A stretch of DNA of 64,000 nucleotides, taken from Nanobdellota archaeon (GTDB lineage Archaea > Nanobdellota > Nanobdellia > Woesearchaeales > SKGA01). Under the pieces are notes generated by a model. The model was not told where the DNA came from. It saw only the letters and a list, made by a program, of their open reading frames with translations, and did no database searches. How positions within the stretch are numbered: position 1 is the first letter of the stretch; each line of letters starts with the position of its first letter. A program made the position numbers and the translations under genes. The stretch covers positions 63,754 through 127,753 of the forward strand of contig JBNJHD010000002.1 in assembly GCA_051819805.1 (NCBI GenBank), given 5' to 3'. Shown here piece after piece: positions 1 to 64,000 of this stretch.

Positions 1-1818
1 ATTAATGGTGGTTGCTAGAGCAATCGCATAATCAGAAGAGATGATAACTGATTCTTCCTGAACTTTATGCGGTATTGCGAGGAGTTCTAAAGCACGTTTT
101 CCTGGAGTGAATTCATCATGATGAGGCAATACTATTTTCGGTTGCTCTAATTGGAAGGATGCATGAGAGAGCCAGGTAAGAAGATCATAGAATTGCGATG
201 TAGATATCTCTGTAAAGAAAGGGGTGTGGTACGGGTGCAAAGGGATGTTGAGCTTTGATGAAATCCGTTTGGCACTCTCAAAAGAAATGCGAGTACTCAT
301 AGGATCAGTGAAGAGTTTCTTGACAGAATCGACAGGCGTTTCAAGAATTGTCGCATAGTCATCCTCGGAACTATCAGGATACTTGTTTTCAAGAGCTTCT
401 TTTACTTCCAGAAACCACCATTCCTCACAATAACCTGAAGGCATCAGAATGTGGGCACGATCGAAAAAATCACCATAATCAATCAAGGAATCACCGAGAT
501 ACAGGATTTCAACAACGTCCTTGTTCACTCGTTCAGCTTCTTCTAATGTATCGAGATAATGCACAGTACCATCTTTGAGCTTGACAGTCGGGCCCATGAG
601 CTTGTCACAGGGAGTGAAGAGCGCTCCTTTTCCAGGACGTTCGACTTTCATCTGCGTACCTATAGCGATGAGACCGTTAAGGACTGCTAGTGTGGCAGGA
701 TGTGCTGATTGTGTCATGAGACCGCTTGCACGGCTCCGACCATAACGTAAACGGAATGAACCACTTCTCATAGGATGACCAAGTACAGGTCGACCACCAA
801 CAAGATCCTTGACAAATGTCCAATCAGGCTTTACTTTGACCTCTTTACCAGTGTCTTTTTTCTCCTCTTCATCACTTTCATCATCACTACTCGCTTTTGC
901 TTTGAGTTCTTTCTGGAGCTTGATATGATTACCGAGAAAATCCCAGTCTTCCATTCCCATCTCATGACCCCACTTACTCAACTTCTTCCAGAGCTTCGGA
1001 GCTTTAAGAGGAATACATGAAGAGTGGATCAGACAATATCCGCTACGAAGATTATTAGTCTCTACACGCGCAAGATCCTTGAGTGCAGCATTAGAAAGTT
1101 CTCTCTTTTCAGAAGCGTCACCTCCGATCTCGACAGGAATGTGTTTCATGAGAAATTCAGATTCTTCCTTATGAGGATAATACTGGAGGTTGGCGACGTA
1201 CTCATGATAATCCTCTAGTTCAGCTGCACAACGACGGACTTCCTTATCATCAGGATCGTACTTAGCATAACCCATCTGCTTACGCACATAATCAGCTATG
1301 AGAACACTGGTTGCAGCCCCTGTTCCTCCAGCGTTACGAATGGGACCTGCATAGTTGAGCCGGAAATATTTTCCCTTACCATCACGACGAGGAAGAATAT
1401 CGACTGAAGTAAGTCCTTCTATTGGAGATGAGACTATACCTACAGTGACGTAAGCGAAACCTGTCTTTATACCGACTTCGATAGCTTCTTTCTCATCCTT
1501 GAAAGAACAATGTTTTTGTTGGGCGATCTCGTGAGCGATGACGAATGCAACCCTCCAATCCTGCGAACCGTACTCTTTCTCTAATTTTATGATTCGATCA
1601 ACTACACCACTACCTATAATTTGGGGGGCGACAACAGAAATAATACCTACAACACGCTCTGCCATATTCTTAGCGAGTTGTATGTTCACTTTATCCTCAG
1701 GATCGAAGCCTTTCGTCCTCGCTTCAGCGGCCACCTTGTGAGCTCGCATAGTTTCCTCATCAAGATAGGTGAAATACTTATTGATATCCGGACTTGCTTC
1801 CATACCGTATTTACTCAT
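1..1818 (-). CDS. DNA polymerase II (PolD) large subunit DP2, N-terminal ~605 aa; 3' end of the gene lies beyond the window start
   Basis: The minus-strand frame is open from the ATG at 1818 down to position 1, so it is absent from the ORF track (no stop in the window). My own translation reads MSKYGMEASPDINKYFTYLDEETMRAHKVAAEARTKGFDPEDKVNIQLAKNMAERVVGIISVVAPQIIGSG...LNYAGPIRNAGGTGAATSVLIADYVRKQMGYAKYDPDD...LQYYPHKEE. It is collinear with the conserved DP2 N-terminal region; as I recall it (not checked), Pyrococcus DP2 reads ...[26 protein letters not shown]...LQYHP... All plus-strand ORFs 348..1878 are antisense noise. Confidence 0.8.
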   Translation of the reverse strand, partial: MSKYGMEASPDINKYFTYLDEETMRAHKVAAEARTKGFDPEDKVNIQLAKNMAERVVGIISVVAPQIIGSGVVDRIIKLEKEYGSQDWRVAFVIAHEIAQQKHCSFKDEKEAIEVGIKTGFAYVTVGIVSSPIEGLTSVDILPRRDGKGKYFRLNYAGPIRNAGGTGAATSVLIADYVRKQMGYAKYDPDDKEVRRCAAELEDYHEYVANLQYYPHKEESEFLMKHIPVEIGGDASEKRELSNAALKDLARVETNNLRSGYCLIHSSCIPLKAPKLWKKLSKWGHEMGMEDWDFLGNHIKLQKELKAKASSDDESDEEEKKDTGKEVKVKPDWTFVKDLVGGRPVLGHPMRSGSFRLRYGRSRASGLMTQSAHPATLAVLNGLIAIGTQMKVERPGKGALFTPCDKLMGPTVKLKDGTVHYLDTLEEAERVNKDVVEILYLGDSLIDYGDFFDRAHILMPSGYCEEWWFLEVKEALENKYPDSSEDDYATILETPVDSVKKLFTDPMSTRISFESAKRISSKLNIPLHPYHTPFFTEISTSQFYDLLTWLSHASFQLEQPKIVLPHHDEFTPGKRALELLAIPHKVQEESVIISSDYAIALATTIN

Positions 1819-1958
1819 CCTATACTCATTACCCCCAAAAGATTACTATATATGGAAATAACAAGGAGATTTAAATAGTATGTGGTTGAGAAAAGAAAAA
1901 ATATGCGTTTCACGAAACGTTTTTAAACAATGAGCAGAAAATAGAGTGTGAAGCCACT

Positions 1959-2714
1959 ATGGGATTAGGATATCGTGTGAAAACATACTTCTCGTTCACA
2001 GGTAAAGAGAATAGGAATCTGTTCTTGACATCTCTTGTCATGACGATGGCATTATTTTTTTATCTTTGGGCAAAATATCCTGATAAAGATATTATGCTCT
2101 CAAGCGGACCAATAAGTTTGGTCAATATCATCATCCTATTCATACTCACTTACGCAATGTTATTTATCATGATAGCAACAGGTAAGTTCGTAGCTATTAT
2201 GAAAAAATATACTGCTGAATATACGAGTTGGTTCAATGGACTTCTTATCGGATTCGTGGTCACGTTTGCTAGTTATGGGTATTTTCCGGTTGTTTTTCCA
2301 GGTCTTATCACACTCACAAAAAACGAACGATTACGATATGGTAAACCACAACCTGGAGAGAACAAGAGAGCTATTTTCTGGACTCTTGCCATCAGTCTCG
2401 GAAGCATAGCCCTTCTCGCTATTGTTTTCCAGCAGCTTTTCATGCACACTGGATCAATCATTTTTCAAGGAGCAAAAGACATAGCCTCATTCATACTTAT
2501 CTATAGTGTGCTACCATTTCCGAACAATTATGGGTCACACATGTTCTACACGAAAAAAAAGAGGTATTTCATCTATTCGTTTTTTCTTATCATATTATCA
2601 TTAGCTATTATTTTCAACAGTGCATATTCACTAGCGATAGGGATTGCTGGAGGAGCACTGCTCTGGCTGATATTCTCGAAGTTTCTCGGCAAACATTTTT
2701 TTGGTAAATTATAA
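1959..2714 (+). CDS. polytopic integral membrane protein, function unknown
   Basis: 251 aa with at least 6 hydrophobic helices and no recognisable catalytic motif. Confidence 0.4.
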   Translation: MGLGYRVKTYFSFTGKENRNLFLTSLVMTMALFFYLWAKYPDKDIMLSSGPISLVNIIILFILTYAMLFIMIATGKFVAIMKKYTAEYTSWFNGLLIGFVVTFASYGYFPVVFPGLITLTKNERLRYGKPQPGENKRAIFWTLAISLGSIALLAIVFQQLFMHTGSIIFQGAKDIASFILIYSVLPFPNNYGSHMFYTKKKRYFIYSFFLIILSLAIIFNSAYSLAIGIAGGALLWLIFSKFLGKHFFGKL

Positions 2715-2756
2715 AAAAAAATATAGGTGCTGCTCACGGCGCATAATATTCACTAA

Positions 2757-3030
2757 TCATATCACTATCGAATAGAATCCCTTGATGAATAAGTACGCAC
2801 CGGCGAGAAAGCTCAAAAACAAGAACGGGTGGAATAAGGCGAGGATGCAATAGCCACCGATGACCATATCGACAGTGCTGAGCAAGTCGCCTTTGTAGAT
2901 GATACCTTTGGTAATGAGAAACAAGGCACCGCCGATGAGAAGACGCTGTGGAGCAAGGTTATCAGGAGTGAGAAAGAGAAGTAGTGCTATAAGAAAGTCA
3001 AGGAAGCCGAAAATACGGATAATAATCATA
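2757..3030 (-). CDS. small membrane protein (2-3 TM)
   Basis: The ORF-track frame 2757..3242 has a hydrophilic N-terminus that overlaps the divergent gene. An internal ATG at 3030 (MIIIRIFGFLDFLIALLLF...) gives a roughly 90-aa hydrophobic protein. Confidence 0.3.
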
Positions 3031-3086
3031 TGCAATACAAATTTCAAGCAAATTATATAAATATTTACTGTATCAAAACAACCATA

Positions 3087-3404
3087 ATGGGTTTTTTCAA
3101 GAGATTGCCTGAAGCAGGGAAGAAATTGACTGAATATAGTGTCCTGACAGGATTTCTTATCGGAGCCCTGCTGGGACTTCTTGTTGGCAAGTACGATGTG
3201 ATTATTCTCCTCACCGCTATTGCTGGAATTATCGTCTCTCATTCGAAACTTTCTGTACAGGGGTTCAATACCATCTATGCGATAACGAACCTCTCGTTCT
3301 TGCTCGGGATGATTATCTTCACGACGGCAGTGAAAGGTCTTGCGCTCATGATCGTGTTCGGGATAGGGCTTCTCGTTGGACGTTTTGTAAAAAAGAGATT
3401 CTAA
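3087..3404 (+). CDS. small membrane protein (3 TM)
   Basis: Frame 3030..3404 with a likely start at ATG 3087 (MGFFKRLPEAGKK...), then three hydrophobic helices. Confidence 0.35.
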   Translation: MGFFKRLPEAGKKLTEYSVLTGFLIGALLGLLVGKYDVIILLTAIAGIIVSHSKLSVQGFNTIYAITNLSFLLGMIIFTTAVKGLALMIVFGIGLLVGRFVKKRF

Positions 3405-3893
3405 GAGAAATAGATTTTTTTGTATAATTGGATAAATACTGATTTGTCTATACCTATTCCTGCATCGCTGAACGCTTGTGCCAGACGAGTTCCAGGGGCG
3501 TCTTTTTCAGGTTCGGGATCATTGAATGAGAGAAGATAACCTAACAGACCATCATACAAGTAACGACCATTGAGAAACAAGACTATCTGCTTATTGCCTG
3601 AACGAATCCGACCAGTCACAAGATCAATAATGATAGTTTCTTTCTTGAGCTTGTTCTTATCACGGACAAACCCTCTGTTGAGAAATTCGCGAGCGATACA
3701 ATCACGGAGACAGGCACGCGAAGAGAGAGATGTGTCAAGATCGAAATATGAATATGCATCATCTGATTCAGGAAGTTCTTTGATAGGTCCTAAGTATTTT
3801 TTTACTTTCTGCCTGACTTTACCATCGATCCATTTGTTATCAACAAGATAACCATATGATTTTCCCTTGACGAGTTTAGCACGGACAAACATT
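3401..3893 (-). CDS. hypothetical basic protein immediately downstream of DP1
   Basis: ORF-track frame 3401..3991; a start at ATG 3893 (MFVRAKLVKGKSYGYLVDNKWIDGK...) avoids overlap with the DP1 stop at 3903. No family recognised. Confidence 0.35.
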
Positions 3894-3902
3894 TTTTTCT
3901 CA

Positions 3903-5459
3903 CTAAGTGGATTGTGAGGATGAGATTTTATCCTTCTCTTTTTTTTTCTCTTCTCTCTTGACACGCTTATATTCAGCAACTGACGAGACATCTTTTGATG
4001 TGCTGAAATTAAGTGATTTTACTTCTCTAGTCTTGAGAGACACAACCATCACACGAGCAGGTTGAGGTTCCAAACCTCGTTTCTCCTGATCCTCAGTAAT
4101 TGCAGTCCAACAAGATGTGTTCATGCAAGTGACATTACGATAATTTTTTAATTGAGCACGATGAATGTGACCTGTAGCGAAAATATCAGGGATGGGATCG
4201 ATAAGAAGAGGATCCTCTTGCAAGTCAGGAATATACATCGTCGAACTGTGAGAAGGAGCAAGATGACGACGCTTGAGAAGCTGTGCCATGATATCGTGAG
4301 CGATTTTCTGACCGCCATTAGCACGGATGGAAGGGATAGCATCAGAATAATAGATAAGAGACCCTCCATGATACATCAACACATCAATTCCTGAAAATTC
4401 TTCAGAAACATCCACTGAGACATATGCAGGATTAGAAACCATGATAACATTAGGGAGTTCCAAAAGATCAGGCGCATATTCCTTAGTGATAGGAAGCTGC
4501 GGTTCAGCAAGACGACCAACATCATGGTTACCTGGACAGATGATAACTTTCATATGACTAGGTATTTTTTTGAAGTATTTAGCGACAAGAGCATATTGTC
4601 CTTTTATATCCTGAACTGAAAGATCATGTTCTTGACCGGGATAGACACCAACCCCTTCAATGAGATCGCCCAAAATGAAAACATATCGAACCTTCTGTGC
4701 AACTCGACGCTGCTCTAAGGAACCTACTTTTCCATTGAGCCACAAGAGGAATCGATGGAATTCTTTTTCAAGGAATTCTTTAGAACCGAAGTGAAAATCA
4801 CCAAGAAAGATAGCATTATGATCATAAGGTGATTTCTTGAGTTCTTTACTCAAGGGAATATCCGGGTGGATGATACTATCTGAGAATATAATATCTCCTC
4901 CTGTCGTTCCGACAATTCCTATGACTTCATCAAGAACTATATCCTTTGCTAAAGGAAGGAGTTCTCCATTATCCTTATTGATAAGAACTTTGATAACACC
5001 TGTGCGGTCCTCCATAGTAAGCATGATATGACCATTTTTTGTCTGGTTCTTGTCAAGGACCATACCTATGATAGCAACTGTCTCGCGTTCACTTTTCTTT
5101 TTCACACGACTGATAGAAGTTAATCCTGAGAGTTCAGAGCGGTTCTTGAGAAGACGCTCGATATTTTTGAATCGTATATTGAAATAAGCAACGAAATCCT
5201 GAATATTACGTTTGTTAGGAGTCTTCTCAAAGGATTTGATAATAGAGACTTTCGTCCGCTTATTGACATCAGAGAAGTATTTAGAAAAAAATGATGATGT
5301 GTCGAGATCGGGAAAATTCGATTTGAAAAAAATAACCAGCTTGTCACGAAGAATCTCACGATCCTCTATAGTGATAATACGCTTTAGTCTATCAACTAGT
5401 TCTTCATCGACGAATTCTCCTTGTTCGACCAGATAGTCAGTAATCAATGAGACATCCAT
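3903..5459 (-). CDS. DNA polymerase II (PolD) small subunit DP1 (calcineurin-like phosphoesterase 3'-5' exonuclease subunit)
   Basis: 518 aa with an N-terminal OB-like region and phosphoesterase motifs FILGDLIEG, CPGNHD and TGHIHRA. It sits directly downstream of cdc6, as in euryarchaeal oriC loci. Confidence 0.85.
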   Translation of the reverse strand: MDVSLITDYLVEQGEFVDEELVDRLKRIITIEDREILRDKLVIFFKSNFPDLDTSSFFSKYFSDVNKRTKVSIIKSFEKTPNKRNIQDFVAYFNIRFKNIERLLKNRSELSGLTSISRVKKKSERETVAIIGMVLDKNQTKNGHIMLTMEDRTGVIKVLINKDNGELLPLAKDIVLDEVIGIVGTTGGDIIFSDSIIHPDIPLSKELKKSPYDHNAIFLGDFHFGSKEFLEKEFHRFLLWLNGKVGSLEQRRVAQKVRYVFILGDLIEGVGVYPGQEHDLSVQDIKGQYALVAKYFKKIPSHMKVIICPGNHDVGRLAEPQLPITKEYAPDLLELPNVIMVSNPAYVSVDVSEEFSGIDVLMYHGGSLIYYSDAIPSIRANGGQKIAHDIMAQLLKRRHLAPSHSSTMYIPDLQEDPLLIDPIPDIFATGHIHRAQLKNYRNVTCMNTSCWTAITEDQEKRGLEPQPARVMVVSLKTREVKSLNFSTSKDVSSVAEYKRVKREEKKKEKDKISSSQST

Positions 5460-5485
5460 ATTGTCACGACACTATTTCTATGTAA

Positions 5486-6703
5486 TCATAACTTGATCTC
5501 AAGTTCTTTAGCGAGTATGTCTTTCACTTTCTCGATAAGATAGGAAGGAATAGCCAGATAAATCTCTCTTGTCCTACCAAAACGACCTTTTGAGATCACT
5601 TTAGCATTAATCAGACCGAGCATATCAAGCTCTGCAATGATATCAGAGAGACGACGTTGTGTGATAGGACGAAGACCTGAAGCAGGACAGATTCCTTTGT
5701 ACACATCATAGACATCACCTGTGAATACTGATTTCGTTCCTGCTTTATCTGATAATGTGAATATAGAAGCGAGTGTTGCTTGGAATTGTTTCGGTTGGGT
5801 CTTGACGATATCAACGATCCGTTCACGTTCTATCTTCTCTTCAGCTTCATCAATATGTTCTATCTTGACAGAATCAGCTTGAGATCTATCAGCGAGTTCA
5901 CCAGCTACACGAAGGAGATCAATAGCTCTCCGTGCATCACCATGTTCACGAGCAGCGTAAGCAGCGCATTTAGGGATGACACCATCGTCAAGAGCACCTT
6001 CTTTGAATGCTAGAGCCGATCGATTGCGTAAGATATCTTGAATCTGCAAAGCGTTGTATGGTGGAAAGAGAATCTCTTCTTCACTCAAGGAGCTTTTCAC
6101 TCGAGGATCAATATGATTTGCGAACATGAGATCGTTGCTTATACCAATGATTGAAAGTTGTGATTTCTTGAGTTCGGCATTAATACGAGTGAGGTTATAG
6201 ATTATTTCATCACCGGTCTTTTTCACAAGGTGATCCACTTCATCAAGGACAAGAAGGAGAAGTTGTTCTTGTTCTTCAAGTGCTTTATAGAATATATTAT
6301 AGACTTCATCAGTAGGAAGGCCTGTAGCAGGAATGGTTTTTCCGAAGAAACGAGCTATTTCAGCAATAAGACGATATTCAGTATCAACTACTCGTTTGAG
6401 TTTGCAGTTGATGTAAAACACTTTGAGAGGAACAGTATTTTGCTTGGCGACTTCAAGCATGTGATTTGTCGTGTAACGGACGGATAAGGTTTTTCCAGTA
6501 CCTGTCTTTCCATAAATGAAAATATTGGATGGTTTCTCAATTTTAAGAGCTGGAGCTAGAATGTTAGCTATCTGATTGATCTGCTCGTCACGATGAGCTA
6601 TATCTTCAGGAACATATGATGCCTGCATTGATTTCTTGTTCTCAAATAAAGAATCTTGAGTGAGATATTTCTCGAAAAAACCATCCAAACTCTTTTTAGC
6701 CAT
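5486..6703 (-). CDS. cdc6: Orc1/Cdc6 replication initiator (AAA+ plus winged helix)
   Basis: Walker A IYGKTGTGKT, Walker B LLLVLDEVDHL and a C-terminal winged-helix region. The gene's 5' end abuts the AT-rich origin region. Confidence 0.9.
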   Translation of the reverse strand: MAKKSLDGFFEKYLTQDSLFENKKSMQASYVPEDIAHRDEQINQIANILAPALKIEKPSNIFIYGKTGTGKTLSVRYTTNHMLEVAKQNTVPLKVFYINCKLKRVVDTEYRLIAEIARFFGKTIPATGLPTDEVYNIFYKALEEQEQLLLLVLDEVDHLVKKTGDEIIYNLTRINAELKKSQLSIIGISNDLMFANHIDPRVKSSLSEEEILFPPYNALQIQDILRNRSALAFKEGALDDGVIPKCAAYAAREHGDARRAIDLLRVAGELADRSQADSVKIEHIDEAEEKIERERIVDIVKTQPKQFQATLASIFTLSDKAGTKSVFTGDVYDVYKGICPASGLRPITQRRLSDIIAELDMLGLINAKVISKGRFGRTREIYLAIPSYLIEKVKDILAKELEIKL

Positions 6704-6757
6704 CTTCTAAACCACCCATAAAATTAATTAATATAAAGAAATGAACTTTATTAATAA

Positions 6758-6774
6758 GTGTTTCCATAAGAAGC
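6758..6774 (+). repeat. ORB-like element copy 1 (GTGTTTCCATAAGAAGC)
   Basis: The core TTCCATAAGAA recurs as a perfect reverse complement at 6869..6879. Confidence 0.4.
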
Positions 6775-6865
6775 ATATGAAACAAATAATAAGTGCAGAT
6801 GGAAATAATGTTTGTAATGTGAATGAACGAATGTAGTGTATTCAAGAACATAGATGTGACACCTT

Positions 6866-6882
6866 GATTTCTTATGGAATTT
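6866..6882 (-). repeat. ORB-like element copy 2 (inverted; TTCTTATGGAA on the plus strand)
   Basis: An 11-bp perfect inverted copy of 6762..6772. It resembles the archaeal mini-ORB dyad TTCCA-N-GGAAA. Confidence 0.4.
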
Positions 6883-7608
6883 ACTTTTGGAAGAAAAAAG
6901 ATCAGTTCTTCACATTAATAATAAAAATCCTGAAAAAAATATCATAAGGAAGAATATAAGATATGAATTCTATCATTATAAAAAAATATGTGAAAATAAG
7001 AATCAAGAGCATAAGAAATAAAATGATAATTAAAATATAATTGATAAAAAATAATTTTTCTGAATAATGCAATCATATCAAAATAAAAAATAAGTTAAAT
7101 CTCATATAATATAAAAAAACATATAATATATTTATTATTATTTTATTATATATTTTATATTTATTTTAAAATTAATTAATATATAATATATTTAATTTCT
7201 ATATAGAAATAAAATAATATATTATTATTTATTTAGTTTTAGTATAAATATTATATTTATTATTCGTTTATTTTATTCATAATGTAGTTTTATTATTTTC
7301 ATATTATTATTGTTTGTTTATGGTTTAAAACAAAAAATATTTTTTTTATTCAGAATGTTATTCATGTATATTTTTTATTATGATTATTGTTGAAGTCAAG
7401 AATAATTGTTGTTAAAAAAAACATAATCTCAATATGAATTCATTTTCATATTTCATTAATTATATTAAGCCAATTATATGGTTTCATGTTCGATGATCAG
7501 TAATACTATAGTTAAGCCATCTGAATTTATCATACTCTAGAACTATATTTATTTGAATTAGAATATCCTATATTTATTTTTGTTTTATACATGTTGATAA
7601 AAAAATAG

Positions 7609-7622
7609 TTTCCACTCGAAAT
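7609..7622 (+). repeat. ORB-like element copy 3 (GTTTCCACTCGAAA)
   Basis: It shares GTTTCCA..GAA with copy 1 and lies on the far side of the AT-rich DUE, inverted relative to copy 2. Confidence 0.35.
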
Positions 7623-7825
7623 AAAGGTGTGAGTTGCATAGTATCCAAAGAGTATATTTGAGTAGATATTCAATTCTCATATAAAACAAGCAATAAATGT
7701 ATTTTGTTTTCACTATACAATGGTTATATAATAGAAACATTTATATTAGTGTCTTTATTTTCTCTTTATTAGTGGTAAAACAAATTACTTTTCATTCCTA
7801 AGAATAAGAGTATGGGGTTGACACA

Positions 7826-8647
7826 ATGCTAATGCAAAAAGATTTTATAGATCGATTGAAAGTATTCGGACTCAACAGTTATGAAGCAAAAATCTGGATA
7901 GCACTTCTTTCACGAGGTGTGGCAAGCGCAGGAGAACTTTCTGATATTTCTAACGTTCCACGATCACGAAGCTATGATGTTCTTGAATCCCTTGAAAAAA
8001 AAGGATTTATCGTAATGAAAATAGGAAAACCGATTAAATATATAGCGGTATCTCCACAAGAAGTTATTGAGAGAGTAAAGCAACGAGTGGATGAAGAGGC
8101 AAAATCACAATCAGAAAGTCTGGAAGAACTCAAAAGTTCACCTATTCTAGGCGAACTTTCAACTCTACATGATAATGGTGTCGATCTCGTTGAACCATCA
8201 GATCTCACTGCATCATTCAAAGGAAGAGATAAAGTATATAGTCAGATGCAACTCATGCTCAAGGAAGCTGAAGAGACATTCGATCTCGTGACAACAGACC
8301 AAGGTCTTGAACGAAAAGCAGATTATCTCGCACGAGCATTCAAGAAAGCGAATGATAGAGGAGTTCGTGTTCGTATCGCTATTCCAGGTGATGATATTAA
8401 TAAGGATATTCTTGAATTGCTCTCTCAATATGCTGATATAAGACAAATGAAAAATATCAAGGCACGTTTCGCAATCGCAGATGGTCAAGAGATATCATTC
8501 CTTCTTTTCCATGACGAAGATGTGCATCCGACTTATGATGTGGGGGTGTGGGTGAATACGCCATTTTTCTCACAAGCGGTCGAGTCACTATTCAATATAG
8601 CATGGGAGGATCTTCCACAACTTACCGTTTCAACAGTCAGTAGGTAA
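7826..8647 (+). CDS. TrmB-family transcriptional regulator
   Basis: N-terminal LGLNSYEAKIWIALLSRGVASAGELSDISNVPRSRSYDVLESLEKKGFI...IGKPIKYIAVSPQEVIERV is the TrmB wHTH signature. Confidence 0.7.
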   Translation: MLMQKDFIDRLKVFGLNSYEAKIWIALLSRGVASAGELSDISNVPRSRSYDVLESLEKKGFIVMKIGKPIKYIAVSPQEVIERVKQRVDEEAKSQSESLEELKSSPILGELSTLHDNGVDLVEPSDLTASFKGRDKVYSQMQLMLKEAEETFDLVTTDQGLERKADYLARAFKKANDRGVRVRIAIPGDDINKDILELLSQYADIRQMKNIKARFAIADGQEISFLLFHDEDVHPTYDVGVWVNTPFFSQAVESLFNIAWEDLPQLTVSTVSR

Positions 8648-8738
8648 TGCTGATTACTTCTTTTCAATTTTATTATCTTCATATACTCTTATTCTACCGT
8701 GACGTTTATAAGAGACGAGCGCTTTTCATCTCACTGTA

Positions 8739-9440
8739 ATGATAGAAGAGCAGAAATATCTCATTATAGGAACAAGCCATATCGCAAAGAGTTCACTTGA
8801 GGAGATCAAGCAAGAATTTCTTAGTTTCAGACCTGATACGATAGCAGTAGAACTCGATACGAAGAGAGCGCAAGCGCTTCTTTCACCACAACAACAGCGA
8901 CCGAGCGCCAGACAACTTATCAAAGCAGTAGGTTTGAAAGGATTTCTCTTCACAGTCATAGCACGAAGCGTGCAGAAGCGCCTCGGTAAGATGGTGGGAG
9001 TCGAGCCGGGAAGCGAGATGAAGTACGCGATGGAATTGGCGAAAAACAATCATCTAGATATAAAATTGATCGATAGATCGCTTGAAGTGACAGTAAGACG
9101 GCTGTTCAAGAAACTGACATGGAGGGAAAAGTTCCGATTTATAGGACAACTCGTGGCTGCACCATTTACGCCGAAAAAAAAACGGATGAAACTACCACTC
9201 GATAAAGTACCTCCAGAGCAAATGATCGAGCGACTCATGAAAATTCTCAAGAAACAATTTCCTACGATGCATGAAGTGCTTGTTGAGGAACGGAATCATT
9301 ACATGGCTCGACGAGCTGCTCGGTATCTCAAACTCAATCCAGAAAAGAAGTTGATGATCGTTGTAGGAGCAGGACATAAAGTCGAGCTCGGAGAACTCAT
9401 TCCCTTATATTATTCTCGAATGGAAGTATTGAGAAAATAA
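8739..9440 (+). CDS. TraB/PrgY/GumN-family protein
   Basis: Motifs IIGTSHIAKSSLEEIK, TIAVELD and VVGAGHKVEL near the C-terminus are typical of the TraB family. Confidence 0.65.
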   Translation: MIEEQKYLIIGTSHIAKSSLEEIKQEFLSFRPDTIAVELDTKRAQALLSPQQQRPSARQLIKAVGLKGFLFTVIARSVQKRLGKMVGVEPGSEMKYAMELAKNNHLDIKLIDRSLEVTVRRLFKKLTWREKFRFIGQLVAAPFTPKKKRMKLPLDKVPPEQMIERLMKILKKQFPTMHEVLVEERNHYMARRAARYLKLNPEKKLMIVVGAGHKVELGELIPLYYSRMEVLRK

Positions 9441-9755
9441 GTTTTTATTTATATAATGTGATGTGTAGAATATATAGATTATTTTTACAGTAGAAATCAA
9501 CGGGTAGGGGATTTAAAAATAAGCAGAATTTTATAATTCTTATCTTTCGATTCAATGCATTGTTTGACTTTTTCCACAAGAAATAATGGTTGTTGTTTCT
9601 TATAAATGTTGTGTTTTTAAATATTTATAAATGAAAAAAGAAGGATTTATAAAGGAGTGGTGTTTTGTGTAGTTTATAAAGAGGTAACAGGCAGTAATTA
9701 CACTCTACAGGAACATATCAACGTGCAATAAGTAAAATATAGGGGGGTTATCGCG

Positions 9756-10319
9756 ATGAGCGAAACACTAGAAGAGCTTAAGAAAGGACTTGATATTGGA
9801 ATCGTCAACATTGTCGTCTCAACAAGTCTCGGGCATGATATTCCGCTTGAGAAAATGGCGGCTACGCTTTCTAACACAGAATACAATCCTGAACAATTCC
9901 CAGGACTTGTGATCAGGATCAGAGATCCACGAACGTCAGCTTTGATTTTCAGTTCTGGAAATGTCGTGTGTACGGGAGCAAAGAGTCTTGAGGATGTGGA
10001 AAAATCACTTGAACAGATTAAGCAAACACTCAAGAAAATCAATGTGAACATCACGATCAAGCCTGAAATCAACATTCAGAACATGGTAGCGTCAGGAAAT
10101 ATCAATATGGATCTCAATCTCAATACGCTAGCTATGAAACTGGATAATACTGAGTATGAACCTGAGCAATTTCCAGGTCTAGTCTACAAACTCGACAAGG
10201 CACAAGCGACATTCTTGCTTTTTAGCAATGGAAAAATCGTTTGTACAGGAACGAAATCGGAGAGAGATGTCTATAAGGCAGTCCACATGCTTATTGATGT
10301 ACTCAATAAAGTCAAGTGA
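9756..10319 (+). CDS. tbp: TATA-box binding protein
   Basis: Two direct TBP repeats (NTEYNPEQFPGLVIRI... and NTEYEPEQFPGLVYKL...), 187 aa. Confidence 0.9.
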   Translation: MSETLEELKKGLDIGIVNIVVSTSLGHDIPLEKMAATLSNTEYNPEQFPGLVIRIRDPRTSALIFSSGNVVCTGAKSLEDVEKSLEQIKQTLKKINVNITIKPEINIQNMVASGNINMDLNLNTLAMKLDNTEYEPEQFPGLVYKLDKAQATFLLFSNGKIVCTGTKSERDVYKAVHMLIDVLNKVK

Positions 10320-10328
10320 GTGCACCAA

Positions 10329-10373
10329 GGTAGCTGGGAGAATAGAAACTCACTAGCTACCAGCATATTTTTA
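10329..10373 (+). terminator. hairpin (GGTAGCT...AGCTACC) followed by a T-tract downstream of tbp
   Basis: A 7-bp perfect inverted repeat at 10329..10361 followed by TATTTTTA. Confidence 0.3.
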
Positions 10374-10489
10374 TAGGTATTAGTTGATTTTATATGTAGC
10401 TTTGCGTCTCCTTTACACCGGAAGATTTTCGGTATAATAAGACGAAGCTATGTAAAGATAAACATCAACATCAGACACAGGAGAGAATT

Positions 10490-12520
10490 ATGGATATCGG
10501 AGAACAAGTACAGATACTCCAAGACTTTTTTGAACAGTATTATTATGATAATCTGGTCAAAGCAGTCCAGAAAGGAGATTCGTACATTACTGTTGACTTC
10601 AACGATTTAGCATTACATAATGTGGATCTAGCCCAAAAAGTTCTTGATGCACCAGAAGAAATGTTCAAGACGGCGCAACTCGCTATTGAGAAGCTTAATC
10701 TTCAAGGCGATGTCACTGAGTTCAACGTCCGATTCCACAACCTGCCATTCTCTCAACATATCATCATCAGAAACATCCGGAGCAAACACATAGGAAAGTT
10801 CCTCCAATTAGAAGCAGTGGTCAGACAGAAAGGAGATGTCAGACCGCATGTGACAAATGCGAAATTCGAATGTCCGAGTTGCGGTAATATCATTAATGTC
10901 GTGCAGGTAGAACAGAAGTTCAAGGAACCAGGACAATGCGGATGTGGACGAAAAGGAGGTTTCAGACTTCTTGACAAGAAACTCGTTGATGTACAGAAAT
11001 TGGTTATTGAAGAACCTTCAGAGAATCTTGAAGGAGGCGAACAACCTAAACGCTTCAACTTGCTTCTCCGACATGACTTGGTAAGTCCTATCAGTGAGAA
11101 GAAAACAAATCCTGGAAGCAAGATAATCATAACGGGAGTAGTCAACGAAATCCCTATTTCTTTACGTTCAGGTGGAAAATCAGTGGAATTCGATCTCATG
11201 ATCGAAGGAAATTATATACATCCAGTCCAAGAAGAATTCTCTTCAATACAAGTCACAGAGGAAGAAGAAAGAGAATTCAGGGAATTCGCAAAAACAGGAC
11301 AAGCATTCAAGAAACTTGTCAAGAGTTTCGCACCAACAATCTATGGTTACGAACGAGTCAAAGAAGCGCTCGTGCTCCAAATGATGGCAGGAATCCAAAA
11401 GAAACGAAGCGATGGTGTGAGCACAAGAGGAGATATTCACGTTCTCCTCATCGGTGATCCGGGCGCTGCAAAGAGTCAGCTTCTCAAACGAGTATCTGTG
11501 ATTGCACCAAAGGCACGGTTCGTTTCAGGTAAGGGAGCGAGTGGAGCGGGATTGACAGCGTCAGTAGTCAAAGATGAATTTCTTGGTGGATGGGCGCTAG
11601 AAGCAGGAGCGCTCGTGCTTGCGAACCAAGGAATCGCGTGCATAGATGAGTTAGACAAGATGACTGACGAGGACCGGAGCGCGATGCACGAGGCACTCGA
11701 ACAACAGACAATCACAGTCAGTAAAGCGAACATCCAAGCGACACTGCGAAGCGAAACGACAGTACTTGCAGCAGCTAACCCTAAGTTCGGACGATTCGAT
11801 CCGTATGAAATGCTCGGAAAACAGATTAACTTGCCACCAGCACTCATCAGCAGGTTCGATCTTATCTTTCCAGTAAGGGATCTTCCAGATAGGGAAAAGG
11901 ATGGAAATATTGCTGAATTCATTTTGAGACTCCATCAAGATACTTCAAGAGCAGATAATGTAGAACTCAAAACTGATTTCATAAAGAAATATATCGCTTA
12001 TGCAAAGCAACATATCAAACCGCATCTGGAAGATGAAGCACTTGAGGAAATAAGAAATTATTACGTCAAGATAAGAAATATGGGTAGTAAAGAAGGAGAA
12101 GGCGGTATAAAGTCAGTACCGATTACAGCAAGGCAACTCGAGGCACTCGTAAGGATAACTGAAGCGAGCGCGAAGACAAGACTCTCCAAGAAGGCAACTA
12201 AAGATGATGCAAAAAAAGCTATTGAACTATTACACTTCACACTCAGCCAGATAGGGATGGATCCTGATACAGGAAAACTTGATATAGATAGAATTACAAC
12301 AGGAGTTACTGCATCACAACGGAACCATATCAGTATTGTCAAGGAATCTATCAGCACACTTGAGAAAGAACTCGGTAAAGTGATTCCTGAAGAAGAGATC
12401 ATCAAGGAATGCGAGCAGAAAGGAATGGAAGAGACTAAAGTTGAGGAAATGCTTGAAAAACTTCACCGATCAGGAGATATCTATAAGCCGAAGCACGGAT
12501 TCATATCAAAGATGAGTTAA
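10490..12520 (+). CDS. mcm: MCM replicative helicase (no intein)
   Basis: Zinc finger CPSCGN...CGCG, Walker A GDPGAAKSQLL, Walker B CIDELDKM, arginine finger region and a C-terminal wH; 676 aa. Confidence 0.9.
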   Translation: MDIGEQVQILQDFFEQYYYDNLVKAVQKGDSYITVDFNDLALHNVDLAQKVLDAPEEMFKTAQLAIEKLNLQGDVTEFNVRFHNLPFSQHIIIRNIRSKHIGKFLQLEAVVRQKGDVRPHVTNAKFECPSCGNIINVVQVEQKFKEPGQCGCGRKGGFRLLDKKLVDVQKLVIEEPSENLEGGEQPKRFNLLLRHDLVSPISEKKTNPGSKIIITGVVNEIPISLRSGGKSVEFDLMIEGNYIHPVQEEFSSIQVTEEEEREFREFAKTGQAFKKLVKSFAPTIYGYERVKEALVLQMMAGIQKKRSDGVSTRGDIHVLLIGDPGAAKSQLLKRVSVIAPKARFVSGKGASGAGLTASVVKDEFLGGWALEAGALVLANQGIACIDELDKMTDEDRSAMHEALEQQTITVSKANIQATLRSETTVLAAANPKFGRFDPYEMLGKQINLPPALISRFDLIFPVRDLPDREKDGNIAEFILRLHQDTSRADNVELKTDFIKKYIAYAKQHIKPHLEDEALEEIRNYYVKIRNMGSKEGEGGIKSVPITARQLEALVRITEASAKTRLSKKATKDDAKKAIELLHFTLSQIGMDPDTGKLDIDRITTGVTASQRNHISIVKESISTLEKELGKVIPEEEIIKECEQKGMEETKVEEMLEKLHRSGDIYKPKHGFISKMS

Positions 12521-12527
12521 GAAAACC

Positions 12528-13199
12528 ATGTCAACTACAACACCATCTTATGAACGGGAGACTGCCTACATCTGCTCAGTAGATGAACTACTTAATGGAG
12601 AATATGTTGTTCAAGATGGATGGAAGCCAAACTATGTCAATGCTCATGGCCGAAAACTTTCACGAGTGAATATTATGGGAGTAGTTGTCGATAAACCTGA
12701 GCTTTATTCTTTCATGCTTGATGATGGGACTGCGACAATAGCTGTCACTGATTTCAATCAACAGAAAAAAACTGCCAATCTCTCAGTTGGCGATCCTGTC
12801 CTTGTCATCGGACGACCGAGAAAGAATGGAGAGTCGTTTTTTATTGCTAGTGAAATCATCAATGCTGATCAAGTGAAAGAGAATCCTGCTTGGCTCACGC
12901 TACGAAAGAAACAATTACAAAAGATAACTTCTTCTCAAGACCCTATAACTCAACAAGAGAAGAATAGGGAACAAGAAAGTAGAACTGAGGAAGAAGCTGA
13001 AGAACAACCTGTATCCGGTCAAGGACTTACAGGAGATGATATTGTTGATTTTGTCAGGAAAAAAGATGATGGAGCAGGATGCGATGTTGATGATATCATA
13101 GTATATTTCGGCGGACAAGCAGAGGAAGTGGTGCACACTCTCATCACGATGGGAGAAGTATATGAGATTCGACCAGGAAAAATAAAACTGTTGGAATGA
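12528..13199 (+). CDS. RPA32-like protein (OB fold plus C-terminal winged helix), co-operonic with mcm
   Basis: The start is 8 nt after the MCM stop. OB-fold pattern RVNIMGVVVDKPELYSFMLDDGTATIAV...VGDPVLVIGRP, an acidic linker and a C-terminal GLTGDDIVDFV...VYEIRPGKIKLL like the RPA32/Stn1 wH. Confidence 0.45.
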   Translation: MSTTTPSYERETAYICSVDELLNGEYVVQDGWKPNYVNAHGRKLSRVNIMGVVVDKPELYSFMLDDGTATIAVTDFNQQKKTANLSVGDPVLVIGRPRKNGESFFIASEIINADQVKENPAWLTLRKKQLQKITSSQDPITQQEKNREQESRTEEEAEEQPVSGQGLTGDDIVDFVRKKDDGAGCDVDDIIVYFGGQAEEVVHTLITMGEVYEIRPGKIKLLE

Positions 13200-13228
13200 T
13201 TTTTAGGAACAAGCTTTTTCTCTAGATT

Positions 13229-14272
13229 TCAAAATAATAATGGTGTAATCCATACTTCAAGCACAGCAGCGATAAAGAGAACTGCAATGCTTAAAAGAAC
13301 GAGATCTGCAGCATCAAGAATAATGTGCTCGAACTTACGACCTTTGAAATCATGACGGATAACGCCGATAGAGATAATACCTCCAGCGAGAGCTGCGATG
13401 AAATAAGCGAGGATTTCAGGAACACCGTGAATAACGTACTTGAAAAGGCCGATAGAAACAACACTCAAATAACCGGCAACTTTTTCCAGACCGACCTGAT
13501 TAGCAAGGGTGGCCAGGTTAGTCCTGATGTAATTACCGATAGCGGTGCCGATGACCGAAGCGTTCCATGCGAGAATGAAAATGGCACCAGCGCCGTAGAG
13601 GAATGAGAAGAGAATACAAAAAGTGAGCACTTTCATGTTATTGAAAAAAATACGGGAGAAATCATCAATCATAGTTGTTTCTTCAACACCCGCGGCAAGA
13701 CCAGTCACACGCCCATTGATCTGGTTGATCGTATCGATCTGGACGGAAAAAAGCTTGAAATGACTTGTCTGAGCATACCCTTCGACACTAGCCAAGCCCA
13801 AACCCATACCGAGCACGATAGCGATGATAAGCAGGAGAACTGTCGCGTTACGTTTGAACCATTTATGATGATCACCTAATCGTTTCTTGAGATCTTCAAT
13901 GTCAAAAAAGACAAAGAGAGCACTGATTGTCGTGAGAAAAATAGCAGCCGGAATAAATACATACCACGCGGCAACAGCCAATGTCATTCCTATGAACAAG
14001 TTCATGAAGGCTCGAAGCGCTTTAGAATGCTCTTTGAGAAGAGCAACTTCGTGAAAGTCACTCACATCCTTTTTCTCCTCATCCTTGATGATGTTGAACA
14101 TCAAAGGGATAGCACTCATGACAGCGAAGAAGATGAAGACAAGACTAGCTTGCTGGGCAAACACCCACAAAGCAAGAATAATAGCTATAGATGTGTAGAA
14201 GAATCCGAGCAGGATGAGCTTGCTAGGATGACGCTCCGCTTTGAACGGATTTGATAAGGATTCAAGTACCAT
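13229..14272 (-). CDS. integral membrane protein, SpoIIM/DUF95-like C-terminal part
   Basis: ORF-track frame 13229..14338 with a probable start at MVLESL (14272). It is multi-TM and the C-terminal HGVPEILAYFIAALAGGIISIG region resembles the stage II sporulation protein M family. Confidence 0.4.
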   Translation of the reverse strand: MVLESLSNPFKAERHPSKLILLGFFYTSIAIILALWVFAQQASLVFIFFAVMSAIPLMFNIIKDEEKKDVSDFHEVALLKEHSKALRAFMNLFIGMTLAVAAWYVFIPAAIFLTTISALFVFFDIEDLKKRLGDHHKWFKRNATVLLLIIAIVLGMGLGLASVEGYAQTSHFKLFSVQIDTINQINGRVTGLAAGVEETTMIDDFSRIFFNNMKVLTFCILFSFLYGAGAIFILAWNASVIGTAIGNYIRTNLATLANQVGLEKVAGYLSVVSIGLFKYVIHGVPEILAYFIAALAGGIISIGVIRHDFKGRKFEHIILDAADLVLLSIAVLFIAAVLEVWITPLLF

Positions 14273-14372
14273 GGTGTTTATCCATCTGACAGAACAATAC
14301 TCTTTATAAACCTTTTTTTCATGGAAACATGTTAACAAAGTTTAAAAGAAGAGTATCATTTCAATCAATTCC

Positions 14373-14567
14373 ATGAACGTCATTATAGAGAGACCGAAAA
14401 AGACAGTATCCTTGCAGTTTACCGGTGAGGCTTCAGATCTTCTCAAGAAACTTGATGTCGCTAGTGAGGATGTGCTGATCATAAGGAATGGAGAACTTGT
14501 GACAGAAGATGAACTACTTGAAGATAATGATGTTATAGAGTTACTTTCTGTTATCAGCGGCGGCTAG
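14373..14567 (+). CDS. ThiS/MoaD-like ubiquitin-fold sulfur carrier (TtuB/SAMP-like) ending in Gly-Gly
   Basis: 64 aa ending ...LLSVISGG, immediately upstream of a PP-loop thiolase. Confidence 0.6.
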   Translation: MNVIIERPKKTVSLQFTGEASDLLKKLDVASEDVLIIRNGELVTEDELLEDNDVIELLSVISGG

Positions 14568-14578
14568 GATACTTCACG

Positions 14579-15466
14579 ATGAAATGCGAAAAATGTGAAA
14601 AAAAGGCAGTGTCAAGCAGTCCTGCACTCTGCAAGAACCACTTCGAAGAGTTTGTTCTAGAGACTGTTAAACAGACTATAGATCAGTGGAATCTCATCGA
14701 AAATAATGAGACTATAGTTGTAGCTGTAAGTGGTGGCAAGGATTCGCTTACCACACTAGATGTACTCTCACGCTTAGGATATCGCGTGAAAGGACTGTTT
14801 ATCAATGAAGGTATTGCTAGCTATAGGGAGCATTCTATTGAGGATCTCAAGAAATTCTGCAACGATAATGATATTTCATACACTGAAGTGTCTTTTGAAA
14901 AGGAGTTCGGGTTCACGCTTGATGAAGCTGTCGCTACTGGAAAATTTCATCCTTGCACTGCTTGTGGCACGCTACGCCGATATCTTCTCAATAAGCACGC
15001 TGCAAATTATGATATCCTCGCTACAGGTCATAATCTAGATGACGAGTCACAGACGATCATGATCAACCTCTTCAGGGCGAATATTGATCTCTTCCCGCGA
15101 TTAGGACCGAAGACCGAGCCGAGCACGTGGTTTGTCAAGAAAATAAAACCACTATACTTGCTCACGGAAAAACAAGTATTGACTTACACGTTGCTTCGGG
15201 GAATACGAACGCAGTTTTCAGAATGCCCTTATGCTACAGTCTCATACCGGGCAGCACTGCGTGATAAGCTGAACCGTTATGAAAGCGACCATCAGGGCAC
15301 GAAGAGAACTATTATAGAAAGTTATGTGAAACTCAAAGGACGATTGCCTGAAGGAGAGCATAAGGATGAACAGATAACACCATGCGAACGATGCGGTCAG
15401 GCATCAAACGAAAAAGTCTGCAAGACATGCAGGATCGCAGCAGATGTCAGATCTGCTTTGCAGTGA
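14579..15466 (+). CDS. TtuA/NcsA (Ncs6/TtcA family) tRNA thiolation PP-loop ATPase with N- and C-terminal zinc fingers
   Basis: CEKCEKK...C..H zinc finger, PP-loop VAVSGGKDSL, HPCTACGTLRR, ATGHNLDDE and a C-terminal CERCG...CKTC. Confidence 0.75.
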   Translation: MKCEKCEKKAVSSSPALCKNHFEEFVLETVKQTIDQWNLIENNETIVVAVSGGKDSLTTLDVLSRLGYRVKGLFINEGIASYREHSIEDLKKFCNDNDISYTEVSFEKEFGFTLDEAVATGKFHPCTACGTLRRYLLNKHAANYDILATGHNLDDESQTIMINLFRANIDLFPRLGPKTEPSTWFVKKIKPLYLLTEKQVLTYTLLRGIRTQFSECPYATVSYRAALRDKLNRYESDHQGTKRTIIESYVKLKGRLPEGEHKDEQITPCERCGQASNEKVCKTCRIAADVRSALQ

Positions 15467-15510
15467 ACAAAAGATGGGTATGTCGCCTGTGCAGGGTTTG
15501 GCAGTCGCTT

Positions 15511-16233
15511 TTATCCGTTGAAGGTTTCTAGACCCAATTCATGAGGTGTGAAGATGAGTTTCCTGTCTTCCCCTGTTAATGGTCGATACTCACCAGCAGG
15601 GATGTCAAGAGCCAAAGAACCGATGTGTGTTCGGTGCAGGTGCTTGACATAATACCCTATTCCTTTGAACAATCGCTTGACAACCTTGTTGATGCCCACA
15701 TGAACGGTGAGAGCGACCGTATTGTTCTCTAGCATAATAGCCTGATCGGCCTTGACATTCTGTTTTTCTATCTTAATGCCTTTGAGTAGTTTATCAAGAT
15801 CCGATTTATCGAATTGTTCTGTGAGAATAGCTATGTAGGTCTTCTGGACTTCACGGCTAGGATGCATGATTTTATTAGCGAAATCACCATCGTTAGTCAT
15901 GAGAAGAAGTCCTGTAGCGTCACGATCAAGACGACCGACTGGAAAGACACGGGCTTTCGTATCAACAAGCTCAGTGACGATCTTACGATCGTACATGTCA
16001 GAAGAAGTAGTGATATAATCAAGAGGCTTGTGAAGCATATAATACTCTTTTTTCTCAAACGTGATCGGTTCACCATGGACGGTGATCGTGTCCTGGACAG
16101 GATCGGCCTTGTCACCTATAGTGACATTGATACCATTCACAGATACAACACCTTGCTTGATGAGTTCTTCAGCTTTGCGTCTGGAACAATACCCTGAAGC
16201 GGCGATGAGTTTCTGGAGTCGTTGGAGAGTCAT
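15511..16233 (-). CDS. RsuA/RluB-family rRNA pseudouridine synthase with an N-terminal S4 domain
   Basis: S4 region LQKLIAASGYCSRRKAEELIKQGVVSVNG and the catalytic region FPVGRLDRDATGLLLMTNDGDFANKIMHP. Confidence 0.75.
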   Translation of the reverse strand: MTLQRLQKLIAASGYCSRRKAEELIKQGVVSVNGINVTIGDKADPVQDTITVHGEPITFEKKEYYMLHKPLDYITTSSDMYDRKIVTELVDTKARVFPVGRLDRDATGLLLMTNDGDFANKIMHPSREVQKTYIAILTEQFDKSDLDKLLKGIKIEKQNVKADQAIMLENNTVALTVHVGINKVVKRLFKGIGYYVKHLHRTHIGSLALDIPAGEYRPLTGEDRKLIFTPHELGLETFNG

Positions 16234-16253
16234 TTGTAGAATGGAAAGAGCGC

Positions 16254-16943
16254 GTGTTTTATAAATATGGGAGGTTCACTCTATATTATATGAAACGAGA
16301 TATTGTTATTGCACGCCCTGGCACGGAAAAAGAGTTCGTTGCAGAAGCGAAGCGACTCGGCTGGAAGGAACTGCTCATTCTCTATGAAGAGAAGGACGCA
16401 AAAACAATAATGAGTGGTTCTGATACTAGTGCAGCAATTGAAGGTGTTGCTGTAAAGTCAGGGGTCTTGTTGACGTCAAACAAGGTGCCGAGGTGGATAG
16501 AGCGTTTCGAAGAGGTTGCTTTGTTAGGCACTATGTTTTCACAAGTTCCAAAAGGTGTGACTCTCCTCTGTGACAATGAATATGAGAAGGAGAAGGATTT
16601 CACCCACCAACGGAGATCAGGAGTGAGTCACGTAACACTGGCTGCTTGTAAAGAGAAAGGAATTAATCTTGTTGTCGGGATCTCAGGTCTGTTTTCAGGG
16701 TACAGGGTGCAGGGCGCAGCGTGTCAGCGTTCTGTGGACAGTGAGCAGCGTTCTGCGAAGCAACGTTCTGGTTGTCATGGTTTTGGGTTCAAGCGGATGG
16801 TGCAAGTGCTCGGGCGGATATGGCAGAACCAGAAGATGGCGGTCAAGAAGAATGTACATTATGAGATCGTGTCGATGGCGAGGTGTCCAGAAGAGATGCG
16901 TTCAAGAGTGGATGTTGATGCGTTGAAGCGAGTTCTTGAGTGA
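16254..16943 (+). CDS. probable RNase P protein component 3 (Rpp30)
   Basis: Stretches DIVIARPGTEKEFVAEAKRLGWKELLIL and VLLTSNKVPRWIERFEEV are collinear with Pyrococcus Rpp30 ([22 protein letters not shown] ... [20 protein letters not shown], quoted from memory). The start could be ATG 16293. The C-terminal 80 aa are encoded by an unusually GC-rich stretch with CAGCGTTCTG repeats. Confidence 0.5.
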   Translation: MFYKYGRFTLYYMKRDIVIARPGTEKEFVAEAKRLGWKELLILYEEKDAKTIMSGSDTSAAIEGVAVKSGVLLTSNKVPRWIERFEEVALLGTMFSQVPKGVTLLCDNEYEKEKDFTHQRRSGVSHVTLAACKEKGINLVVGISGLFSGYRVQGAACQRSVDSEQRSAKQRSGCHGFGFKRMVQVLGRIWQNQKMAVKKNVHYEIVSMARCPEEMRSRVDVDALKRVLE

Positions 16944-17040
16944 GTACTAAAGAGTGAGTGTTGGTGATGGTTCTCGAAAGCTTTAAATATGATGGTGCTG
17001 CCTATTTTTATAATAACTATAGTTTGAAGCATACTGGTGT

Positions 17041-20000
17041 GTGAGGGTAGTGGCAGAATTCGGGCAATATTTCAAAGTCATAACGATATTTCTAGTTCTG
17101 ATTTCAATGATGATGATAGCAAGTGGAGTTGTGAGTGCAATTGCTTCAGACCGTTTCTCAATGGATGAAATGACTGGTGTGAATGCATGGTCTAAGGATG
17201 AACCTGAGTACTCTGATTTTCCTGTTTGTTCTGAAGACTCATCTTCTGAACAATTTTTTATTATAAACACAGCGAGTGAAAAAGAACTACATCCTATCAC
17301 TTACGATTTATGTCATGATGCAGATGATTTAGCTATGAATAGACTTTGTGATGAGGATCCTGAAGAGCTTTATTCGAGATTTGAAACGCCTTACACCGGA
17401 TTTGTGACTCAAAAATCCATTTCTACAAGTTCTTCAAGCCGTTGTTGGGGGAGTTCTCAATTAAGAATGACTGATAGAAGAAGTATGGGTATCTTATTAG
17501 GTGGTTACCTTTATGTTACTGATGATGGTGCTAAACTGTATGTCAATCTTAGAAATGGTAGACGAAAAGATAATGTCAGAGGATATGCTCATCTGACTAT
17601 TCACCCGTTTAACACATCTACAAGAACACCATTATTGACTGATCATGTGGATTTTGTTCCTGTTCAAAATTATTATCATTCGCAAAAAGGATGGACAAAT
17701 TCTGATTGGGGATATGGTGATGTTGCCCGTTCATCCAGCCAGTCTTTAGATAAAGGTATTTATTATATTACACTTGTTGCTGTTCAAAGAGGAAGTGAAC
17801 ATGATAGAAGCTCAAATACCAATGAGGAAAAACGAGTTTCGGTAAATTTAGCAGACGAATTATTATCCACTTCAGATGGAAATCATCTCGATAATAATAA
17901 TTATCTTGAGACATCAAAGTATGAAATAAAATACCGGCTTTTATCTGAGGAAGAGATTATAACGGAATATTCCGAATTAACAGATACTGTCAAAGACTAT
18001 TGTTATGCAGCAACCTCAAATCCAAATCCTTGGAACGAATCCTTGGTTGGTGTAGTTCCTACAGAAAGAACGTGTTGTGGTGATGACCAAGAAGATCTAG
18101 GTTATGTCTATGGAGATTTGGTCTGCACACAAGATGGTTGGGAACAACAATCTCCTCAAGAGTATTGCGCACAGCAAGTCACAGGGGAAAAAACCTCAAA
18201 CCAAGCGGTTTTTAACCAATATTATATAGGTTATATGGATAGTTTGACTTCACAAGATATCTATACTGAAAGTGATTTCTCAGATGGTTGTTGCGGCGAT
18301 GATGCAGAGTCAGGTTGTGTGAAAACATACACTTCATGTGCTGAAGTTCCAGAAGGAGACTGTGAGAACTATGGTTGTCAAAGAACAGGAGAAGCCACCG
18401 GAAGCGTCCAATGCTCAACATTTTATGATAAGGAAGGGTATTGTCCGGGTGACTGCACTAGAATTACTTTTTGTCATGAACCTGATAATCCTAGAAAGCC
18501 CTGTTCCAATGAGGTCGGTGAATGCCCTACTGATTGTTTTCTAAAAACTACGGGTTGTTCTGGATCATTCTCTTGTTCTGATTATTACTATTCCGATTAT
18601 TGCGATTGGGATTATGAGAATCCTGCTTGTAAAGGAGAGATAGATGATGTCGATTGCTCCAGTTTAACAACCAAAAATGAATGTAGTGATGAAACCGCTT
18701 GCACTTTTTATGGGTTTTGGACATCTGATTATGCATATGTAGCTGGTGATAACAGGTATTTCTGTAATAAAGATTATTCTGAAGATGATGGTGTTTGGTA
18801 TTGGGATGATGAAGGCAGTTCTGACTGGAAATGGTGGGATGCTGAAAATCACAAATACATAATCCACGAATATAATGGTGTGCAGTTCATCAGTAATGGT
18901 CAACAATGGTTCTACAGTTCAGCGAATGGAGAACTAGATGGTTCACATGGTCTTCCAGCAGATAACTTCACAGAATTTGATTATGATACTTTTGATTATC
19001 CTGATGGAGAAGAAGGTTTTAGCTGTGTTAACGCTCTTGAAACACTCGGTTTCAACACGTTTTTCGATAACGATCTTGACAGTCCGTTTGAGAAAGTTAC
19101 AGTAGTAAATAGTTCCGAATACTGCGGGAATAGTGATGGAGTCTGCTGTAAAGAAGATCGTGATGGAGAAATAGGAATGCTCAACGCGGAAAATTTTGAT
19201 TTTGACCAGTTGAAATCTGAATGTGGTTCTTGTTCTGTAAAAGGAACTGATCTTGCACAGTACCTCAATGGAGAAGGTAAGAGAGAACAATTCTGTCAAT
19301 CTTATCGATTCTTGACATCATGTGATGTTGATCAAGATCAACCAGTATTAGAACAATCATTGAGAGTCCGAAAAGACGCGTGCATGTTCAACTTGAAAGG
19401 ATGTCTTCAGAAAAGTCCTTATCTTGATCAGCAATGTGCTGATATCACTTATCAGGATGAATTCATTGGAGTGGGTTGTTCAGTAGATGCTCCTGTCTGT
19501 TCTGTTGGTGAGTATATTATCTCTAAGGATGTCGCTGATGATAATGAAGAATCACCAGTAGCTTGCTGTCTTGTTAACGTATCAGATATGTCAAGTCCCA
19601 CTCCTGAAAATGTCTGTAAACCACTTGATAAGATTAATAAGGATCTCTGTCAAAATGAATATTATGGAGATTGGTTTTCAGGTCCTATAGGACTACGCGA
19701 CTATACATGCAGTAGTTTCAACTTCAAGACAAATGATGATGGTGCTTGCTGTATAGGAGGTAAATGGACTCCAATACACAATACGCAAAAACTTGCAACT
19801 CTTGCTTCAATGGCAAGTCCTGAACAATTCATCTCCTACAATCATAGTGGTGATTCAAGATTTGCAGAGTGTTGCAACTCCTATTCAACTTGTTACAATG
19901 CAGAGCAATCATCACTTGCGGATTCATCTGATTATGCGTACTATGGAAATGGAGGGATCCTTCACACTATCAAGAATTTCGACACACACAATGAGAACGA

Positions 20001-22086
20001 TGAGGTTGTTGATTATGTGTTCCGTTCTTTCAAAGCTAAGAAAGGAAACCCGCTTACGATAACTGTTCCTAATAATGACTTAAATGAAATAAGGGATTTC
20101 AGCTCGTTTGACACTCTTCATTTTGACATAGCATATAATCATAATGTGATTGAAGATCTTGTCATCGAAGCTTCAGGAGATAGTGAATGTACAATTGAAA
20201 ATATCAATCAATATTTTACTAACGGTAATAACTCTATGCGATGGCATCATGTGAGAATACCTGACTTTAAAGATAAATGTAACGCCACTAGCAGCTGGGA
20301 TTATGTGAAAAAATTTAAAATTACCACTAATAATGTTGAAACTGCAGTCTCGATAGTGCTTGATAATTTTTATCTCGAAGACACCACTGCATCTAACACT
20401 GAGAATTATTACTGTGCCGGAGACTTCGGACGATGGGTAAAAAACCTTGACGGTGATTCCGATAAAGGATTTGAAGAGCAAGCGGATAGAACTACTTATG
20501 GTGCGTATTGGTATGCCTGTGATGCGCAAGCGAGCTATTCATGGACTGGAAGGCGATGCTGCGGTGATGATACGACAAAACCTTATTACTCAACCGAGTC
20601 TTCTGACACTCAATCAAGTGGAGAATACTATTCCGATGAAGATGCGGGTTGCTTTGCAGGAGTCCCTGTAGCTAACGATATGCCTGTAGGATACGCTCTT
20701 GGTGAAGGTAAGAAGTCAGAATATAATTCTCTTTTGTTCTATAAAGGTGATTTCGTTGCTTGTACGAAACCCATGAAAAATTACTTCTCGAACTACAATC
20801 TATCATTCAATGGAACATCCTCTGAAGGTGAGTTAGTCACGAAATACAACGAATCCTTCTCGATGCCGGGAACACACATCTGCGGTCCGGACGGCATGTG
20901 GGTGGATATCGACGAGATGCCGAAAGCACGATTCATCGCATCGAAGATGCATGACCTGACATTCACCGATGATAATAAGCAAAACCAGTACGATACATAC
21001 GATATATGGTGCTCGGACTTCTCACAAGGAGTGCCTTACAACGAGACACAACTTGCAGGTGTAGGGCTTGATGAAGGATCATCGTTCATCAACGATTTCT
21101 GCACTCTTCGCTATCTCAATGATGATGGTAAAGAACGAGCACTTATCGGCTTGAGCCTGAAAGGAACGTCCATCAGCAATTTCCTCATCAACATCTCAGG
21201 ACATCTGTCGATGATGACAGATCTTGAAACTGACGAATGGGGAGAATTTTCAGAGCGTTGTCCAGAAACGGCTGAAGAAGTGAGTTCAGATCGCTTCTTT
21301 GAACCTTGCGATAATGAAGTTGATGGTATTGTCATGGCATACAATCCGAAACTGAAGATACTCTTCATTGCAGAACTTGGTACTGATAGTAATGCAGACT
21401 CATATGAGAATTTCAATGGTTTCTTCAAACCGGAAGATGGTAATATTCTCAAATACACGAAACACATCTTCAAGAGTTTCCTCGGACTCTTTGATGGATG
21501 GTTCTCAGAAGACACGAGTGAAGAATACATCACGAACAATGTCTTGATGCCATCATTTACTAATTCGACCGTTGAATGGACTCGACTTTATGTTGGAAGA
21601 CGAGATAATAAAATGATCCAAGGTCTTGTTGAGGATCAGATCATTCTTGAAGATGGTCAAGGATTCAAAGATATCTATACAATCGAATTCAGTAATTTCG
21701 CAACTCCGATGAATGAGTTTGCAGAACAATATACTGATTATGATAGTGCTCTGGAAGCAGGTTATCTTCTTGGTGAAAACAAGCAAGTCATCTCCATTGT
21801 AAACCCTGAAGCCCGTTATAAGACCTTCCAACCACCATTCGATTGGCGACGACTCACGACAGCGTTCAGGATAGATGCTTCAAAAGGAGGAGAACCGATC
21901 ACTGACGCTACTGGTGATGGCGTTGTCAATATCAACGAGCTTTGCGATAAAGATGCTGATGGCAATCCTGTCTTCAAGTTCAACCAGAGCAGTTGTCACT
22001 TCTGGAAGCCGGAAAATTATGGTGAAGGTTCAGGTAATGTGACTTGTAATAAGGGAGAGCTTGTATTTTCAAGCTGTAGTGAATAA
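17041..22086 (+). CDS. giant (1681 aa) Cys-rich secreted/surface protein with an N-terminal signal anchor
   Basis: GTG start 25-40 nt downstream of TATTTTTATAATAAC. Hydrophobic N-terminus ITIFLVLISMMMIASGVV, then a long hydrophilic ectodomain with many Cys and recurrent vicinal CC motifs (TCCGDD, GCCGDD, RCCGDD). Confidence 0.6.
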   Translation: MRVVAEFGQYFKVITIFLVLISMMMIASGVVSAIASDRFSMDEMTGVNAWSKDEPEYSDFPVCSEDSSSEQFFIINTASEKELHPITYDLCHDADDLAMNRLCDEDPEELYSRFETPYTGFVTQKSISTSSSSRCWGSSQLRMTDRRSMGILLGGYLYVTDDGAKLYVNLRNGRRKDNVRGYAHLTIHPFNTSTRTPLLTDHVDFVPVQNYYHSQKGWTNSDWGYGDVARSSSQSLDKGIYYITLVAVQRGSEHDRSSNTNEEKRVSVNLADELLSTSDGNHLDNNNYLETSKYEIKYRLLSEEEIITEYSELTDTVKDYCYAATSNPNPWNESLVGVVPTERTCCGDDQEDLGYVYGDLVCTQDGWEQQSPQEYCAQQVTGEKTSNQAVFNQYYIGYMDSLTSQDIYTESDFSDGCCGDDAESGCVKTYTSCAEVPEGDCENYGCQRTGEATGSVQCSTFYDKEGYCPGDCTRITFCHEPDNPRKPCSNEVGECPTDCFLKTTGCSGSFSCSDYYYSDYCDWDYENPACKGEIDDVDCSSLTTKNECSDETACTFYGFWTSDYAYVAGDNRYFCNKDYSEDDGVWYWDDEGSSDWKWWDAENHKYIIHEYNGVQFISNGQQWFYSSANGELDGSHGLPADNFTEFDYDTFDYPDGEEGFSCVNALETLGFNTFFDNDLDSPFEKVTVVNSSEYCGNSDGVCCKEDRDGEIGMLNAENFDFDQLKSECGSCSVKGTDLAQYLNGEGKREQFCQSYRFLTSCDVDQDQPVLEQSLRVRKDACMFNLKGCLQKSPYLDQQCADITYQDEFIGVGCSVDAPVCSVGEYIISKDVADDNEESPVACCLVNVSDMSSPTPENVCKPLDKINKDLCQNEYYGDWFSGPIGLRDYTCSSFNFKTNDDGACCIGGKWTPIHNTQKLATLASMASPEQFISYNHSGDSRFAECCNSYSTCYNAEQSSLADSSDYAYYGNGGILHTIKNFDTHNENDEVVDYVFRSFKAKKGNPLTITVPNNDLNEIRDFSSFDTLHFDIAYNHNVIEDLVIEASGDSECTIENINQYFTNGNNSMRWHHVRIPDFKDKCNATSSWDYVKKFKITTNNVETAVSIVLDNFYLEDTTASNTENYYCAGDFGRWVKNLDGDSDKGFEEQADRTTYGAYWYACDAQASYSWTGRRCCGDDTTKPYYSTESSDTQSSGEYYSDEDAGCFAGVPVANDMPVGYALGEGKKSEYNSLLFYKGDFVACTKPMKNYFSNYNLSFNGTSSEGELVTKYNESFSMPGTHICGPDGMWVDIDEMPKARFIASKMHDLTFTDDNKQNQYDTYDIWCSDFSQGVPYNETQLAGVGLDEGSSFINDFCTLRYLNDDGKERALIGLSLKGTSISNFLINISGHLSMMTDLETDEWGEFSERCPETAEEVSSDRFFEPCDNEVDGIVMAYNPKLKILFIAELGTDSNADSYENFNGFFKPEDGNILKYTKHIFKSFLGLFDGWFSEDTSEEYITNNVLMPSFTNSTVEWTRLYVGRRDNKMIQGLVEDQIILEDGQGFKDIYTIEFSNFATPMNEFAEQYTDYDSALEAGYLLGENKQVISIVNPEARYKTFQPPFDWRRLTTAFRIDASKGGEPITDATGDGVVNINELCDKDADGNPVFKFNQSSCHFWKPENYGEGSGNVTCNKGELVFSSCSE

Positions 22087-22148
22087 TCACTGTACTGTTT
22101 CATTCTTCGAAACTTTTATTAACAACATAAGAGGTAGTTATTAGTATC

Positions 22149-23030
22149 ATGAGAGCTCCAATAGCAAACAAGACGCACTATCCAAACGGCATTACGCTGC
22201 TTGATAAGACATTCGAACAACTCTTCAACCACGAGAAAGGTCCTGGTGCACTACCAATGAAACGAAGCCCTGGACTTTCGAAATCGAAAGCAAGCGTTGA
22301 GGACGTCAAAGCAGTCATCAGTCCACATGCTTCTTATGAATTGGCAGGACCATGCATGGCATGGAGCTACGGCGCTCTGGCAGAGAATGAACGACCGGAT
22401 ATCTATATCATCGTCGGACAAGCGCAAAAAAGCACTGGTGAAGGTCTATCCATGGAGACGTTCCAGACACCATACGGGGAAGTGAGAGTCGATCAGGAGT
22501 TCGCACGAGCACTGGTCGAGAAAAAACATATACTTCACAATGACAAGCTTCACCAGAAGGAGTCACTCATTGAAGTGCAACTACCTTTTTTGCAGTTCAT
22601 CAATAAACCAACTATAGAGAAAGTGAAGATACTTCCTCTATTTCTCAATACTGAAAGCAACGTCAAAGAACTAGCAGTCGATATCAAGGAAACGCTGCTC
22701 GATCAGAACAAGACGGCAAAATTCATCTTCGTCTCGAACATGACTTCATACGGACGGAGCTTCCATTTCGTACCATTCACAGAAGAAGTCAAAGAGAATA
22801 TCGCTGCAATCGACAAGAAGCTACTGCAGCCACTCAAAAGCTATGATGAAGAATGCTTCTTTGAACAAGTCAAGGAGACGATGGCACCGATATCAGGATA
22901 CAGCGCACTGCGATTATTTTTCAGGCTTTTCCAACCTAATACTATTGATCTCAACCAGTACTATCTTTCTGGAGAAATCAATGATGATTTCACCACGACG
23001 GTGAGTTTTGCCAGTGTCGTACTCCGCTGA
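22149..23030 (+). CDS. Memo-like protein (AmmeMemoRadiSam system protein B family)
   Basis: VISPHASYELAGPCMAWSYGAL and the hallmark HQKESLIEVQLPFLQF match the conserved EHS-E-QLPFL motif of the MEMO1/UPF0103 family. Confidence 0.65.
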   Translation: MRAPIANKTHYPNGITLLDKTFEQLFNHEKGPGALPMKRSPGLSKSKASVEDVKAVISPHASYELAGPCMAWSYGALAENERPDIYIIVGQAQKSTGEGLSMETFQTPYGEVRVDQEFARALVEKKHILHNDKLHQKESLIEVQLPFLQFINKPTIEKVKILPLFLNTESNVKELAVDIKETLLDQNKTAKFIFVSNMTSYGRSFHFVPFTEEVKENIAAIDKKLLQPLKSYDEECFFEQVKETMAPISGYSALRLFFRLFQPNTIDLNQYYLSGEINDDFTTTVSFASVVLR

Positions 23031-23100
23031 ACTAGCGGTTAGTTTTTTTTCTCAAGACAAAACTTTAAAAAGATAGTTCGCTCCAAACTATCTCAGGGCA

Positions 23101-26100
23101 ATGAGAACAAAAGGACAAGCGACGATCTTTGTCATACTGGGTATAGTGATACTTCTAGTTGTCATGCTGCTACTGTCAGCGCAACAGAAGATCATAGAGC
23201 AGCGCCTCCAACAAGAAGCTGAAGATTCCATACAAGATTTTGTCCAACTCTATTCTATCAATCACTATGTGACAAGCTGTATGGACACTGTGACTACAGA
23301 TGGTCTGACTCTGCTCGGAGAACAAGGGGGAGTGATCTATGAAAGCCAGGGAGGACTGACGCCTGACCCTTCAAGTGAACCATCGATTAAAGGAGTGCAT
23401 TACCTCCCTTACGATCATGAATACACGTCGTATAACAGTAATGGTGAGGAACAGACTTTCATTGACAGAAGAAACGTTTCATATGCAATCAAAGAATTTA
23501 TCGAATGTCACTCAGCATTATATTATTCTCCAGTCCCAGTCGATCTGGATGATGAAAATACTAGTTATTATCCTGTCAAGAATACTTATTTCAAAGATTA
23601 TCAACGACTATATGTGAATTTCTTCTTCGATACACCACCAGGTTGTATGGGTTCTAATCCGAAATATCGCTTCAGCGGTTATCTCGGTGCGAATCTTATC
23701 CCTAAACTATGTTATTTCAACGGAAGCAACAAGCCCTACGAAGAGGATGATACTTACGATCCTTTAGAACAAACAGATCCGTGCAGATGGCAGTATTACG
23801 ATAACAAGGATGATCCCACATCAATGCAGCGACAACTTGAAACGTATGTTGAAAATAATATAGGGAACTGTGTTGATATGACTATTTTCACGAAACGAGT
23901 AGGCAACATTACTGTCGATAAGGAAGCTATCAAGGCAGAAAGTATCTTACAGGATCCCAATGGACTTCTCATGAAAGTCCATTACCCCTTTGATGTCATT
24001 CTCTCAAACGGTAACACTTACAATCATGAAGTAGCGTTCCAGAAAGAATTCGATGTTAACATAAAAACACTCTATGCTTACCTCTTCGATCTCTTCACGA
24101 AGATGGTGAGGCAACCATCATTCGATCTCATGAAGGACTGGAATGTCTCAAATGAGACGACGAACAGGTATTTTCACTCTACATTTGAACTTGATTATGA
24201 TACTCAAGCATGCGCTGACTGCTCGTCACGAGGAGTGCTTGATGATATCATCACACTTACAGATAGGGGATCGCTTCTTGACAGGAAACCATTCTCGATG
24301 ACCTTCGCCATCCAGAACAGAAAACCAGTACTTAATTATCTCAATGACGAACTCGTCACAAGCGAATATGATGGGGTGGAACTCGATTACCAATTCTTCA
24401 CGAACTCAACCATAACATTTGATCCCGAAGCGATTGATCCGGATTATGATAATGTGACATATATCTATAAGGGCTGGAAAGAAGAGTATGATGAAATACT
24501 GAATTATACTTGTTGTCAAGAAACCAATGATTGTTCTCTTGAAACTTATCATGAATCTGACTGTTATACTCTTCAAGAAGATGCAAAACCTCTCAATTGG
24601 TCAAATTCAATTCTCTTCCAAAAAACAGGGAGGATGGCAAGTTATCAGAGCAACATCAATGATACGGGTTATCACGAGGTCACGCTCGTGGTGGAAGACG
24701 AGCATGGTCGTAAGGATTTCCAGATCATCAAGCTCATCATCTTTGACCTTCCACGAGCACTTCTCAAGATGGCGAACTTCTATGACGATGTCAATAATAG
24801 CTTTGCTTCAGTAGAGGACCTTTATCTTTTCAACGGTACAGCATCCAATGCTTCAAACCTTCTCGATGGAGAGATAGATAATTATATCTTCAGAGATAAA
24901 ACTGAAGGATTCATCAAAAACACGAGCGAAGGTTATGTGCTCATTGAAGATAAACCTGCTTCATTCTCGAATATGAGTCTGTTCAATTTCACAAAGGATG
25001 CACTCGATGATCATCAATCCTTGCGTCATGAGATCAGTCTGATCGTAGAACAGAATGATATGGGGATAAAAGCGACAAGCTCTCCAGTTTCAGACTTCAT
25101 CAACGTCACGCAGTGCCTGCCTCATGGTTTTTTCATTCCAGAAGAAGATGAAGATCATAGTTCATTCTCACAAGAGTATTATAGGATTCCGGATATTGAG
25201 GCTGATGAGGCTCGTGAGATCGAGTATTACTGGGAGTTCGAGGATGATGATCCATATCAAGTGCCTCACGTGTGCTGTAAGCCGTTCGATCTTACCCAAG
25301 AAGCTCCAAATATCACAGGAGGGACATGGATAGATGATAAGACTGTATGTTTTGAAAAAACCTTCAACACGACCTATCCTTCTCTTGACCTGTCAGAACC
25401 GTACGCGTATCTCGCCGGTGCATGGCTTGATATTGGAGACGGACAGTTGAAACCATACACGTACGAGCGCTACGATAATATATATGGTGATGCTCTTTCA
25501 GATCTTTATATGTCGGGCTTCCCTGAAAATGCTGAAAATCTCGATGCTGACGATATCAACAATATCTATGAAGTCTCATACAAGCACAAGTGCAGTGGAT
25601 CAAGTGGTAAGATGTGCGCGGGAGAGCTCGATGTCGACTGGAATGTTATTGATGAGTGTAATGATCTTGAGAATGATGCTTCTGACTTGCTTGGAGCAAA
25701 GGATCCTGTTGCGCGATGCCAAGGACCTGGAATGGAAGGTAATGATGAACCGTTCACCCAACGAAAAGCAGGACAAGACCTCAATGGGGGGCTCGTGTGC
25801 GCAAACTTCACCGGAAAAAGCAATTATGAGAAGGATGTGTTGGCAGTGACTGCTGATAATTATGACGATTTTTCGTATTTTAATCTAGATAACGACGACG
25901 CTCAATTGATAGAAGAAGGGTATTGTGCACAACCAGAAAATGGTTTGAGTATTGATGCAGATGATGCTTCTATTGAAATATCATCGCATGGAAAAGGTCC
26001 ATTCACTTGTCAAGCGATATGTGCAGATGGCGCGTGCGGATATTATAATTATGAATTCTGTGCTTGCGGTTCAGATGGCGATTCTGAATGTGAAGATATT

Positions 26101-26631
26101 CCTGCAAGCAAACTCTTCGTTGATGGTAAGACGTACGAGGTCTGTATAGATACGTCTGGGAAGACTTCTTGTGACAGCTCCTGTGATGCTAACAGACCCA
26201 GTTCTTCAAAAGGAGCTTGCTACTGCGCCACTGTAGGGAATGTCGGTGATACTGTTTCTGAAGATCGTGAAGTGGATGCATATTTCAAATCACTTAGTGC
26301 AATCTATAAAGATGGTTCGTTCCATAAATTGACAGCATACCCTTCATTTATTTCTACACCATCTTGCTGCTATAAAGACGGCCAGATTTTCACATCAGAA
26401 GAAGAGGAAAAAGTATGTTATGATGGCAAGGTGTACACTGAAGGTCGAATCGATAACGATATCACTAATGCGGACTTATTAGCTTCAGAAGGTAAGATCC
26501 ATTGCTGTGGAGAAACGAGTGATCTTGGTTACTGCACTCCCTATGAGTATGGATCTTCGATAACTGTCGGTTCTGACCTTTTCAAGTGCGAGAAAGATCC
26601 TATCTTCGGTTCTCGTTGGATTGACCAATAA
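23101..26631 (+). CDS. giant (1176 aa) secreted/surface protein with a class III-like signal (TKG|QATIFVILGIVILLVV)
   Basis: KG-Q cleavage-type N-terminus plus a hydrophobic helix. The C-terminal third is Cys-rich with vicinal CC motifs. Confidence 0.6.
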   Translation: MRTKGQATIFVILGIVILLVVMLLLSAQQKIIEQRLQQEAEDSIQDFVQLYSINHYVTSCMDTVTTDGLTLLGEQGGVIYESQGGLTPDPSSEPSIKGVHYLPYDHEYTSYNSNGEEQTFIDRRNVSYAIKEFIECHSALYYSPVPVDLDDENTSYYPVKNTYFKDYQRLYVNFFFDTPPGCMGSNPKYRFSGYLGANLIPKLCYFNGSNKPYEEDDTYDPLEQTDPCRWQYYDNKDDPTSMQRQLETYVENNIGNCVDMTIFTKRVGNITVDKEAIKAESILQDPNGLLMKVHYPFDVILSNGNTYNHEVAFQKEFDVNIKTLYAYLFDLFTKMVRQPSFDLMKDWNVSNETTNRYFHSTFELDYDTQACADCSSRGVLDDIITLTDRGSLLDRKPFSMTFAIQNRKPVLNYLNDELVTSEYDGVELDYQFFTNSTITFDPEAIDPDYDNVTYIYKGWKEEYDEILNYTCCQETNDCSLETYHESDCYTLQEDAKPLNWSNSILFQKTGRMASYQSNINDTGYHEVTLVVEDEHGRKDFQIIKLIIFDLPRALLKMANFYDDVNNSFASVEDLYLFNGTASNASNLLDGEIDNYIFRDKTEGFIKNTSEGYVLIEDKPASFSNMSLFNFTKDALDDHQSLRHEISLIVEQNDMGIKATSSPVSDFINVTQCLPHGFFIPEEDEDHSSFSQEYYRIPDIEADEAREIEYYWEFEDDDPYQVPHVCCKPFDLTQEAPNITGGTWIDDKTVCFEKTFNTTYPSLDLSEPYAYLAGAWLDIGDGQLKPYTYERYDNIYGDALSDLYMSGFPENAENLDADDINNIYEVSYKHKCSGSSGKMCAGELDVDWNVIDECNDLENDASDLLGAKDPVARCQGPGMEGNDEPFTQRKAGQDLNGGLVCANFTGKSNYEKDVLAVTADNYDDFSYFNLDNDDAQLIEEGYCAQPENGLSIDADDASIEISSHGKGPFTCQAICADGACGYYNYEFCACGSDGDSECEDIPASKLFVDGKTYEVCIDTSGKTSCDSSCDANRPSSSKGACYCATVGNVGDTVSEDREVDAYFKSLSAIYKDGSFHKLTAYPSFISTPSCCYKDGQIFTSEEEEKVCYDGKVYTEGRIDNDITNADLLASEGKIHCCGETSDLGYCTPYEYGSSITVGSDLFKCEKDPIFGSRWIDQ

Positions 26632-26723
26632 AAGGTCAAAACATTTATAAAGAGGTTGTGGTTAAATTACCATAATCGAGGCATCTATGAGGGTAAGTTG
26701 CCTCCACTGTACAGTTAATAAAG

Positions 26724-29700
26724 GTGTGTCGTGTGGTGAAAAAACAATTATTCATATCTCTAGGGCTCTTAACACTAGTATTCGTTCTATTCTCAACAAT
26801 TGTTACAGCAGACATCTGCGTTCCATCATACATCGATATTGATGGAGTGTCAGGCACACAACAGACACTATCATACCCTCAAAGTAATAGCTGTCCGCCG
26901 ATGCACGAGTTAGTGGAAGGAGACTTGAGAGAGGATAAGGAAACACTTGAAAGGACTTCTTGTTGTTGCGATTGTTCTGACGATTATGAAGTTCTGCGTT
27001 TTGGCGCACCAAGTGGTTATGAACACCTTGTTTCAACAACGTACTGCACTGAAAAAGGTTTTGATGTAGGAGTTACAGATGAAACTAATTGCACCATTTC
27101 ATGTAAGAATGAATGTGATGGCAATCAACAAGTTCTTATCGAAGAATCAGATCTCTACCATGTTGTTTCAGGATATGTCTTTAGTGCAGCAGATAGTGAT
27201 CCTCTTGCCAACATTTCCGTATTCGCCCTCGATCAAGGAGATGACGTGATTGTGGAAGCGAAGACGGATGCAGAAGGTTTCTATAACTTAAGCTCAGTAC
27301 CTGGAGTTCAGAACGGAGAGAATAAATTCTTGGCAATGACATCATCAACTCACGAATTAACATGCGAGGATAATATTGAGAACGTGGAATTAACAGAAGA
27401 TACTGAACTGAACTTCACGATGAGCAGTTGTCAACAAAATCCTGATTATTGTATGCCTGACTGGGAAATCGGAGAGTGGGGCGAATGCAAACCATACTTC
27501 AGCCAAGGATTCGATGGTCAATACATGCAGAGAAGATCGGTGATAGACCTCAATGAATGCGACAGATCATCAGGAAAACCGGAAAACTGGAGACTCTGCG
27601 AAGGAACAGTAGTTATGCCCAACTGCGGCAATGGGGAACTTGAAGAAGGTGAATTCTGTGATCCTGCAACACAAGAAGGAAGTGAGATCTTCAAATTACC
27701 TGATGGTGATACTGTCACTCAAGTCACATGCAAAGATATTCTTGGAGAAGGATACAGCGATGATGAACTGATAACCTGCACGGATACATGCAATTATAAT
27801 TATGATTCATGCACGCCTGTTTGTGGTTTCTACTGTGACCGGAAAGAAGAATGCGCTATGGAAGAATGCGAATCACTCTGTGAAGGAGAACCACTGTGCG
27901 GCAACGAGTGCGAGGGACAAAAACCAGTATTTCTTCCAGTCAACGATAGTGTGGACTTTTCAACAACGAGAAACATCTTCGACTTGTACAATACTACTGT
28001 CTTAGCGCCAGATCACTATCCAGGAATCAGATATTTCGATCAATCAACAGATGTAGAACTCACATGGAGGTTCAACGGAACTTGTGAAGATGAGATTCTC
28101 GCATATCAAGTGGTCTATTGCGAAGAAAATGCACGCTCACAAGAATGCCAAGGAGATACTCGCCAGAAAATCGAAGTGCCGAAAGGACAATTCCAATATT
28201 TGGTTGAAGGAATTCTTGAACCAAAAACATCCTATTGCTACAATGTCTGTGCTATCCAACGAGATGGAAGCACAAGCTGTGCGTATGAAGAAGGCTCGCT
28301 TCCTTGTTTCAACTCCGGAGAAGAGTATTGCATGGAAGAACACCCACCAGGGTATAACTGCGAAGAACACGATGATGGTGAATACGCACCAACAGGATGT
28401 CTTATAAAAGAATTCAAAGGGTACGGGAGAGAACCAATCTCATTTACCAATCATAGTTATGAAGTGGCAGTGACTTGCGAGCAAGGAGAAGTCTGTGTCG
28501 AAACAGAATATGATCCTCTTAACGATGGAGGTGGCGAGAAATTAGGAGCAATGTGCAAAGCACCGCTCAACTGCAGCACCTGCAATGGTATGTTCGGTCT
28601 ATACAGTTCAGTGCCGGGAAAAAGAATAACATATACAAACGATAATGATCAAGAAAAAAAAGTATCATGTAACAAGTTCATCAATCCAACTCCAGAACAA
28701 TTCTCGACGAACTGGGCAGGTCTTTGTTATTATGACACGTCACGAACATCATTTGACTACTTCGATCAATGTATGAAAGTAGATTCTTGTTATGATTATA
28801 AATCAGAACAAGCTTGCGCTAACGATCCTTGTAATAAGATGGATGGTGCTTGCCAATGGAGTTTTTATTCTGAAGAATCAGGGATTGGTGTGTGCAAACC
28901 AATCGACGAGCAATATGAAGAGTGCGGACGATGTGATGCTGATTCTCCGCTAGGATTCTGCAATGAACATATTTGTGAGAACAACTATGGGAACTGTTAT
29001 TATCGAGAACCTTCAAAAAATACTATTGATCAATCAGAAGAGAATATACTCGTATCACTTCTAGGGATATCGTACCAAAACGAACGTTATGATGATGAAC
29101 TAATACCGACTTGCATCAACAAGAAAGATATGGCTTGCCATCTCTATCAAAATGAGAAGGATTGTATCAACGATTCAGCAAATACATCTATTGATGTGAC
29201 CTATGAAGGAATGACTCCTCTATATGGAACTAATGAGTTGATGTTCGCATCACAAGACAGGTATGGGTTCGGTAGATGCGCATGGTCGGAAAGTGAAGAT
29301 GAACCTGATTTCAGTGGTTGTCACAAGAATTCTGATAACCGATATAACGACTCATTATCGTGGTCAGGTTTTACGCAAGGTGATTGTTACTCCACAGCAT
29401 ATTCTTCAGATCTTCGATGCTTACAGGATGTAACTCCACCAAATACTATGCTCATATTACGAAAACCACCGCAAAATCAGAACTACCTAGGACTTCCCAC
29501 TTACGGTATCAATGAGTTGGCGAATCTCACCTTCAGTGTCGATGACGATACTTGGGCAGCAGATGAGTCCACAACGTACTTCTCAATATTATCAGAACAA
29601 GAATGTCCTGCAGAGTGCTATGATTTTACCTGCAATAACATGAATGATCAAGAATGCATTAGAACGGCGAATAATTGTAAAGAACAAGGATGCGGAGTAT

Positions 29701-30896
29701 ATCCTACAACTCTATTGACGGATATGATACAACCAGCATATCAAGATAAATCAATAGCTCATGGAGTTCATAAGCTCAAATATTTCTCCATGGATCCTGC
29801 GAAAAATATTGAAGTAATCAATTCAACAGAACTATTTATCGATAGCACTGCTCCGGAAATATATTTTGATCGAGAAGAAGATCTCAATATATCAACATTC
29901 AGACTTCACGACATTTATCTTAGCAACGTCACTATCAATTTCAAAACTTCAGAACAGGCACACTGTCATTACGAGATGACATATATATCGTCTTCAGGAG
30001 AAGAACTCACTTATGGACCTGATGATATGGAACGAGTCAATGATACGTTTGAAGCGAACTATCGGTTCGTGCCTGATAATTTCTATAACTTCACCATAGT
30101 CTGTGAAGATGAGTATAAGAACAGGGCAAGAATGTCAATACCATTATGGGTTGAAGGAGATGTCTCCATATCAAGAGCTCAACCGAAATGGAAGGTGTAC
30201 AATGCAGACCAAATAGAAGATATTCTTCTTTCACTCCACACACTGGATGAAGCGAACTGCAGATTCGATCCTGAGAATCCTACTTATGATCAATCACGCT
30301 ACAGCTTCGCACCCACAAATCAAAGCACATATCATGTGAAATTATTCACTGAGTTCGTCAATGATCTCGCACCGCAAAATGTTGAAGGAGTCTACTCCTA
30401 TTACACTGCGTGCAATTATACGAACAGGACACTCACAGAAGGTTTGCTCTCGGATATGATATTTTTCTCCATAGATGTGACTGGTCCAGAAACACAACTT
30501 TTTTACTTGAAAAACAATGATTATGAATTATTCCACGAAACAGGAAATGATGCTACTCCACGAGCATCAGAACGATCCATTAAAATATTCTGCGATGATT
30601 CCAATGGGCAACTTCCAGGAACAACTTTCGGCTGTAAAGAAATCCATTATTGTTATAGTGATAGTTCAATTCTTGACCTTACGGACTTCAATCCAGAAGA
30701 AGATTGTGAAAACGGAGAACTATTAAGCACTCATGGAGAACCATACTTTGAAGATACTTTGGATTTCACTACAGATACGAATAAGAAGTTATACTTCTAC
30801 GGTATTGATAATGGAGGAAATGAAGGAGATCTTCATAGGAAGAACTTGAAAGTGATCGACACGAATTTCACACGACCAATATTTACAGTCATCTGA
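26724..30896 (+). CDS. giant (1390 aa) Cys-rich secreted protein (Sec-type signal)
   Basis: GTG start. Signal peptide LFISLGLLTLVFVLFSTIVTADI, abundant CxxC and CCC motifs and an EGF-like cysteine spacing. Confidence 0.6.
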   Translation: MCRVVKKQLFISLGLLTLVFVLFSTIVTADICVPSYIDIDGVSGTQQTLSYPQSNSCPPMHELVEGDLREDKETLERTSCCCDCSDDYEVLRFGAPSGYEHLVSTTYCTEKGFDVGVTDETNCTISCKNECDGNQQVLIEESDLYHVVSGYVFSAADSDPLANISVFALDQGDDVIVEAKTDAEGFYNLSSVPGVQNGENKFLAMTSSTHELTCEDNIENVELTEDTELNFTMSSCQQNPDYCMPDWEIGEWGECKPYFSQGFDGQYMQRRSVIDLNECDRSSGKPENWRLCEGTVVMPNCGNGELEEGEFCDPATQEGSEIFKLPDGDTVTQVTCKDILGEGYSDDELITCTDTCNYNYDSCTPVCGFYCDRKEECAMEECESLCEGEPLCGNECEGQKPVFLPVNDSVDFSTTRNIFDLYNTTVLAPDHYPGIRYFDQSTDVELTWRFNGTCEDEILAYQVVYCEENARSQECQGDTRQKIEVPKGQFQYLVEGILEPKTSYCYNVCAIQRDGSTSCAYEEGSLPCFNSGEEYCMEEHPPGYNCEEHDDGEYAPTGCLIKEFKGYGREPISFTNHSYEVAVTCEQGEVCVETEYDPLNDGGGEKLGAMCKAPLNCSTCNGMFGLYSSVPGKRITYTNDNDQEKKVSCNKFINPTPEQFSTNWAGLCYYDTSRTSFDYFDQCMKVDSCYDYKSEQACANDPCNKMDGACQWSFYSEESGIGVCKPIDEQYEECGRCDADSPLGFCNEHICENNYGNCYYREPSKNTIDQSEENILVSLLGISYQNERYDDELIPTCINKKDMACHLYQNEKDCINDSANTSIDVTYEGMTPLYGTNELMFASQDRYGFGRCAWSESEDEPDFSGCHKNSDNRYNDSLSWSGFTQGDCYSTAYSSDLRCLQDVTPPNTMLILRKPPQNQNYLGLPTYGINELANLTFSVDDDTWAADESTTYFSILSEQECPAECYDFTCNNMNDQECIRTANNCKEQGCGVYPTTLLTDMIQPAYQDKSIAHGVHKLKYFSMDPAKNIEVINSTELFIDSTAPEIYFDREEDLNISTFRLHDIYLSNVTINFKTSEQAHCHYEMTYISSSGEELTYGPDDMERVNDTFEANYRFVPDNFYNFTIVCEDEYKNRARMSIPLWVEGDVSISRAQPKWKVYNADQIEDILLSLHTLDEANCRFDPENPTYDQSRYSFAPTNQSTYHVKLFTEFVNDLAPQNVEGVYSYYTACNYTNRTLTEGLLSDMIFFSIDVTGPETQLFYLKNNDYELFHETGNDATPRASERSIKIFCDDSNGQLPGTTFGCKEIHYCYSDSSILDLTDFNPEEDCENGELLSTHGEPYFEDTLDFTTDTNKKLYFYGIDNGGNEGDLHRKNLKVIDTNFTRPIFTVI

Positions 30897-30927
30897 AGTT
30901 CAATAAAAAGAGGTTGGGGATTGATTT

Positions 30928-33900
30928 ATGCATGTCACTAAAACAATATTTCTGTTATCACTCATACTGTTAGTTCTCACACTCCCTCTCTCTTCAGCAG
31001 AATTAGATTTTGACGATATCACTTTTGTAGAGACAAACAAGTCCCGACCAGTAATCAAAGCTTCATACAATCTTCAAGACGCACCAATCACTATCAAGGA
31101 TTATTCTCTAGTCAACAATCATGGTGAGAAAGTACCTATAACCTACTCTCATAATGATGATAGGAACAAGTTCAACTTCTCACTCGATACTCAAGGTTCA
31201 TTATTCGGTAAATATGTTCTTCAAATAGTCGCTAGTGATCAGGATGATAACCTGAACGTTGATTTTTTTGGAATAGATGTCAAGCCAACACCTATGAAGA
31301 TATGGGTCAAAGAACCCAAAAATGATGATATTGAAATTCCTGAACAACAACACATTGCAGTCAATGATCATATTCCATTCAACCTCACGCTCCAATCAGA
31401 AACTTCTGCCTTGTGTCGTATCGTGAAAAACACGGGTTTTCTAGAACAAAAAACGACAGATCAACTCTACAATCTCGGAAAACGATTCAATGATGGCAAT
31501 AACACGTTTACGAAAACCCACAAGATATCTGTTCTCACTCAAAACCAAGAGAGTTCTCAAACACATCTTAATGTAGGATCCTTTGACTATGATGATTACG
31601 AAGAGGAAAACCATTATTTGGTCATCTGTAAAGAATTCAAGATAGGAGCGCAAGAACCTGATTACAAGAGACAACTATTCTACATCGGTTATGATCTCAC
31701 TGATCCTGAGTTCACTGTAAATATGACTCCACAAGTTATTTTTGATGAGTCCAGCCTCGAGACAGAAGCTCTTATAGACTCAAATGATGATAGTCTCATC
31801 TGCTCGTATGATTTCATCAAGAATACACAACCGCAATACAAGCCAGAAAGTAGAAGACTTTCATTCAACACGAATTCAATAGAAGACTATAGTCCGAATA
31901 TCACGTCAACATTTGACTTTTCTGATAAGGGAACTTACGAGTATGAGACGGACTATCCATACACTATCAACTTCACTTGTACAAACCCTGCAATGAGAAT
32001 TTCTTCAGAACTAGCATCATTCAAGATAAGGCTCAAACTGTCATTTGATATTCTCTATGAAGATTCAGGATATTATTCAACATCAAGTCCTGAGCTTCAT
32101 TTCAGAACTAGGAAAGCAGCTTCTTGTCGTTATCAATTCGACTCCGAAGACTATGAGAATACTGATGGGGATGAACATAACCATACAGTGAAATTGAGCA
32201 ATCTGGAAGAAGATGAGTACTCGATAAAACTCAGATGCACATCTTTAGGCGGTGAAGTGAAAGAAGACGTTTTTGACTTCACGATCGACACGACAGCACC
32301 ATCAACACCTGTTGCGCTATCCAGTGATGATAATTGCAATAATCGATGGACAATCTCACTAGCTGAACCTTCTGAAACAGTCTATTATAATATTTCGCTC
32401 TATAACAGCACAAAAGCAACAGAAGGAAACCTCTTACACCAGACACTCACTTCATTCACGAAAGGAATGTTCATGTTCGAAGCACCGGATACTATCGATG
32501 TACTTCCTAATGCCACCTATATTTGGAAAATAACAGCTATTGACCGTGCAGGGTTAACATCAAGCGAGCTTTCGCATTCGACAATAGGAAGACGTCCTGA
32601 TGCTATTGTCTGTGATACTGACTATCCGACTGCGACATTGCAGAAAAAGCCAGTAGGTGAAAACTCATTCAATATCACTATTTCATGTTCTGACAAGCAT
32701 AGTGGCTGTACAGATATGTACGGTTATTCAGAACTGTCTCCCGGTCAAAATTGTTCAGTAGCAAGCTACCAGAATAATAACTATAACGACACACTCACTA
32801 TTCCTTCAGAAACACTATTATGTTATCAAGTAAGGGATGAGGCAGGTCACACGACCAATAAGAGTGAATTTTTATCAACAGATATAGGGATAGAATTAGT
32901 ATCACCTTCCTCAGGTATTGCTTTTGAAAAACCTTTCCAACTCGCTATAAGCACGAAACGAGAAGCAATATGCCACCACGGACCAGTCCGAGATGATCAT
33001 CCACGAGCTCTAGATGAATGGTATGTTTCTCTGGAAAACTTCACTTCTCAAAATAGCCTCGACCATTATGATTCTATAGCAGCAACCGATTATGAAGAAT
33101 TAGATGAAACTGAAGATGAGATTGAAACTGACTGGATTGTCATTTGTCAAGAAGAAGAATTGACCTATCATCAGAAACAATTCTCTCTAGGATATGATTT
33201 GAGTCCTCCAAAAATAACAATCACAGCTACACCAAACCCTATTACAAGCGCTTCAAAACAAACAACAACACTTGAAGTGACTGTTGATGATCAGGCAATA
33301 TGCACATTCCTTGACAGAGAGGGCGTTCCGAGAGGGTTTTCAGGATATGATCCTGACGATATTGATAATTACAAGCAATCATTCTCAACAGTGATCGACT
33401 ACTGGGGATTCACAGAGACTATAACACAATCTGTAAAGTGCCGGAATCTCGCTCAAAAATATTCACAAGAGACATATGATATCAACATAGAATCAGATAA
33501 TGATCTAGGAATCAATATTACAACCCCTGATTATACCAATAACAACAGAGTAGAACTAGTCGCCACCACTACTGACGATGCAACTTGCTCCTATCAGACT
33601 TCCCGAGCAGGACCACAGAGAGAATTCCAGATTACAGGAGGAACAGAACATACTAAATATATAACTCTTGAAGAAGGAAGCAATACAGTAGGTGTGTACT
33701 GTGAAGATGCGCAAGGAGGCTCAGAAAGCATCGTGTTCAAAGATGTCACGGTTGATACGATTCCACCGGTTGTTGAGATACTTTCAGCAGAAAACACCTG
33801 CTCACTAGAGCAGATTTCAGGAATGATATTGACCAACGGAACAGGATCAGCAATAGAAACATACACCTACTCCATCAATAATGGTTCAGCAACCATAGTG

Positions 33901-35652
33901 AGTGGTGAGAGTGAGATTGGTTCGTTTACAGAACAATTCGCTCTGACACGAGCAAAAACATATACGATCACTGCAGAAGCTACTGATAAAGCAGGAAACA
34001 CAGCCACAATCTCAACAACTGTCAGGGCAACACCGTATTCCCAAACCGAATGTGATGTGACTCCACCGGAAGGAAATGCGAAAATAAGCTATAATTGGAA
34101 TTATAATGAAGTGACTGTTTCCTGTAAGGATGAAGAGTCCGGTTGCACTGATTTTTATACTTACTATTTGTCCCAAGACTCTTGCCAACAGCCATATGAT
34201 CTCGAATATTATGAACAAGCACCTTTAGAAGTTACTGATTCAGGTGTTTTTTGCTATGAAGTATATGATAACGCTGCAAACTCTTATACTGATTCAGTAC
34301 CGATCACAGTCGAGAAGCAATGCTTCAACGGAATAGAGGATCCTGATGAGGATGGAGTAGATTGTGGCGGTCCGTGCCCTGCACAGTGCGGAACTTGTGA
34401 CAATGGAAAACAAGATCCTTTTGAGTTGGGTGTGGATTGCGGTGGAATATGTGAGAGCATCAGGACATGCACTGGAGAGGATGACGACGAAGATGAAGGA
34501 TGCAGTTCTGACGATGATTGTCCGTACGGACAGATATGTAATTATGAAGGGCTATGTGTCGATGAACCTAAAAATGGATCCGATAAGGACAAACCATCAG
34601 AGCCGATCGATGAAGGTCCTGAAAAACTAGGTCTTATACTCCTCATTATAGGAATATTCTTATTTCTTGGAGGAGGAGGATATATAACTTATTCTCGATA
34701 CAACAAACACCAGCAGATCCAGCAACAACAATCAGTCGTGCAACAACAGATGCAACAACGTCAACAACAAGAGCTTGCTCGAAAACGTCAAGAACAACGA
34801 CGTAAAACCATGGAACGACTTCATGAACGTAAACAGAAACAAGAAGAAGCACGCCAGCAACGAGTCAACGAACGACAACAAAAACGAAAATCACTGCTTG
34901 GCGCTTTCGAAGGAGAAAAAGGACAAGAAGAACAGCAGGATTCTGAAGAGAAGTCAGAGGAAGAGCAGAAAGAACAAGAAGAAGTGAAGAAGAAAGTTTT
35001 TGAAAAACAAAAGGATGAAACATCATTACGTGAAAAGAAAGAACGACAAGAACAAGAGAAACAACAAGTTGCAAGAGAAGAATACCAGAACATCATGAAC
35101 TTGAAATCAGGAACTAAAAAGGAACGCAGTGTCTTTGATGAGCTGGAAAGCGTTACTACCAGCAGTGTTTCCGCAGAAAACCTTCAGGAAAAATATGATC
35201 TCTCAGAACCACAATCTGACTCTACTGACAATAGCGCTTCAGAACAAAATGCGCTTGACGAATTAGGATCTATAACTGAAAATCAAGAATCATCATCAAG
35301 TCCACAAAACGATACTGATACCGGCGGATCTCAACCTTCAGATTCGTCTGATGCGCTCGATGAACTTGAAGAACTGGTCAATACCAGACAAGATCGTTCA
35401 TCAAAAAATCAGTTACTTGAAGAGCTTTCAAATATAGCTCCTGAAAATAGAGTGCACAAACTCGTTGAACAGATAGAAACACAAGCATCCAAATCAATAC
35501 TCGACACTACTGAATTAGCGCAATCCATTAAGCAATTGATTTCAAACGAACTTGTTTCTTCAGAGCAAGCTAAGCAAACGATAATAACCCTTGTCAAGAA
35601 TCATACCTTAACAGAAGAGCAAGGCGAAGAGCTAATAAACACTATCAATTGA
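30928..35652 (+). CDS. giant (1574 aa) surface protein with an N-terminal signal, a C-terminal TM anchor and a roughly 320-aa Q/E/K/R-rich cytoplasmic tail
   Basis: Signal ...LPLSSA|ELD, TM LGLILLIIGIFLFLGGGGYITY near residue 1245, then QQQSVVQQQMQQRQQQELARKRQEQRRK... low-complexity coiled-coil-like tail. Confidence 0.6.
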   Translation: MHVTKTIFLLSLILLVLTLPLSSAELDFDDITFVETNKSRPVIKASYNLQDAPITIKDYSLVNNHGEKVPITYSHNDDRNKFNFSLDTQGSLFGKYVLQIVASDQDDNLNVDFFGIDVKPTPMKIWVKEPKNDDIEIPEQQHIAVNDHIPFNLTLQSETSALCRIVKNTGFLEQKTTDQLYNLGKRFNDGNNTFTKTHKISVLTQNQESSQTHLNVGSFDYDDYEEENHYLVICKEFKIGAQEPDYKRQLFYIGYDLTDPEFTVNMTPQVIFDESSLETEALIDSNDDSLICSYDFIKNTQPQYKPESRRLSFNTNSIEDYSPNITSTFDFSDKGTYEYETDYPYTINFTCTNPAMRISSELASFKIRLKLSFDILYEDSGYYSTSSPELHFRTRKAASCRYQFDSEDYENTDGDEHNHTVKLSNLEEDEYSIKLRCTSLGGEVKEDVFDFTIDTTAPSTPVALSSDDNCNNRWTISLAEPSETVYYNISLYNSTKATEGNLLHQTLTSFTKGMFMFEAPDTIDVLPNATYIWKITAIDRAGLTSSELSHSTIGRRPDAIVCDTDYPTATLQKKPVGENSFNITISCSDKHSGCTDMYGYSELSPGQNCSVASYQNNNYNDTLTIPSETLLCYQVRDEAGHTTNKSEFLSTDIGIELVSPSSGIAFEKPFQLAISTKREAICHHGPVRDDHPRALDEWYVSLENFTSQNSLDHYDSIAATDYEELDETEDEIETDWIVICQEEELTYHQKQFSLGYDLSPPKITITATPNPITSASKQTTTLEVTVDDQAICTFLDREGVPRGFSGYDPDDIDNYKQSFSTVIDYWGFTETITQSVKCRNLAQKYSQETYDINIESDNDLGINITTPDYTNNNRVELVATTTDDATCSYQTSRAGPQREFQITGGTEHTKYITLEEGSNTVGVYCEDAQGGSESIVFKDVTVDTIPPVVEILSAENTCSLEQISGMILTNGTGSAIETYTYSINNGSATIVSGESEIGSFTEQFALTRAKTYTITAEATDKAGNTATISTTVRATPYSQTECDVTPPEGNAKISYNWNYNEVTVSCKDEESGCTDFYTYYLSQDSCQQPYDLEYYEQAPLEVTDSGVFCYEVYDNAANSYTDSVPITVEKQCFNGIEDPDEDGVDCGGPCPAQCGTCDNGKQDPFELGVDCGGICESIRTCTGEDDDEDEGCSSDDDCPYGQICNYEGLCVDEPKNGSDKDKPSEPIDEGPEKLGLILLIIGIFLFLGGGGYITYSRYNKHQQIQQQQSVVQQQMQQRQQQELARKRQEQRRKTMERLHERKQKQEEARQQRVNERQQKRKSLLGAFEGEKGQEEQQDSEEKSEEEQKEQEEVKKKVFEKQKDETSLREKKERQEQEKQQVAREEYQNIMNLKSGTKKERSVFDELESVTTSSVSAENLQEKYDLSEPQSDSTDNSASEQNALDELGSITENQESSSSPQNDTDTGGSQPSDSSDALDELEELVNTRQDRSSKNQLLEELSNIAPENRVHKLVEQIETQASKSILDTTELAQSIKQLISNELVSSEQAKQTIITLVKNHTLTEEQGEELINTIN

Positions 35653-35683
35653 TATATCTCAATAAACACAAAAGGCGATACTC

Positions 35684-36205
35684 ATGAAATCACGGTCTGG
35701 ACAAATACAACAAGTATTCATCTACCTCGTAGCGATATTCATCATAGGAGCAATAGCTCTGATAGGAGCAAAATCGCTTTTCGGTATCATGGACCAGAAA
35801 GAACAAGTCGATTATCTCACATTCAAAGAGAATATCAAGAATGAAGTCGAAGATAATAATATTTATGGCACTATCAACGAACGCCGTTTCTCGGTTCCAG
35901 GATCGATGAAAAAGATCTGCTTTGTCGATACCGAAACTTTTTTTGAAGGTCTGGGCGCTGAACTTAAAAGAAACAGCTTTAATGCAGATACAGGTAATGA
36001 TGAGATTGACTTCATCATCCAGGATAGTGTTAGAGATGGTGTTAAAGCGAATATATTTCTTTCTGACGGTCAGACGGTTGTTCCTATCGGCTACTCAAAT
36101 AAAGTTCAAACTGATAAAGACATAACATGCATCAATAATACGAACGGATATTTCAACATAGTATTCAAAGGTCAAGGTCGTAAAACACTCATCCTTCCAA
36201 AATGA
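35684..36205 (+). CDS. class III signal peptide (archaeal pilin-like) protein
   Basis: MKSRSG|QIQQVFIYLVAIFIIGAIALIGA: a basic N-region, G/Q junction, then a hydrophobic helix. Confidence 0.55.
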   Translation: MKSRSGQIQQVFIYLVAIFIIGAIALIGAKSLFGIMDQKEQVDYLTFKENIKNEVEDNNIYGTINERRFSVPGSMKKICFVDTETFFEGLGAELKRNSFNADTGNDEIDFIIQDSVRDGVKANIFLSDGQTVVPIGYSNKVQTDKDITCINNTNGYFNIVFKGQGRKTLILPK

Positions 36206-36215
36206 ATACACTAAG

Positions 36216-37328
36216 ATGATTTCGATGAAACAACATCTGCTTGACGGACAAAAAGCTCAAATCCAACTACAATTCAATTGGATTTTTGTCATTATCATAG
36301 GCGCTGTTCTTCTAGGGTTCTTTTTCTCGCTTACTAGTACACAAACTACTGTTTCAGAACAAAGGATAACTGCAGCGACAGCTCGTCAGCTGGATACGAT
36401 AATAACATCCACTGCACAGAAATCAGGTACGTTCAAAAAATTCACCAATGTTCCCGAACGAGAGTTGACATTTTATTGTAATAGTAGAACAGGTCTGTAT
36501 CATTATGAAGTTGATGGTATTCGTGTGGGAACGACAAAACATGATGTTTTATTTACACCACATCAATTCACACCACTAGGGATATACACATGGACTCTTG
36601 ACTGGAGCATCCCATACAAGATGACGACATTCACTTACTTGACTCATGAAGATCATATGTTCATATTCTATGACGACAATCCTTCAGGATCAGCTGATGA
36701 TTTTGACCAGCTCTATGAACCCTTCCCAAAAAATATGACTCATGTTGTCTATAATAAGAGTACAATTGCTGATTTTTCACAGGATAGGCTCAATTATAAT
36801 GACTATACGTATGTGTTTTTCAACAATCAAGATATACCTGAAGAACTCAAAAAAGGTATTCAAGGAGATAATGCTCTTGTCATCACGATAACACCTCAAA
36901 AAGCAGATGTTTTCTCCTACGGCAATGTAACTTTCATGAGTGGAGATGACTATTCAAGTAGTAGTGCTGGCGAGAACACACCATATTTCGGTAGAGCATC
37001 ACTGTATGGAGCACTCTTTTCAGGTTCAAAGCAATTATTCGAATGTAACATGGATAAAGCATACTCGTACATGCATATAGTGACACTCATGCAACTAGAT
37101 AGAGTCAATAGAGTTATTCCTTATGTAAATCCTACCTGCAATAGAGTATTAGGAGGAATCGATGATGGAATTCCACGAACAAGACAGCATCTAGGAAATA
37201 TTTCAGATATTCTCGCTGATGGTATCCGAACTCAAGAAGATGTCAAAACATTATATGATAAAACTCTTCTGGTTGAAGAGAGTAATTATAAACTGGCGAT
37301 GCAAGGGAACTGCCCTCTCATCTATTGA
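36216..37328 (+). CDS. class III signal peptide (pilin-like) protein, 370 aa
   Basis: ...DGQKA|QIQLQFNWIFVIIIGAVLLGFFF, sharing the K-A-Q-I-Q motif with its neighbours. Confidence 0.5.
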   Translation: MISMKQHLLDGQKAQIQLQFNWIFVIIIGAVLLGFFFSLTSTQTTVSEQRITAATARQLDTIITSTAQKSGTFKKFTNVPERELTFYCNSRTGLYHYEVDGIRVGTTKHDVLFTPHQFTPLGIYTWTLDWSIPYKMTTFTYLTHEDHMFIFYDDNPSGSADDFDQLYEPFPKNMTHVVYNKSTIADFSQDRLNYNDYTYVFFNNQDIPEELKKGIQGDNALVITITPQKADVFSYGNVTFMSGDDYSSSSAGENTPYFGRASLYGALFSGSKQLFECNMDKAYSYMHIVTLMQLDRVNRVIPYVNPTCNRVLGGIDDGIPRTRQHLGNISDILADGIRTQEDVKTLYDKTLLVEESNYKLAMQGNCPLIY

Positions 37329-37347
37329 TTGTTCATAAAACACGAAA

Positions 37348-37851
37348 ATGGTCCGTTTCACAAAAGCGCAAATTCAAGTCAGCGAGTCGATTTTCATAGT
37401 CATATTCATCCTTATCATCATCATTTTCGGAATTGTCTTTTACTCAGGAGCGCAAGAGGAAGAGACAAGAGAGAAACGAGCACGATTCGCTGAACTCGAG
37501 TCAATACAAGTGGCTCAGATAGCTTCATCAATTCCAGAGATTCAATGCTCGCTGACTAATGTCCAGAAACCATCTTGTTTTGAAATAGAGAAGATGGATT
37601 CTTTTATCAACATCACCGAAAACAAACGATCACTGACAAGAGAGTATTTTTTCTCGAAGTTAGGGAATACAAGACTTGTAGTGCGAGAAGTATATCCTGA
37701 AGAGAATGAATGGGTGCTCTATAATAACACGCTAGCAGACGATGTTACGCAATCAGGATTACCTGTATTGATTCCAGTCTCACTATATAAGGCAACCTCA
37801 GGAGAATACCATTATGGGGTCCTTTATATCACTAACTTCCAGAAGAAATAA
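37348..37851 (+). CDS. class III signal peptide (pilin-like) protein
   Basis: MVRFTKA|QIQVSESIFIVIFILIIIIFGIVFY. Confidence 0.5.
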   Translation: MVRFTKAQIQVSESIFIVIFILIIIIFGIVFYSGAQEEETREKRARFAELESIQVAQIASSIPEIQCSLTNVQKPSCFEIEKMDSFINITENKRSLTREYFFSKLGNTRLVVREVYPEENEWVLYNNTLADDVTQSGLPVLIPVSLYKATSGEYHYGVLYITNFQKK

Positions 37852-37866
37852 CGATGGAGTAATCAT

Positions 37867-38373
37867 ATGATACCAAGAAAAGCACAGCAAGAGATCATAG
37901 GACTTGTCATTATTGTTCTTATAGTTTCCATGGCAATGCTCATCTACCTTTCAAGCAAAGCTGAAGAAGCTGAAGAGAACCAAGGAGTAAATATCCACAA
38001 GGAATACGCGTATAACGAGCTTGCCATGAGCTTTCTTGATACTATTGTCGATACATCAGTGTGTAATGTGGATATAGATAAACTTGTCAGAGATTGCGGG
38101 TCAAGACAAGAGATTGTCTGTAGTGATGGCAAAACATCTTGTGAGAAGCTCAACGAGACAATAATAGATATAAAAAATAACACGTTGGACGTGTGGGGGA
38201 TGGCATATGGTCTTATCATCAATTATCCTGACACTAGTCCTGCGCCTGATTTTGAATATATACGTGATGATTGCACGAATGAAACAACTGGTCGAAGCGC
38301 TCCTGGTTGGATTCCAGTATCTCTTCACCCACAAGGAACAGCAATGATCGAACTTGGCATCTGTGAATCATAA
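37867..38373 (+). CDS. class III signal peptide (pilin-like) protein
   Basis: MIPRKA|QQEIIGLVIIVLIVSMAMLIYL. Confidence 0.5.
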   Translation: MIPRKAQQEIIGLVIIVLIVSMAMLIYLSSKAEEAEENQGVNIHKEYAYNELAMSFLDTIVDTSVCNVDIDKLVRDCGSRQEIVCSDGKTSCEKLNETIIDIKNNTLDVWGMAYGLIINYPDTSPAPDFEYIRDDCTNETTGRSAPGWIPVSLHPQGTAMIELGICES

Positions 38374-38483
38374 GCATTTATTTATAAATGAATGAAAAGT
38401 TTTAAATACTATTGTTGTGGAAATTTATATACTGTTATTGTAATATAGTCAACTTCGTGTTGATTGTGTGAGGTGTTTTTTAG

Positions 38484-38768
38484 ATGATACGAATGAACAG
38501 GAAAGGTTCCGAACTTTCTATGAATGTGATAATTATAGCAGCAATAGCTCTGCTTGTCCTTGTTATCCTAGCGGTCATGCTACTCCAGAAAGGAGGAGAT
38601 ATACAGGAAGGAACGAGTTGTACAGGTCTAGGTGGAGAATGCTGCTCTAGCTGCGGAAACGCATGTGTAGTTGGTGGACAGAAATATTCCGTGCCACATC
38701 CTACTGGCGAATGTCCTTCTGGTCAGCAATGCTGCTTGAAATTAGGTGATGGAGACACAAACCGATAA
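38484..38768 (+). CDS. small (94 aa) Cys-rich pilin-like protein; candidate major pilin
   Basis: Canonical archaeal prepilin N-terminus MIRMNRKG|SELSMNVIIIAAIALLVLVILAVMLL. A short C-terminal domain with 8 Cys. It has its own TATA-like elements (TTTATTTATAAAT at 38377, AAATTTATATAC at 38422) in the only sizeable intergenic gap of the operon. Confidence 0.55.
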   Translation: MIRMNRKGSELSMNVIIIAAIALLVLVILAVMLLQKGGDIQEGTSCTGLGGECCSSCGNACVVGGQKYSVPHPTGECPSGQQCCLKLGDGDTNR

Positions 38769-41340
38769 GGTTCTCCACTTTTTTTCTTTCTTTCGAGGTG
38801 TGAAATTGGCAGGGCGATTACCAGATTCGAAACGAGCACTCAGCTCAATGGGAACAATAGGGAGTATAGTGATAGTACTCATCATCATCGCGCTTCTGCT
38901 ATTCACGCTTTCAGATGTTTTTGATAAGGCAGAGAAAGGAACGGACTGCGAAGCTATTGGTGGTGTATGGTCTGAAGATTGCAATAAAGATTTTCTTATG
39001 CAAGCAGTAGCTTTCGGCGAGAAAGACGATAAGATATGCTGCTTGAAAAACATAGGGCTTTCTGAGAGTGAAGAAGAGCAGTTCGAGAAATGGTATGAAC
39101 AACAAGCTCAAAGTAGCGGATCAGCACAGTCCGGAAGCCAGCAAGCACGACCTCTCACGTCAGACCAATTCAGTGAGACTCAAGAAGACATCTATATGAT
39201 GTTCAATAATGAGGGCTGGCAAGGGAGTATGACTCTTTCAGAAGCTTCAAACCCTGATAATCACATAACGATAGATCCGGATGACAAGAATACTTTTGCA
39301 GCAGTCAATAACGACCAAGATATCGAACGATGCACTATGGGAATATACCCTGCAGAACCATTTATCGGAGAAGAATTCCGGCGAGATGGTAATACTCCAG
39401 TCTCAGGATTCCAAGTCCAACACCAACCATGCAATATACGAACAGGCATGCAATTCATCGGTATTCTCACAAAAGAAGGTTATTACAAGTGGGATGTGGA
39501 GTTATTCGATGAGAAAGGAGAACGGACAGGTTCCGCTACACGGATCATCCATGTCAAGGAAGGGATATCCTCTCCTTCAGGAGAAGGTATCAAGCAAAAG
39601 ATACTACCTGAGATACGGATCGTTGCCGAAAACAATTTTCGTAAATGCTTCGTTTCAGCACGCGTCATGAACCAAAGCCTTGAAACAGGAAAATATTTCG
39701 GAACAACAACTCCTTCAATCATAAAAGGATATTTCCTAACTGATAAAGAGATAAAGCAAGCAGCAGAGGAAGGGAAAAATATCTGTCCACGCGATCGATC
39801 AACATACAATGAGCCTGTTGACTTCGCAAACGGATGGGATGATATTATTGTCGATTTCAACGAACGCTCTGATTTACACACTGCTTGTTTCTACTTCAAA
39901 GAGTCGGAAACCAGAACCACAACAGGTGCTGATGAACTAGTAACGCTCAATCAAGATAGTTGCGATACGATTGAAGTGATTGATTACAAGCTATTTGAAG
40001 AGATATTCTATGAATGCTCCTACGATTGCGAGATGTATAAGAATCAACAAGTTTCTTGTAATGATAGGGAGTCACGAAACGACAGATGCAGACTATCTCT
40101 AGACTGCGAATGGGAGCAAGGTTTGTTCAAGAAAAACACATGCACGAACTGTCATGAGGATTTCAGTTTTTGCAAGGATTATGATAATGAGGAAGCGTGC
40201 ACATCAAACCAATGTATCATAGATCACAGCTGCTATTGGGAATCAGGTTTTCCGAAAGGAGAATGTAAGGACTGTGATGAGACTCCATCATGTAACGATT
40301 ATAACAGCAGTAAAGCTTGCGAGTCAAACCCTTGTGGTGTTGCAGGTGGAGAGGAAGGAATCTGTTCATGGGAAGATGGTGAATGTAAACTGGACTTGTC
40401 AGCTAGTGGTGGAGACAGCATGAAAACCTGCGATGAGATGAATCGGGGAGAATGTGAAGGAGCACAAGGCTGTCTCTGGGATGCAGCGTTTTTTGGCGGA
40501 GAATGCCAAGATTGTGCCGAGAGAGGAATTGATGATTGTGATTCCTACCCTGACAAAAATGCTTGTAAGCAAGATTATTGCAACATCGAATGCCAATGGG
40601 AAGGAAATGGGTTGTTCAGCTCTGGAGAATGTAATCCTGATGGTTTTTGCGAATCGGATGATGATTGCAACGAAGGCGAAATTTGTCATCAAGGAAAAAA
40701 CCGATGCAAGAAACCTAATGAAGAGATTGATACTGATCAGTTCAATGATCAAGATCCTGATGAAGATGTAGCTACAGAGAATTGTGTTGAGCACGGATGT
40801 GATTTTTCAACTGAACGAAAATGTCTTAGTGAAGGAGGAAAAGACTGTAAGGGTGTTCTAGGCTGTTACTGGATTGCAAATGTAGGTGGTCTTAGTGGAA
40901 GCGAATATTGTCAATCCTGTTCTTCGATCACTTCATGCAGTGATTACAAATACATGTATCCGTGTGACACTAACGAATGCTCTAATGTCAATGATAATTG
41001 TTTCTGGAATCCAGATGAGAATACTGCCTCGGGCAATTATTGTCAATCATGTAATGATATTATGATGTGTAATGATTATATTTCCGAATCAGCCTGTAAC
41101 AGGGATGCTTGTTCAATAGAATATGATTGCATGTGGAATCCTGACTCTCCAGAAAACATTTACGGTGATGGTTGTGTCAATTGCGCTAGGATGACTTGTC
41201 ACGACTATACTACTCAATCACTATGTGAGGAGAATTCATGCGGACTGAATGGCGACCTTGGTTGTGGATGGTCTCAGGATGGTTGTGAACAAGTAATCAG
41301 TGATAGTATTCCTCCCGACTCCGATAGTGCGAATGTCTGA
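38746..41340 (+). CDS. 864-aa pilin-like/surface protein with a C-terminal array of Cys-rich modules
   Basis: N-terminal KRALSSMGTIGSIVIVLIIIALLLF (the start could instead be ATG 38848). The N-terminal module GTDCEAIGG...KICCLK is paralogous to the preceding 94-aa protein. Residues about 450-860 hold more than 8 tandem C-x2-C...C-x-DY...AC-x-N-C...W-x...C modules. Confidence 0.5.
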   Translation: MMETQTDKVLHFFSFFRGVKLAGRLPDSKRALSSMGTIGSIVIVLIIIALLLFTLSDVFDKAEKGTDCEAIGGVWSEDCNKDFLMQAVAFGEKDDKICCLKNIGLSESEEEQFEKWYEQQAQSSGSAQSGSQQARPLTSDQFSETQEDIYMMFNNEGWQGSMTLSEASNPDNHITIDPDDKNTFAAVNNDQDIERCTMGIYPAEPFIGEEFRRDGNTPVSGFQVQHQPCNIRTGMQFIGILTKEGYYKWDVELFDEKGERTGSATRIIHVKEGISSPSGEGIKQKILPEIRIVAENNFRKCFVSARVMNQSLETGKYFGTTTPSIIKGYFLTDKEIKQAAEEGKNICPRDRSTYNEPVDFANGWDDIIVDFNERSDLHTACFYFKESETRTTTGADELVTLNQDSCDTIEVIDYKLFEEIFYECSYDCEMYKNQQVSCNDRESRNDRCRLSLDCEWEQGLFKKNTCTNCHEDFSFCKDYDNEEACTSNQCIIDHSCYWESGFPKGECKDCDETPSCNDYNSSKACESNPCGVAGGEEGICSWEDGECKLDLSASGGDSMKTCDEMNRGECEGAQGCLWDAAFFGGECQDCAERGIDDCDSYPDKNACKQDYCNIECQWEGNGLFSSGECNPDGFCESDDDCNEGEICHQGKNRCKKPNEEIDTDQFNDQDPDEDVATENCVEHGCDFSTERKCLSEGGKDCKGVLGCYWIANVGGLSGSEYCQSCSSITSCSDYKYMYPCDTNECSNVNDNCFWNPDENTASGNYCQSCNDIMMCNDYISESACNRDACSIEYDCMWNPDSPENIYGDGCVNCARMTCHDYTTQSLCEENSCGLNGDLGCGWSQDGCEQVISDSIPPDSDSANV

Positions 41341-41490
41341 AACCAAACCAGTCTTATCGAAACTAGTGATGTATAATGAAATGTATTCGAGAACTATACA
41401 AAAAAGCAATTATGAACGAGACTGTTATTATCATATTCTCAATACTATTATTCATAGCAGTAGCTGCAGCAATCATGAAGGTGAGATCGA

Positions 41491-42174
41491 ATGTTTTCGG
41501 GTAATAAGAAAGGATTCGATACTTGGCAAATCATTACTATAACTGTAGCAATCATCACCTTGATAGCTATTTCAAGTATATGGAATCAAGCTCATGGTTC
41601 AGTCAAAGAATCCTTTGATGGAGTCGCATGCAGAGCCACAATCCACGCTCACGATATCACAGACACAGTATTCACTCCAGGTATTGAAAAAAGCTGCGCG
41701 ACAAGAGAACGACGAATATCACTCAAGGATAAGACGAAAGACGACTTGATCAAAGAACTGGAGAAACTCATGGCAAACTCTTGGTTGATGGTCAATGAAG
41801 GTCGATCAGATGACCTTTGGGAAGAGGATGCTCCTTTGAAAAAAGCAGGCTACTCATGCATGGCAACAGATCACATCTTTTTCGAGGATGTCGATAAGAG
41901 AGATTTCGAAGAAGAAATGATCACCCCTGAAGAGATAAGAGCACATATGAAAGAATCATATAAGAATGACGATTACACGTATCACATGTATATACAAGGG
42001 CATGGTGGTGTAGGAACGTACAAGATAACAGACAATGTGACTTTCAATAATGAATATATAATTTCAATAGCAAGTCCTCACTTCAATATATTCACACGAG
42101 AAGACGAGTTTGCAACAGGACTCATCTTGAGCTCGCTTGAAACAGGAAAACAGATAGGGTGTAAGCTAGTATGA
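41491..42174 (+). CDS. class III signal peptide (pilin-like) protein
   Basis: MFSGNKKG|FDTWQIITITVAIITLIAISSIW. Confidence 0.5.
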   Translation: MFSGNKKGFDTWQIITITVAIITLIAISSIWNQAHGSVKESFDGVACRATIHAHDITDTVFTPGIEKSCATRERRISLKDKTKDDLIKELEKLMANSWLMVNEGRSDDLWEEDAPLKKAGYSCMATDHIFFEDVDKRDFEEEMITPEEIRAHMKESYKNDDYTYHMYIQGHGGVGTYKITDNVTFNNEYIISIASPHFNIFTREDEFATGLILSSLETGKQIGCKLV

Positions 42175-42377
42175 TAGACATACTCATTCAACAGATTATC
42201 GACACTGTCCGTCTCGGAAAGAAAGGGATGGAATTTCAAATGATACTGTATCTCATATTAGCTCTCGTAGGTTTTGTCGTCCTGCTTTCAATAATCCTGC
42301 ACGTCACTCAGGATAAAGGAGGAGAAGCACTGAGTGCTACTGATTCACTCTTGAAATCAATCACTGGAAAAGACTAG
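42171..42377 (+). CDS. small (68 aa) pilin-like protein
   Basis: ATGA start/stop overlap with the upstream gene; LGKKG|MEFQMILYLILALVGFVVLLSII. Confidence 0.45.
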   Translation: MIDILIQQIIDTVRLGKKGMEFQMILYLILALVGFVVLLSIILHVTQDKGGEALSATDSLLKSITGKD

Positions 42378-42401
42378 ATGACATAAAGGTGCCAATACAA
42401 T

Positions 42402-44144
42402 ATGGATACGAGAATTATGGTAGGGGCGATGATTTTTATCATAGTTGCACTACTCAGTATTTCATTCATGACCTCAACAGGAGAGGATTCAAAAGGTTTG
42501 ATAGATAAATCGCTCAACACATCAAAATTATTCCCTGAAGATCTGAGAAGTGATGATTATTACCGTGATGATATTTCAGTACCTGTCTCTGTTGTCGAAT
42601 ATACATATGCCTTTGCAAAAGCAGCTTTTGATGACGAGTTCTATTATCAGAAAGGAGTTGCTGAAGGAGATGGAAAAATACTATTACTCCCTAATCCTCC
42701 AGACCTCTCGAAAAACCGTTATGATAAACGATACGTCCTGCGTATAATCCAGGATAATGATGATATAGAGATAGAATTATACGATACGGAAACAACACAA
42801 GAGCACCGATTACAAGACTTGTACCCTGACAGCGATTTCCGATTTCTCAAAGATAAGAAATTAGCTATCGTGTCGGAATTCTGTGGTTATGAAAGCACTA
42901 CATTCAAGGATATGATGGAAGCAGATATTACTTCTCAACCTCTTTCTCTTGATTCGACCAATTATATTGACAATAATGATGAGGATATGATTGAATTCTT
43001 CATTTCAGATGATAATACGTTAGTTCAAGATTATAGTGAAATTAATTTAGAATCAAAACATGAAGATTTCTCTAGAGTTGTTGACTCTGAAGAAATTTTT
43101 TACGGTGGTGATGAACACGGTCTGTTAACCTATATTAAAAAGACTGATGATGGTGAAGGAACTGTCGTGCTAACGCCAACTGCACACAGGAGTACTAGTT
43201 TGTCTTTTTATTCAGAAATTGATGATTTTAAATCTACCATTGATAAGAGGTTGTTTGGAAATTGTATGGATCAATCGTTCGTTTCTAATGCAATTTCTGA
43301 AGGATATTTTAAAACAGAAGCTATAGAAAAAATAGAAGATGTCGCAGAACAACATTTTGAAGAATATTTTTCAAACATCCTCACTAAAAACTATGGTAAT
43401 AACAATCTCTATCCGAACGGAACGCTCGTATATCAACAGGAATCATTTCCAAATCGTTACAAATCATTATTATTATCGCAAACTGATTCTGAAATGGAAT
43501 ATACAAAACAAATTTTATTCACTTTTGATAGCAGGCTAAAGAATAATGATTATGTTTTCAATGTTTATATGGTCTCCCCTTACAAGAAAGTACGTGAGGG
43601 TACTGCCAAATCATTGATTAAAATAGCTAGCTTTAAAATGAGTGAACCAGTTCAACCTATTTTATTACCTCCGGGCTATTCATCATCACCCTATAAAACA
43701 GTCAATCTTCTTTCTTTCATTTCTTCTCCTGATTTTATGGTATACGATGATTCGAATGATGATCTTTCTTCTCTAGTAACACCTGGTGAAGTTTATTCAT
43801 CCAATGAGGAGAAGATGTCTGCTTTTTTTGATAGTGTTTCAGAATCATATGTTATTGATAAGGAAATTGTAGTTTTACCTATTACTTATTCGAAACCCTT
43901 ATACTTGTATAACACTAATATCATATTCTTTGACGATTTTGATTATGATGATAATTTCATATGCTATAAGAATATGCAAACACCATCTCTTTATATCGGT
44001 GATAGGGACAAATTGAAAAGAAAAGACTACTGTGACTTATCAGGTTCCGAAGAAGAATCATTCCACTCAACAATTTATTATTCTGCATTCGATCAAATCA
44101 AAAAAAATCCTGATCTGGTCAGATGCGAGGTGATACAAACATGA
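42402..44144 (+). CDS. 580-aa secreted protein with an N-terminal signal anchor
   Basis: MDTRIMVGAMIFIIVALLSISFMTS, then an acidic, D/E/Y-rich ectodomain. Confidence 0.45.
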   Translation: MDTRIMVGAMIFIIVALLSISFMTSTGEDSKGLIDKSLNTSKLFPEDLRSDDYYRDDISVPVSVVEYTYAFAKAAFDDEFYYQKGVAEGDGKILLLPNPPDLSKNRYDKRYVLRIIQDNDDIEIELYDTETTQEHRLQDLYPDSDFRFLKDKKLAIVSEFCGYESTTFKDMMEADITSQPLSLDSTNYIDNNDEDMIEFFISDDNTLVQDYSEINLESKHEDFSRVVDSEEIFYGGDEHGLLTYIKKTDDGEGTVVLTPTAHRSTSLSFYSEIDDFKSTIDKRLFGNCMDQSFVSNAISEGYFKTEAIEKIEDVAEQHFEEYFSNILTKNYGNNNLYPNGTLVYQQESFPNRYKSLLLSQTDSEMEYTKQILFTFDSRLKNNDYVFNVYMVSPYKKVREGTAKSLIKIASFKMSEPVQPILLPPGYSSSPYKTVNLLSFISSPDFMVYDDSNDDLSSLVTPGEVYSSNEEKMSAFFDSVSESYVIDKEIVVLPITYSKPLYLYNTNIIFFDDFDYDDNFICYKNMQTPSLYIGDRDKLKRKDYCDLSGSEEESFHSTIYYSAFDQIKKNPDLVRCEVIQT

Positions 44145-44638
44145 TATTCAATAAAAAGAAAGCATCAAGCTCAACATATATCATACTAGGGGTTGTTATG
44201 ATGATTATACTAATCCTGCTGTCTTTGGCTTTAACTACAGATGTTTTCGGAAAAACTTCTGATTCAACAGATTCAATTTTCAAAAAGACCAATGAAGCTA
44301 TCGATGAAGGGAATCTGGACTCGTTCACAAATAATAACAAGTGCTCTGATGAAGACAAGAACTATTATTCTCTTGACAATAAACTCACAGGAGTCTTTGG
44401 TAATCAGGCAGGCAAGGTAGAAAAAATACATCGGGAAGACCTCGAAGCAATAAAAAAGTATCTCGATCAAGAAATTGGTGATAGTGCTCCACTAGAATTC
44501 ACTGATAGGGATAATCTTAATGACCTGCTGGTTGATGATGTCTCAAAAGAAGCTTTTTGCCCGACAGTAGATGAGGATAGCGAGTGTGATTTCAAACAGT
44601 TCGAAGAAACATTCCAACCTGAAGAGATATGTGGCTGA
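44141..44638 (+). CDS. class III signal peptide (pilin-like) protein
   Basis: The ORF-track frame starts at 44123. ATG 44141 gives an ATGA overlap with the upstream stop: MIFNKKKA|SSSTYIILGVVMMIILILLSLAL. Confidence 0.45.
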   Translation: MIFNKKKASSSTYIILGVVMMIILILLSLALTTDVFGKTSDSTDSIFKKTNEAIDEGNLDSFTNNNKCSDEDKNYYSLDNKLTGVFGNQAGKVEKIHREDLEAIKKYLDQEIGDSAPLEFTDRDNLNDLLVDDVSKEAFCPTVDEDSECDFKQFEETFQPEEICG

Positions 44639-44658
44639 AATAAGTATTTATACTGTGA

Positions 44659-46296
44659 TTGATGATGGATAAAGAGGTGACAAAGAAAGGGGCAACACTA
44701 TCACTAGTTGCTATCATGAGCATTATCATGTCGGTAATCATAGGCTATGCTGTCTTTTCAGGAATAAGCAATTATTACGGTGATCAGAAAACAGATCATA
44801 GTAACCGTCTTGACACGTTCAACGAAATCATTTCTGAAGTACATTACAACAACAATCTCCAGAAAGATAAATATACCATTTATGTCGAACCTTACGAGAT
44901 GTACATGTTCTTTTCAACAGGGAATGAACCAATACGATTATCAGCGACCTTTGACGGAAAAACAAAGAACATACTTCTAGAACGACCCAGCTACGCAGAT
45001 GAGTGCAATTCCAGCGCTTGCATCTGCTATTGCAAGCAAGGACCATACTGGGATCAAACTACTGATGAAGATGAGAATATCATAAGAAGGCCTCTTTCTG
45101 GCTTGACATTCACACAATCATCGATGAGTAGAGGATATCTTTGTCATAGCATGACTTGCCAATCAGTAAATCCTGAAGATACTGTGTTTTTCAATTCCAG
45201 AGGGTATGATAAAGAATATGCAGATGCTCTTACAACGTCTTATTTACGACTACACGATCCTGACCTCTCAGAAGAAGAACAAAGCTGGGATACGCTAGGA
45301 GAGAAGATGAAAACATCAACAGGGATGCCCTTTGACGTCATTATACTCAGCTCACGTTTTGGAAAAAAAGTCATTTCTTCTGCTTTCAACACTGGTGTTC
45401 TTGAATCCTTAGGAAACGAGCTGGAAGGTTTCTGGTATGCGATGGTCTTGTTGTTTTCAAGTGGGGATGTGAAGGAAGAGGCAGCAAATAAGGTATATCT
45501 CAATGAATTGGAAAAAAACATCGGCCCTGATGATATTATTGAAGTGCTTGCTACTAATTTCAACTGGGATGGCGGTATAGCTATCGGCGGAACTGGAATG
45601 CCAAAGACAAAAAAAGATCTGAAAGAAGGAAATCTTCGTGGAGTGGTCATCCCGCTTACGTTCCAGAAATCTAATGAGATTGAAAATGGGATAGCGATAT
45701 GTCCGGCTGACAATTGCCTATTTGAGAAGGCACAGCAACATTTCGCTGAGAAGGCAAAACAATACAAGGCTTCAGAAACTATCGATCGTAGAATACATGA
45801 TTATAATCAATTCATTGACCGGTCTTTTCTGAATTGTATGAAAGACTATCCTTCTGAAAAATGCATCTCCGAGTTCCAGATAGAAACTATTGACTTTATT
45901 CAAGATCTCCATGAACACTCCATTCTCTATGACAGTGACAAGTTCGCTATCGAAATATATTTCACGAAGATAGAAGAACCAGATAGTGAACAATTGACGA
46001 ATATGACTGTGAAACGAACCATCGGTTCTCAAACAGAACCACTTATAGAAAAAATCCTTCCAATACCATTTCCGTATATACATCCAATTTCAGACTCTCC
46101 TGGAGGTGTTTCTACAATCGCAAACTCTCCACTTATCATTACTGATGTAAACGAGGAAACTCTCTATTTCACACTTGAAGGTCATGCTGATAATGCTTTT
46201 GATATGGAACTCAAGGAATTGGAAGATAGTGAATATACGATTACGTTCACTGAAATTCCCAACAAACATAGTATTGCTATACAGACCATGCCCTGA
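44659..46296 (+). CDS. 545-aa class III signal peptide (pilin-like) protein
   Basis: MMMDKEVTKKG|ATLSLVAIMSIIMSVIIGYAVF, a canonical KG|A prepilin junction. Confidence 0.5.
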   Translation: MMMDKEVTKKGATLSLVAIMSIIMSVIIGYAVFSGISNYYGDQKTDHSNRLDTFNEIISEVHYNNNLQKDKYTIYVEPYEMYMFFSTGNEPIRLSATFDGKTKNILLERPSYADECNSSACICYCKQGPYWDQTTDEDENIIRRPLSGLTFTQSSMSRGYLCHSMTCQSVNPEDTVFFNSRGYDKEYADALTTSYLRLHDPDLSEEEQSWDTLGEKMKTSTGMPFDVIILSSRFGKKVISSAFNTGVLESLGNELEGFWYAMVLLFSSGDVKEEAANKVYLNELEKNIGPDDIIEVLATNFNWDGGIAIGGTGMPKTKKDLKEGNLRGVVIPLTFQKSNEIENGIAICPADNCLFEKAQQHFAEKAKQYKASETIDRRIHDYNQFIDRSFLNCMKDYPSEKCISEFQIETIDFIQDLHEHSILYDSDKFAIEIYFTKIEEPDSEQLTNMTVKRTIGSQTEPLIEKILPIPFPYIHPISDSPGGVSTIANSPLIITDVNEETLYFTLEGHADNAFDMELKELEDSEYTITFTEIPNKHSIAIQTMP

Positions 46297-46329
46297 ATGC
46301 TCATGCGATAAAAATGACGGTAGTTCAAG

Positions 46330-47232
46330 ATGAGAAAAAAACTTTCGAAGAACAAGAAAGCTTCCTGGCCAGTTCTCATAATTATGGATCTCATCGTAGC
46401 AGTCATGATCATACTTATCCTCGTTGGAATCTATGAGATATTCACTGATGAATCTCAAGTTGATAACATCGCAATGGCAAGGGATGTAGCAACACTTGTT
46501 GATGCTGTTCATGCAACAGAACGGGACTTGATATATAGTTATCCTGAAAGTTTCTATGAAAAAGACTTATTCTTCAACCGGACGAAGATACTCGTTACAA
46601 AAGATGTCTCTGGAATGTCAGGAAAACTTGCTTCACTACGATTTCTCTCATCCTATCCTGTTCACTTGAGTGATTTCATAACGATCAATGCTGTACGTAC
46701 AATAGACGGTGCAAAAATAATTCTTGAAAAAAAAGATCGAGAACTATCGATAATATCAGAACGATCATTTCACCGTGATGAAGAGACCATACCAACTTCA
46801 TCGCTAACACGAGAACAAATCACTCTTGACATTCTCACTGAAAAAAACACGCACTCAGTACAACAAGATTTGGCCAATGCCATTGACGCACAACTAGAAA
46901 TTGAACAGTTCAACGTATCATCAAATAGACCTACTGCAAGTATCATCATGGCTTCAAAGAGTGAAGGACGAATAACGATATATTATGAAGAAACACATAA
47001 GAAATCGATGGAACCGATAGCAGAGATACTCATATCATATCTTGAAAAATCAGATGATCTTGCAGTGACAAGCCAACCACTCCAATATACTCACGATACT
47101 CATTTGGCATCTATCAAGATAGCGATACCTGAAACAGTAGATTATCAAGATTATTTCATGAATCAAAACAACAAAGATGCATTTGTAGAACGAATTATCT
47201 ATTCACTCAAACAATATTATCCGACACAATGA
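46330..47232 (+). CDS. class III signal peptide (pilin-like) protein
   Basis: MRKKLSKNKKA|SWPVLIIMDLIVAVMIILILVGIY. Confidence 0.45.
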   Translation: MRKKLSKNKKASWPVLIIMDLIVAVMIILILVGIYEIFTDESQVDNIAMARDVATLVDAVHATERDLIYSYPESFYEKDLFFNRTKILVTKDVSGMSGKLASLRFLSSYPVHLSDFITINAVRTIDGAKIILEKKDRELSIISERSFHRDEETIPTSSLTREQITLDILTEKNTHSVQQDLANAIDAQLEIEQFNVSSNRPTASIIMASKSEGRITIYYEETHKKSMEPIAEILISYLEKSDDLAVTSQPLQYTHDTHLASIKIAIPETVDYQDYFMNQNNKDAFVERIIYSLKQYYPTQ

Positions 47233-47717
47233 AACAACTATTCCAAAGCAGGAAAGGGTCTGATGGCGATGCGTATGTCTCACAAGAGAAACCATTCAAA
47301 TTCATCGCATTCATCGTTATCATAACAGGAGTGCTTATCGTATTTCTTGCTTACGGGAGCAACTTCATGGATGCAGTAGCACATGTGGATGAAAATCTCG
47401 AAGCGGAAATAATGATAGAGAGAATGCAAAACGTCTGCTTTGCTGCAAGAGATCCATACACACTCCAACCCCAAGAGAATATTCTGGAGTATAGGAAGAT
47501 AAACCGCAAAACTCTTCAACGATGTTTTTCAAGTGATAATATTCCAACAATGATCATATCAATAGATCTGCTTGATGAACATACGAAACAAGAAATCAAC
47601 TTCAACCCAAGCTATATGAAAATAGGATCAGGATCGACAGAACGAGATTATGTCAGATACACCGTAATCAAGATTGATGGGGAATCATATCCTGGAGAAC
47701 TGCGAGTGAAAATATGA
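47229..47717 (+). CDS. pilin-like/signal-anchored protein
   Basis: ATGA overlap with the upstream gene; SRKG|SDGDAYVSQEKPFKFIAFIVIITGVLIVFLAY. Confidence 0.4.
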   Translation: MKQLFQSRKGSDGDAYVSQEKPFKFIAFIVIITGVLIVFLAYGSNFMDAVAHVDENLEAEIMIERMQNVCFAARDPYTLQPQENILEYRKINRKTLQRCFSSDNIPTMIISIDLLDEHTKQEINFNPSYMKIGSGSTERDYVRYTVIKIDGESYPGELRVKI

Positions 47718-48352
47718 GAGGAAAAAAGGCTCAACACGAGATGGATCTCACTTCCCTAGCTGCAGGTCTTGTCTTCATTATAATAGCATTCATCATATTT
47801 TCGCAAGTTGCTGATAATATCAGAATGAGTAGTGAAGAAAGAACTCTCCAAGAGGAAATGGAGCTAGGAGTTTCCAGGCACTTAAGAACGTTGCTTGAAT
47901 CCCCTGCAGATTATCAGGGATCGAAAGTGAAAGTTTCAGAACTCATACAGGATTATTACTATTATTATCTTCAGCAAGAAGAAGATGTTTGCGAGATACA
48001 TAGTTGTAGTGATCACATGATTCTCATAAAAAAATCAATACAAGAAAGTGTTGATCATTCATCAAGACTACTTGAAGGAAACAAGGATATCAATACATAT
48101 CTGATGAAAGCAGACGATCCTGAGATAACGCTAGGGGAAGTCACGTATGATGTAGATCCCCACTCTCGAAGTTGCAGCAGAAATGACGATGAGTCTTATT
48201 ATTGTGTTGGAGGAACTGTCTTCTCCTCTGACGCAGTGTTTTTACCATTACGAACTCACGAGTCACTTTCAGGATATGATGAGTATGTTATTGTGTTCGT
48301 CTTCGGACTTTATGACGTTGAAGCACAAGCCAGTTACTCGAAAATCGTTTGA
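47714..48352 (+). CDS. class III signal peptide (pilin-like) protein
   Basis: ATGA overlap; MRGKKA|QHEMDLTSLAAGLVFIIIAFIIF shares the K-A-Q motif. Confidence 0.45.
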   Translation: MRGKKAQHEMDLTSLAAGLVFIIIAFIIFSQVADNIRMSSEERTLQEEMELGVSRHLRTLLESPADYQGSKVKVSELIQDYYYYYLQQEEDVCEIHSCSDHMILIKKSIQESVDHSSRLLEGNKDINTYLMKADDPEITLGEVTYDVDPHSRSCSRNDDESYYCVGGTVFSSDAVFLPLRTHESLSGYDEYVIVFVFGLYDVEAQASYSKIV

Positions 48353-48363
48353 ACACTAAAAAA

Positions 48364-51300
48364 ATGAAATCGCACATGAAAAGCTCAAAAAAAGGAGTTT
48401 CACTCCTACTATCAAGTATATTCGTTTTACTGATGGTCATAGGAATCATATTAGCAGTCTATAATCCTGACGAGCAGATAGATATAGGGTCTAAACAATA
48501 TCAGGTACTGATTTCAAACGAGAAAGCCTCAGCGATTGATTTATTCATCAAGCAAGCTTTCAAGTTATCTTCTGACTATTCAGTCGATATATTTTTTCAC
48601 AACAATGGTGTATTCAACGAAGAGACTGAAGACGGAGAACACACTGAACACCAATGCGGAAAATACCTCGCACCTCTATTTTTCAAGTCCTCGGAGGATC
48701 CTGATGCATGTTTTCCTGATTTCAGAGATAATTTTAAAGCTTATCTCGGTACAGACTTCAATAAGAAACTTCTCACATATCCTGAAATAGATCTTTATTT
48801 CAATCCAGAAATATTCATCGGAGAACAAAATGACTTCATAACATGCGATGGTTCTTCATCACTAGCACAAACTTATATTGAGCGGTCAAACAAGGAAGCA
48901 TGGAATACAGGTGGAAAAACTTATCTCGAAACCGCTTTTGAGGTGGCAGCTGACACAGGTGCTGACCCTGCTTTACTTCTCGCCCATGCATCAATGGAAA
49001 GTGCTATGGGTGAAGATAATACGTGCACAAATCAAGGAAAGAGTTCTCTGACAGGCTGCGGTTGGCTTCCAACTTGTTCAAAAGACTGCGGTTGTGAAGA
49101 TACACGCGGTTATTTCGAATCAGACACTAGCCAATTCCAATGCACAGCTCGTGTCGATAAGGCTGCGTTCGCAGGGGAAGGATCGTATGAGAAATGCACA
49201 CCATATAGAGATAACCCTGAACTGCTTTTCAATTGTGTCATGTGTGTTTATCAAGGAAATTATGATACTGTCATTCCAGGAGGTGGAGAAAAATACTTTA
49301 CAAAAGATGATACATGCCGTTATGCAGAAATCGTTTCATCATTATATTGTGGTTGGAATAAGTATCTGTCTCAAGAATACGAGGAAGAAATTCTTAGCGA
49401 TGATAAAGTAAGCTCATTTGTCTCAATGGAAACAGAAGAAGCTATTGAGATACCTATACTGACTCAATCCGAGCTACGATCAGATATCAACCGAAAATCA
49501 TATCCTAACGGTCTGCTCGGAGGGTTCCAGAACGAACGAATAATACCTTGCGGTTCTTCAACGTGCTTAGCAGATATTGCCGAATACTATCATAGTCTTT
49601 ACAGGCAGTATCCGTATGTGTGGGGAGGAGAATCACCATACTCATATCAGGATACAAAACCATTAACTGAAGAACAAGATTCGGTATTCTACAAAGTTTC
49701 AGTGACAAGAAAGCAACCTGAAAAAGTCGCATTCACAGAACCAGGATTCGACTGTTCAGGATGGGTCTGGTGGGTCGCTTCACATTCAAGTGCACAACCA
49801 CTCAGCATACGAAATGATGCGGAAGGCTTTTACAGGATGTTACAGAAATCAACGGATGCACAACCTGTTTGTGATAAAGAAAACGAGAAATCCTGTTCAA
49901 AAGAGACTATTATCAATAACGCACAACCAGGAGATATCTTATTCTACAAAGGACTTCATGATCCTAAAGTAACTCATATCATGATCTATCTCGGTGAAGG
50001 AGTCATCAGTCACTCTCGAGGATCGAAAGGTCTTGTCAAAGAAGATATTCCACCATCATACACTAATAACATACAAGCAGTTTACCATCTCAAAGGATCG
50101 GCATTCAGTGGAACTCACGATTCACTTGACTCCTACTTCAAGAATAGCGATGAAGAGTTATCCGAGTCAAAAGGTTCTTGTGTCTTACCAATTGATTTCA
50201 CGCAAATCAATGAAGAAGCTATAGATTCGACAAGAGTATCTTTTGAAGAACTCCAGGAAACAATCATTAAGAACGATCTTGAACAGACCATTCAGGAAGC
50301 GTCCAAAAAATACCGTATTCCAACAGCATATATCAAGGCGATAATCACGACAGAAGTAGGTGGATCGAAATATCTCGATAAATACTTATCAGGAGAAACA
50401 ACAATAAGCGAGAGCAATATGAGAGGTCCGATGCAATTATCACGTGTGGCTTGCGATACTCTAAATGATGCAGAAGCTGATTCGTGCGACCTCAAAGTTA
50501 TAGAGAAAGGTGATGTGGAAAACGCGATCATGACTTCGACCAGATTCATAGCGCACCTCAGGGACACGACACAATATATTGACAAGAACAATCCGGATTA
50601 TTACATGTTATCGCTAGCTTACAATGCAGGTCCGGGAAGCCTGAAATATATTCTAGAAACTGCAAGCAAGAGAACAGGAATACATCCTGAACAACTACAA
50701 TGGAGAGATATCACTTATAATGACATACAAAACGGGCTCAAAGACACAGGTAAAGATTGGGCTGATGATGAAGACAAATGGAAAGAAGTCCGAGAATATC
50801 CTAATCTTGTCGCTCAATCACTCTCTGAGCAGTGTCTAGGTAATCCTTTGCTACCGAAGACAAGAAGCAGTATCCGATTAGAACCACAAGCTTATGCTAC
50901 TGTCAATATAGATTTCAATCTATTAGAAACGATTGAAGAATTCACAATTTCGCTACAATCATGCAATGATGATCTTGACGTTTGCGTTTCAGAAAAGACT
51001 GATGAGTTCAACCAAGAGTTCTATGATGTTGAAGTTATCGATACAGCTAACGAACTTGACAGGCATTCAACTCCTCAGGATTCAAAAATAATCCGTTCAG
51101 GAGTATATCTTACTGAACTCTCTTCTCAAGATACGAAATCAAGTAATGATGTGTTTGCAATGAATTTCCTTAAACAACTGATTGACTGCTCAACTAATTC
51201 CCAATCAGGATGTGTTTGCATGATAAATTCAAATACTTCAGAATTGCAAGCTGAACAAGTGACATTGAAACTTGCGTGGAACGAACGAAGCTACCAACCA

Positions 51301-52998
51301 GCATCCGAGGCAAACATTTATGTCAATGGAAAACCAAAAGGTTCAATTTCACTTCTCCCACTGAACTTGTTCAAGGAAGATGAACGCTCCGTTGCACCGA
51401 AAGACATAACATTCACCTTCACTAAGAAAAACATTATTATTGAAACATCATCTGGTTTTGAACAGACTATCTCACCGAATCAACAACTAGCAACACTCAA
51501 ACATTTCTCGCTTCAAGATTATACTACTAAGAGTCATCCTTATGATCGCTCACTTATCAACATCAACAAGTATGAACGTTCAACTTCGGCAATGGACTAT
51601 CAAAGCCAGTCACTTGATTTATCAGGTTTGTTTTTTGATAATTCCGATCAAAATCTGCCTTCAGGATCATTTGACCAGTTCTATAATGATGAATTGAAGA
51701 ATTTTATGAAGTTAACGAGAGATGATAAAGAAACATCTGATCGCTGCACGCAAGTCGTCTCCTATGCCCAGAGATATCTAGGTTCGGGATATGGCGGAAC
51801 GGGAGTGTGCACTGCAGAACAAGCTGAACGAGAAGAATGCACTACACAATGCGGATCGTATGTCACTAACGTATTCAGGGAGATTTTTGATGAGGTGCTT
51901 CTGGGTAATGGCAACCAAAAATGCGAATCTGCAGAGTCTGTCAGCGCCAACAGATTCACCAATCCTGAATTGCTTAGAGCAGGAGATATATTCTCTTCAG
52001 ACGGACGATCAGATGCTGCACAGAAATATGGTCACACAGGAATATATGTCGGTAAAGGTTTCGTTTCAGAACCAGCACGTGATTCATCATGGGGAACATA
52101 CTCGTACAAGAGATTCACTCCAGATCCGAACGGAGAGCATGTGTTTATCCATTCTATAGGACCAGTTTCATATAATACTTTATCACAACTCATTTCAGAG
52201 GATAAGCAGGCGAGAAACATCATCAGCTTCTGTAGATATGAACCATGTAAGGAACAAGATGATCCTATCAATGGTTTTGATGTCAAGAGTGGAATGACAC
52301 TATTCTCTTACGAAAAGGATGAGAATGAAAATCATGCTCCATTTATCTGCAGGGATAATTCAGATACTTATCTTTTCAGAACAGAATTTCCTCAGATGCC
52401 TGGAAAAACGATTGATTTCGCTGCAGAACTGAATGACACTGTCGCGCCTGAAACGATCATACAACAATCTGCAAATCAAGCTTCATGCGCATCCAGTCCT
52501 GCTATCATCTTCTCATGGAAAGATGATACGGAACATCTTTATGGGTATAATATCACTGTATGGGCAGAAAATGATAATGAAGATGAAGGAATATCATACA
52601 TCGTACCTCTCACTCATGCTGAATACGCTGATACGAAACCAGAAAACCCGAAGACACTCCACAAGCCTTTCATCACTCAAGATAGTAAGGTGAAAACGTA
52701 TCATTATATGATAGGAAACATCAACAATATACCTTTATTCAAGATCAACACCACTTACTCCTATAAGATAACTCCTTTGGACAATCATTTCAACAGTCCG
52801 CAATCAAGCGATATAGGCAGTATCACTCTCCGTGATTCTGATGAAGCGATAGGACAATTATCAACTATACTATTCCAAGATTCGACACTTTTTGATCTCT
52901 ATTCAACTACTAAAGATCTGTTCAAAGGAGAATGCTCCAATTATCTGGAAGAACTAGCGGAGCAACGAGAAGAAGTACTGGGTGAGATGAGCTCATGA
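48364..52998 (+). CDS. giant (about 1545 aa) multi-domain cell-wall hydrolase with a class III-type signal: N-terminal lysozyme-like region, NlpC/P60 peptidase, GH23/SLT lytic transglycosylase and a second NlpC/P60/CHAP-like domain
   Basis: The ORF-track start 48349 is a TTG overlapping the upstream stop; the first ATG is at 48364 (MKSHMKSSKKG|VSLLLSSIFVLLMVIGIILAV). NlpC/P60 #1: YPYVWGGESPY...GFDCSGWVWWV...GDILFYKG...HIMIYLGEGVISHS (about 49560-50040). SLT: IPTAYIKAIITTEVGG...GPMQLSRVA...LSLAYNAGPGSLKYIL (about 50290-50700). Second NlpC/P60-like: RYLGSGYGGTGVCT...GDIFSSDGR...GHTGIYVGKG...EHVFIHS (about 51740-52170). An additional ...LLLAHASMESAMGED E-S region sits at about 48850-49100. Confidence 0.7.
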   Translation: MKSHMKSSKKGVSLLLSSIFVLLMVIGIILAVYNPDEQIDIGSKQYQVLISNEKASAIDLFIKQAFKLSSDYSVDIFFHNNGVFNEETEDGEHTEHQCGKYLAPLFFKSSEDPDACFPDFRDNFKAYLGTDFNKKLLTYPEIDLYFNPEIFIGEQNDFITCDGSSSLAQTYIERSNKEAWNTGGKTYLETAFEVAADTGADPALLLAHASMESAMGEDNTCTNQGKSSLTGCGWLPTCSKDCGCEDTRGYFESDTSQFQCTARVDKAAFAGEGSYEKCTPYRDNPELLFNCVMCVYQGNYDTVIPGGGEKYFTKDDTCRYAEIVSSLYCGWNKYLSQEYEEEILSDDKVSSFVSMETEEAIEIPILTQSELRSDINRKSYPNGLLGGFQNERIIPCGSSTCLADIAEYYHSLYRQYPYVWGGESPYSYQDTKPLTEEQDSVFYKVSVTRKQPEKVAFTEPGFDCSGWVWWVASHSSAQPLSIRNDAEGFYRMLQKSTDAQPVCDKENEKSCSKETIINNAQPGDILFYKGLHDPKVTHIMIYLGEGVISHSRGSKGLVKEDIPPSYTNNIQAVYHLKGSAFSGTHDSLDSYFKNSDEELSESKGSCVLPIDFTQINEEAIDSTRVSFEELQETIIKNDLEQTIQEASKKYRIPTAYIKAIITTEVGGSKYLDKYLSGETTISESNMRGPMQLSRVACDTLNDAEADSCDLKVIEKGDVENAIMTSTRFIAHLRDTTQYIDKNNPDYYMLSLAYNAGPGSLKYILETASKRTGIHPEQLQWRDITYNDIQNGLKDTGKDWADDEDKWKEVREYPNLVAQSLSEQCLGNPLLPKTRSSIRLEPQAYATVNIDFNLLETIEEFTISLQSCNDDLDVCVSEKTDEFNQEFYDVEVIDTANELDRHSTPQDSKIIRSGVYLTELSSQDTKSSNDVFAMNFLKQLIDCSTNSQSGCVCMINSNTSELQAEQVTLKLAWNERSYQPASEANIYVNGKPKGSISLLPLNLFKEDERSVAPKDITFTFTKKNIIIETSSGFEQTISPNQQLATLKHFSLQDYTTKSHPYDRSLININKYERSTSAMDYQSQSLDLSGLFFDNSDQNLPSGSFDQFYNDELKNFMKLTRDDKETSDRCTQVVSYAQRYLGSGYGGTGVCTAEQAEREECTTQCGSYVTNVFREIFDEVLLGNGNQKCESAESVSANRFTNPELLRAGDIFSSDGRSDAAQKYGHTGIYVGKGFVSEPARDSSWGTYSYKRFTPDPNGEHVFIHSIGPVSYNTLSQLISEDKQARNIISFCRYEPCKEQDDPINGFDVKSGMTLFSYEKDENENHAPFICRDNSDTYLFRTEFPQMPGKTIDFAAELNDTVAPETIIQQSANQASCASSPAIIFSWKDDTEHLYGYNITVWAENDNEDEGISYIVPLTHAEYADTKPENPKTLHKPFITQDSKVKTYHYMIGNINNIPLFKINTTYSYKITPLDNHFNSPQSSDIGSITLRDSDEAIGQLSTILFQDSTLFDLYSTTKDLFKGECSNYLEELAEQREEVLGEMSS

Positions 52999-53555
52999 AA
53001 TCACAAGCAATGATTCTAGTAGCATTACTGCTTTCTATACTTCTCGTGTCCAGTCCTGTTCTTTCTCTCGATTGCGTGAAAGGTATAGATGGGTACTGTG
53101 ATGAAGCTTGCCGTGAAGTCGACTTCGATTGCGCTTCAAATCCTAATCTCGAAGCAAAAATCCAAACAGATCTTGAAAAAAATGATTCAACTCCCCGACA
53201 GGATCCTTATAGGGAAATTCATGCTTCAGACACACTTATTCTCATAGGAACAAAAACAATTCCTGAATACGAAGCAAGGAAACCAACAAACGATCATATC
53301 AACGAGAATATGGGTGTGTTGCTTTTAGCGATCGCAATATCTCTCATTTTTATCAGTATAACACTCCTTATCATTCACCGTATGGAACTCAAACAAGGAG
53401 ACGATACGAGGATTCTGGAGAATATGAAATTCCACATCAAACGGCTCAGGCGCCACGGTCATTCCGATGAGGATATCAAGAAGATGTTTCTCCATAAGAA
53501 CCACCATTCCAGAATGATCGATAAGGCGTTTAAAGCACTGGAAAAACAGGCATAA
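52995..53555 (+). CDS. bitopic membrane protein (Sec signal plus C-terminal TM); last gene of the operon
   Basis: ATGA overlap with the giant hydrolase gene. Signal MILVALLLSILLVSSPVLSLDC, a CxxxxxC motif, TM GVLLLAIAISLIFISITLLII and a basic tail. Confidence 0.45.
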   Translation: MKSQAMILVALLLSILLVSSPVLSLDCVKGIDGYCDEACREVDFDCASNPNLEAKIQTDLEKNDSTPRQDPYREIHASDTLILIGTKTIPEYEARKPTNDHINENMGVLLLAIAISLIFISITLLIIHRMELKQGDDTRILENMKFHIKRLRRHGHSDEDIKKMFLHKNHHSRMIDKAFKALEKQA

Positions 53556-53636
53556 GACTTAAAAAGAAACGTGTGCTAGTATGTTCTACTAAGCCAAAAA
53601 GGAGTTTTTAGGGTAGCTAACAGGGTGTGAATTCGT

Positions 53637-54800
53637 ATGACAGAAGATATTGAACAGCTCAAAAACAAGATAGTAGAATCAGGTTCACTGACAAAAGAAC
53701 GGGTTGAAGAGAAACTCAAAGAAAAATTGTCTTCTTTAGGAGGGCTTATCTCAGAAGAAGGAGCGCTCCATATCATAGCTAATGAGAACGGTATCAAACT
53801 CGGTAAGCCACCTTCTTCAGAACTCAAGCTCAAAGATGTGCTTACAGGTATGAGAAACGTCACTGTTGTAGCGAAAGTCCTTCGAAAATATGATCCTCGA
53901 ACCTTCGGTAATAATGATGAGGGTAAGGTGGCCAGTCTTTTCATGGGTGATGATACTGGCTTTATGAGACTCACATTCTGGAACGATAAAGTGGACAATC
54001 TCTTTACCAAGATCAATGAGAATGATGTCATTGAAGTACAGCACGCCTATTCCAGAGAGAATAACGGTTATATAGAACTCCATATGGGAAATGCTTCAAA
54101 TTGCATAGTGAACCCTGAAGGAAAGTCAGTGACTGTCAAAGAACGTTCATCAGGAGCAGGAAATATCACTGAGAAGAAACTCAAGGATGTCACTGAAAAC
54201 GATGACAGGATCGCTGTAACGGCAACTATAGTCCAGGCTTACGATCCACGATTCTTCGAAAGCTGTCCTGAATGCGGCAAACGACTCCAGCAAGAAGGAG
54301 ATGCGTATGTGTGCAGGCAACACGGTGAACAACAACCAGGATATAACTATGTCATGAATGTCTTTCTCGATGACGGAACAGATAATATGAGAGGAACGAT
54401 CTGGAAGAAGCAGATCAACCAGCTCCTCAATATGAATGAAGAATCAGTTGTCAAGCTCAAAGATAACCGTGATAAGCTTGAAGAGATCAAGACCGATCTT
54501 CTTGGCACGATTATCAAAGCAAAAGGAAGGGTGAAAAAAAATACAGTCTATAATAACATGGAATTAGTGCTTTTCGAAATAGAGTCTAATCCCGATCCCA
54601 ACCTGATTGCAGCACAAGAACAAGACACCACGTCCGATGAATCAGGCTCCTCTTCTCATAGCCAAGAAAAACCTGAAGCTGAAACTTCAAAGCCTTCCGC
54701 TGAAGAACAACCAAAGCCTTCAAAAGGTTTATCAGAAGAATCGTTAGGAGGAGATGATGAAGATCTCCCATCAATAGATGATATTGACGAGGATTTCTAA
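53637..54800 (+). CDS. replication protein A (RPA1-like ssDNA-binding protein) with OB folds, a zinc ribbon and an acidic tail
   Basis: N-terminal RPA-like region (LSSLGGLISEEGALHIIANENGI), OB folds, CPECGKRLQQEGDAYVCRQHG zinc ribbon and a C-terminal acidic DDIDEDF tail. Confidence 0.7.
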   Translation: MTEDIEQLKNKIVESGSLTKERVEEKLKEKLSSLGGLISEEGALHIIANENGIKLGKPPSSELKLKDVLTGMRNVTVVAKVLRKYDPRTFGNNDEGKVASLFMGDDTGFMRLTFWNDKVDNLFTKINENDVIEVQHAYSRENNGYIELHMGNASNCIVNPEGKSVTVKERSSGAGNITEKKLKDVTENDDRIAVTATIVQAYDPRFFESCPECGKRLQQEGDAYVCRQHGEQQPGYNYVMNVFLDDGTDNMRGTIWKKQINQLLNMNEESVVKLKDNRDKLEEIKTDLLGTIIKAKGRVKKNTVYNNMELVLFEIESNPDPNLIAAQEQDTTSDESGSSSHSQEKPEAETSKPSAEEQPKPSKGLSEESLGGDDEDLPSIDDIDEDF

Positions 54801-54838
54801 AGTATTGAATAACATATCATCATCGTATTTGATAACTG

Positions 54839-55285
54839 ATGCAAGGACGAACACACGCGCTGACAGGACTGCTCATAGGTTGTATTATTACAACAGTCAC
54901 CGAACAGGATGTTCTTATGAGTATTTTGATCGTATTTGCATCGTTACTAGGATCTTTACTTCCTGATATTGATACTGCTGATTCCATACTCGGCAGGAGG
55001 GTTAAAGCGATAGGTTGGCTTTCAAGACATAGAGGTTTTTTTCATTCACTTCTGTTTCTCATCATCATCCTTGTTTTATCCAGTCCTCTAGTTTCGAGAA
55101 TAATTCTCCTAAGCTTTACAGCAGGGTTCATCTCACACTTGATTCTAGATGCCATGACAAAGAAAGGAGTGACAATCATACCAGGACTACTCCATATAAA
55201 AGGTTTTTTCAAGACAGGGAGTTTTGCTGAACAACTATTATTTCTCAGTGGACTGTTGGCCTTGCTCTATATTATCATAAGCTGA
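54839..55285 (+). CDS. DUF457/YdjM-family membrane-bound metal-dependent hydrolase
   Basis: HALTGLLIG...LLPDIDT...HRGFFHSLLF motifs in 4-TM context. Confidence 0.6.
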   Translation: MQGRTHALTGLLIGCIITTVTEQDVLMSILIVFASLLGSLLPDIDTADSILGRRVKAIGWLSRHRGFFHSLLFLIIILVLSSPLVSRIILLSFTAGFISHLILDAMTKKGVTIIPGLLHIKGFFKTGSFAEQLLFLSGLLALLYIIIS

Positions 55286-55296
55286 CATTCAGGAGT

Positions 55297-57306
55297 TCAC
55301 TTCCGCTTCATCTTACTATTATCAGAAAGAGAATTTCTTATATCAGAGATGATACGCTCATTTTTCTTGATAAGTTCGTCAAGGAGTTTCTGACGAGACA
55401 TCATCTTGATTTTTCTAGAGAGAGATACTTCATCAAGCTCTACAGAGATGAAACGCTTCAATTCCTTGCCATGCTTATGAACAAACCGTTTGTACTGTTT
55501 ATCATCAATTCTCTTGAGAACAGTTATGAAATCACGTTCATCGTCAATACGAGTCTTATCAAGCCATAATGCGTGAGGGTGAAATGTCTTGTCTCGTTTC
55601 ACATGAGAACTGTTTTGCAGGAATCTCATCTTAGAGACTTTCTGAACGACGATGATGAGAAGGAAAATAATAATGCTATATGAAAGAAGAATCATGATAC
55701 TATTACCGAGCTTGTCAAAACCCAATGTGAAGAGAATGGACTGGCGAAGCGTTTCTGAAGAGAGGACATACGGATTGTACTGTGCGGCTTTCTGTAAATA
55801 AGAGGAAATGCTCTCAACAGGAAGCACTAGGTTAGAGATGAAGAGAAAAATCGCTCCTAGAGAGATGCTTGCCATGTTAGAACTCTGCTGGTTAGGGAGA
55901 AGGTATCCTAAACACATACCGAGCATGATAAAGATTGATGTGCCAAGAACAAGAAGCACTGCATTGACTGCTATGTTCTGACTTAACAAGTCAACAGCAA
56001 AAATGTTTGCGACAGCAAGAATGATAAGGATTTGGAAGATGATGATGATAAATGATGTCAAGAAGGTGGTGATAATGAAATACTCATCACGAGCAGGTGT
56101 TGTAAACACCCTGAACGCTGCCTTGCTTTTTTTCTCGACAACGACCAAGGTGCTCGAGAGAAGCAGACCTACGAACATGACAACGAGCATAAGAACATAT
56201 GGGAAGAGCATCGCGATCTTATTGTTAGAACTGACTGTTTTGATAGTGGTTGATACAGGATTGACAATTTGCTCACTTGAGGTAATATCAACAGTATTAA
56301 GTCGATGCGATGCCTGTTCAAGATCCTGCTTAATACTATCAATTTGTTCAGTGAGGGAAACGAATGTTTCTTGAAGCTCACCCAACCGAGTAAGACTATC
56401 ATCACGGATAGTGTTTGCACTTGAAAGTTTTGTTTTTAGAGAATCAACTTTCGAAGCAGTATCAGAAACTTTAGAGAGAACACTAGACACTTTCTGACTC
56501 CCTGATTGGCTACTTTCAAAAGCAGACTCATTAAGATCTTCGAGTTCATACTCTAGATCATTCAGGTCAGCAGTGATGTTAGTGTCACTAGTCTGATTGC
56601 GAATGCTATCAATCAGCGAATAACCTTCAATAACTGCGGATTTGACATCGCCATAAATACTGGTTTGTGTACTCTCGAGAGAAGCTATATCAGAAGAGAT
56701 GTCAAGAGAAACATCACCCGGATCAAGATCGAGATCGGCAAGGCTTGTTTTTGTTGAAACAATGCTTTGCTCACTATCACTAATACTCTTTTTTACCTTG
56801 ATAAGGGAACCAATTCCTCGATCAACACGATCAGCACTTGATTCCATTGTTCTAGTAAGTGTTTCAGTAAGGTTCATGCTCAACTGATCGGTCTTGAGAT
56901 CAATACGGTCAGAAACCCTGTCAATGACAGTATAGACAATGTTCATACGACTCTTATCAACAAAAAACTCTATTTCTTTAGTCGCGCCTTGCTCAATCTT
57001 GAAATGTTCAGGGAAGATGATGCAGGTGTGGACCAGACCACCCTTGAGGTCCTCAATACAAGACTCGTTATATGGATGTGGTTTGAGTATATAATCATTC
57101 TGCTTGAGAGTGTTGAGAAACTCACTTGTCAATGTGCTATTGTCAGGAGCGTGATAGCCGACAGTGATCTCAATACTTGATGAGGAGTTGAATGCGATAC
57201 CGATAAGAAAGATGATGAGAAGAGGTCCAAGAATTATAGAGATAAGTGAGGTCTTCTGCCTGAAAAGGACTTTGAAATTCTTGCTGATGATGCTGAAGAA
57301 TTTCAC
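55297..57306 (-). CDS. ABC-2-type transporter permease with a large extracytoplasmic coiled-coil domain (YhgE/Pip-like) and a C-terminal basic cytoplasmic tail
   Basis: N-terminal TM, about 300-aa soluble domain, 5 C-terminal TMs, then a roughly 130-aa K/R-rich tail. There is a 4-nt overlap with the upstream ATPase gene. Confidence 0.55.
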   Translation of the reverse strand: MKFFSIISKNFKVLFRQKTSLISIILGPLLIIFLIGIAFNSSSSIEITVGYHAPDNSTLTSEFLNTLKQNDYILKPHPYNESCIEDLKGGLVHTCIIFPEHFKIEQGATKEIEFFVDKSRMNIVYTVIDRVSDRIDLKTDQLSMNLTETLTRTMESSADRVDRGIGSLIKVKKSISDSEQSIVSTKTSLADLDLDPGDVSLDISSDIASLESTQTSIYGDVKSAVIEGYSLIDSIRNQTSDTNITADLNDLEYELEDLNESAFESSQSGSQKVSSVLSKVSDTASKVDSLKTKLSSANTIRDDSLTRLGELQETFVSLTEQIDSIKQDLEQASHRLNTVDITSSEQIVNPVSTTIKTVSSNNKIAMLFPYVLMLVVMFVGLLLSSTLVVVEKKSKAAFRVFTTPARDEYFIITTFLTSFIIIIFQILIILAVANIFAVDLLSQNIAVNAVLLVLGTSIFIMLGMCLGYLLPNQQSSNMASISLGAIFLFISNLVLPVESISSYLQKAAQYNPYVLSSETLRQSILFTLGFDKLGNSIMILLSYSIIIFLLIIVVQKVSKMRFLQNSSHVKRDKTFHPHALWLDKTRIDDERDFITVLKRIDDKQYKRFVHKHGKELKRFISVELDEVSLSRKIKMMSRQKLLDELIKKNERIISDIRNSLSDNSKMKRK

Positions 57307-58289
57307 TTCTTAACACCCTCTTTTTTATCTTTCCATAAGCTAATGAAGACATCATCTAAAGAAGCGTTGCTTATGTTGATGAATGTAAGTTGGTCACCGT
57401 GTTGCCTTATTGTACGAAGAGCGTGCTCGATAATAAGAGCAGGTTTTTGAGTGTAGATGAGGAGAAAATCGTCTTTGATACGGGTGCTCGAAATTTCCTT
57501 ATGGGAAATTTTTCCTATAAGAGCTTCATAATTCTGTTGTCTAGTCTGTATGGCAATTTCCTGTTCAAGAACGAAATCTTCTTTCAATTGATCAGGAGCA
57601 CCTATCGCTACAAGTTTTCCTTCTTTCAAGAAAGCGACACGATCACATAATGATTCAAGCTCGTTAAGATGATGGCTTGAGAGAATAATAGTGGTTCCTT
57701 TTTTGTTGATCTTACGGATAAGTTCCCAAATGTGGTGTCGTAGCAACGGATCAAGATCGGCAGTCGGTTCGTCAAGAATGAGAACAGCAGGATCATGCAT
57801 GAGAGCGCAAGCGATGTCAAGACGACGTTCCATACCTCCTGAAAGTTTTTTTGCCTTGACATTACGAGCATCTTTCAATTCCATGAGTTCAAGCAACGTC
57901 TTCACATTTGATGAGATCGCATCTTTACTCAAATCATAAAGATTGCCGAAATATTTCAAATTTTCAGTGGTGGTCAACTCACCATAGAATGATGGAACTT
58001 GAGAAGCGAAACCATACACATGCTTGACAGTCTTTTGCTTTTTGAATACTGAACGATATATTTCAGAATCAGACGTAGCAAGAAGATGACTCAATCGGAA
58101 CTGTACATCGCCGTTTTCAGGACGAAGAAAACCTATGAGTGTATTGAGAAATGTTGTTTTACCGCTTCCACTTGCACCTATCAATCCGATAATCTCGCCT
58201 GAATGAATATCCAGATTGATATCATCAAGAATAACATGGTTACCAAACGCTTTTGACACTCCTCTTACACGAAAAATAGGCTTGGTCAT
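57303..58289 (-). CDS. ABC transporter ATP-binding protein
   Basis: Walker A GASGSGKTT, signature LSGGMERRL and Walker B VLILDEPTADLD. Confidence 0.85.
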   Translation of the reverse strand: MTKPIFRVRGVSKAFGNHVILDDINLDIHSGEIIGLIGASGSGKTTFLNTLIGFLRPENGDVQFRLSHLLATSDSEIYRSVFKKQKTVKHVYGFASQVPSFYGELTTTENLKYFGNLYDLSKDAISSNVKTLLELMELKDARNVKAKKLSGGMERRLDIACALMHDPAVLILDEPTADLDPLLRHHIWELIRKINKKGTTIILSSHHLNELESLCDRVAFLKEGKLVAIGAPDQLKEDFVLEQEIAIQTRQQNYEALIGKISHKEISSTRIKDDFLLIYTQKPALIIEHALRTIRQHGDQLTFINISNASLDDVFISLWKDKKEGVKK

Positions 58290-58370
58290 ACTATCATATT
58301 AAACAAGAGTTCATTTATAAAAGTAGTGTTTTCACAGTTAAGGAGAAAATGTCTGATTATGCTTGAATTC

Positions 58371-59015
58371 TCACTTTCCACGATTCGATCGTCTGGATGT
58401 CTTGATAAGTTGCATGCCGATAATGCTTAGAACAATAAAAATTACTGCACATCCTAGACCAATGAGAAATTCAGGCGAAGTCAGAAGTGTCTGGAAAGAA
58501 AAAGCGCTTGTTGATGCAGGGGCAGATGCTGTCAAGGGAGCTTCAGCAGCTTCAAGCATACGAGGCGCAGCTGTATCATAAGATGCTGCTTTCAGCGTGC
58601 TTTTTTGCATTCCTTTGTAGATGAGACTGCCACCTGCAATTGCAGCGACTGTGAGAATGCCCGGAGCAAGTGATTGCAACTGCTTCTTGAGGCTTGTGGA
58701 CGCTGACTTCTTTCTCGGAAGGATGATGATGGCCTTGTCACGGAGAGCATAGTGAGTCACTTCCTTGCCTTTCTCACTGTAATGAAAGCTCGAATCGTCG
58801 ATGATTCCTGATTTCGTAAGTGCCTTCAGATGATAATGAGTGGTTGATAAAGCTATGTTCAGCTTCTTCGATAGATCGCTTGCGGTGGCGTTTTCAGTCA
58901 TCTCAAGATGGTCGATAATCTTTTTCGAAGTTGGCGAAGAAAGCGTTTTAGCGAGTTTTGAAGCATCCTCAAGCTCAAGCACTTCAAAATGCGATTCATT
59001 ATCCTGCTCAGTCAT
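58371..59015 (-). CDS. membrane-tethered ArsR-type winged-helix transcriptional regulator
   Basis: HTH region SPTSKKIIDHLEMTENATASDLSKKLNIALSTTHYHLKALTKSGII, followed by a C-terminal TM LIGLGCAVIFIVLSIIGMQLI. Confidence 0.5.
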   Translation of the reverse strand: MTEQDNESHFEVLELEDASKLAKTLSSPTSKKIIDHLEMTENATASDLSKKLNIALSTTHYHLKALTKSGIIDDSSFHYSEKGKEVTHYALRDKAIIILPRKKSASTSLKKQLQSLAPGILTVAAIAGGSLIYKGMQKSTLKAASYDTAAPRMLEAAEAPLTASAPASTSAFSFQTLLTSPEFLIGLGCAVIFIVLSIIGMQLIKTSRRSNRGK

Positions 59016-59107
59016 ATGACTGGTGGTTATCGTCAGGATTATTAAATCTTTGTCTTTTTATCATACAACAAAATATTTATAAATTATTCTATGAATAAAA
59101 TACACAT

Positions 59108-59860
59108 ATGTCAATTCCTTCTTATGTCGCTAAAAACATCATTATCAGTCTGGATTTTGATGGGGTTCTCGCTCATGGACTCAATGCTAAAAAGAAGTAT
59201 GCTAAAAAGTGGTTCGGCCTTTCTCTGTCGCTATCACAAACAAAAAAAGATGCCTTTGAAGACTTTGCCCGTAAAGAAGGATTAAATATCAATTATAGAA
59301 GTTTAATGGATCCCCTCAATGAAAAACATATTATGGAATATGAAGTTCCTGAGAACTGTATTCCAATACTGAAAAAGCTTCATTCTCAAGGATTTCGCTT
59401 TGTTATCATAACGTCAAGAAATGATCATGATTATCCTTATGCAAAGAAATTTGTAAAAAAAAGATTCGGGAAGTTGATACGGCATATACACAATACTAGA
59501 AACAAACCCAAGACTGAATTCATCAAGAAGCTGAAACCAAGAATACATATTGATGATGACCTGAAGAAATTACACCATATAAGTGGAGAATGTCTTGATC
59601 TCTGTTATTACAGACAACCAGAAAACTACCATGAAGATTTGATTGATGATGCTGGCCGGATAACTGAAATAAGATCATGGCGAGAGTTCTATGATTTTTG
59701 TCATCATCAGAAATTACTCTATGAAGCTATTTGTTGGAAATATAATCTGAAAAATAATGTGTTCAAAAATAATCTGATATTCAACCATCTCAAAAGAATT
59801 CCTGAAGCTTCACAAAAAAAACTCATTCAAGAATATGTGTTTTTTCAAAAAAAAGCGTAG
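59108..59860 (+). CDS. HAD-superfamily hydrolase, 5'(3')-deoxyribonucleotidase-like
   Basis: Motif I IISLDFDGVLA, motif II FVIITSRN and motif III K...PRIHIDDD. Confidence 0.55.
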   Translation: MSIPSYVAKNIIISLDFDGVLAHGLNAKKKYAKKWFGLSLSLSQTKKDAFEDFARKEGLNINYRSLMDPLNEKHIMEYEVPENCIPILKKLHSQGFRFVIITSRNDHDYPYAKKFVKKRFGKLIRHIHNTRNKPKTEFIKKLKPRIHIDDDLKKLHHISGECLDLCYYRQPENYHEDLIDDAGRITEIRSWREFYDFCHHQKLLYEAICWKYNLKNNVFKNNLIFNHLKRIPEASQKKLIQEYVFFQKKA

Positions 59861-60306
59861 GGTCGCGTAAGCCGCCTTCTGTCGAAGCCGAAGAACCGAC
59901 TTGAATTCAGTTCCGATACTTCGTGACCGGATTCTACTGAGCGTCAATAATTGACTTGCACCGGCAGGGGCGCGTTGTTTCATCCTTTCTTCCGGAGACG
60001 TCAGCGAGTTAGCTTACTACAGGTCACCCCGTAGCGTCGTACGCATCATCCCATTATCCGAAAGCGGTCTCGCACTCGGACATGTAGGATGTCCTGAAAA
60101 AATCCAACAGTACTATTTCATACCGATAAGATCATATTCGCGCGTGAAATGCAGTCAGCATCTCCTGTTTCTGTACGGTTGCCACTCCTCTTCGGAGTCT
60201 CGGCTTGACGATAGCACGTCTTATCCGAGCTGCCATAATGCCCAAAGGACATTGGTGGGCGGACTTTCCTAAAAGCATAAAGCTCTTGACCGATCCGCAA
60301 ACCCTA
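59860..60306 (-). ncRNA. rnpB: RNase P RNA (archaeal type), about 445 nt
   Basis: This is an ORF-poor island more GC-rich than its flanks. On the minus strand it reads ...AGGAAAGUCCGCCCACC... (P4 5' strand, CR-I) and ...CGACAGAAGGCGGCUUAC... (CR-V, P4 3' strand, GGCGG pairing with CCGCC). The 5' GGGUUUGCG... can pair with the 3' ...CGCGACCC (P1). A perfect TTTATAAA lies 26-33 nt upstream of the predicted 5' end. Confidence 0.7.
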
Positions 60307-60330
60307 CAATAAGTAAGAATTCAATATCAT

Positions 60331-60338
60331 TTATAAAC
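60331..60338 (-). promoter_or_regulatory. TATA box (TTTATAAA) for the RNase P RNA gene
   Basis: An archaeal TATA consensus centred about 28 nt upstream of the predicted RNA 5' end at 60306. Confidence 0.45.
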
Positions 60339-60371
60339 ATATTCTTTAGAATATTGCTGCTGCCTTTTTTC

Positions 60372-61409
60372 TTAATTATTATGTTCGGGAGCATACTTGT
60401 TGAAATAGATAATGATACCGACAATTATAGGTATAAGTATTATTGCAAGAAGGATTTTCAGAAGAGGATTATCAGAAGTTTCCTGATCACGTTTAGCAAG
60501 AACAATAGTATTACCTGTTACAGATTGATTACTCTCTACTTCATACGATGCGGATTCTTCAGTCTCGAGATCTTCCATGTGCCACATGATGACAGGATCC
60601 TCTTCAAGGATTTCAGGAACTACTTCAGGAAATACCAACAAGTCAGTATGATTCACGACGATTTTAGGGATGTTCTCGATAATCTGAACAGTTTCCATGA
60701 CATCTCCTTCATTTTTCGGTTCTACTGAGAAATAGATTGTAGTGATAGTCTCAGAAGTATTATCATCATACTTGATCGTCTGGGATTTTTGCACTTTTCG
60801 AATATCAAGAAGTTCTCTTGCTTCTTCCTGAAGAGTGTCAAATTCCAAAGGAGTATAGGAGTAACCTGCTTCTGAGAGAAGATTGCGGATTTTTTCTTTT
60901 TGAGCTTCGTCTTTGAGAATGTTAACCGGAACTGATTGTTCCTTAACATCTTGATCGACAATGTTTCTTGCAACAGTTTTCACAAGGATGTCCTTTTCAT
61001 ACGCCTTGTTGCCGTTGATGATAAGACTTAAAGTATATGTGGTGTCGTTTATCGGAGTAACATTCCATGATGTCAAGTAATACGAGTTGTTCTCGGCATT
61101 ATCTTCTGCGATAAACTCGGTCATGGGAATAGATGTGTCTTCTCCTTGGCGATAAAGATATAACTCGATACTATCGTTGAATGATGTATTGATGAATGCC
61201 ACTGTAGAAATCGTTGCTGTATGGCTTTCAGTTACTGAACTTGGTGATAGAGTGTAGAGTATGTGGCTCTTTTCACGTTGCACGATATCATCAACCATTC
61301 CTTTCTCAAGAATCTCGTCATAAGAAGGCGCAGCGCTCACACTGGCAATGAGAAGGAATAGTACGCCTATAAATATCATGATTATCCGCATATGAATATG
61401 ATTCAACAA
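60372..61409 (-). CDS. surface protein with an N-terminal Sec signal and a C-terminal TM anchor
   Basis: Signal IIMIFIGVLFLLIASVSAAPS and C-terminal LLKILLAIILIPIIVGIIIYF, with many N-x-S/T sequons. Confidence 0.45.
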   Translation of the reverse strand: MLNHIHMRIIMIFIGVLFLLIASVSAAPSYDEILEKGMVDDIVQREKSHILYTLSPSSVTESHTATISTVAFINTSFNDSIELYLYRQGEDTSIPMTEFIAEDNAENNSYYLTSWNVTPINDTTYTLSLIINGNKAYEKDILVKTVARNIVDQDVKEQSVPVNILKDEAQKEKIRNLLSEAGYSYTPLEFDTLQEEARELLDIRKVQKSQTIKYDDNTSETITTIYFSVEPKNEGDVMETVQIIENIPKIVVNHTDLLVFPEVVPEILEEDPVIMWHMEDLETEESASYEVESNQSVTGNTIVLAKRDQETSDNPLLKILLAIILIPIIVGIIIYFNKYAPEHNN

Positions 61410-61493
61410 TGTTGATTTATATATGTTTCGTGTGACTCAACGGATACGATACGAAAAAACGGCTGCTAAACATTTTTAAACAACCTTTATTTC

Positions 61494-62510
61494 GTGAGTA
61501 TCATGAGTAAGTCCTTACAGGAAGCTATCGGAGAAATCGCTGAGCAGTCTTCAGCGCAAGCGACGTGTTGTCATTTCACATCAAAATCCTATACACCGAT
61601 ACTTTTCAATAAACTGTGTTTCCTGACACCAAATCAAACAAGTAGTAAGATAACGACATATATCGATGGTGGACAGCAGGTCATCATCTCAAGCTCTTCC
61701 TTTCTCCTTGGAGTGATACGGGTGGCTGCAAGCTCGTGGAAAGGGACGCAACGAGCAGGAGTGAGCAGGGATGAATTTCTCATTCTCATACGACCACAAG
61801 AAAATCAATACGAAATGACTTTTTATACGCCGGAAGGAGAGAGCACAATCCCCTATGATAACTTCTTTTTCAACGGAGAGATCTCTATTCCTGTCACTGC
61901 ATACGATATTGAAGAAGCATTCGCTATGGCGAGGCGCAATTCAGAACTCTCGCTGGCAGTCAAACAATCAACAACCAGTGATGTCATTTGTCTGGATGGT
62001 TCGCTACGTACGTTTGATAAGAACGAACTGCAGTTGATAAAAGAGCTTCAAAAAATATGCAAGCAAAACAATACCTTGCTGTCAGGATTGCAAAAGACAA
62101 CCAGTCTGATGACTGATTCAGGAGCATCGCTTGTAACACTCACTAAAAATTCACCTCAAGCACCATGGATAACAAGTAAGCTCTGTGAGAATGACAACAA
62201 GTATCACCTAGCAAGTATTCACGCGATAAGATTGCATACGAAAGGCAGACATGTCTTCGTTATTGATATGATGAAGGATGAAGATTCGCAACAGGTTATC
62301 AATGAATTATCCGCAAACTCTATCGATCCTGTCTTTCTCGGTTATCCATATGGGTTGGTGGATGCGGACAAACTGGCGCGGCTTGAAAACTCGCAACGGG
62401 AACATTACCGGTTGCAAGTGAGAAAAATCGCCGGAAAACATAACGACATTCTCACGAGAGAATCATCGTCAAAAGATGCTCACGAAATCCTTGATAGGAT
62501 GCAATTCTAG
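61494..62510 (+). CDS. hypothetical protein, possibly a NurA-like nuclease domain (tentative)
   Basis: 338 aa with YIDGGQQVI and a later ICLDGSLRTF, reminiscent of NurA DGS motifs. No HerA partner is nearby. Confidence 0.25.
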   Translation: MSIMSKSLQEAIGEIAEQSSAQATCCHFTSKSYTPILFNKLCFLTPNQTSSKITTYIDGGQQVIISSSSFLLGVIRVAASSWKGTQRAGVSRDEFLILIRPQENQYEMTFYTPEGESTIPYDNFFFNGEISIPVTAYDIEEAFAMARRNSELSLAVKQSTTSDVICLDGSLRTFDKNELQLIKELQKICKQNNTLLSGLQKTTSLMTDSGASLVTLTKNSPQAPWITSKLCENDNKYHLASIHAIRLHTKGRHVFVIDMMKDEDSQQVINELSANSIDPVFLGYPYGLVDADKLARLENSQREHYRLQVRKIAGKHNDILTRESSSKDAHEILDRMQF

Positions 62511-62522
62511 AACAAAGAGTTC

Positions 62523-63005
62523 TTATTCTCTACTGATGTCAACAACATCTGCATCGTTGAGTATAACGAGTTTCCGTGGGTCTATAGTGATGGAATCCTC
62601 TAGCGTTCCCGCAGAGAACACTACTTTGTCGTTATCAAGAAGCAGACGATCTATATATACCTGAATCTCCCATAATTTACCGAACGGCGGAACACTGCCG
62701 ACAATACAACCCGTGAGATCAAACACGTTGTCAGGCGATGCAAGCGAGACATTCTTCTCACTCATGATCTGTTTTAAGGCCTTGAGATCAGCACGACGAT
62801 GAGCGGGAACGACCGCTTGGAATAATCGGCCGGATTTCGTCTTGAGAACGAGCGCTTTAGCGCCTTTATGAAGAGAGGTCCCCCTGATTTCAGAAGCTCC
62901 TTGAGAAGAACGAGGAATAGTCTCGTGATGAATGTGTCCATAATCGATATCATAAGCATCAAGCAATTCCTTGATACGAAGCAGGGTCTCTTCAGCCATG
63001 ATCAA
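62523..63005 (-). CDS. YbaK/ProX-family aminoacyl-tRNA deacylase
   Basis: GAKALVLKT...GCIVGSVPPFG motifs; 160 aa. Confidence 0.75.
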   Translation of the reverse strand: MIMAEETLLRIKELLDAYDIDYGHIHHETIPRSSQGASEIRGTSLHKGAKALVLKTKSGRLFQAVVPAHRRADLKALKQIMSEKNVSLASPDNVFDLTGCIVGSVPPFGKLWEIQVYIDRLLLDNDKVVFSAGTLEDSITIDPRKLVILNDADVVDISRE

Positions 63006-64000
63006 TCACTCTCTATCATGATATACGCAGATGATCTGATACGGACTGATCTGATTGAAGACAATCTCTTTAGAGAAGAGTTCAAAATTAGTGCTCTGTT
63101 GAGAGTATAATGTGCCGAACGGTTTGTTGATAGATACTGGTGATTCTCTCGAGCTATCGAAACCGACATCGTATTTGCCTTTGTAATCAACACCGACCCG
63201 ATACTTGAAATGCTCTCTATTAGACAGGTTGATGACACAATACCATGACCGCTTCGAGCCCTGAGTTTTATCCTCACGCCTGATGACAAGGATCTTATTC
63301 TGCTCGTCAACATTGATATATTCCCTGTACAGTGTATTCTCAGGCCAGAATGCGGGCTGACTGCTAATAAGCTCGTTAATAGCTTTCTTGTACAAAGTGG
63401 TCTTCTTACTATCAGGATACTCATGTAGCAAGTGCCAATGGATGCTGCTATCATGCTCGAAAGTACCTGTCTGCAATAAGAATGTCTGAGGAAGGTCGAG
63501 GATGCGTCCTTCACAACCGAAGGCGATGATCGCTTCCATGACTCTGATCTTACCCATGGCATGTGGTTTGACTTCAGGCCGTTTGAGGATGAGAGCGTCA
63601 TAGGCGTATGAGCCGGTAGCGCGCATTTCCATAAGACCTGCAGCAGCGTCGTGATTATGGAAGTCAGCAATCGTGCTGTTAGAGCGACCCCACTCCTTTT
63701 CTTCCTTGATACGCTCAAACGTCCAAGTGGAGATTTCCTCGATCGGTTTAGGCATGTATTCCTTGTGAAAATAATATGTGAGGCGAGAACTGTTATATGC
63801 TGTTGCGCCAAGTGCTCGATCATAGGAACTATGTGGAGCAACAAGCATTTTCGCATTATCGCCGTAGAAGTAATGGGATTCAAGATGGAACAATGTCAAG
63901 GGGTTGATATCATATGTCTCTTTGATTAGTTTGCGAAGGAACTGTCTACCATGAGGACGTTCATCACCCTGACCAGCATCACCGTAACGAAGGATGCCAT
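63006..64000 (-). CDS. calcineurin-like metallophosphoesterase (C-terminal about 330 aa; 5' end beyond the window)
   Basis: My own upstream extension of the frame reads ...ILRYGDAGQGDERPHGRQFL...IADFHNHDAAAG...HWHLLHEY, i.e. GDxxD / (G)NHD / H-x-H phosphoesterase motifs. The frame is open to position 64000; the ORF-track start is a TTG. The alternative frame 63002..63883 is judged spurious. Confidence 0.4.
   Translation of the reverse strand, partial: GILRYGDAGQGDERPHGRQFLRKLIKETYDINPLTLFHLESHYFYGDNAKMLVAPHSSYDRALGATAYNSSRLTYYFHKEYMPKPIEEISTWTFERIKEEKEWGRSNSTIADFHNHDAAAGLMEMRATGSYAYDALILKRPEVKPHAMGKIRVMEAIIAFGCEGRILDLPQTFLLQTGTFEHDSSIHWHLLHEYPDSKKTTLYKKAINELISSQPAFWPENTLYREYINVDEQNKILVIRREDKTQGSKRSWYCVINLSNREHFKYRVGVDYKGKYDVGFDSSRESPVSINKPFGTLYSQQSTNFELFSKEIVFNQISPYQIICVYHDRE

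What the first reader, a model, noticed from the sequence alone, without database searches (positions are those of the whole stretch)
6704..7825. Probable oriC: 1.1-kb AT-rich region with an inverted pair of ORB-like boxes flanking a nearly pure A/T unwinding element
It lies immediately upstream of orc1/cdc6. An 11-bp perfect inverted repeat (TTCCATAAGAA at 6762..6772 and its reverse complement at 6869..6879) and a third related box (GTTTCCACTCGAAA at 7609) bracket about 350 bp of essentially 100% A+T with a poly-A/T tract structure (7080-7420). The boxes are related to, but diverge from, the euryarchaeal mini-ORB TTCCAGTGGAAAC.
Basis: partly seen in the sequence, partly recalled or inferred. 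Interest (0 to 1): 0.55.

Follow-up and report, generated by a model that had tools for sequence, protein, structure and literature searches.

The report
Replication origin of a DPANN archaeon
This 1.1-kb AT-rich spacer is very probably the chromosome's replication origin, of the standard archaeal kind, and comparing it with about 90 related genomes also revealed a conserved palindrome at its centre that I found described nowhere.

Summary
The 1122-bp spacer (19% G+C) lies between orc1/cdc6 (5486-6703, minus) and a TrmBL2-like gene (7826-8647). It holds the most AT-rich DNA of the 64-kb window.

The consensus, TTCCAnAnGAAAtaAAGGtgT, is close to the published pan-archaeal ORB.

It is two full ORBs, 6856-6879 (minus) and 7610-7633 (plus), inverted, with G-strings pointing outward. 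The box at 6762 has no G-string and sits at the cdc6 promoter. The same ORB(-)/DUE/ORB(+) layout occurs in 39 of 51 complete related loci.

New here: a single-copy palindrome, TTTCTATATAGAAA (7196-7209), lies midway between the ORBs. It is exact in 31 of 51 loci and has at most one mismatch in 40. It recurs in Altiarchaeota-like origins. Its position recalls the Sulfolobus ucm, but its sequence differs.

Two more conserved ORB-like boxes lie upstream of TBP-MCM.

Origin firing itself is untested, and GC skew is uninformative. Verdict: a genuine Orc1-1-type oriC, a new member of a known kind, with one undescribed conserved element.

The parts
5486..6703 (-). orc1/cdc6 initiator gene (405 aa), Orc1-1 type
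   Evidence: Pfam Cdc6_lid, Cdc6_C and AAA_22. NCBIfam NF001625 528.6 bits, cutoff 501. PDB 2QBY_A E 7e-108 and 2V1U_A E 8e-97; in that alignment the ISM 'TGL', helix 'TQRR' and wing 'GRFGRTRE' are conserved.
6760..6772 (+). Box A: GTTTCCATAAGAA, an ORB dyad without a G-string, abutting the conserved ACACTTATTAATA (probable cdc6 BRE/TATA). Probable Orc1 autoregulatory site.
Evidence: It lies in a block conserved in the window and L001-L003 while the surrounding spacer diverges. Most other loci carry an ORB at about -30 between the TATA box and the cdc6 ATG.
6794..6804 (-). Degenerate dyad TTCCATCTGCA, inverted relative to box A with a 21-nt spacer
   Evidence: TTCCAnnnGCA is conserved in the window, L001 and L002. 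Other loci have the same 21-nt spacing in a dyad pair that flanks the cdc6 TATA box.
6856..6879 (-). ORB-B, proximal full ORB: TTCCATAAGAAATCAAGGTGTCAC. Dyad faces the DUE, G-string faces cdc6.
   Evidence: PWM score 29.9 against a shuffle maximum of 22.5. Conserved in L001 and L002. A proximal ORB(+) in cdc6 orientation occurs in most loci.
6882..6892 (-). Degenerate dyad TTCCAAAAGTA abutting ORB-B on the DUE side
   Evidence: One mismatch to TTCCANNNGAA. There are 5 TTCCA/TGGAA words in the spacer against 1.4 expected.
7080..7420 (.). AT-rich duplex unwinding element (90.6% A+T; core 7106-7205 is 98% A+T), with degenerate low-complexity tandem repeats
   Evidence: The lowest-G+C 100-, 200- and 350-bp stretches of the whole window. 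Tandem repeats. Nearly all related loci have an AT trough at the same place whatever the genome G+C. The sequence itself is not conserved.
7196..7209 (.). Central palindrome TTTCTATATAGAAA (family TTTCWATATWGAAA), single copy, about midway between ORB-B and ORB-C
   Evidence: The only match with at most 1 mismatch in the 64 kb. Exact in 31, at most 1 mismatch in 40 and at most 2 in 45 of 51 complete related loci, always between the ORBs. Fractional position median 0.52; the two arm lengths correlate, rho 0.61. Elsewhere in the loci it occurs only at chance level. Also present in Altiarchaeota-like origins.
7610..7633 (+). ORB-C, distal full ORB: TTCCACTCGAAATAAAGGTGTGAG (preceded by GT at 7608-7609). 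Dyad faces the DUE, G-string faces the TrmBL2-like gene.
   Evidence: PWM score 30.9, the best in the window. Conserved in the window and L001-L003. Differs at 4 of 22 positions from the published M. luminyensis ORB2 GTTCCAGTGGAAATAAAGGGGT.
7826..8647 (+). TrmBL2-like winged-helix protein gene, divergent from cdc6 across the origin. A conserved neighbour; any role at the origin is unproven.
   Evidence: Pfam TrmB and Regulator_TrmB. PDB TrmBL2 5BPD E 5.5e-19 over residues 12-262. A divergent neighbour in 29 loci.
9481..9510 (+). Weak distal ORB-like box in the TraB-TBP spacer (-278 from the TBP ATG)
   Evidence: PWM 15.0. The orthologous box scores 10-33 in all 7 loci with the same gene order.
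9568..9597 (+). Distal ORB-like box TTCCACAAGAAATAATGGTTG (-191 from the TBP ATG), followed by TATA-like elements upstream of TBP-MCM
   Evidence: PWM 26.0, above the shuffle maximum of 22.5. A box at this offset scores above 14 in the five closest loci and aligns in all seven. 5 of the 7 PWM hits found outside the cdc6 upstream region in all loci are in this spacer.

Best explanation
Window 6704-7825 is the Orc1-1-type chromosomal replication origin (oriC) of a Woesearchaeota/Nanobdellota (DPANN) archaeon.

Shown by sequence and comparison:
- Two full origin recognition boxes lie in inverted orientation, ORB-B at 6856-6879 (minus) and ORB-C at 7610-7633 (plus).
- Their dyads face inward and their G-strings face outward.
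- They flank about 730 bp whose core (7080-7420) is the most AT-rich DNA in the window.
- A single conserved palindrome (7196-7209) sits about midway between them.
- A third, G-string-less dyad (box A, 6760-6772) abuts the cdc6 promoter.

Inferred by homology with Sulfolobus oriC1:
- One Orc1 monomer binds each ORB with fixed polarity. The winged helix contacts the TTCCA...GAAA dyad and the AAA+ initiator-specific motif contacts the AAGGTG side.
- ATP-bound Orc1 at the two inverted ORBs recruits MCM hexamers onto the intervening AT-rich DNA, which melts, and forks leave in both directions.
- Binding at box A feeds back on cdc6 transcription.

Inferred from position only:
- The central palindrome is the site of a dimeric accessory factor, or of Orc1 in a second binding mode, that marks the symmetry centre of the origin. 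This would be analogous to the ucm/UBP element of Sulfolobus.
For: Initiator:
- The gene is an Orc1-1 orthologue with conserved DNA-contact motifs.

Context:
- PolD-DP1 follows cdc6 in 77 of 80 loci. TBP-MCM lies on the other side in the 7 closest loci.

ORBs:
- The top G/C-containing words enriched upstream of cdc6 in 76 loci assemble into TTCCAnAnGAAAtaAAGGtgT.
- This matches the published consensus, with the same one-base-shorter spacing as the Methanomassiliicoccales ORBs.
- PWM hits of at least 18 number 168 within 1.5 kb upstream of cdc6 and only 7 elsewhere in the loci.
- The window has only three strong hits. Two of them flank the DUE.

Architecture:
- ORB(-)/DUE/ORB(+) occurs in 39 of 51 loci, and in lineages with only 44-54% Cdc6 identity.
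- It matches the pattern that the literature treats as defining.

DUE:
- It is the lowest-G+C DNA in the window.
- The AT trough is kept even in genomes with 50-62% G+C.

Footprinting:
- The boxes and the palindrome stay conserved while the rest of the spacer diverges.

Gene orientation:
- It diverges from the site. To the right there are 44.8 kb on the plus strand and 7.4 kb on the minus strand. To the left there are 5.1 kb on the minus strand and 0.76 kb on the plus strand.
Against: - There is no direct evidence of initiation. No marker-frequency data, initiation-point mapping or binding data exist for this organism.
- GC skew is uninformative. Third-position GC skew of the coding strand is the same for plus- and minus-strand genes (-0.10 and -0.11). 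The rise in bulk skew to the right of the site therefore reflects gene orientation, not replication.
- Only 6.7 kb lies to the left of the site.
- Much of the co-oriented block to the right (17-55 kb) consists of giant uncharacterised ORFs that could be one operon or island.
- Across loci the orientation bias is modest, 67% on one side and 60% on the other.
- The ORB-to-ORB distance here (about 730 bp) is much longer than in Sulfolobus (a 130-bp ORB3-DUE-ORB2 region) and than the median of related loci (313 bp).
- Some archaea survive without origins, so a conserved origin need not be the only way this genome initiates replication.
Confidence: 0.85

Rival explanations
1. The spacer is only a divergent regulatory region. 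Orc1 acts here as a transcription factor on ORB-like operators of cdc6 and the neighbouring genes, the AT-rich DNA is promoter spacer, and replication starts elsewhere or by recombination.
For: Box A and, in most loci, an ORB at about -30 overlap the cdc6 promoter. ORB-like boxes also sit in front of TATA elements upstream of TBP, 2 kb from the DUE. Orc1 paralogues are known transcription regulators (Orc1-2, PMC9738581). No replication-specific skew is detectable.
Against: Regulation alone does not explain three things. The first is a 100-bp core of 98% A+T that is kept even in genomes of 50-62% G+C. The second is a pair of full ORBs with strictly outward-facing G-strings. The third is a symmetry-centre palindrome whose two arms co-vary in length. 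The initiator is the Orc1-1 orthologue, not an Orc1-2-like regulator.
Confidence: 0.07
2. It is a real but secondary or dormant origin, and the main origin lies outside the window next to another initiator gene.
For: Many archaea have several origins, and dormant cdc6-adjacent origins are documented in haloarchaea (PMC4595724). Only 64 kb of the genome was visible.
Against: The initiator is of the universally conserved Orc1-1/oriC1 type with the classic cdc6-PolD linkage. Sequence constraint on the ORBs and the palindrome across more than 50 genomes argues for continued use. No second ORB cluster or Orc1 gene was seen in the window. Genomes of about 1 Mb usually need only one origin (own knowledge).
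Confidence: 0.06
3. The AT-rich block is a remnant of foreign or mobile DNA, or an assembly artefact, and the boxes are chance matches.
For: The 11-bp inverted repeat alone arises in 7.4% of shuffles. AT-rich islands are often foreign. Many related contigs break here.
Against: The position and the motifs are conserved in about 90 independent assemblies from several lineages. No repeats of this DNA occur elsewhere in the window, and there are no RNA-family or tRNA hits. PWM scores are far above the shuffles.
Confidence: 0.01

Closest known systems
Sulfolobus (Saccharolobus) oriC1: ORB3-DUE-ORB2 bound by Orc1-1, with the ucm/UBP element (PMC12141716)
   Same: The initiator is the orthologue (2QBY_A, E 7e-108). 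Inverted ORBs flank an AT-rich DUE next to the orc1-1 gene. A short conserved motif sits about midway between the two ORBs.
   Different: The ORB-DUE-ORB region is about 130 bp in Sulfolobus. Here the ORBs are about 730 bp apart, and the median in related loci is 313 bp. The central motif is a 14-bp palindrome, TTTCWATATWGAAA, not the ucm TTATACAAAC. The central triplet of the ORB dyad is relaxed (TTCCA-nAn-GAAA instead of TTCCAGTGGAAA). No UBP homologue was looked for.
Predicted Methanomassiliicoccales ORBs and the pan-archaeal ORB consensus of Pelve et al. (PMC4153887, Table 2)
   Same: The box sequence and spacing are nearly the same. M. luminyensis ORB2 is GTTCCAGTGGAAATAAAGGGGT and window ORB-C is TTTCCACTCGAAATAAAGGTGT. 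Both are one base shorter than the consensus CTTCCAGTGGAAACGAAAGGGGT. Both occur as inverted pairs next to orc1/cdc6.
   Different: In the Woesearchaeal boxes the G-string is usually GGTG or GGGG, and the dyad centre is A/T-rich and variable. No central palindrome is reported for Methanomassiliicoccales.
Pyrococcus/Thermococcus oriC (own knowledge)
   Same: The origin is upstream of cdc6, which is followed by the PolD small-subunit gene. It has full ORBs plus dyad-only mini-ORBs.
   Different: The organism, the flanking TrmBL2-like gene and the central palindrome differ. I did not compare sequences directly, so this is a recalled resemblance.
Haloarcula hispanica oriC2 with a nearby ORB-rich regulatory cluster (PMC5333045, PMC3936714)
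   Same: Extra ORB copies lie outside the ORB-DUE-ORB core and could modulate the origin or titrate the initiator.
   Different: Here the extra boxes are two direct repeats 2 kb away, in the promoter region of TBP-MCM. Their effect is unknown.

Membership tests
Orc1-1/oriC1-type archaeal replication origin (ORB(-)/DUE/ORB(+)) | Lies in an intergenic region next to an Orc1-1-type orc1/cdc6 gene | tested here: met
   a 405-aa Orc1/Cdc6; NF001625 at 528.6 bits against a cutoff of 501; best PDB match Sso Orc1-1.
Orc1-1/oriC1-type archaeal replication origin (ORB(-)/DUE/ORB(+)) | At least two ORBs made of a dyad element plus an asymmetric G-rich element that match the archaeal consensus | tested here: met
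   ORB-B and ORB-C score 29.9 and 30.9 against a shuffle maximum of 22.5. They align with CTTCCAGTGGAAACGAAAGGGGT.
Orc1-1/oriC1-type archaeal replication origin (ORB(-)/DUE/ORB(+)) | ORBs in inverted orientation flanking an AT-rich unwinding element | tested here: met
   minus-strand ORB at 6856-6879, plus-strand ORB at 7610-7633, and the lowest-G+C DNA of the window between them. The same layout occurs in 39 of 51 related loci.
Orc1-1/oriC1-type archaeal replication origin (ORB(-)/DUE/ORB(+)) | Strand-composition (GC-skew or Z-curve) switch at the site | tested here: inconclusive
   bulk skew rises to the right of the site, but GC3 skew does not differ between plus- and minus-strand genes. 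The left flank is only 6.7 kb. Gene orientation does diverge at the site.
Orc1-1/oriC1-type archaeal replication origin (ORB(-)/DUE/ORB(+)) | Specific binding of the cognate Orc1 to the ORBs | not testable with these tools
   Only indirect support: the DNA-contact motifs of Orc1-1 are conserved.
Orc1-1/oriC1-type archaeal replication origin (ORB(-)/DUE/ORB(+)) | Bidirectional initiation in vivo (marker frequency, initiation-point mapping, autonomous replication) | not testable with these tools
   The organism is uncultured. Only 10 kb or less around homologous genes could be fetched, so no read-depth or whole-genome profile was possible.
Sulfolobales ucm/UBP origin accessory element | Short conserved motif inside the DUE, about midway between the inverted ORBs | tested here: met
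   single copy, fractional position median 0.52 (IQR 0.44-0.59).
Sulfolobales ucm/UBP origin accessory element | Motif sequence TTATACAAAC | tested here: not met
   One search gives the ucm sequence. The element here is the palindrome TTTCWATATWGAAA. It is therefore analogous in position but not a member of that family.
Sulfolobales ucm/UBP origin accessory element | Bound by a UBP-family nucleoid protein that contacts MCM | not tested
   No UBP sequence was at hand. The only nearby candidate, the TrmBL2-like protein, has a different probable operator.

The most novel reading that the evidence does not exclude
DPANN and Altiarchaeota-like Orc1-1 origins may share a third obligatory cis element besides the ORBs and the AT-rich DNA: a lineage-specific palindrome at the symmetry centre of the unwinding element.

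Two versions were seen. TTTCWATATWGAAA occurs in Woesearchaeota, in Altiarchaeota-like loci and in unnamed lineages. TATAACAWTGTTATA occurs in an Aenigmarchaeota locus and in a locus whose cluster mate is labelled Micrarchaeota.

The palindrome would be bound by a dimeric factor that is not yet identified. Candidates are the origin-adjacent TrmBL2-like protein, Orc1 itself in a second mode, or a nucleoid protein. The factor would position or separate the two MCM hexamers, which would make it a functional analogue of the Sulfolobus ucm/UBP system that arose with a different sequence and symmetry.
Probability: 0.3. Interest if true: 0.6.

Novelty: new member of a known kind. Interest (0 to 1): 0.42.

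Why it matters
Replication origins of DPANN archaea have not, as far as the searchable literature shows, been defined. No paper in the library holds both 'DPANN' and 'origin recognition box', and the newest origin-prediction preprint does not mention these lineages in its main text.

This locus and its relatives give:
- a clade-specific ORB matrix;
- a clear ORB(-)/DUE/ORB(+) architecture;
- an anchor point for replication-rate estimates from metagenomic read depth in uncultured episymbionts.

The conserved central palindrome makes a current question testable in a second, distant group of archaea. That question is whether archaeal origins generally need an accessory, sequence-specific factor between the two helicase-loading sites, as UBP/ucm was recently shown to be needed in Sulfolobus.

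One practical point: about a third of related contigs break inside this element, so origins are systematically lost from DPANN assemblies.

Tried and rejected
- **RNA genes.** Rfam gave nothing at gathering threshold over the whole window, nor at E<=1 over 6500-10000. There are no tRNAs or tmRNAs. The spacer is therefore not a known RNA gene.
- **Tandem repeats.** Only degenerate low-complexity AT repeats lie in the DUE core. There are no iterons.
- **The 11-bp inverted repeat on its own.** It is only marginal, arising in 7.4% of shuffles. I rejected it as stand-alone evidence.
- **GC skew as a replication signal.** Rejected, because GC3 skew is identical for genes on the two strands.
- **Whole-genome skew or read depth.** Not possible. 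Only 10 kb or less around genes can be fetched, although relatives lie on contigs of up to 1.07 Mb.
- **A second origin at the other AT-poor spot (43-44 kb).** There is no ORB there, and it lies inside an ORF.
- **TrmBL2-like protein as the palindrome binder.**
  - The exact palindrome co-occurs with the neighbouring gene: 23 of 27 loci with it against 8 of 24 without, Fisher p 2e-4, not corrected for phylogeny.
  - Its own upstream regions share a different motif (TYACT-N5-AATRR plus BRE/TATA), not the palindrome.
  - Loci with the gene placed elsewhere show no palindrome upstream of it.
  - It is left as an open guess.
- **The palindrome as a hairpin or cruciform.** Unlikely. The two W positions do not co-vary to keep perfect symmetry, and the asymmetric form is the commonest.
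- **The palindrome as a BRE/TATA promoter.** The GAAA lies on the wrong side of the TATA-like core compared with the promoters of this clade (cGAAAg-TTTATATA).
- **The class-2 palindrome TATAACAWTGTTATA.** It is not found in Woesearchaeal origins.
- **Literature search for the 14-mers.** It returned only unrelated primer hits.
Full report
**What is there**

The finding covers the 1122-bp spacer 6704-7825 (G+C 0.192; the window averages 0.398).

To its left, on the minus strand, lie:
- a 405-aa Orc1/Cdc6 gene (5486-6703);
- the small subunit of DNA polymerase D (3903-5459).

To its right, on the plus strand, lie:
- a TrmB-family gene (7826-8647);
- a TraB-family gene (8739-9440);
- TBP (9756-10319);
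- MCM (10490-12520).

The initiator passes the NCBIfam equivalog for ORC1-type replication proteins (528.6 bits, cutoff 501). Its best solved relative is Sulfolobus solfataricus Orc1-1 (2QBY_A, E 7e-108), followed by Aeropyrum ORC1 (2V1U). The ISM 'TGL', recognition-helix 'TQRR' and wing 'GRFGRTRE' segments are conserved.

The identical protein is on record as 'ORC1-type DNA replication protein [Nanobdellota archaeon]' on a 129-kb contig. The 80 closest loci in the genome collection are Woesearchaeota/Nanoarchaeota MAGs.

**Checking the observation**

- TTCCATAAGAA sits at 6762-6772 and its exact reverse complement at 6869-6879. These are the only exact copies in the window.
- The third box, GTTTCCACTCGAAA, begins at 7608, one base earlier than stated.
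- The stretch 7080-7420 is 90.6% A+T, not about 100%. Only 7106-7205 reaches 98%.
- This region holds the lowest-G+C 100-, 200- and 350-bp stretches of the whole 64 kb.
- On its own the 11-bp inverted repeat is not impressive. 7.4% of dinucleotide shuffles of the spacer contain an equally good one.

**Comparative evidence**

I took the DNA upstream of cdc6 in the 76 related loci that had at least about 150 bp upstream (Cdc6 identity 62-95%).

- An AT trough (G+C 0-25% per 200 bp) lies 200-800 bp upstream of cdc6 in nearly all of them, including genomes with 50-62% G+C.
- The G/C-containing words most enriched there are TTCCATAAGAA, TTCCATAGGAA, TTCCATATGAA, TTCCAAAAGAA, CCTTnnTTTC and AAGGGGTG.
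- TTCCANNNGAA is 17 times denser in the 1.5 kb upstream of cdc6 than elsewhere in the loci.
- Together these words form one 21-nt element, TTCCAnAnGAAAtaAAGGtgT.
- This is the archaeal origin recognition box, a dyad plus a G-string. The published consensus is CTTCCAGTGGAAACGAAAGGGGT. The Methanomassiliicoccales version, GTTCCAGTGGAAATAAAGGGGT, has the same spacing as ours.

A weight matrix built only from the other genomes finds three strong sites in the window:
- 7606-7635 (+), score 30.9;
- 6854-6883 (-), score 29.9;
- 9568-9597 (+), score 26.0.

The best score in 200 block-shuffled windows was 22.5. Across all loci, 168 matrix hits lie within 1.5 kb upstream of cdc6 and only 7 lie elsewhere.

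**Anatomy of the origin**

- The two full ORBs are inverted. ORB-B (6856-6879, minus) reads TTCCATAAGAAATCAAGGTGTCAC. ORB-C (7610-7633, plus) reads TTCCACTCGAAATAAAGGTGTGAG.
- Their dyads face the AT-rich core and their G-strings point outward.
It pairs at a 21-nt spacing with a degenerate dyad (6794-6804) and abuts a conserved ACACTTATTAATA, which I read as the cdc6 BRE/TATA.
- In an alignment with the three closest relatives, the islands of conservation in an otherwise diverged spacer are box A with its surroundings, ORB-C, the promoter block upstream of the TrmB-family gene, and ORB-B in three of the four sequences.
- Most other loci carry a third ORB at about -30, between the TATA box and the cdc6 start codon. 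This points to autoregulation.
- The layout ORB(-), AT minimum, ORB(+) is found in 39 of 51 loci with complete upstream sequence.
- The same layout recurs upstream of Cdc6 genes only 44-54% identical to this one.
- It is the pattern the literature uses to define Cdc6-type origins.

**A further element: the central palindrome**

I searched the inter-ORB DNA of 39 loci for over-represented words, and a near-palindrome emerged: TTTCWATATWGAAA.

- In the window it is TTTCTATATAGAAA at 7196-7209. This is the only match with at most one mismatch in the 64 kb.
- Among the 51 complete loci it is exact in 31, has at most one mismatch in 40 and at most two in 45. It is always located between the two ORBs.
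- Outside origins its 10-nt core occurs at chance frequency: 10 hits in 680 kb, with about 10 expected.
- It sits at a median fractional position of 0.52 between the ORBs. The distances to the two ORBs co-vary (rho 0.61, p 1e-4), so origins of very different size stay symmetric about it.
- The two W positions do not co-vary to keep perfect symmetry. This favours a protein site over a hairpin.
- The same motif occurs three times in an Altiarchaeota MAG origin (L094) and its relative (L090). Variants (TTTCTATATGGAAA, TTACAATATAGTAA) occur in other unnamed lineages.
- An Aenigmarchaeota locus, and a locus whose cluster mate is labelled Micrarchaeota, carry a different palindrome at the same place: TATAACAWTGTTATA.
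- The position resembles the Sulfolobus ucm, an essential motif midway between ORB2 and ORB3 that is bound by the nucleoid protein UBP. The ucm sequence is TTATACAAAC, so this is an analogy, not membership.
- I found no paper that mentions these 14-mers in an origin context.

**How it most likely works**

By homology with Sulfolobus oriC1:
- each ORB binds one Orc1 monomer with fixed polarity;
- the two inverted, ATP-bound monomers recruit MCM to the AT-rich DNA between them;
- that DNA melts and forks leave in both directions.

These steps are inferred, not shown. Box A would let Orc1 repress or tune its own promoter. The palindrome most likely binds a dimeric factor at the symmetry centre. 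I cannot name that factor.

The gene across the origin encodes a full-length TrmBL2-like protein (5BPD, E 5.5e-19). The exact palindrome is commoner where this gene is the neighbour (23 of 27 loci against 8 of 24, p 2e-4, not corrected for phylogeny). But the conserved motif in that gene's own upstream region is different. Orc1 is another candidate, because the palindrome shares the outer TTTC/GAAA of the ORB dyad at one base wider spacing.

**What does not fit or could not be tested**

- GC skew does not help. The bulk skew turns positive to the right of the site, but third-position skew is the same for genes on either strand. The signal is therefore one of gene orientation.
- Gene orientation does diverge from the site, strongly in the window and modestly across loci. 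However, much of the right-hand block is a run of giant ORFs without family matches.
- The ORB-to-ORB distance (about 730 bp) is unusually long.
- No experiment or read-depth profile was available.

**Comparison and novelty**

This is a regular Orc1-1/oriC1-type origin. All sequence-level membership criteria are met, and the functional ones are untestable here. It is a new member of a known kind, from a group whose origins do not appear to have been described.

The variant features are:
- a relaxed dyad centre;
- a long DUE;
- two conserved ORB-like boxes upstream of TBP-MCM;
- the central palindrome.

The palindrome is the part that could interest specialists.

**Verdict**

Confidence that this is a functional chromosomal origin is about 0.85. 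Interest is moderate (0.42), and the interest comes mainly from the palindrome rather than from the origin call itself.

Noticed in passing
window 7196-7209; L001-L080 upstream of cdc6; L083, L086, L090, L094: A single-copy palindrome, TTTCWATATWGAAA, lies at the centre of the unwinding element. It is conserved in most Woesearchaeal origins and present, in up to 3 copies, in Altiarchaeota-like origins.
   Followed up: yes
L081:629-645; L095:about 2320-2336 (the same sequence is in L096): A different palindrome, TATAACAWTGTTATA, occupies the same central position in the DUE. It occurs in an Aenigmarchaeota MAG and in a lineage whose cluster mate is labelled Micrarchaeota. This suggests lineage-specific versions of one architectural element.
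   Followed up: partly
window 9481-9510 and 9568-9597: Two direct ORB-like boxes lie about 87 bp apart in the TraB-TBP spacer, each followed by TTTATAAA-type elements, at -278 and -191 from the TBP start. The upstream box is conserved in all 7 loci with this gene order, and the downstream box aligns in all 7 with matrix scores above 14 in the five closest. They may couple Orc1 to TBP-MCM expression or act as accessory origin sites.
   Followed up: partly
L005, L007-L009, L013, L014, L016, L017, L019, L022, L023, L026, L029, L032, L036-L039, L044, L046, L048, L054, L059-L061, L068, L077, L082, L088, L089, L092/93; N-runs in L003 (origin spacer) and L010 (TraB-TBP spacer): 27 of 80 related contigs, and 4 of 11 more distant loci, end within about 650 bp upstream of cdc6, inside the origin. 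L003 has a scaffold gap inside the origin spacer itself. The extreme AT content or low complexity appears to break assemblies systematically at DPANN origins.
   Followed up: partly
window 7826-8647 and 7700-7800; 29 related loci: A full-length TrmBL2-like protein (PDB 5BPD, E 5.5e-19) is encoded divergently from cdc6 across the origin in 29 loci. Its upstream regions share TYACT-N5-AATRR followed by cGAAAg-TTTATATA. This is probably its own operator and promoter.
   Followed up: partly
window 17107-22086, 23101-26631, 26901-30896, 30928-35652, 48364-52998: A co-oriented run of giant ORFs (1176-1659 aa). Four have no Pfam match. The fifth (1544 aa) has NlpC/P60 and SLT lytic-transglycosylase domains. 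This could be a host-interaction or cell-surface gene island of the episymbiont.
   Followed up: no
record titles of L002, L004, L006, L008-L010 and many others: Many third-party-annotated MAGs titled 'uncultured Methanosarcinales archaeon' carry Cdc6 proteins 62-90% identical to this Nanobdellota protein, with the same gene order. The organism label in those records looks wrong.
   Followed up: no
window 2757-3242 and 3401-3991 (minus strand): Two small ORFs (161 and 196 aa) downstream of PolD-DP1 have no Pfam or NCBIfam match. They are conserved in the same position in the 9-10 closest loci.
   Followed up: no

Follow-up and report, generated by a model that had tools for sequence, protein, structure and literature searches.

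What do four giant, Cys-rich proteins build at the surface of a Nanobdellota archaeon, and how do they relate to the pilin-like genes that follow them? The question is raised by positions 17041-35652 of the window (the whole stretch of DNA analysed, 64,000 nucleotides), where five plus-strand genes encode the giants A, C, D, and E and a homolog of Memo (Table 1). We somewhat favor a reading in which an Epd/Tad-like, pilin-associated surface apparatus, shared throughout the lineage and probably used to contact bacteria, contains the four giants as its extracellular adhesive or structural components. Taken together, the cluster resembles a conserved apparatus for contact at the cell surface, not a hypervariable island.

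The five ORFs coincide exactly with those of the preliminary description. Since ~6% of random codons are stops at ~40% GC, frames of 1176-1681 codons are not chance products, and each of the four giants has translated homologs in other genomes; NCBI starts A 3 aa and D 4 aa further in. The same-strand run continues unbroken to 53555 (17041-53555, 36.5 kb), which bears out the earlier view of giants and pilin-like genes as one co-oriented surface locus of ~36 kb. By a strict rule, [KR][GA] plus a hydrophobic N-terminus is found in 12 of the 21 ORFs of the run versus 1 of 24 outside it (Fisher p = 1.3e-4). Archaeal markers (TBP, MCM, Cdc6, and RPA) are also encoded in the window, and a protein identical to D is annotated as belonging to a Nanobdellota MAG.

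Table 1. Genes of the co-oriented run, in window coordinates; a slash marks the presumed leader cleavage site in N-terminal motifs.
Gene	Position	Strand	Length (aa)	Features
A, secreted giant	17041..22086	+	1681	Sec-type leader, no membrane anchor
Memo / AmmeMemoRadiSam-B homolog	22149..23030	+	293	PF01875 6.6e-35; TIGR04336 5.4e-40
C, giant pilin-like protein	23101..26631	+	1176	KG/Q leader
D, secreted giant	26724..30896	+	1390	Sec leader, no anchor; 5.7% Cys
E, type-I membrane protein	30928..35652	+	1574	Sec leader, ectodomain, TM ~1230-1255
Small pilin-like protein 1	35684..36205	+	173	SG/Q here; [KR][GA]/Q in homologs
Small pilin-like protein 2	36216..37328	+	370	KA/QIQLQFNWIFV, conserved motif
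Small pilin-like protein 3	37348..37851	+	167	KA/QIQ
Small pilin-like protein 4	37867..38373	+	168	KA/QQEIIGL
Short pilin candidate	38484..38768	+	94	KG/SELSMNVIII; 8 Cys in C-terminal half
F	38746..41340	+	864	7.6% Cys; KRA/L-type N-terminus; start codon uncertain
Pilin-like protein	41491..42174	+	227	KKG/F
Short ORF	42171..42377	+	68	GKKG/MEFQ, one hydrophobic helix
Six genes	42402-44144, 44123-44638, 44659-46296, 46330-47232, 47229-47717, 47714-48352	+		Hydrophobic/pilin-like N-terminal leaders
G, predicted peptidoglycan hydrolase	48349..52998	+	1549	NlpC/P60 + SLT + CHAP; KKG/V pilin-like N-terminus
186-aa protein	52995..53555	+	186	Sec leader, one TM segment; final gene of run

All four giants carry the N-terminal export signals ascribed to them earlier, Sec-type in A, D, and E and class-III type in C as judged by hydropathy and inspection, and these signals are kept in homologs. 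Their Cys richness likewise holds up (A 4.16%, C 3.40%, D 5.68%, and E 2.29%, versus 0.94% across 23 housekeeping ORFs from this window), although E is only modestly enriched, with 11 of its 36 Cys in one 100-aa block directly before the TM segment. The Cys residues are conserved and even in number in A, C, and E, as well as in D once its leader Cys is set aside; CxxCH is absent from the giants, as are heme and Fe-S motifs. Judged from sequence, this pattern fits disulfide-bonded ectodomains. Sequons are ~1.4-2.3-fold enriched in C, D, and E.

The preliminary description depended on conservation and synteny in relatives, and both were found. The order A, Memo, C, D, E, four small [KR][GA]/Q proteins, and short pilin is kept in ~30 related genomes (loci L001-L035) and persists down to ~21-25% protein identity; all related genomes sampled have the cluster in an equivalent position. 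In close relatives the giants share 40-65% identity versus 71-83% for Memo. Such conservation fits a core envelope structure and a host-contact organ equally.

Protein C is the giant with the KG/Q class-III (prepilin-like) leader noted previously, MRTKG/QATIFVILGIVILLVV. In the AF2 model (pLDDT 80.5), an N-terminal helix of ~70 residues (4-74) is followed by predicted tandem cadherin/Ig-like beta-sandwich domains and then by a Cys-rich C-terminal third. Foldseek matched C to protocadherin EC1-4 (4e-7) and the SiiE adhesin (1.5e-6) with probability of at least 0.99, at only 9-12% identity, a low TM-score, and an alignment covering part of C. The modelled beta-sandwich string in the middle of C thus resembles giant Ca-binding Ig/cadherin-like adhesins (Salmonella SiiE, protocadherins), unlike which C has a pilin-type N-terminus as its anchor. 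C is also a member of an unannotated and very large family, which had escaped notice: at E <= 1e-3 it matches 1260 representative clusters, Q6 and G14 are near-invariant, and the members here come solely from Woesearchaeota/Nanoarchaeia genomes.

Proteins D and E show few recognised domains. D has weak CarboxypepD_reg and fn3 matches, and its structure prediction was too poor to use (pLDDT 33); after the leader, most D homologs carry a CC/CCC motif where D itself has a single Cys. The only domain signal in the E ectodomain is a weak Big_13 Ig-like match; a pair of DxxExGVDCGGxC motifs lies ahead of the TM segment, which is followed by a predicted ~320-aa cytoplasmic tail rich in Q/E/K/R. A point overlooked earlier is that D and E are halves of one gene elsewhere. 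Single genes of 1600-2900 aa in distant relatives (seven loci) match both proteins, with D as the N-terminal half, and residues 578-1389 of D (2e-25) and 660-1372 of E (2e-20) align to consecutive stretches of one 2727-aa protein. Protein A, with 70 Cys and three CCGDD motifs, is without a recognisable domain. The last ~1150 aa of A are conserved; the first ~500 aa vary among relatives and in one are replaced by an unrelated Gly-rich module.

Pilin Pfam models matched neither C nor the 53 small pilin-like proteins scanned, and the label "pilin" therefore denotes only a leader motif plus one predicted helix. A class-III leader may also do no more than tether a protein to the membrane, as it does in archaeal sugar-binding proteins. 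The 68-aa ORF, smaller than the 90-100 aa cut-offs of the initial ORF listing, is by its sequence a candidate pilin devoid of a globular domain and has a 46-aa counterpart at the equivalent position in the distant locus L005. A CxDYx5Cx4Cx5-9CxW module occurs six times in F and once in D, and no known domains were detected in the six genes of 42402..48352.

The closest described system is the Epd pilus, or archaeal type IV filament "system 1", of Methanococcus maripaludis and relatives, reported for some DPANN as well (10.64898/2026.04.22.720090; PMC4858521). Both are multi-gene co-oriented clusters with many class-III-leader proteins that have Gln as the mature N-terminus, both encode large accessory adhesin-like proteins, and the 68- and 46-aa ORFs recall the very short major Epd pilin lacking a globular domain (10.64898/2026.04.22.720090). 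Unlike Epd, the present giants are Cys-rich and 1200-1700 aa long, a Memo gene and a peptidoglycan hydrolase lie within the cluster, and a DUF2341/PilY-like domain is absent. EpdA/EppA peptidase, ATPase, and platform genes were not found in or near the cluster either: the Pfam scan of the window detected neither an assembly ATPase nor a platform protein nor a prepilin peptidase, and no GspE-type Walker A motif, the sole flank criterion, occurred in ~10 kb flanks of the 35 loci.

A second likeness is to bacterial pili. In bacterial type IV pili the tip complex consists of four minor pilins plus the large adhesin PilY1; a pilin N-terminus is joined to adhesive domains in modular pilins such as Streptococcus sanguinis PilB/PilC. 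The row of four small conserved pilin-like genes beside a very large adhesin-like protein recalls the former, and C, with a pilin N-terminus and adhesive domains in a single chain, recalls the latter. These likenesses come without demonstrated sequence or domain homology, and filament assembly is putative here; moreover, the leaders are of archaeal type, without E+5, and C (~1176 aa) greatly exceeds known modular pilins in size.

G is encoded by the penultimate gene of the cluster and has matches to NlpC/P60 (9.9e-14), SLT (7.2e-6), and CHAP (1.5e-5). The L005 cluster ends with a KKA/Q-leader Amidase_2 protein whose N-terminus matches that of G (8.7e-5), and in L036 two pilin-like ORFs directly precede a G homolog. 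Because a pilin-type leader and a terminal hydrolase recur in two distant lineages with differing catalytic domains, we infer that the hydrolase acts at the apparatus and not as a free enzyme. That the cluster ends in a peptidoglycan hydrolase makes host interaction plausible at most. Peptidoglycan hydrolases are prominent in Nanoarchaeota (PMC12352652), and the "large lytic murein transglycosylase" of Woesearchaeota AR20 and Lake A MAGs has been interpreted as a marker of a predatory or "vampiristic" lifestyle (PMC9723730; also PMC12352652). G is similarly very large and has an SLT (GH23-type) domain in addition to NlpC/P60 and CHAP; here it carries a pilin-type leader and closes a conserved cluster of pilin-like and giant proteins. 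Pili, pilus, and adhesins are unmentioned in the text of PMC9723730, as are pilin, class III, and type IV in that of PMC12352652.

In the mechanism we envisage, a prepilin peptidase encoded elsewhere would cut the [KR][GA]/Q leaders, the short pilins (94- and 68-aa genes) would build a thin filament, and the giant pilin C would assemble with the four small pilin-like proteins at its tip or base. D may dock on membrane-anchored E to form a stalk that the long cytoplasmic tail of E would connect to the cell interior, with A as a secreted partner bearing an exchangeable N-terminal module. The apparatus would keep the small cell in contact with a second one, most likely bacterial, and G could open the wall of that second cell locally.

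The main rival to this contact apparatus is an S-layer-like envelope, which we consider unlikely but a serious contender. D would be the outer half and E the membrane-anchoring half of the main wall protein, comparable to SlaA/SlaB of Sulfolobales, and in relatives with the fused gene the S-layer protein would be a single chain; A and C would be further envelope components, and the pilin-like genes mere neighbours or aids to layer anchoring. A secreted D and a C-terminally anchored E, fused in distant relatives, mirror two-part versus one-part S-layers, and the Big_13 match in E, the sequon enrichment, the equal placement of the cluster in every related genome sampled, and the faster divergence of the giants relative to Memo, usual for S-layer proteins, all agree with such an envelope. 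Known S-layer proteins are poor in Cys, which sets D apart; the cytoplasmic tail of E is foreign to S-layer anchors, and such an envelope gives no reason for the tight operon-like packing with a murein hydrolase and ~14 pilin-leader genes. S-layer-like proteins have been placed in archaeal type IV pilus loci (Makarova 2016, PMC4858521), and putative DPANN S-layer proteins are likewise Ig-rich and unrecognisable by sequence (10.1101/2023.10.27.564410). Like SlaA/SlaB and the putative DPANN S-layers (NEQ300, MJ1_0160; 10.1101/2023.10.27.564410), the locus encodes adjacent secreted and C-terminally anchored large proteins with many sequons, a weak Big_13 match, and no similarity to characterised sequences; it differs in its high Cys, the E tail, and the pilin-like linkage, and lattice formation or high expression would be hypothetical here.

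It is rather improbable that the cluster encodes a pilus for adhesion, biofilm formation, or DNA uptake whose large accessory adhesins would bind organic or mineral surfaces. On that reading no live host or prey would take part, and G would only scavenge free peptidoglycan or dead bacteria for food. The Epd pilus serves surface adhesion (10.64898/2026.04.22.720090), the adhesin-like fold of C does not give its target, and degradation of cell debris has been proposed for Woesearchaeota (PMC9723730). Nonetheless, the pilin-type leader on the hydrolase and the conservation of a terminal hydrolase in two distant lineages, with differing catalytic domains, argue against it.

The preliminary description also proposed looking for hypervariability among orthologous loci and for target repeats of a diversity-generating retroelement; neither idea gained support. 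No scanned ORF encodes a reverse transcriptase, no direct repeats of at least 30 nt resemble a template/variable pair within 14-56 kb (repeats of at least 45 nt are missing from the whole window save an AT-rich pair near Cdc6), and there is no localised hypervariable patch. A hypervariable host-interaction island with giants diversified, e.g., by such a retroelement is thus largely refuted, since these absences, a lack of viral relatives, the fixed gene order in ~30 genomes, and divergence spread evenly along the proteins outweigh the faster divergence of the giants than of the embedded Memo and the swapped N-terminal module of A.

The Memo homolog is cytoplasmic and has no signal peptide. It also lies between A and C in ~12 related loci, at identities of 36-83%, a conserved position in the cluster that the preliminary description does not mention.

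Five plus-strand ORFs occupy positions 17041-35652, with exactly the coordinates given in the preliminary description: the giant cysteine-rich proteins A, C, D and E and, between A and C, a homolog of Memo. The claim that the giants are contiguous with pilin-like genes on the same strand also stands, and the co-oriented run extends to 53555 (~36 kb), most of its genes being separated by -23 to 33 nt and four wider gaps measuring 110-227 nt. Stop-free frames as long as those of the giants are not a chance product at the window's GC content of ~40%, and translated homologs of all four were found elsewhere. The surrounding genes (TBP, MCM, Cdc6/Orc1, RPA and the DNA polymerase small subunit) identify the window as archaeal, and an identical NCBI copy of D is a hypothetical protein in a 'Nanobdellota archaeon' MAG.

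Features of the co-oriented run (window positions; in leader motifs the bar separates leader residues from the +1 residue of the mature protein)
Feature	Position	Strand	Description
A	17041-22086	+	1681 aa
Memo homolog	22149-23030	+	293 aa
C	23101-26631	+	1176 aa
D	26724-30896	+	1390 aa
E	30928-35652	+	1574 aa
Four small pilin-like proteins	35684-38373	+	[KR/S][GA]|Q leaders
Short pilin candidate	38484-38768	+	94 aa
F	38746-41340	+	864 aa, 7.6% Cys
Eight further proteins after F, including the 68-aa ORF		+	leaders mostly pilin-type or hydrophobic
Short ORF	42171-42377	+	68 aa, GKKG|MEFQ and one hydrophobic helix
G	48349-52998	+	1549 aa, NlpC/P60 + SLT + CHAP, KKG|V pilin-type N-terminus

A-rich stretches accompanied by TTTAWAWA-like boxes lie upstream of A, C, D and the short pilin gene, not of E (intervals 16944-17040, 22087-22148, 23031-23100, 26632-26723 and 38374-38483; examples of the box are GAAAGCTTTAAATAT upstream of A and AAAACATTTATAAAG upstream of D). 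These elements suggest separate archaeal promoters despite the common strand.

Scanning one genome per species returned 30 loci, and those whose records carry meaningful titles are all from Woesearchaeota or Nanoarchaeota MAGs. When all window proteins were mapped against 35 related loci (L001-L035), the order A-Memo-C-D-E-four small pilin-like proteins-short pilin was found wherever the contig was long enough, and it persists down to 21-25% identity for C; the locus is thus syntenic in its relatives. Third-party MAGs containing fourteen of these loci (L006, L008-L012, L017, L019, L021, L026, L031 and L033-L035) are titled 'uncultured Methanosarcinales archaeon', probably a placeholder or mislabel.

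As had been proposed, all four giants are predicted to be exported and are rich in cysteine. Sec-type leaders are predicted on A, D and E and a class-III (prepilin-type) leader on C, whose N-terminus reads MRTKG|QATIFVILGIVILLVV. In E a single TM segment near residues 1230-1255 is followed by a ~320-aa tail rich in Q, E, K and R, so that E is predicted to be a membrane protein of type I whose ectodomain is large; neither A nor D has an anchor. The motif DxxExGVDCGGxC, which has no Pfam match, occurs twice just outside the TM segment of E (residues 1138-1175, ~nt 34339-34452). Cys makes up 4.16% of A, 3.40% of C, 5.68% of D and 2.29% of E, as against 0.94% in 23 housekeeping ORFs of the window. 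A motif search led us to reject multiheme cytochromes or Fe-S centers as the cause, since CxxCH is absent from A, C, D and E (F has one) and CxxC motifs are few. Combined with even Cys counts (70 in A, 40 in C, 36 in E and, excluding the leader Cys, 78 in D) and with the many Cys that are invariant across homologs of the giants, this pattern fits ectodomains that are disulfide-bonded rather than cofactor-binding.

N-glycosylation sequons are ~1.4-2.3-fold over expectation in C, D and E and not enriched in A. Per 100 aa there are 1.79 in C, 1.58 in D and 1.40 in E against ~0.9 expected, and F (0.23) and G (0.26) are strongly depleted by the same measure. Paralogy among the four giants was rejected, as no BLASTP match connects them. 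Short modules do recur: CxDYx5Cx4Cx5-9CxW is found six times in F (residues 476-842) and once in D (residue 689), and CCG[DE][DT] three times in A (residues 345, 417 and 1173) and once in C (residue 1135). Profiles of the A and C families gave one weak match around the latter motif (probability 22%, E 1e-3).

Pilin-type leaders, in which a short basic stretch ending [KR][GA] runs straight into ~20 hydrophobic residues, are present under a strict rule in 12 of the 21 ORFs of the run and 1 of the 24 outside it (p = 1.3e-4). They belong to C, to the Cys-rich protein F, to the peptidoglycan hydrolase G and to nine smaller proteins, and the leader motif is kept in homologs from 30 loci. Gln at +1 (G|Q or A|Q), a residue that reportedly marks EppA substrates (Szabo et al. 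2007), is found in C and the four small pilin-like proteins. Curated pilin models (Class_IIIsignal, Pilin_N etc.) gave no match at E <= 0.1 among window proteins or at E <= 0.05 among 53 small homologs, NCBIfam pilin models gave none among run proteins, and the 53 small members share no Pfam family. Neither a secretion ATPase, a platform protein nor a prepilin peptidase was detected among window ORFs scanned with Pfam, and no GspE-type Walker A motif occurs in the window or in L001-L035 (35 loci, 10-kb flanks); the genes for these filament components may lie elsewhere in the genome. Cognate pilins were not found for a nanoarchaeal pilus ATPase (Makarova et al. 2016, PMC4858521), and unrecognisable pilins have been described in DPANN 'dark-matter' islands (Makarova et al. 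2019). The Epd pilus ('system 1'), which is reported from DPANN, combines many pilins, a major pilin lacking a globular domain and adhesin-like accessories (10.64898/2026.04.22.720090).

The 68-aa ORF downstream of F has a 4-nt overlap with the stop of the gene before it. Its positional counterpart in the distant relative L005 is a 46-aa ORF consisting of KKG|Q and a helix only (23793-23933). From their sequences, the two resemble minimal pilins that lack a globular domain.

Protein C belongs to a large family: an exhaustive search returned 1260 representative clusters at E <= 1e-3, of which 201 reach E <= 1e-30. Members are typically ~1000 aa long, with a near-invariant G|Q leader (Q6 is near-invariant among 65-111 members) and many invariant Cys in the C-terminal third. 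All named members sampled are annotated 'hypothetical protein' and come from Woesearchaeota, Nanoarchaeia or an unclassified archaeon, and the viral contig collection yielded no relatives. The C homologs of the most distant loci are just 420-660 aa long, equivalent to C residues 1-460. Profile searches against PDB sequences returned nothing for the A or C family. An AlphaFold2 model of C, built on a 65-sequence alignment (mean pLDDT 80.5, pTM 0.61), contains helices at residues 4-49 and 51-74, followed by a number of beta-rich domains and by a Cys-rich C-terminus that is poorly modelled; it has the pilin-like architecture of a long N-terminal alpha-helix and a globular head. Foldseek against the PDB matched the model to strings of cadherin/Ig-like domains, including protocadherin EC1-4 (4e-7) and the giant adhesin SiiE (1.5e-6), at 9-12% sequence identity and with only part of C aligned. 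Given the leader helix and these matches, C as modelled is best described as a putative giant modular pilin-like adhesin.

Among 5.8 billion proteins, word-sharing homologs number only 4 for D and 6 for E, all from Nanobdellota, Nanoarchaeota or metagenome contigs. A single 2727-aa protein of L005 corresponds to D in its first aligned part (D residues 578-1389; 2e-25) and to E in the next (E residues 660-1372; 2e-20), the latter alignment taking in the TM segment and charged tail. Single genes of 1600-2900 aa that match both D and E are present in seven loci. The unanchored D and the anchored E thus correspond to the halves of one functional chain that is split in the window's lineage. In most D homologs the mature protein opens with CC or CCC; D itself has a single Cys there. 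Matches of D and E to CarboxypepD_reg, fn3 and Big_13 are weak and all below Pfam cut-offs; an AF2 model of D (residues 1-1200, 5-sequence alignment) reached pLDDT 33 and was not used.

For A, no Pfam or PDB-sequence match was obtained even when it was searched as a 13-member family. DUF2341, known from PilY1-like adhesins in archaeal clade-1 pilus loci, has no Pfam match in A, C, D, E or the 13 A-family members. One relative (L003/L008) has the N-terminal ~500 residues of A swapped for an unrelated Gly-rich module of GGGGAGG type. The A homolog is read as two overlapping ORFs in L003 (135-5262) and as one 1709-aa ORF in the near-identical L008 (3844-8973); a frameshift or an assembly error in L003 probably accounts for the split. 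The gene between A and C matches Memo / AmmeMemoRadiSam-B (TIGR04336, 5.4e-40; PF01875, 6.6e-35), and its product is predicted to be cytoplasmic, having no signal peptide. It is found between A and C in about 12 loci (L003-L014, L017 and L005) at 36-83% identity and is missing from the most distant loci. No domain of the AmmeMemoRadiSam partners, AMMECR1 and radical-SAM, was found in scanned window ORFs.

The cluster of L005 ends in an Amidase_2 protein with a KKA|Q leader (27535-28184), the N-terminus of which matches that of G (8.7e-5). Thus G in the window and the amidase in L005 present two catalytic domains at one position with one leader type. A metagenome scan with G gave one useful locus only, the contig L036, in which two pilin-like ORFs lie directly upstream of the G homolog (1577-2404). 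The pairing of pilin-type leader and murein-cleaving domains therefore recurs beyond the window. No murein is known from archaea of this group, so the target of G is presumably bacterial. 'Large lytic murein transglycosylases' of Woesearchaeota have been read as signs of predation (PMC9723730), and peptidoglycan hydrolases are prominent in Nanoarchaeota (PMC12352652); the text of neither paper mentions pilins.

We hold with considerable confidence that the giants are exported and belong to a conserved surface cluster linked to pilins. With confidence only somewhat better than even, we further interpret them as disulfide-stabilised extracellular parts of a lineage-wide apparatus based on Epd/Tad-like pilin-type proteins. 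In this same reading, whose steps beyond joint export and conservation are inferred, C would be the giant modular pilin, D plus E a membrane-anchored stalk and A a secreted partner whose N-terminal module can be exchanged; contact with bacteria, whose wall G would open, would probably be the task of the apparatus. A more specific version is tentative and in our judgment doubtful: a hitherto undescribed, Woesearchaeota-specific contact organ in which C, a disulfide-rich stalk (D+E, A and F) and the pilin-mounted hydrolase G, all borne on a thin filament or pseudopilus of Epd/Tad-like type, would attach to living bacteria and breach their wall, leading to cross-domain episymbiosis or predation. 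If true, this version would also provide the 'missing' pilins cognate to the type IV ATPases of nanoarchaea (Makarova et al. 2016).

In the main rival reading, which we consider unlikely, the cell envelope would be formed by D/E, perhaps together with A and C, in the manner of SlaA/SlaB. The universal conservation of the cluster, the Ig-like matches (weak, below Pfam cut-offs) and the sequon enrichment are all compatible with an envelope, but S-layer proteins characteristically have few or no Cys, whereas these have 2.3-5.7%, and both the long cytoplasmic tail of E and the linkage to pilins and a hydrolase argue against it. A pilus for adhesion to surfaces, with no host involved, is a further possibility that we rate slightly less likely than the envelope.

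A hypervariable island diversified by a diversity-generating retroelement (DGR), a possibility raised by the preliminary description, is essentially excluded: no reverse transcriptase occurs in any scanned ORF, no repeat pair resembling a template/variable repeat was found, and divergence is spread evenly over the proteins, with a fairly flat profile of identity in 100-residue steps whether the relatives compared are close, middle or distant. Divergence is greater in the giants than in Memo (47-65% against 83% identity to the closest relative, L007). What the giants display is faster-than-average surface-protein evolution with module exchange, not targeted hypermutation, and the expectation of hypervariability at such loci is corrected accordingly.

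Few uncultured archaea are as widespread as the Woesearchaeota. The kinds of part assembled here are already known, namely archaeal pilins with class-III leaders, DPANN surface proteins of Ig-like type and murein hydrolases from Woesearchaeota. Earlier literature read large murein hydrolases found in isolation as possible signs of predation and described 'dark-matter' DPANN pilin islands, and did not connect the two. Here one fixed ~36-kb set, shared by about 30 genomes, brings together a giant pilin-like family (~1260 clusters), three other exported giants that are disulfide-rich, minor-pilin-like proteins and a pilin-leader hydrolase. In the literature searched we did not find this fixed architecture, a giant pilin-like family of such size and spread, D-E as a unit either split or fused, pilin-leader hydrolases or the embedded Memo gene. 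The cluster offers concrete candidates for the Woesearchaeal attachment machinery, as antibody targets, cryo-ET landmarks and subjects of recombinant hydrolase assays, and could serve as a marker for which lineages target bacteria.

Scans of the window for tRNAs and Rfam families gave no matches. Outside the run, GC content drops to 27% at window positions 6000-8000, beside Cdc6/Orc1 (5486-6703, minus strand). Adjoining Cdc6 is an AT-rich pair of 45-nt direct repeats (7090-7134 and 7150-7194), and the genes for MCM, TBP and the polymerase small subunit are nearby; this interval is probably a replication origin.

Follow-up and report, generated by a model that had tools for sequence, protein, structure and literature searches.

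What does a long run of genes encode when its products belong to otherwise dissimilar families and share one kind of N-terminus? The question arises at positions 35684–53555 of a 64,000-nt stretch of DNA from a Nanobdellota archaeon (GCA_051819805.1 JBNJHD010000002.1:63754-127753), the whole of which is called the window here. An earlier note on this DNA described a single operon of about 16 genes, nearly all with class III (prepilin-like) signal peptides, and proposed a pilus-like surface apparatus. We give somewhat better than even credence to the reading that the locus supplies the structural and surface components of a type IV filament-like apparatus found throughout the Woesearchaeales. 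The N-termini, the lollipop-shaped models and the conserved gene order speak for such an apparatus, while profile searches, the fit to a FlaFind-type pattern and the search for machinery in cis do not.

Organization of the Locus

The ORF layout confirmed that every gene between 35684 and 53555 is on the plus strand, densely packed (Table 1). There are 17 genes, not 16, because a 42-aa gene (MKCIRELYKKA↓IMNETVIIIF...) had been overlooked. It occupies a seeming 150-nt gap at 41341–41490, and the widest genuine gap is, as had been stated, the 110 nt 5′ of 38484. The co-directional block also extends further than had been described, from 16254 to 55285. Four of the five ATGA overlaps claimed earlier are present (42171, 47229, 47714 and 52995); the fifth, at 44141, exists only if the 171-aa gene is read from its second ATG, and a further 4-nt overlap, TTGA with a TTG start codon, is at 48349. 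The 23-nt overlap of the ORF starting at 38746 with the preceding gene was borne out.

The description as a single operon did not hold: the 94-aa gene E has a conserved BRE/TATA-like motif in front of it, and the region comprises more than one operon. This motif was found in 7 of 8 loci whose upstream regions were aligned, with an exact match in the window and an invariant GAGGT ribosome-binding site 3′ of it. The window holds two matches in all, a number that is weak alone (19 of 100 shuffles give at least 2); the other match may mark the start of the upstream transcription unit. Cysteine makes up 2.7% of the operon products, mostly in even numbers, vs. 0.9% elsewhere in the window, which suggests that the products are extracellular.

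Four giant surface proteins are encoded between 17041 and 35652, where an unrelated Memo-like gene is interspersed. Members of the g1176 family (about 350–780 aa), with N-termini of the form [KR][GA]↓Q(I/V)T(I/V)(F/Y)IIIGI, are found 5′ of the giant(s) at most related loci. Homologues of g1390, which has sub-threshold CarboxypepD_reg and fn3 matches, lie directly 5′ of gene A in most loci, and the position of g1574 (Big_13 Ig-like match, sub-threshold) immediately 5′ of A is likewise conserved.

TABLE 1. Features of the locus and its upstream region; an arrow marks the class III-like site.
Feature	Position	Strand	Description
BRE/TATA-like motif AAAGCTTTAAATA	16977..16989	+	52 nt 5′ of first giant gene; motif match
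Giant surface protein	17041..22086	+	1681 aa, 70 Cys, N-terminal hydrophobic segment; without Pfam domain
g1176	23101..26631	+	1176 aa; class III-like MRTKG↓QATIFVILG
g1390	26724..30896	+	Sec-signal giant, 1390 aa, 79 Cys; candidate adhesin
g1574	30928..35652	+	Sec-signal giant, 1574 aa; candidate adhesin
A173	35684..36205	+	Core pilin-like protein, RSG↓QIQQVFIYLVA; orthologues K[GA]↓Q
B370	36216..37328	+	Core large pilin-like protein, QKA↓QIQLQFNWIFVIIIG; predicted structure
C167	37348..37851	+	Core pilin-like protein, TKA↓QIQVSESIFIVIF
D168	37867..38373	+	Core pilin-like protein, RKA↓QQEIIGLVIIV; 6 invariant Cys
BRE/TATA-like motif AAAGTTTTAAATA	38396..38408	+	Archaeal, conserved; in 110-nt gap before E
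E94	38484..38768	+	Candidate major subunit, NRKG↓SELSMNVIIIAAIALLVLVILAV, then 45-residue six-Cys knob
F864	38746..41340	+	Class III-like KRA↓LSSMGTIGSIVIV; large ectoprotein, 66 Cys, C-terminal Cys-rich repeats
Mini-gene	41376..41504	+	42 aa, YKKA↓IMNETVIIIFSILLFIAVAAAIMKVRSNVFG; barely more than one helix
G227	41491..42174	+	Class III-like, NKKG↓FDTWQIITITVAI
H68	42171..42377	+	Small class III-like protein, GKKG↓MEFQMILYLILALVGF; predicted mature form ~49 aa
I580	42402..44144	+	N-terminal hydrophobic helix, ordinary signal or anchor
J	44141..44638	+	~165 aa from ATG at 44141; NKKKA↓SSSTYIILGVV
K545	44659..46296	+	Class III-like TKKG↓ATLSLVAIMSI; 10 Cys
L300	46330..47232	+	Class III-like, NKKA↓SWPVLIIMDLIV
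M162	47229..47717	+	Class III-like, long polar spacer, SRKG↓SDGDAYVSQEKPFKFIAFIVII; widespread in order
N212	47714..48352	+	Class III-like, GKKA↓QHEMDLTSLAAGLVFIII
O1549	48349..52998	+	Class III-like SSKKG↓VSLLLSSIFVLL; giant, 1549 aa
O, NlpC/P60 domain	49612..50049	+	aa 422-567; PF00877, E=1e-13, 51.6 bits (cutoff 23)
O, SLT lytic transglycosylase	50287..50664	+	aa 647-772; PF01464, E=7e-6, 26.0 bits (cutoff 21.3)
O, CHAP domain	51844..52047	+	aa 1166-1233; PF05257, E=1.5e-5, 25.9 bits (just under cutoff 26)
P186	52995..53555	+	Sec-type signal peptide, Cys-rich ectodomain, C-terminal TM anchor, basic tail

Conservation and the Core Genes

Conservation of gene order in related DPANN genomes, proposed earlier as a check, was found over about 80 syntenic loci, all in Woesearchaeota/Nanobdellota MAGs. 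Sixty were in species representatives, with D168 as query, and 20 were metagenome loci, all from Woesearchaeota/Nanoarchaeota. The neighbours RPA and YdjM flank the loci conservedly, and strict synteny with these genes and an ABC transporter extends over dozens of species with 25–80% protein identity, suggesting that the system is vertically inherited and core in nature. A search of the literature gave no characterised operon of such composition, in agreement with the earlier note.

The conserved core consists of the Sec-secreted giant(s) upstream, A-B-C-D, and then E (~85 aa), of which relatives have 1–3 tandem copies. B370 was found in nearly all loci spanning its position. Its model has an alpha-helix at 13–67, a sheet of 7 strands, an alpha/beta domain and, C-terminally, a helical bundle (pLDDT 89.2, pTM 0.82); that of D168 has a helix at 4–62 followed by an alpha/beta head of 4 strands (pLDDT 83.9). 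Structure prediction of the N-termini, another proposed check, thus gave in two core models (AlphaFold, AF2) a helix of 55–59 residues, beginning at the site or a few residues before it, and then beta-sheet. Pilins are defined by an alpha1 of ~50 residues and a beta-sheet head (PMC8179133), and the predicted helix-plus-sheet of B370 and D168 matches this lollipop layout. Fold searches with the core-protein models recognised no pilin, the heads being unlike those of solved pilins. E is a candidate major subunit: its helix (ELSMNVIIIAAIALLVLVILAV) is nearly invariant, it occurs in tandem paralogues, its gene stands behind a promoter-like motif of its own, and its family is very large (871 representative clusters at E ≤ 1e-3).

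Downstream, orthologues of the mini-gene (41–43 aa, with a shared C-terminal K.N.(F/L)G) occupy the same position in loci L001, L004 and L008. K545 is kept in close relatives, with blastp-detectable orthologues in seven loci, and has no match in PDB or Pfam. P186 after O is conserved in close relatives only.

The earlier description of large effector-like ectodomains was borne out for O1549 only. This protein has a conserved system module at its N-terminus and, past it, three murein-hydrolase domains, in which the catalytic motifs, by eye, look intact: catalytic-type FDCSGW and THIMIYLG in NlpC/P60, TTEVGG, GPMQL and AYNAG in SLT, and QCGSYV and GHTGIYVG in CHAP. Orthologues have other murein-hydrolase modules swapped in (Amidase_2 and PF11860). 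Sequence comparison indicates that the hydrolase domains are an addition, in one subclade, to a conserved component. The hydrolase part is absent from most of the order, and this excludes wall digestion as the system's ancestral function.

The N-Termini

All 17 products have one N-terminal hydrophobic helix, and a second hydrophobic segment, C-terminal, is present only in P186. In 15 products the helix follows a short basic leader ending in G or A and leads into a Cys-rich ectodomain. [KR][GA] directly precedes the helix in 13 of the 16 larger ORFs (binomial p=2e-10, with a background probability of 0.113 for G or A after K or R, from the window's own proteins). One of these 16 has SG↓Q, for which its orthologues have KG↓Q or KA↓Q, and the mini-gene product has a KKA↓ site. 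The exceptions are P186 and I580; no [KR][GA] site is present in the window copy of I580 nor in the three orthologues examined. The shortest leaders are MKG or MKKG. With annotated starts, 85 of 102 proteins in 7 loci carry the [KR][GA] site, as do 29 of 33 orthologues of A173 in its strict form; most of the remaining 17 proteins have the site in-frame upstream or small-residue variants (SG, HG, NA, KS). Positions -2/-1/+1 read [KR]-[G/A/S]↓Q/S... over the ~80 loci, even where ectodomains are unalignable, and [KR]-[G/A/S]↓Q holds in five core families and in 145 of 150 E-family representatives. The site is kept across many species even where the remaining sequence has diverged, and this favours a class III (prepilin-peptidase) processing site over a simple membrane anchor, since the positive-inside rule would leave the -1 residue free.

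The claim of class III signals on nearly all products is upheld in that the site is real, far beyond chance. It fared less well in the FlaFind-type prediction that had been proposed: a FlaFind-type pattern matched only 4 of 18 N-termini, because polar residues are frequent at +2 to +6 and the start of the hydrophobic core lies 2–15 residues past the site. Curated pilin and class III profiles of Pfam and NCBIfam recognised no operon member, the best sub-threshold results being TIGR04205 (E=0.19) and PF04021 (E=0.049, for 1 of 37 sequences).

Assembly Machinery

That the window is without an assembly ATPase, platform protein or prepilin peptidase was corroborated by Pfam scans of most of its ORFs, by a Walker-A scan of the whole window, which gave nothing but the ABC transporter, and by the absence of the GxGD motif in four multi-TM ORFs. 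Walker-A/GEIRD motif scans reaching about 10 kb from each of the ~80 loci, with 1.07 Mb covered for the first 69 sources, gave no secretion ATPase, and in eight loci with precomputed Pfam tables no PilC/FlaJ and no peptidase was annotated. Homologous loci with no link to type IV machinery were half of what the earlier note had said would refute it, and these scans and annotations showed no such machinery near the loci. The type IV link consequently depends on published reports of flaI, flaJ and flaK in most Woesearchaeota MAGs (PMC5994134, PMC11606122); there is a contrary statement that DPANN genomes are without type IV pilus components (10.1101/2020.05.14.094862). Archaeal type IV pilin genes can be unlinked from the ATPase (PMC4858521), as the pilin-like genes are at the present locus.

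Proposed Function and Alternatives

If the locus belongs to a type IV filament-like apparatus, its leaders would be class III signal peptides cut after G/A by a FlaK/PibD-type peptidase encoded elsewhere, after which the N-terminal helix would keep each protein in the membrane. A FlaI/FlaJ-type pair of ATPase and platform, its genes likewise outside the locus, would polymerise E into a thin filament or short pseudopilus. A–D might form a priming or tip complex analogous to FimU-PilVWX and GspH-K, and the upstream giants, like PilY1, could be adhesins shown with the tip. The variable downstream products, F to O, would serve as pilin-like ectoproteins of modular build, sparsely incorporated or held at the base. 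In the subclade with the hydrolase domains, O would deliver three predicted peptidoglycan-cleaving activities to the contact site, where the apparatus would bind a bacterial cell and digest its wall locally, in episymbiotic attachment, feeding or predation. If true, this suggests a surface apparatus with which a tiny archaeon of symbiotic type grips and breaches bacteria.

The same genes could encode a non-filamentous complex of membrane-anchored ectoproteins, a surface "plaque" or bindosome-like structure, which we consider unlikely but of some weight. The proteins, trimmed or not by a class III peptidase, would be held by their N-terminal helices and with the Sec-secreted giants would make a fixed patch for attachment and feeding, without ATPase-driven polymerisation. 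The lack of an ATPase or platform in cis at the loci searched agrees with this, as do head domains unlike those of solved pilins, members much larger than pilins (545, 580, 864 and 1549 aa) and the long polar spacers between site and helix in several of them. There is precedent in the sugar-binding proteins of Sulfolobus, which carry class III signals, and in the 2026 proposal that class III-signal proteins "functionalise" type IV filament machineries (10.64898/2026.04.22.720090). The features that make E a candidate major subunit, however, better fit a polymerising protein. Priming complexes of known type IV filaments are typified by a conserved quartet of small pilin-like proteins, and the quartet found here, by analogy, also counts against a plaque.

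It is distinctly improbable that these are ordinary Sec-dependent signal-anchor (type II) proteins unrelated to type IV filaments, K-K-G/A being a lineage-specific quirk of N-terminal coding or membrane insertion rather than a protease site. MNKK-type starts are common in AT-rich genomes, pilin membership is unsupported by profiles, FlaFind-type pattern or fold searches, and machinery in cis was not found. Yet the motif is absent from other membrane and secreted proteins of the window and, since I580 and P186 in the same operon use other kinds of signal, is not general to the locus; the restriction of -1 to G/A/S, often with Q at +1, across dissimilar families also speaks for a protease site. 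That the block is an integrated virus or mobile element, in which the multi-domain hydrolase would be a lysin and the small membrane proteins would have holin-like or structural roles, has a negligible likelihood. Combinations of NlpC/P60, SLT and CHAP do characterise phage tail lysins and the wall hydrolases of conjugative elements, but the synteny with housekeeping neighbours is strict, the GC content of the block equals that of its flanks, most locus versions are without the hydrolase, and the features scanned included neither a tRNA nor a gene for an integrase, capsid or terminase.

Relation to Known Systems

Among archaeal type IV pili with many minor pilins are the Epd pilus of Methanococcus maripaludis and "system 1" (Makarova 2016; Sivabalasarma & Albers 2026). 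Like these, the present locus combines many class III-signal proteins, a major pilin (here the candidate E) of very small size whose site is of the KG↓Q type, Cys-rich components, and polar residues, one of them acidic, in the first positions past the cleavage site. In contrast, searches showed no resemblance in sequence or profile to any of those pilin families, ATPase, platform and peptidase are missing from the locus, the taxon is DPANN, and the set is larger, with 15 members including those of 864 and 1549 aa. The row of four small pilin-like genes resembles fimU-pilVWXY1E of P. aeruginosa and GspH-I-J-K with the major GspG of T2SS. B370 is the enlarged one of the four, compare GspK, and next to the row are a small subunit of the abundant type and, comparable to PilY1, large putative adhesins that are Sec-secreted. 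The analogy concerns layout alone, with no homology or fold match found, across domains of life, and the present sites are without the bacterial G↓F/M...E5 signature.

Functional modules grafted on a pilin-type N-terminus are known from the modular type IV pilins, such as PilB/PilC of Streptococcus sanguinis, and a survey lists 264 such architectures in bacteria, predicted peptidases among them (Raynaud et al., 2021, PMC8179133). Here, unlike there, the carrier is archaeal, the pilin fold is putative and three peptidoglycan hydrolases are grafted; the main text of that survey does not contain the word "hydrolase". The Sulfolobus bindosome similarly has large class III-signal ectoproteins and a separately encoded type IV filament-like assembly system. 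Its cargo consists of solute-binding proteins tied to ABC transporters, whereas the present locus has cell-wall hydrolases, uncharacterised domains and a conserved minor-pilin-like core. VirB1, PrgK, CwlT and BfpH are also multi-domain SLT, NlpC/P60 or CHAP enzymes within surface-machine operons and anchored by an N-terminal helix. These open the producer's own wall, unlike the role proposed for O; as the archaeon presumably has no murein of its own, the substrate of O should be foreign.

Giant extracellular murein-hydrolase proteins of Woese- and Pacearchaeota have already been reported, and O1549 very probably belongs to the same family as fam00969 (Castelle et al., 2021, PMC8204110). Earlier mentions of fam00969-type giant lytic transglycosylases (Rinke 2013; Castelle 2015) are credited in that paper. 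The fam00969 proteins were read as binding or degrading the bacterial wall, so that some of these archaea may be episymbionts of bacteria (PMC8204110). Those reports treat the protein alone, without a class III-like N-terminus, pilin-like operon, NlpC/P60 and CHAP partner domains or short hydrolase-free orthologues, and "pili" and "pilin" have 0 occurrences each in PMC8204110. The giant murein hydrolases were thus already known; their placement in a pilin-like operon is apparently new.

Organization of the operon

All ORFs of the operon lie on the plus strand and are closely packed in the ORF map of the window, as an earlier note on this DNA had described. Its estimate of about 16 genes fell one short of the real count, 17, since a gene of 42 aa had been overlooked. 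This unannotated mini-gene (MKCIRELYKKA↓IMNETVIIIFSILLFIAVAAAIMKVRSNVFG; the arrow marks a candidate cleavage point) sits in an apparent gap of 150 nt, and orthologues of 41-43 aa occupy the same position in three other genomes. The single large gap of the operon is one of 110 nt in front of the gene for E94, the candidate major subunit. Of the junctions noted before, the 23-nt overlap with a preceding gene and four ATGA overlaps of 4 nt were found again; a fifth ATGA overlap exists only when the second ATG of the gene is taken as its start, and there is a further 4-nt overlap, TTGA, with a TTG start. The co-directional run claimed for the operon holds over its whole length, and its true extent is larger. 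Four giant, Cys-rich surface proteins are encoded in its upstream part, where an unrelated Memo-like gene is interspersed. A class III-like start (MRTKG↓QATIFVILG) is also seen in one giant, g1176. The Memo-like product is without an N-terminal hydrophobic segment and is therefore probably cytoplasmic; its gene is probably a passenger.

Coordinates of the operon and of the other features discussed
Feature	Position	Strand	Remarks
Multi-TM ORF	1959-2714		no family match
PolD small subunit gene	3903-5459		
orc1/cdc6 gene	5486-6703	-	
AT-rich intergenic region	6704-7825		1.1 kb; GC 0.27 vs 0.40
MCM gene	10490-12520		
RPA-like OB protein gene	12528-13199		
Multi-TM ORF	13229-14338		matches SpoIIM
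Co-directional run, true extent	16254-55285	+	
BRE/TATA-like 13-mer, one mismatch	16977-16989	+	intergenic, before first giant
Upstream part with giants	17041-35652		
Memo-like gene	22149-23030		PF01875, 7e-35
g1176 gene	23101-26631		
Operon	35684-53555	+	
BRE/TATA-like 13-mer	38396-38408	+	intergenic
E94 gene	38484-38768	+	
F864 gene	38746-41340	+	start overlaps preceding gene
Apparent gap	41341-41490		
Mini-gene	41376-41504	+	
ATGA overlaps	42171, 47229, 47714, 52995	+	
I580 gene	42402-44144	+	
ATGA overlap, second ATG only	44141	+	
TTGA overlap	48349	+	
Start region of hydrolase gene (O1549)	48349-48435	+	
P186 gene	52995-53555	+	
3' neighbourhood	53637-58289		
RPA gene	53637-54800		
YdjM-type membrane hydrolase gene	54839-55285		multi-TM; matches YdjM

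N-termini of the encoded proteins

Each of the 17 products has one N-terminal hydrophobic helix, and a second hydrophobic segment is found only in P186, at its C-terminus. The class III-like N-termini that had been reported for nearly all products are present on 15 of the 17 and on g1176, with a short basic leader ending in G or A. The motif [KR][GA] precedes the helix in 13 of the 16 larger ORFs, one more has SG↓Q (its orthologues K[GA]↓Q), and the mini-gene has KKA↓. G or A follows K or R at a background rate of 11.3% in the proteins of the window, so that 13 of 16 corresponds to a binomial p of 2e-10, and the motif is absent from the other membrane proteins of the window. No such site was found in I580, either here or in the three orthologues examined, and P186 has a Sec-type signal together with a C-terminal anchor.

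The same is seen in related genomes. With annotated starts, [KR][GA] stands directly before the hydrophobic core in 85 of 102 operon proteins from seven loci. Most of the 17 remaining proteins have a site in-frame just upstream or the small-residue variants SG↓Q, HG↓Q, NA↓Q and KS↓Q; the in-frame sites point to mis-called start codons. Five core families share the pattern [KR]-[G/A/S]↓Q, followed by family-specific helices. After the site, the conserved pilin-like proteins A to D (here A173, B370, C167 and D168) read QI.QVF.Y, QI.LQFNWIFV, QIQ.GE(S/T)IF and Q.EI.GLV.IV, respectively, and the g1176 family reads Q(I/V)T(I/V)FIIIG. Among 150 representatives of the E family the site is present in 145, the shortest leaders being MKG and MKKG. 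Judged by this conservation, a class III site, of the prepilin-peptidase type, is the best reading of the N-termini.

The public gene model of the hydrolase O1549, the terminal giant, starts at Met29 within the hydrophobic helix, whereby leader and site are lost. Many gene calls in related loci likewise start downstream of the K-K-G/A site. Because such start errors remove the signal, automated class III prediction would miss it; the lesson for annotation is that public gene calls truncate some N-termini, as in the hydrolase model.

The ectodomains contain 2.7% Cys, mostly in even numbers, vs 0.9% elsewhere in the window, which is consistent with extracellular, disulfide-bonded domains. F864, one of the variable class III-like proteins downstream of E, has 66 Cys, and its C-terminal half is made of repeated units C..C.....C..Y.....C..N.C.......C.W. 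These repeats are present in its orthologues too, and had no match in Pfam or the PDB.

Comparison with type IV pilins

Type IV pilins are defined by an alpha1 helix of ~50 residues, the first half of which is hydrophobic, followed by a beta-sheet head (PMC8179133). The pilin-like architecture proposed earlier is supported by AF2 structure prediction, which gives this helix-then-sheet layout for both D168 and B370. The D168 model (15 sequences, pLDDT 83.9, with 60-67 mid-helix) has a predicted continuous helix at 4-62, two helices and a four-stranded sheet. That of B370 (31 sequences, pLDDT 89.2, pTM 0.82) has a predicted helix at 13-67 from the KA↓Q site, and beyond it a seven-stranded sheet, an alpha/beta domain and a helical bundle.

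The claim that these N-termini are those of archaeal prepilin-peptidase substrates fared less well with a FlaFind-type pattern ([KRDE][GA][ALIFQMVED][ILMVTAS]x3), which fits only four of 18 N-termini, namely those of g1176, F864, K545 (another variable downstream protein) and O1549; in the rest, Q, E or S occurs at positions +2 to +4. The hydrophobic core begins 2-15 residues past the site, not always directly after it. Pfam and NCBIfam models of pilins and class III proteins (PF04021, Pilin_N, the archaellin and N_methyl families, and the TIGR class III models) gave no match at or near threshold, only transmembrane noise, among all operon proteins, 99 small class III-like proteins of related loci and 37 E-family members. 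The best sub-threshold scores were E=0.19 for TIGR04205, E=0.049 for PF04021 (one of 37) and E ~0.02 for Flp1_like (four of 99). Foldseek returned nothing significant, and phmmer and profile searches against PDB sequences with O, K545, F864 and D168 returned nothing useful. The N-terminal architecture is thus that of pilins, and the proteins are not recognized as pilins by similarity, whether by profiles or by the FlaFind-type pattern.

The E family

The helix of E94, (E/G)LS(M/L/I)N(V/T)IIIAAIALLVLVIL, is the best conserved one in the locus. Many genomes carry tandem paralogues of its gene, the sole gene with a sizeable gap in front. Within this gap lie a BRE/TATA-like motif, AAA[CG][AT]TTTAAATA, and a GAGGT that is invariant; the two elements are conserved across seven genomes. 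In the 64-kb window the BRE/TATA-like 13-mer is found only here and, with one mismatch, before the first giant, a count of two that is not statistically significant alone. Its positions suggest two co-regulated transcription units spanning 17041-53555. The family, whose members have ~85 aa, comprises 871 representative clusters at E<=1e-3 in an exhaustive search; among ten clusters looked up, the three members with a source name were called ‘hypothetical protein’ or, spuriously, ‘DUF948 domain-containing’. The conservation of the helix, the tandem copies, the promoter-like motif of its own and the size of the family fit a role of E as the major filament subunit.

In the 45-residue knob that forms the head of E, six invariant Cys follow the spacing C-x6-9-C-x3-8-C-x12-18-C-x6-9-CC, which may be likened to the beta-defensin reference pattern C-x6-C-x4-C-x9-C-x6-CC. 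When the E profile was compared with the PDB, the top non-TM matches all had the beta-defensin fold but were weak: 2k2z, a tick carboxypeptidase inhibitor (E=0.006), defensin-BvL (0.46), crotamine (0.57) and gallinacin-11 (0.82). The Pfam defensin families gave sub-threshold matches only. In combining a hydrophobic N-terminus with a beta-defensin-like domain, E recalls the ‘big defensins’ of animals; judged by Cys spacing and these matches, the likeness could be convergence or more.

Related loci and gene order

Eight annotated contigs were reached through homologues of the hydrolase, D168 and B370. Scanning a single genome for each GTDB species gave 60 loci, and a metagenome scan, with an alignment of 11 E-family sequences as the query, gave 20 more. 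Long contigs bearing the operon include ERZ26052130 ctg19821c (1.07 Mb), JBAYIU010000001.1 (1.56 Mb), CAZCGN010000001.1 (780 kb) and CAYFJV010000002.1 (486 kb). The titled genome records with the locus are Woesearchaeota, Nanoarchaeota or Nanobdellota MAGs, with the exception of one ‘archaeon’, one ‘uncultured archaeon’ and many TPA records. These TPA assemblies (L010, L012, L014, L035, L046 and others) are titled ‘uncultured Methanosarcinales archaeon’ and carry the same Woesearchaeal locus; the titles appear to be wrong or generic.

The gene order, whose conservation in related DPANN genomes had been put forward as a check, is indeed conserved. An optional g1176-like class III protein is followed by one or two Sec-signal giants, A (~175 aa), B (~370), C (~167) and D (~168), one to three copies of E (~85-130 aa), a variable run of class III-like proteins, the terminal protein O and, in many of the loci reaching that far, RPA and YdjM. 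In the window the RPA and YdjM-type genes are followed by an ABC-2 transporter pair on the opposite strand, and this order is kept in three other loci (L001, L004 and L005) though their operon proteins are only 25-40% identical. Such synteny is unusually stable for a DPANN lineage. The system is vertically inherited and order-wide, and is not an island.

Unrelated genes have been inserted at some loci, which indicates that the A-D(-E) core forms a module separable from the remainder. In L029, three genes at 2780-6116, after E, look like NuoE/F/G-type subunits from their N-termini; in L047 an AbrB/MazE-like regulator and a 585-aa protein lie between D and E-like genes (10519-13715).

Search for an assembly machinery

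No ATPase, platform protein or prepilin peptidase is present among the ORFs scanned in the window, in agreement with the earlier note. A scan for Walker-A and GEIRD motifs, covering 69 sources (1.07 Mb in total) and 20 further metagenome loci, revealed no T2SSE/FlaI-type ATPase within ~10 kb of ~80 loci, the sole Walker-A proteins at these loci being the ATPases of neighbouring ABC transporters. Precomputed Pfam tables, available for eight of the loci, show no entry for T2SSE, T2SSF or an A24 peptidase. Three multi-TM ORFs of the window were considered as hidden prepilin peptidases and ruled out, as they have no GxGD. The ‘-300 aa / +590 aa’ genes found after D168 in some relatives were likewise rejected as machinery; one encodes an AbrB/MazE-like regulator and the other a protein with neither a Pfam match nor a Walker A motif.

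Two genome surveys reported flaI, flaJ and flaK in Woesearchaeota (PMC5994134; PMC11606122), the second adding flaB and flaH and finding them ‘in most MAGs’ (PMC11606122). Pilin loci were often unlinked from ATPase/TadC loci in a census of 2016 (PMC4858521), and a groundwater study described type IV pilus components as missing in DPANN (10.1101/2020.05.14.094862). For the present lineage, a peptidase and an assembly system acting in trans are plausible.

Murein hydrolase domains of O1549

O1549 contains NlpC/P60 (1e-13, 51.6 bits vs a Pfam cutoff of 23) and SLT (7e-6, 26.0 bits vs 21.3) domains above threshold, and a CHAP domain 0.1 bit under it (1.5e-5, 25.9 bits vs 26.0). The catalytic motifs look intact: FDCSGW and THIMIYLG for NlpC/P60, TTEVGG, GPMQL and AYNAG for SLT, and QCGSYV and GHTGIYVG for CHAP, the residues being assigned by inspection of motifs rather than by alignment to a solved enzyme. 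The protein is 100% identical to an NCBI entry, ‘MAG: NlpC/P60 family protein [Nanobdellota archaeon]’, and the same MAG also has ACQESE_01130 and ACQESE_01140, which are identical to two further operon proteins. Apart from this name, the locus proteins are annotated as hypothetical.

Orthologues of O bear other murein hydrolase modules, Amidase_2 and PF11860, and terminal proteins of only 260-450 aa, with no Pfam domain, are found across most of the order. An HMM of these short proteins matches the N-terminal 120-230 residues of the giants (O1549 at E=2.6e-6, filters off), and the hydrolase domains are therefore a lineage-specific addition to a conserved component.

Rinke 2013 reportedly includes an activity assay for a related enzyme of nanoarchaeal origin. 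Giant extracellular murein-like transglycosylase proteins of Woese- and Pacearchaeota, as a pointer to bacterial hosts, have already been published (PMC8204110; PMC10936187), and a passage of the former cites Rinke 2013 and Castelle 2015 as noting a murein-like transglycosylase in three DPANN genomes. None of the papers found links those giants to an operon of pilin-like genes or to class III N-termini.

A possible mechanism and its alternatives

On balance we lean towards a type IV filament-like surface apparatus. The leaders would be removed by a FlaK/PibD-type peptidase, and a FlaI/FlaJ-type motor encoded elsewhere would build a thin filament or pseudopilus from E, with A-D for priming and the Sec-secreted giants as tip adhesins. 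The fimU-pilVWXY1E and GspH-K sets resemble A-D and the giants in layout only. The variable downstream proteins would serve as modular pilin-like cargo, and in the subclade of the window O would bring three wall-cleaving activities to a bacterial partner. Within this model class III processing is probable, the case for a bacterial wall as the target of O is even or slightly favourable, and the formation of a true filament is an evenly balanced question.

It is on this last point that the main alternative, a non-polymerising, bindosome-like complex anchored in the membrane, differs. No motor was found near the loci, and the properties of E fit a major subunit; we regard such a complex as possible, if rather doubtful. 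Plain signal anchors, to which the failure of pilin profiles and the FlaFind-type pattern could also be ascribed, are improbable: the positive-inside rule accounts for the K/R before the helix, but neither for the fixed small residue nor for the frequent Q at +1. A virus or mobile element is extremely improbable, being ruled out on synteny, composition (GC ~0.40 in the window, equal inside and outside the locus) and gene content.

The filament-like apparatus can be extended, tentatively and with a less than even chance for the whole, to a reading in which Woesearchaeales own an unrecognised type IV filament family of unannotated subunits. They would comprise a tip complex of four proteins, a major subunit of ~80 aa whose six-Cys head is beta-defensin-like, and cargo on pilin anchors, and would be the ‘missing’ cognate pilins of nanoarchaeal secretion ATPases. 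In one subclade the filament would have gained a triple murein hydrolase on a pilin anchor, which would turn the apparatus into a contact-dependent organelle for breaching bacterial walls. Were this so, these DPANN archaea would live on or prey upon bacteria, not archaea.

Few uncultured archaea are as widespread as the Woesearchaeota. Should the products be pilin-like, the structural genes of a surface appendage for contact with a partner would lie in this locus. The locus would then also answer the 2016 census, which remarked that it could find no cognate pilins for the type IV ATPases of nanoarchaea (PMC4858521). Type IV filament subunits, modular pilins and class III ectoproteins are already known kinds, and the hydrolase giants are also in print. 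What is new are the unannotated protein families, the order-wide A-E core with its upstream giants, the finding of no machinery in cis, and a triple murein hydrolase grafted onto a class III-like N-terminus in an archaeon. This fusion, at its fixed position in the operon, makes the published idea that certain of these archaea may live as episymbionts of bacteria experimentally approachable. The central mechanism is inferred, and the locus gives DPANN biology concrete, testable handles.

Other features of the window

The archaeal genes of the window include those for the PolD small subunit, RPA-like proteins and NurA and, by sequence, Orc1/Cdc6, TBP and MCM. Terminator-like sites were not commoner than in shuffled sequence; the scan for sigma-70 promoters and intrinsic terminators is uninformative for an archaeon. 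An AT-rich intergenic region adjoins the orc1/cdc6 gene and is surrounded by the replication genes for the PolD small subunit, MCM and an RPA-like OB protein. It has weak AT-rich repeats only, with no clear ORB elements, and is probably a replication origin.
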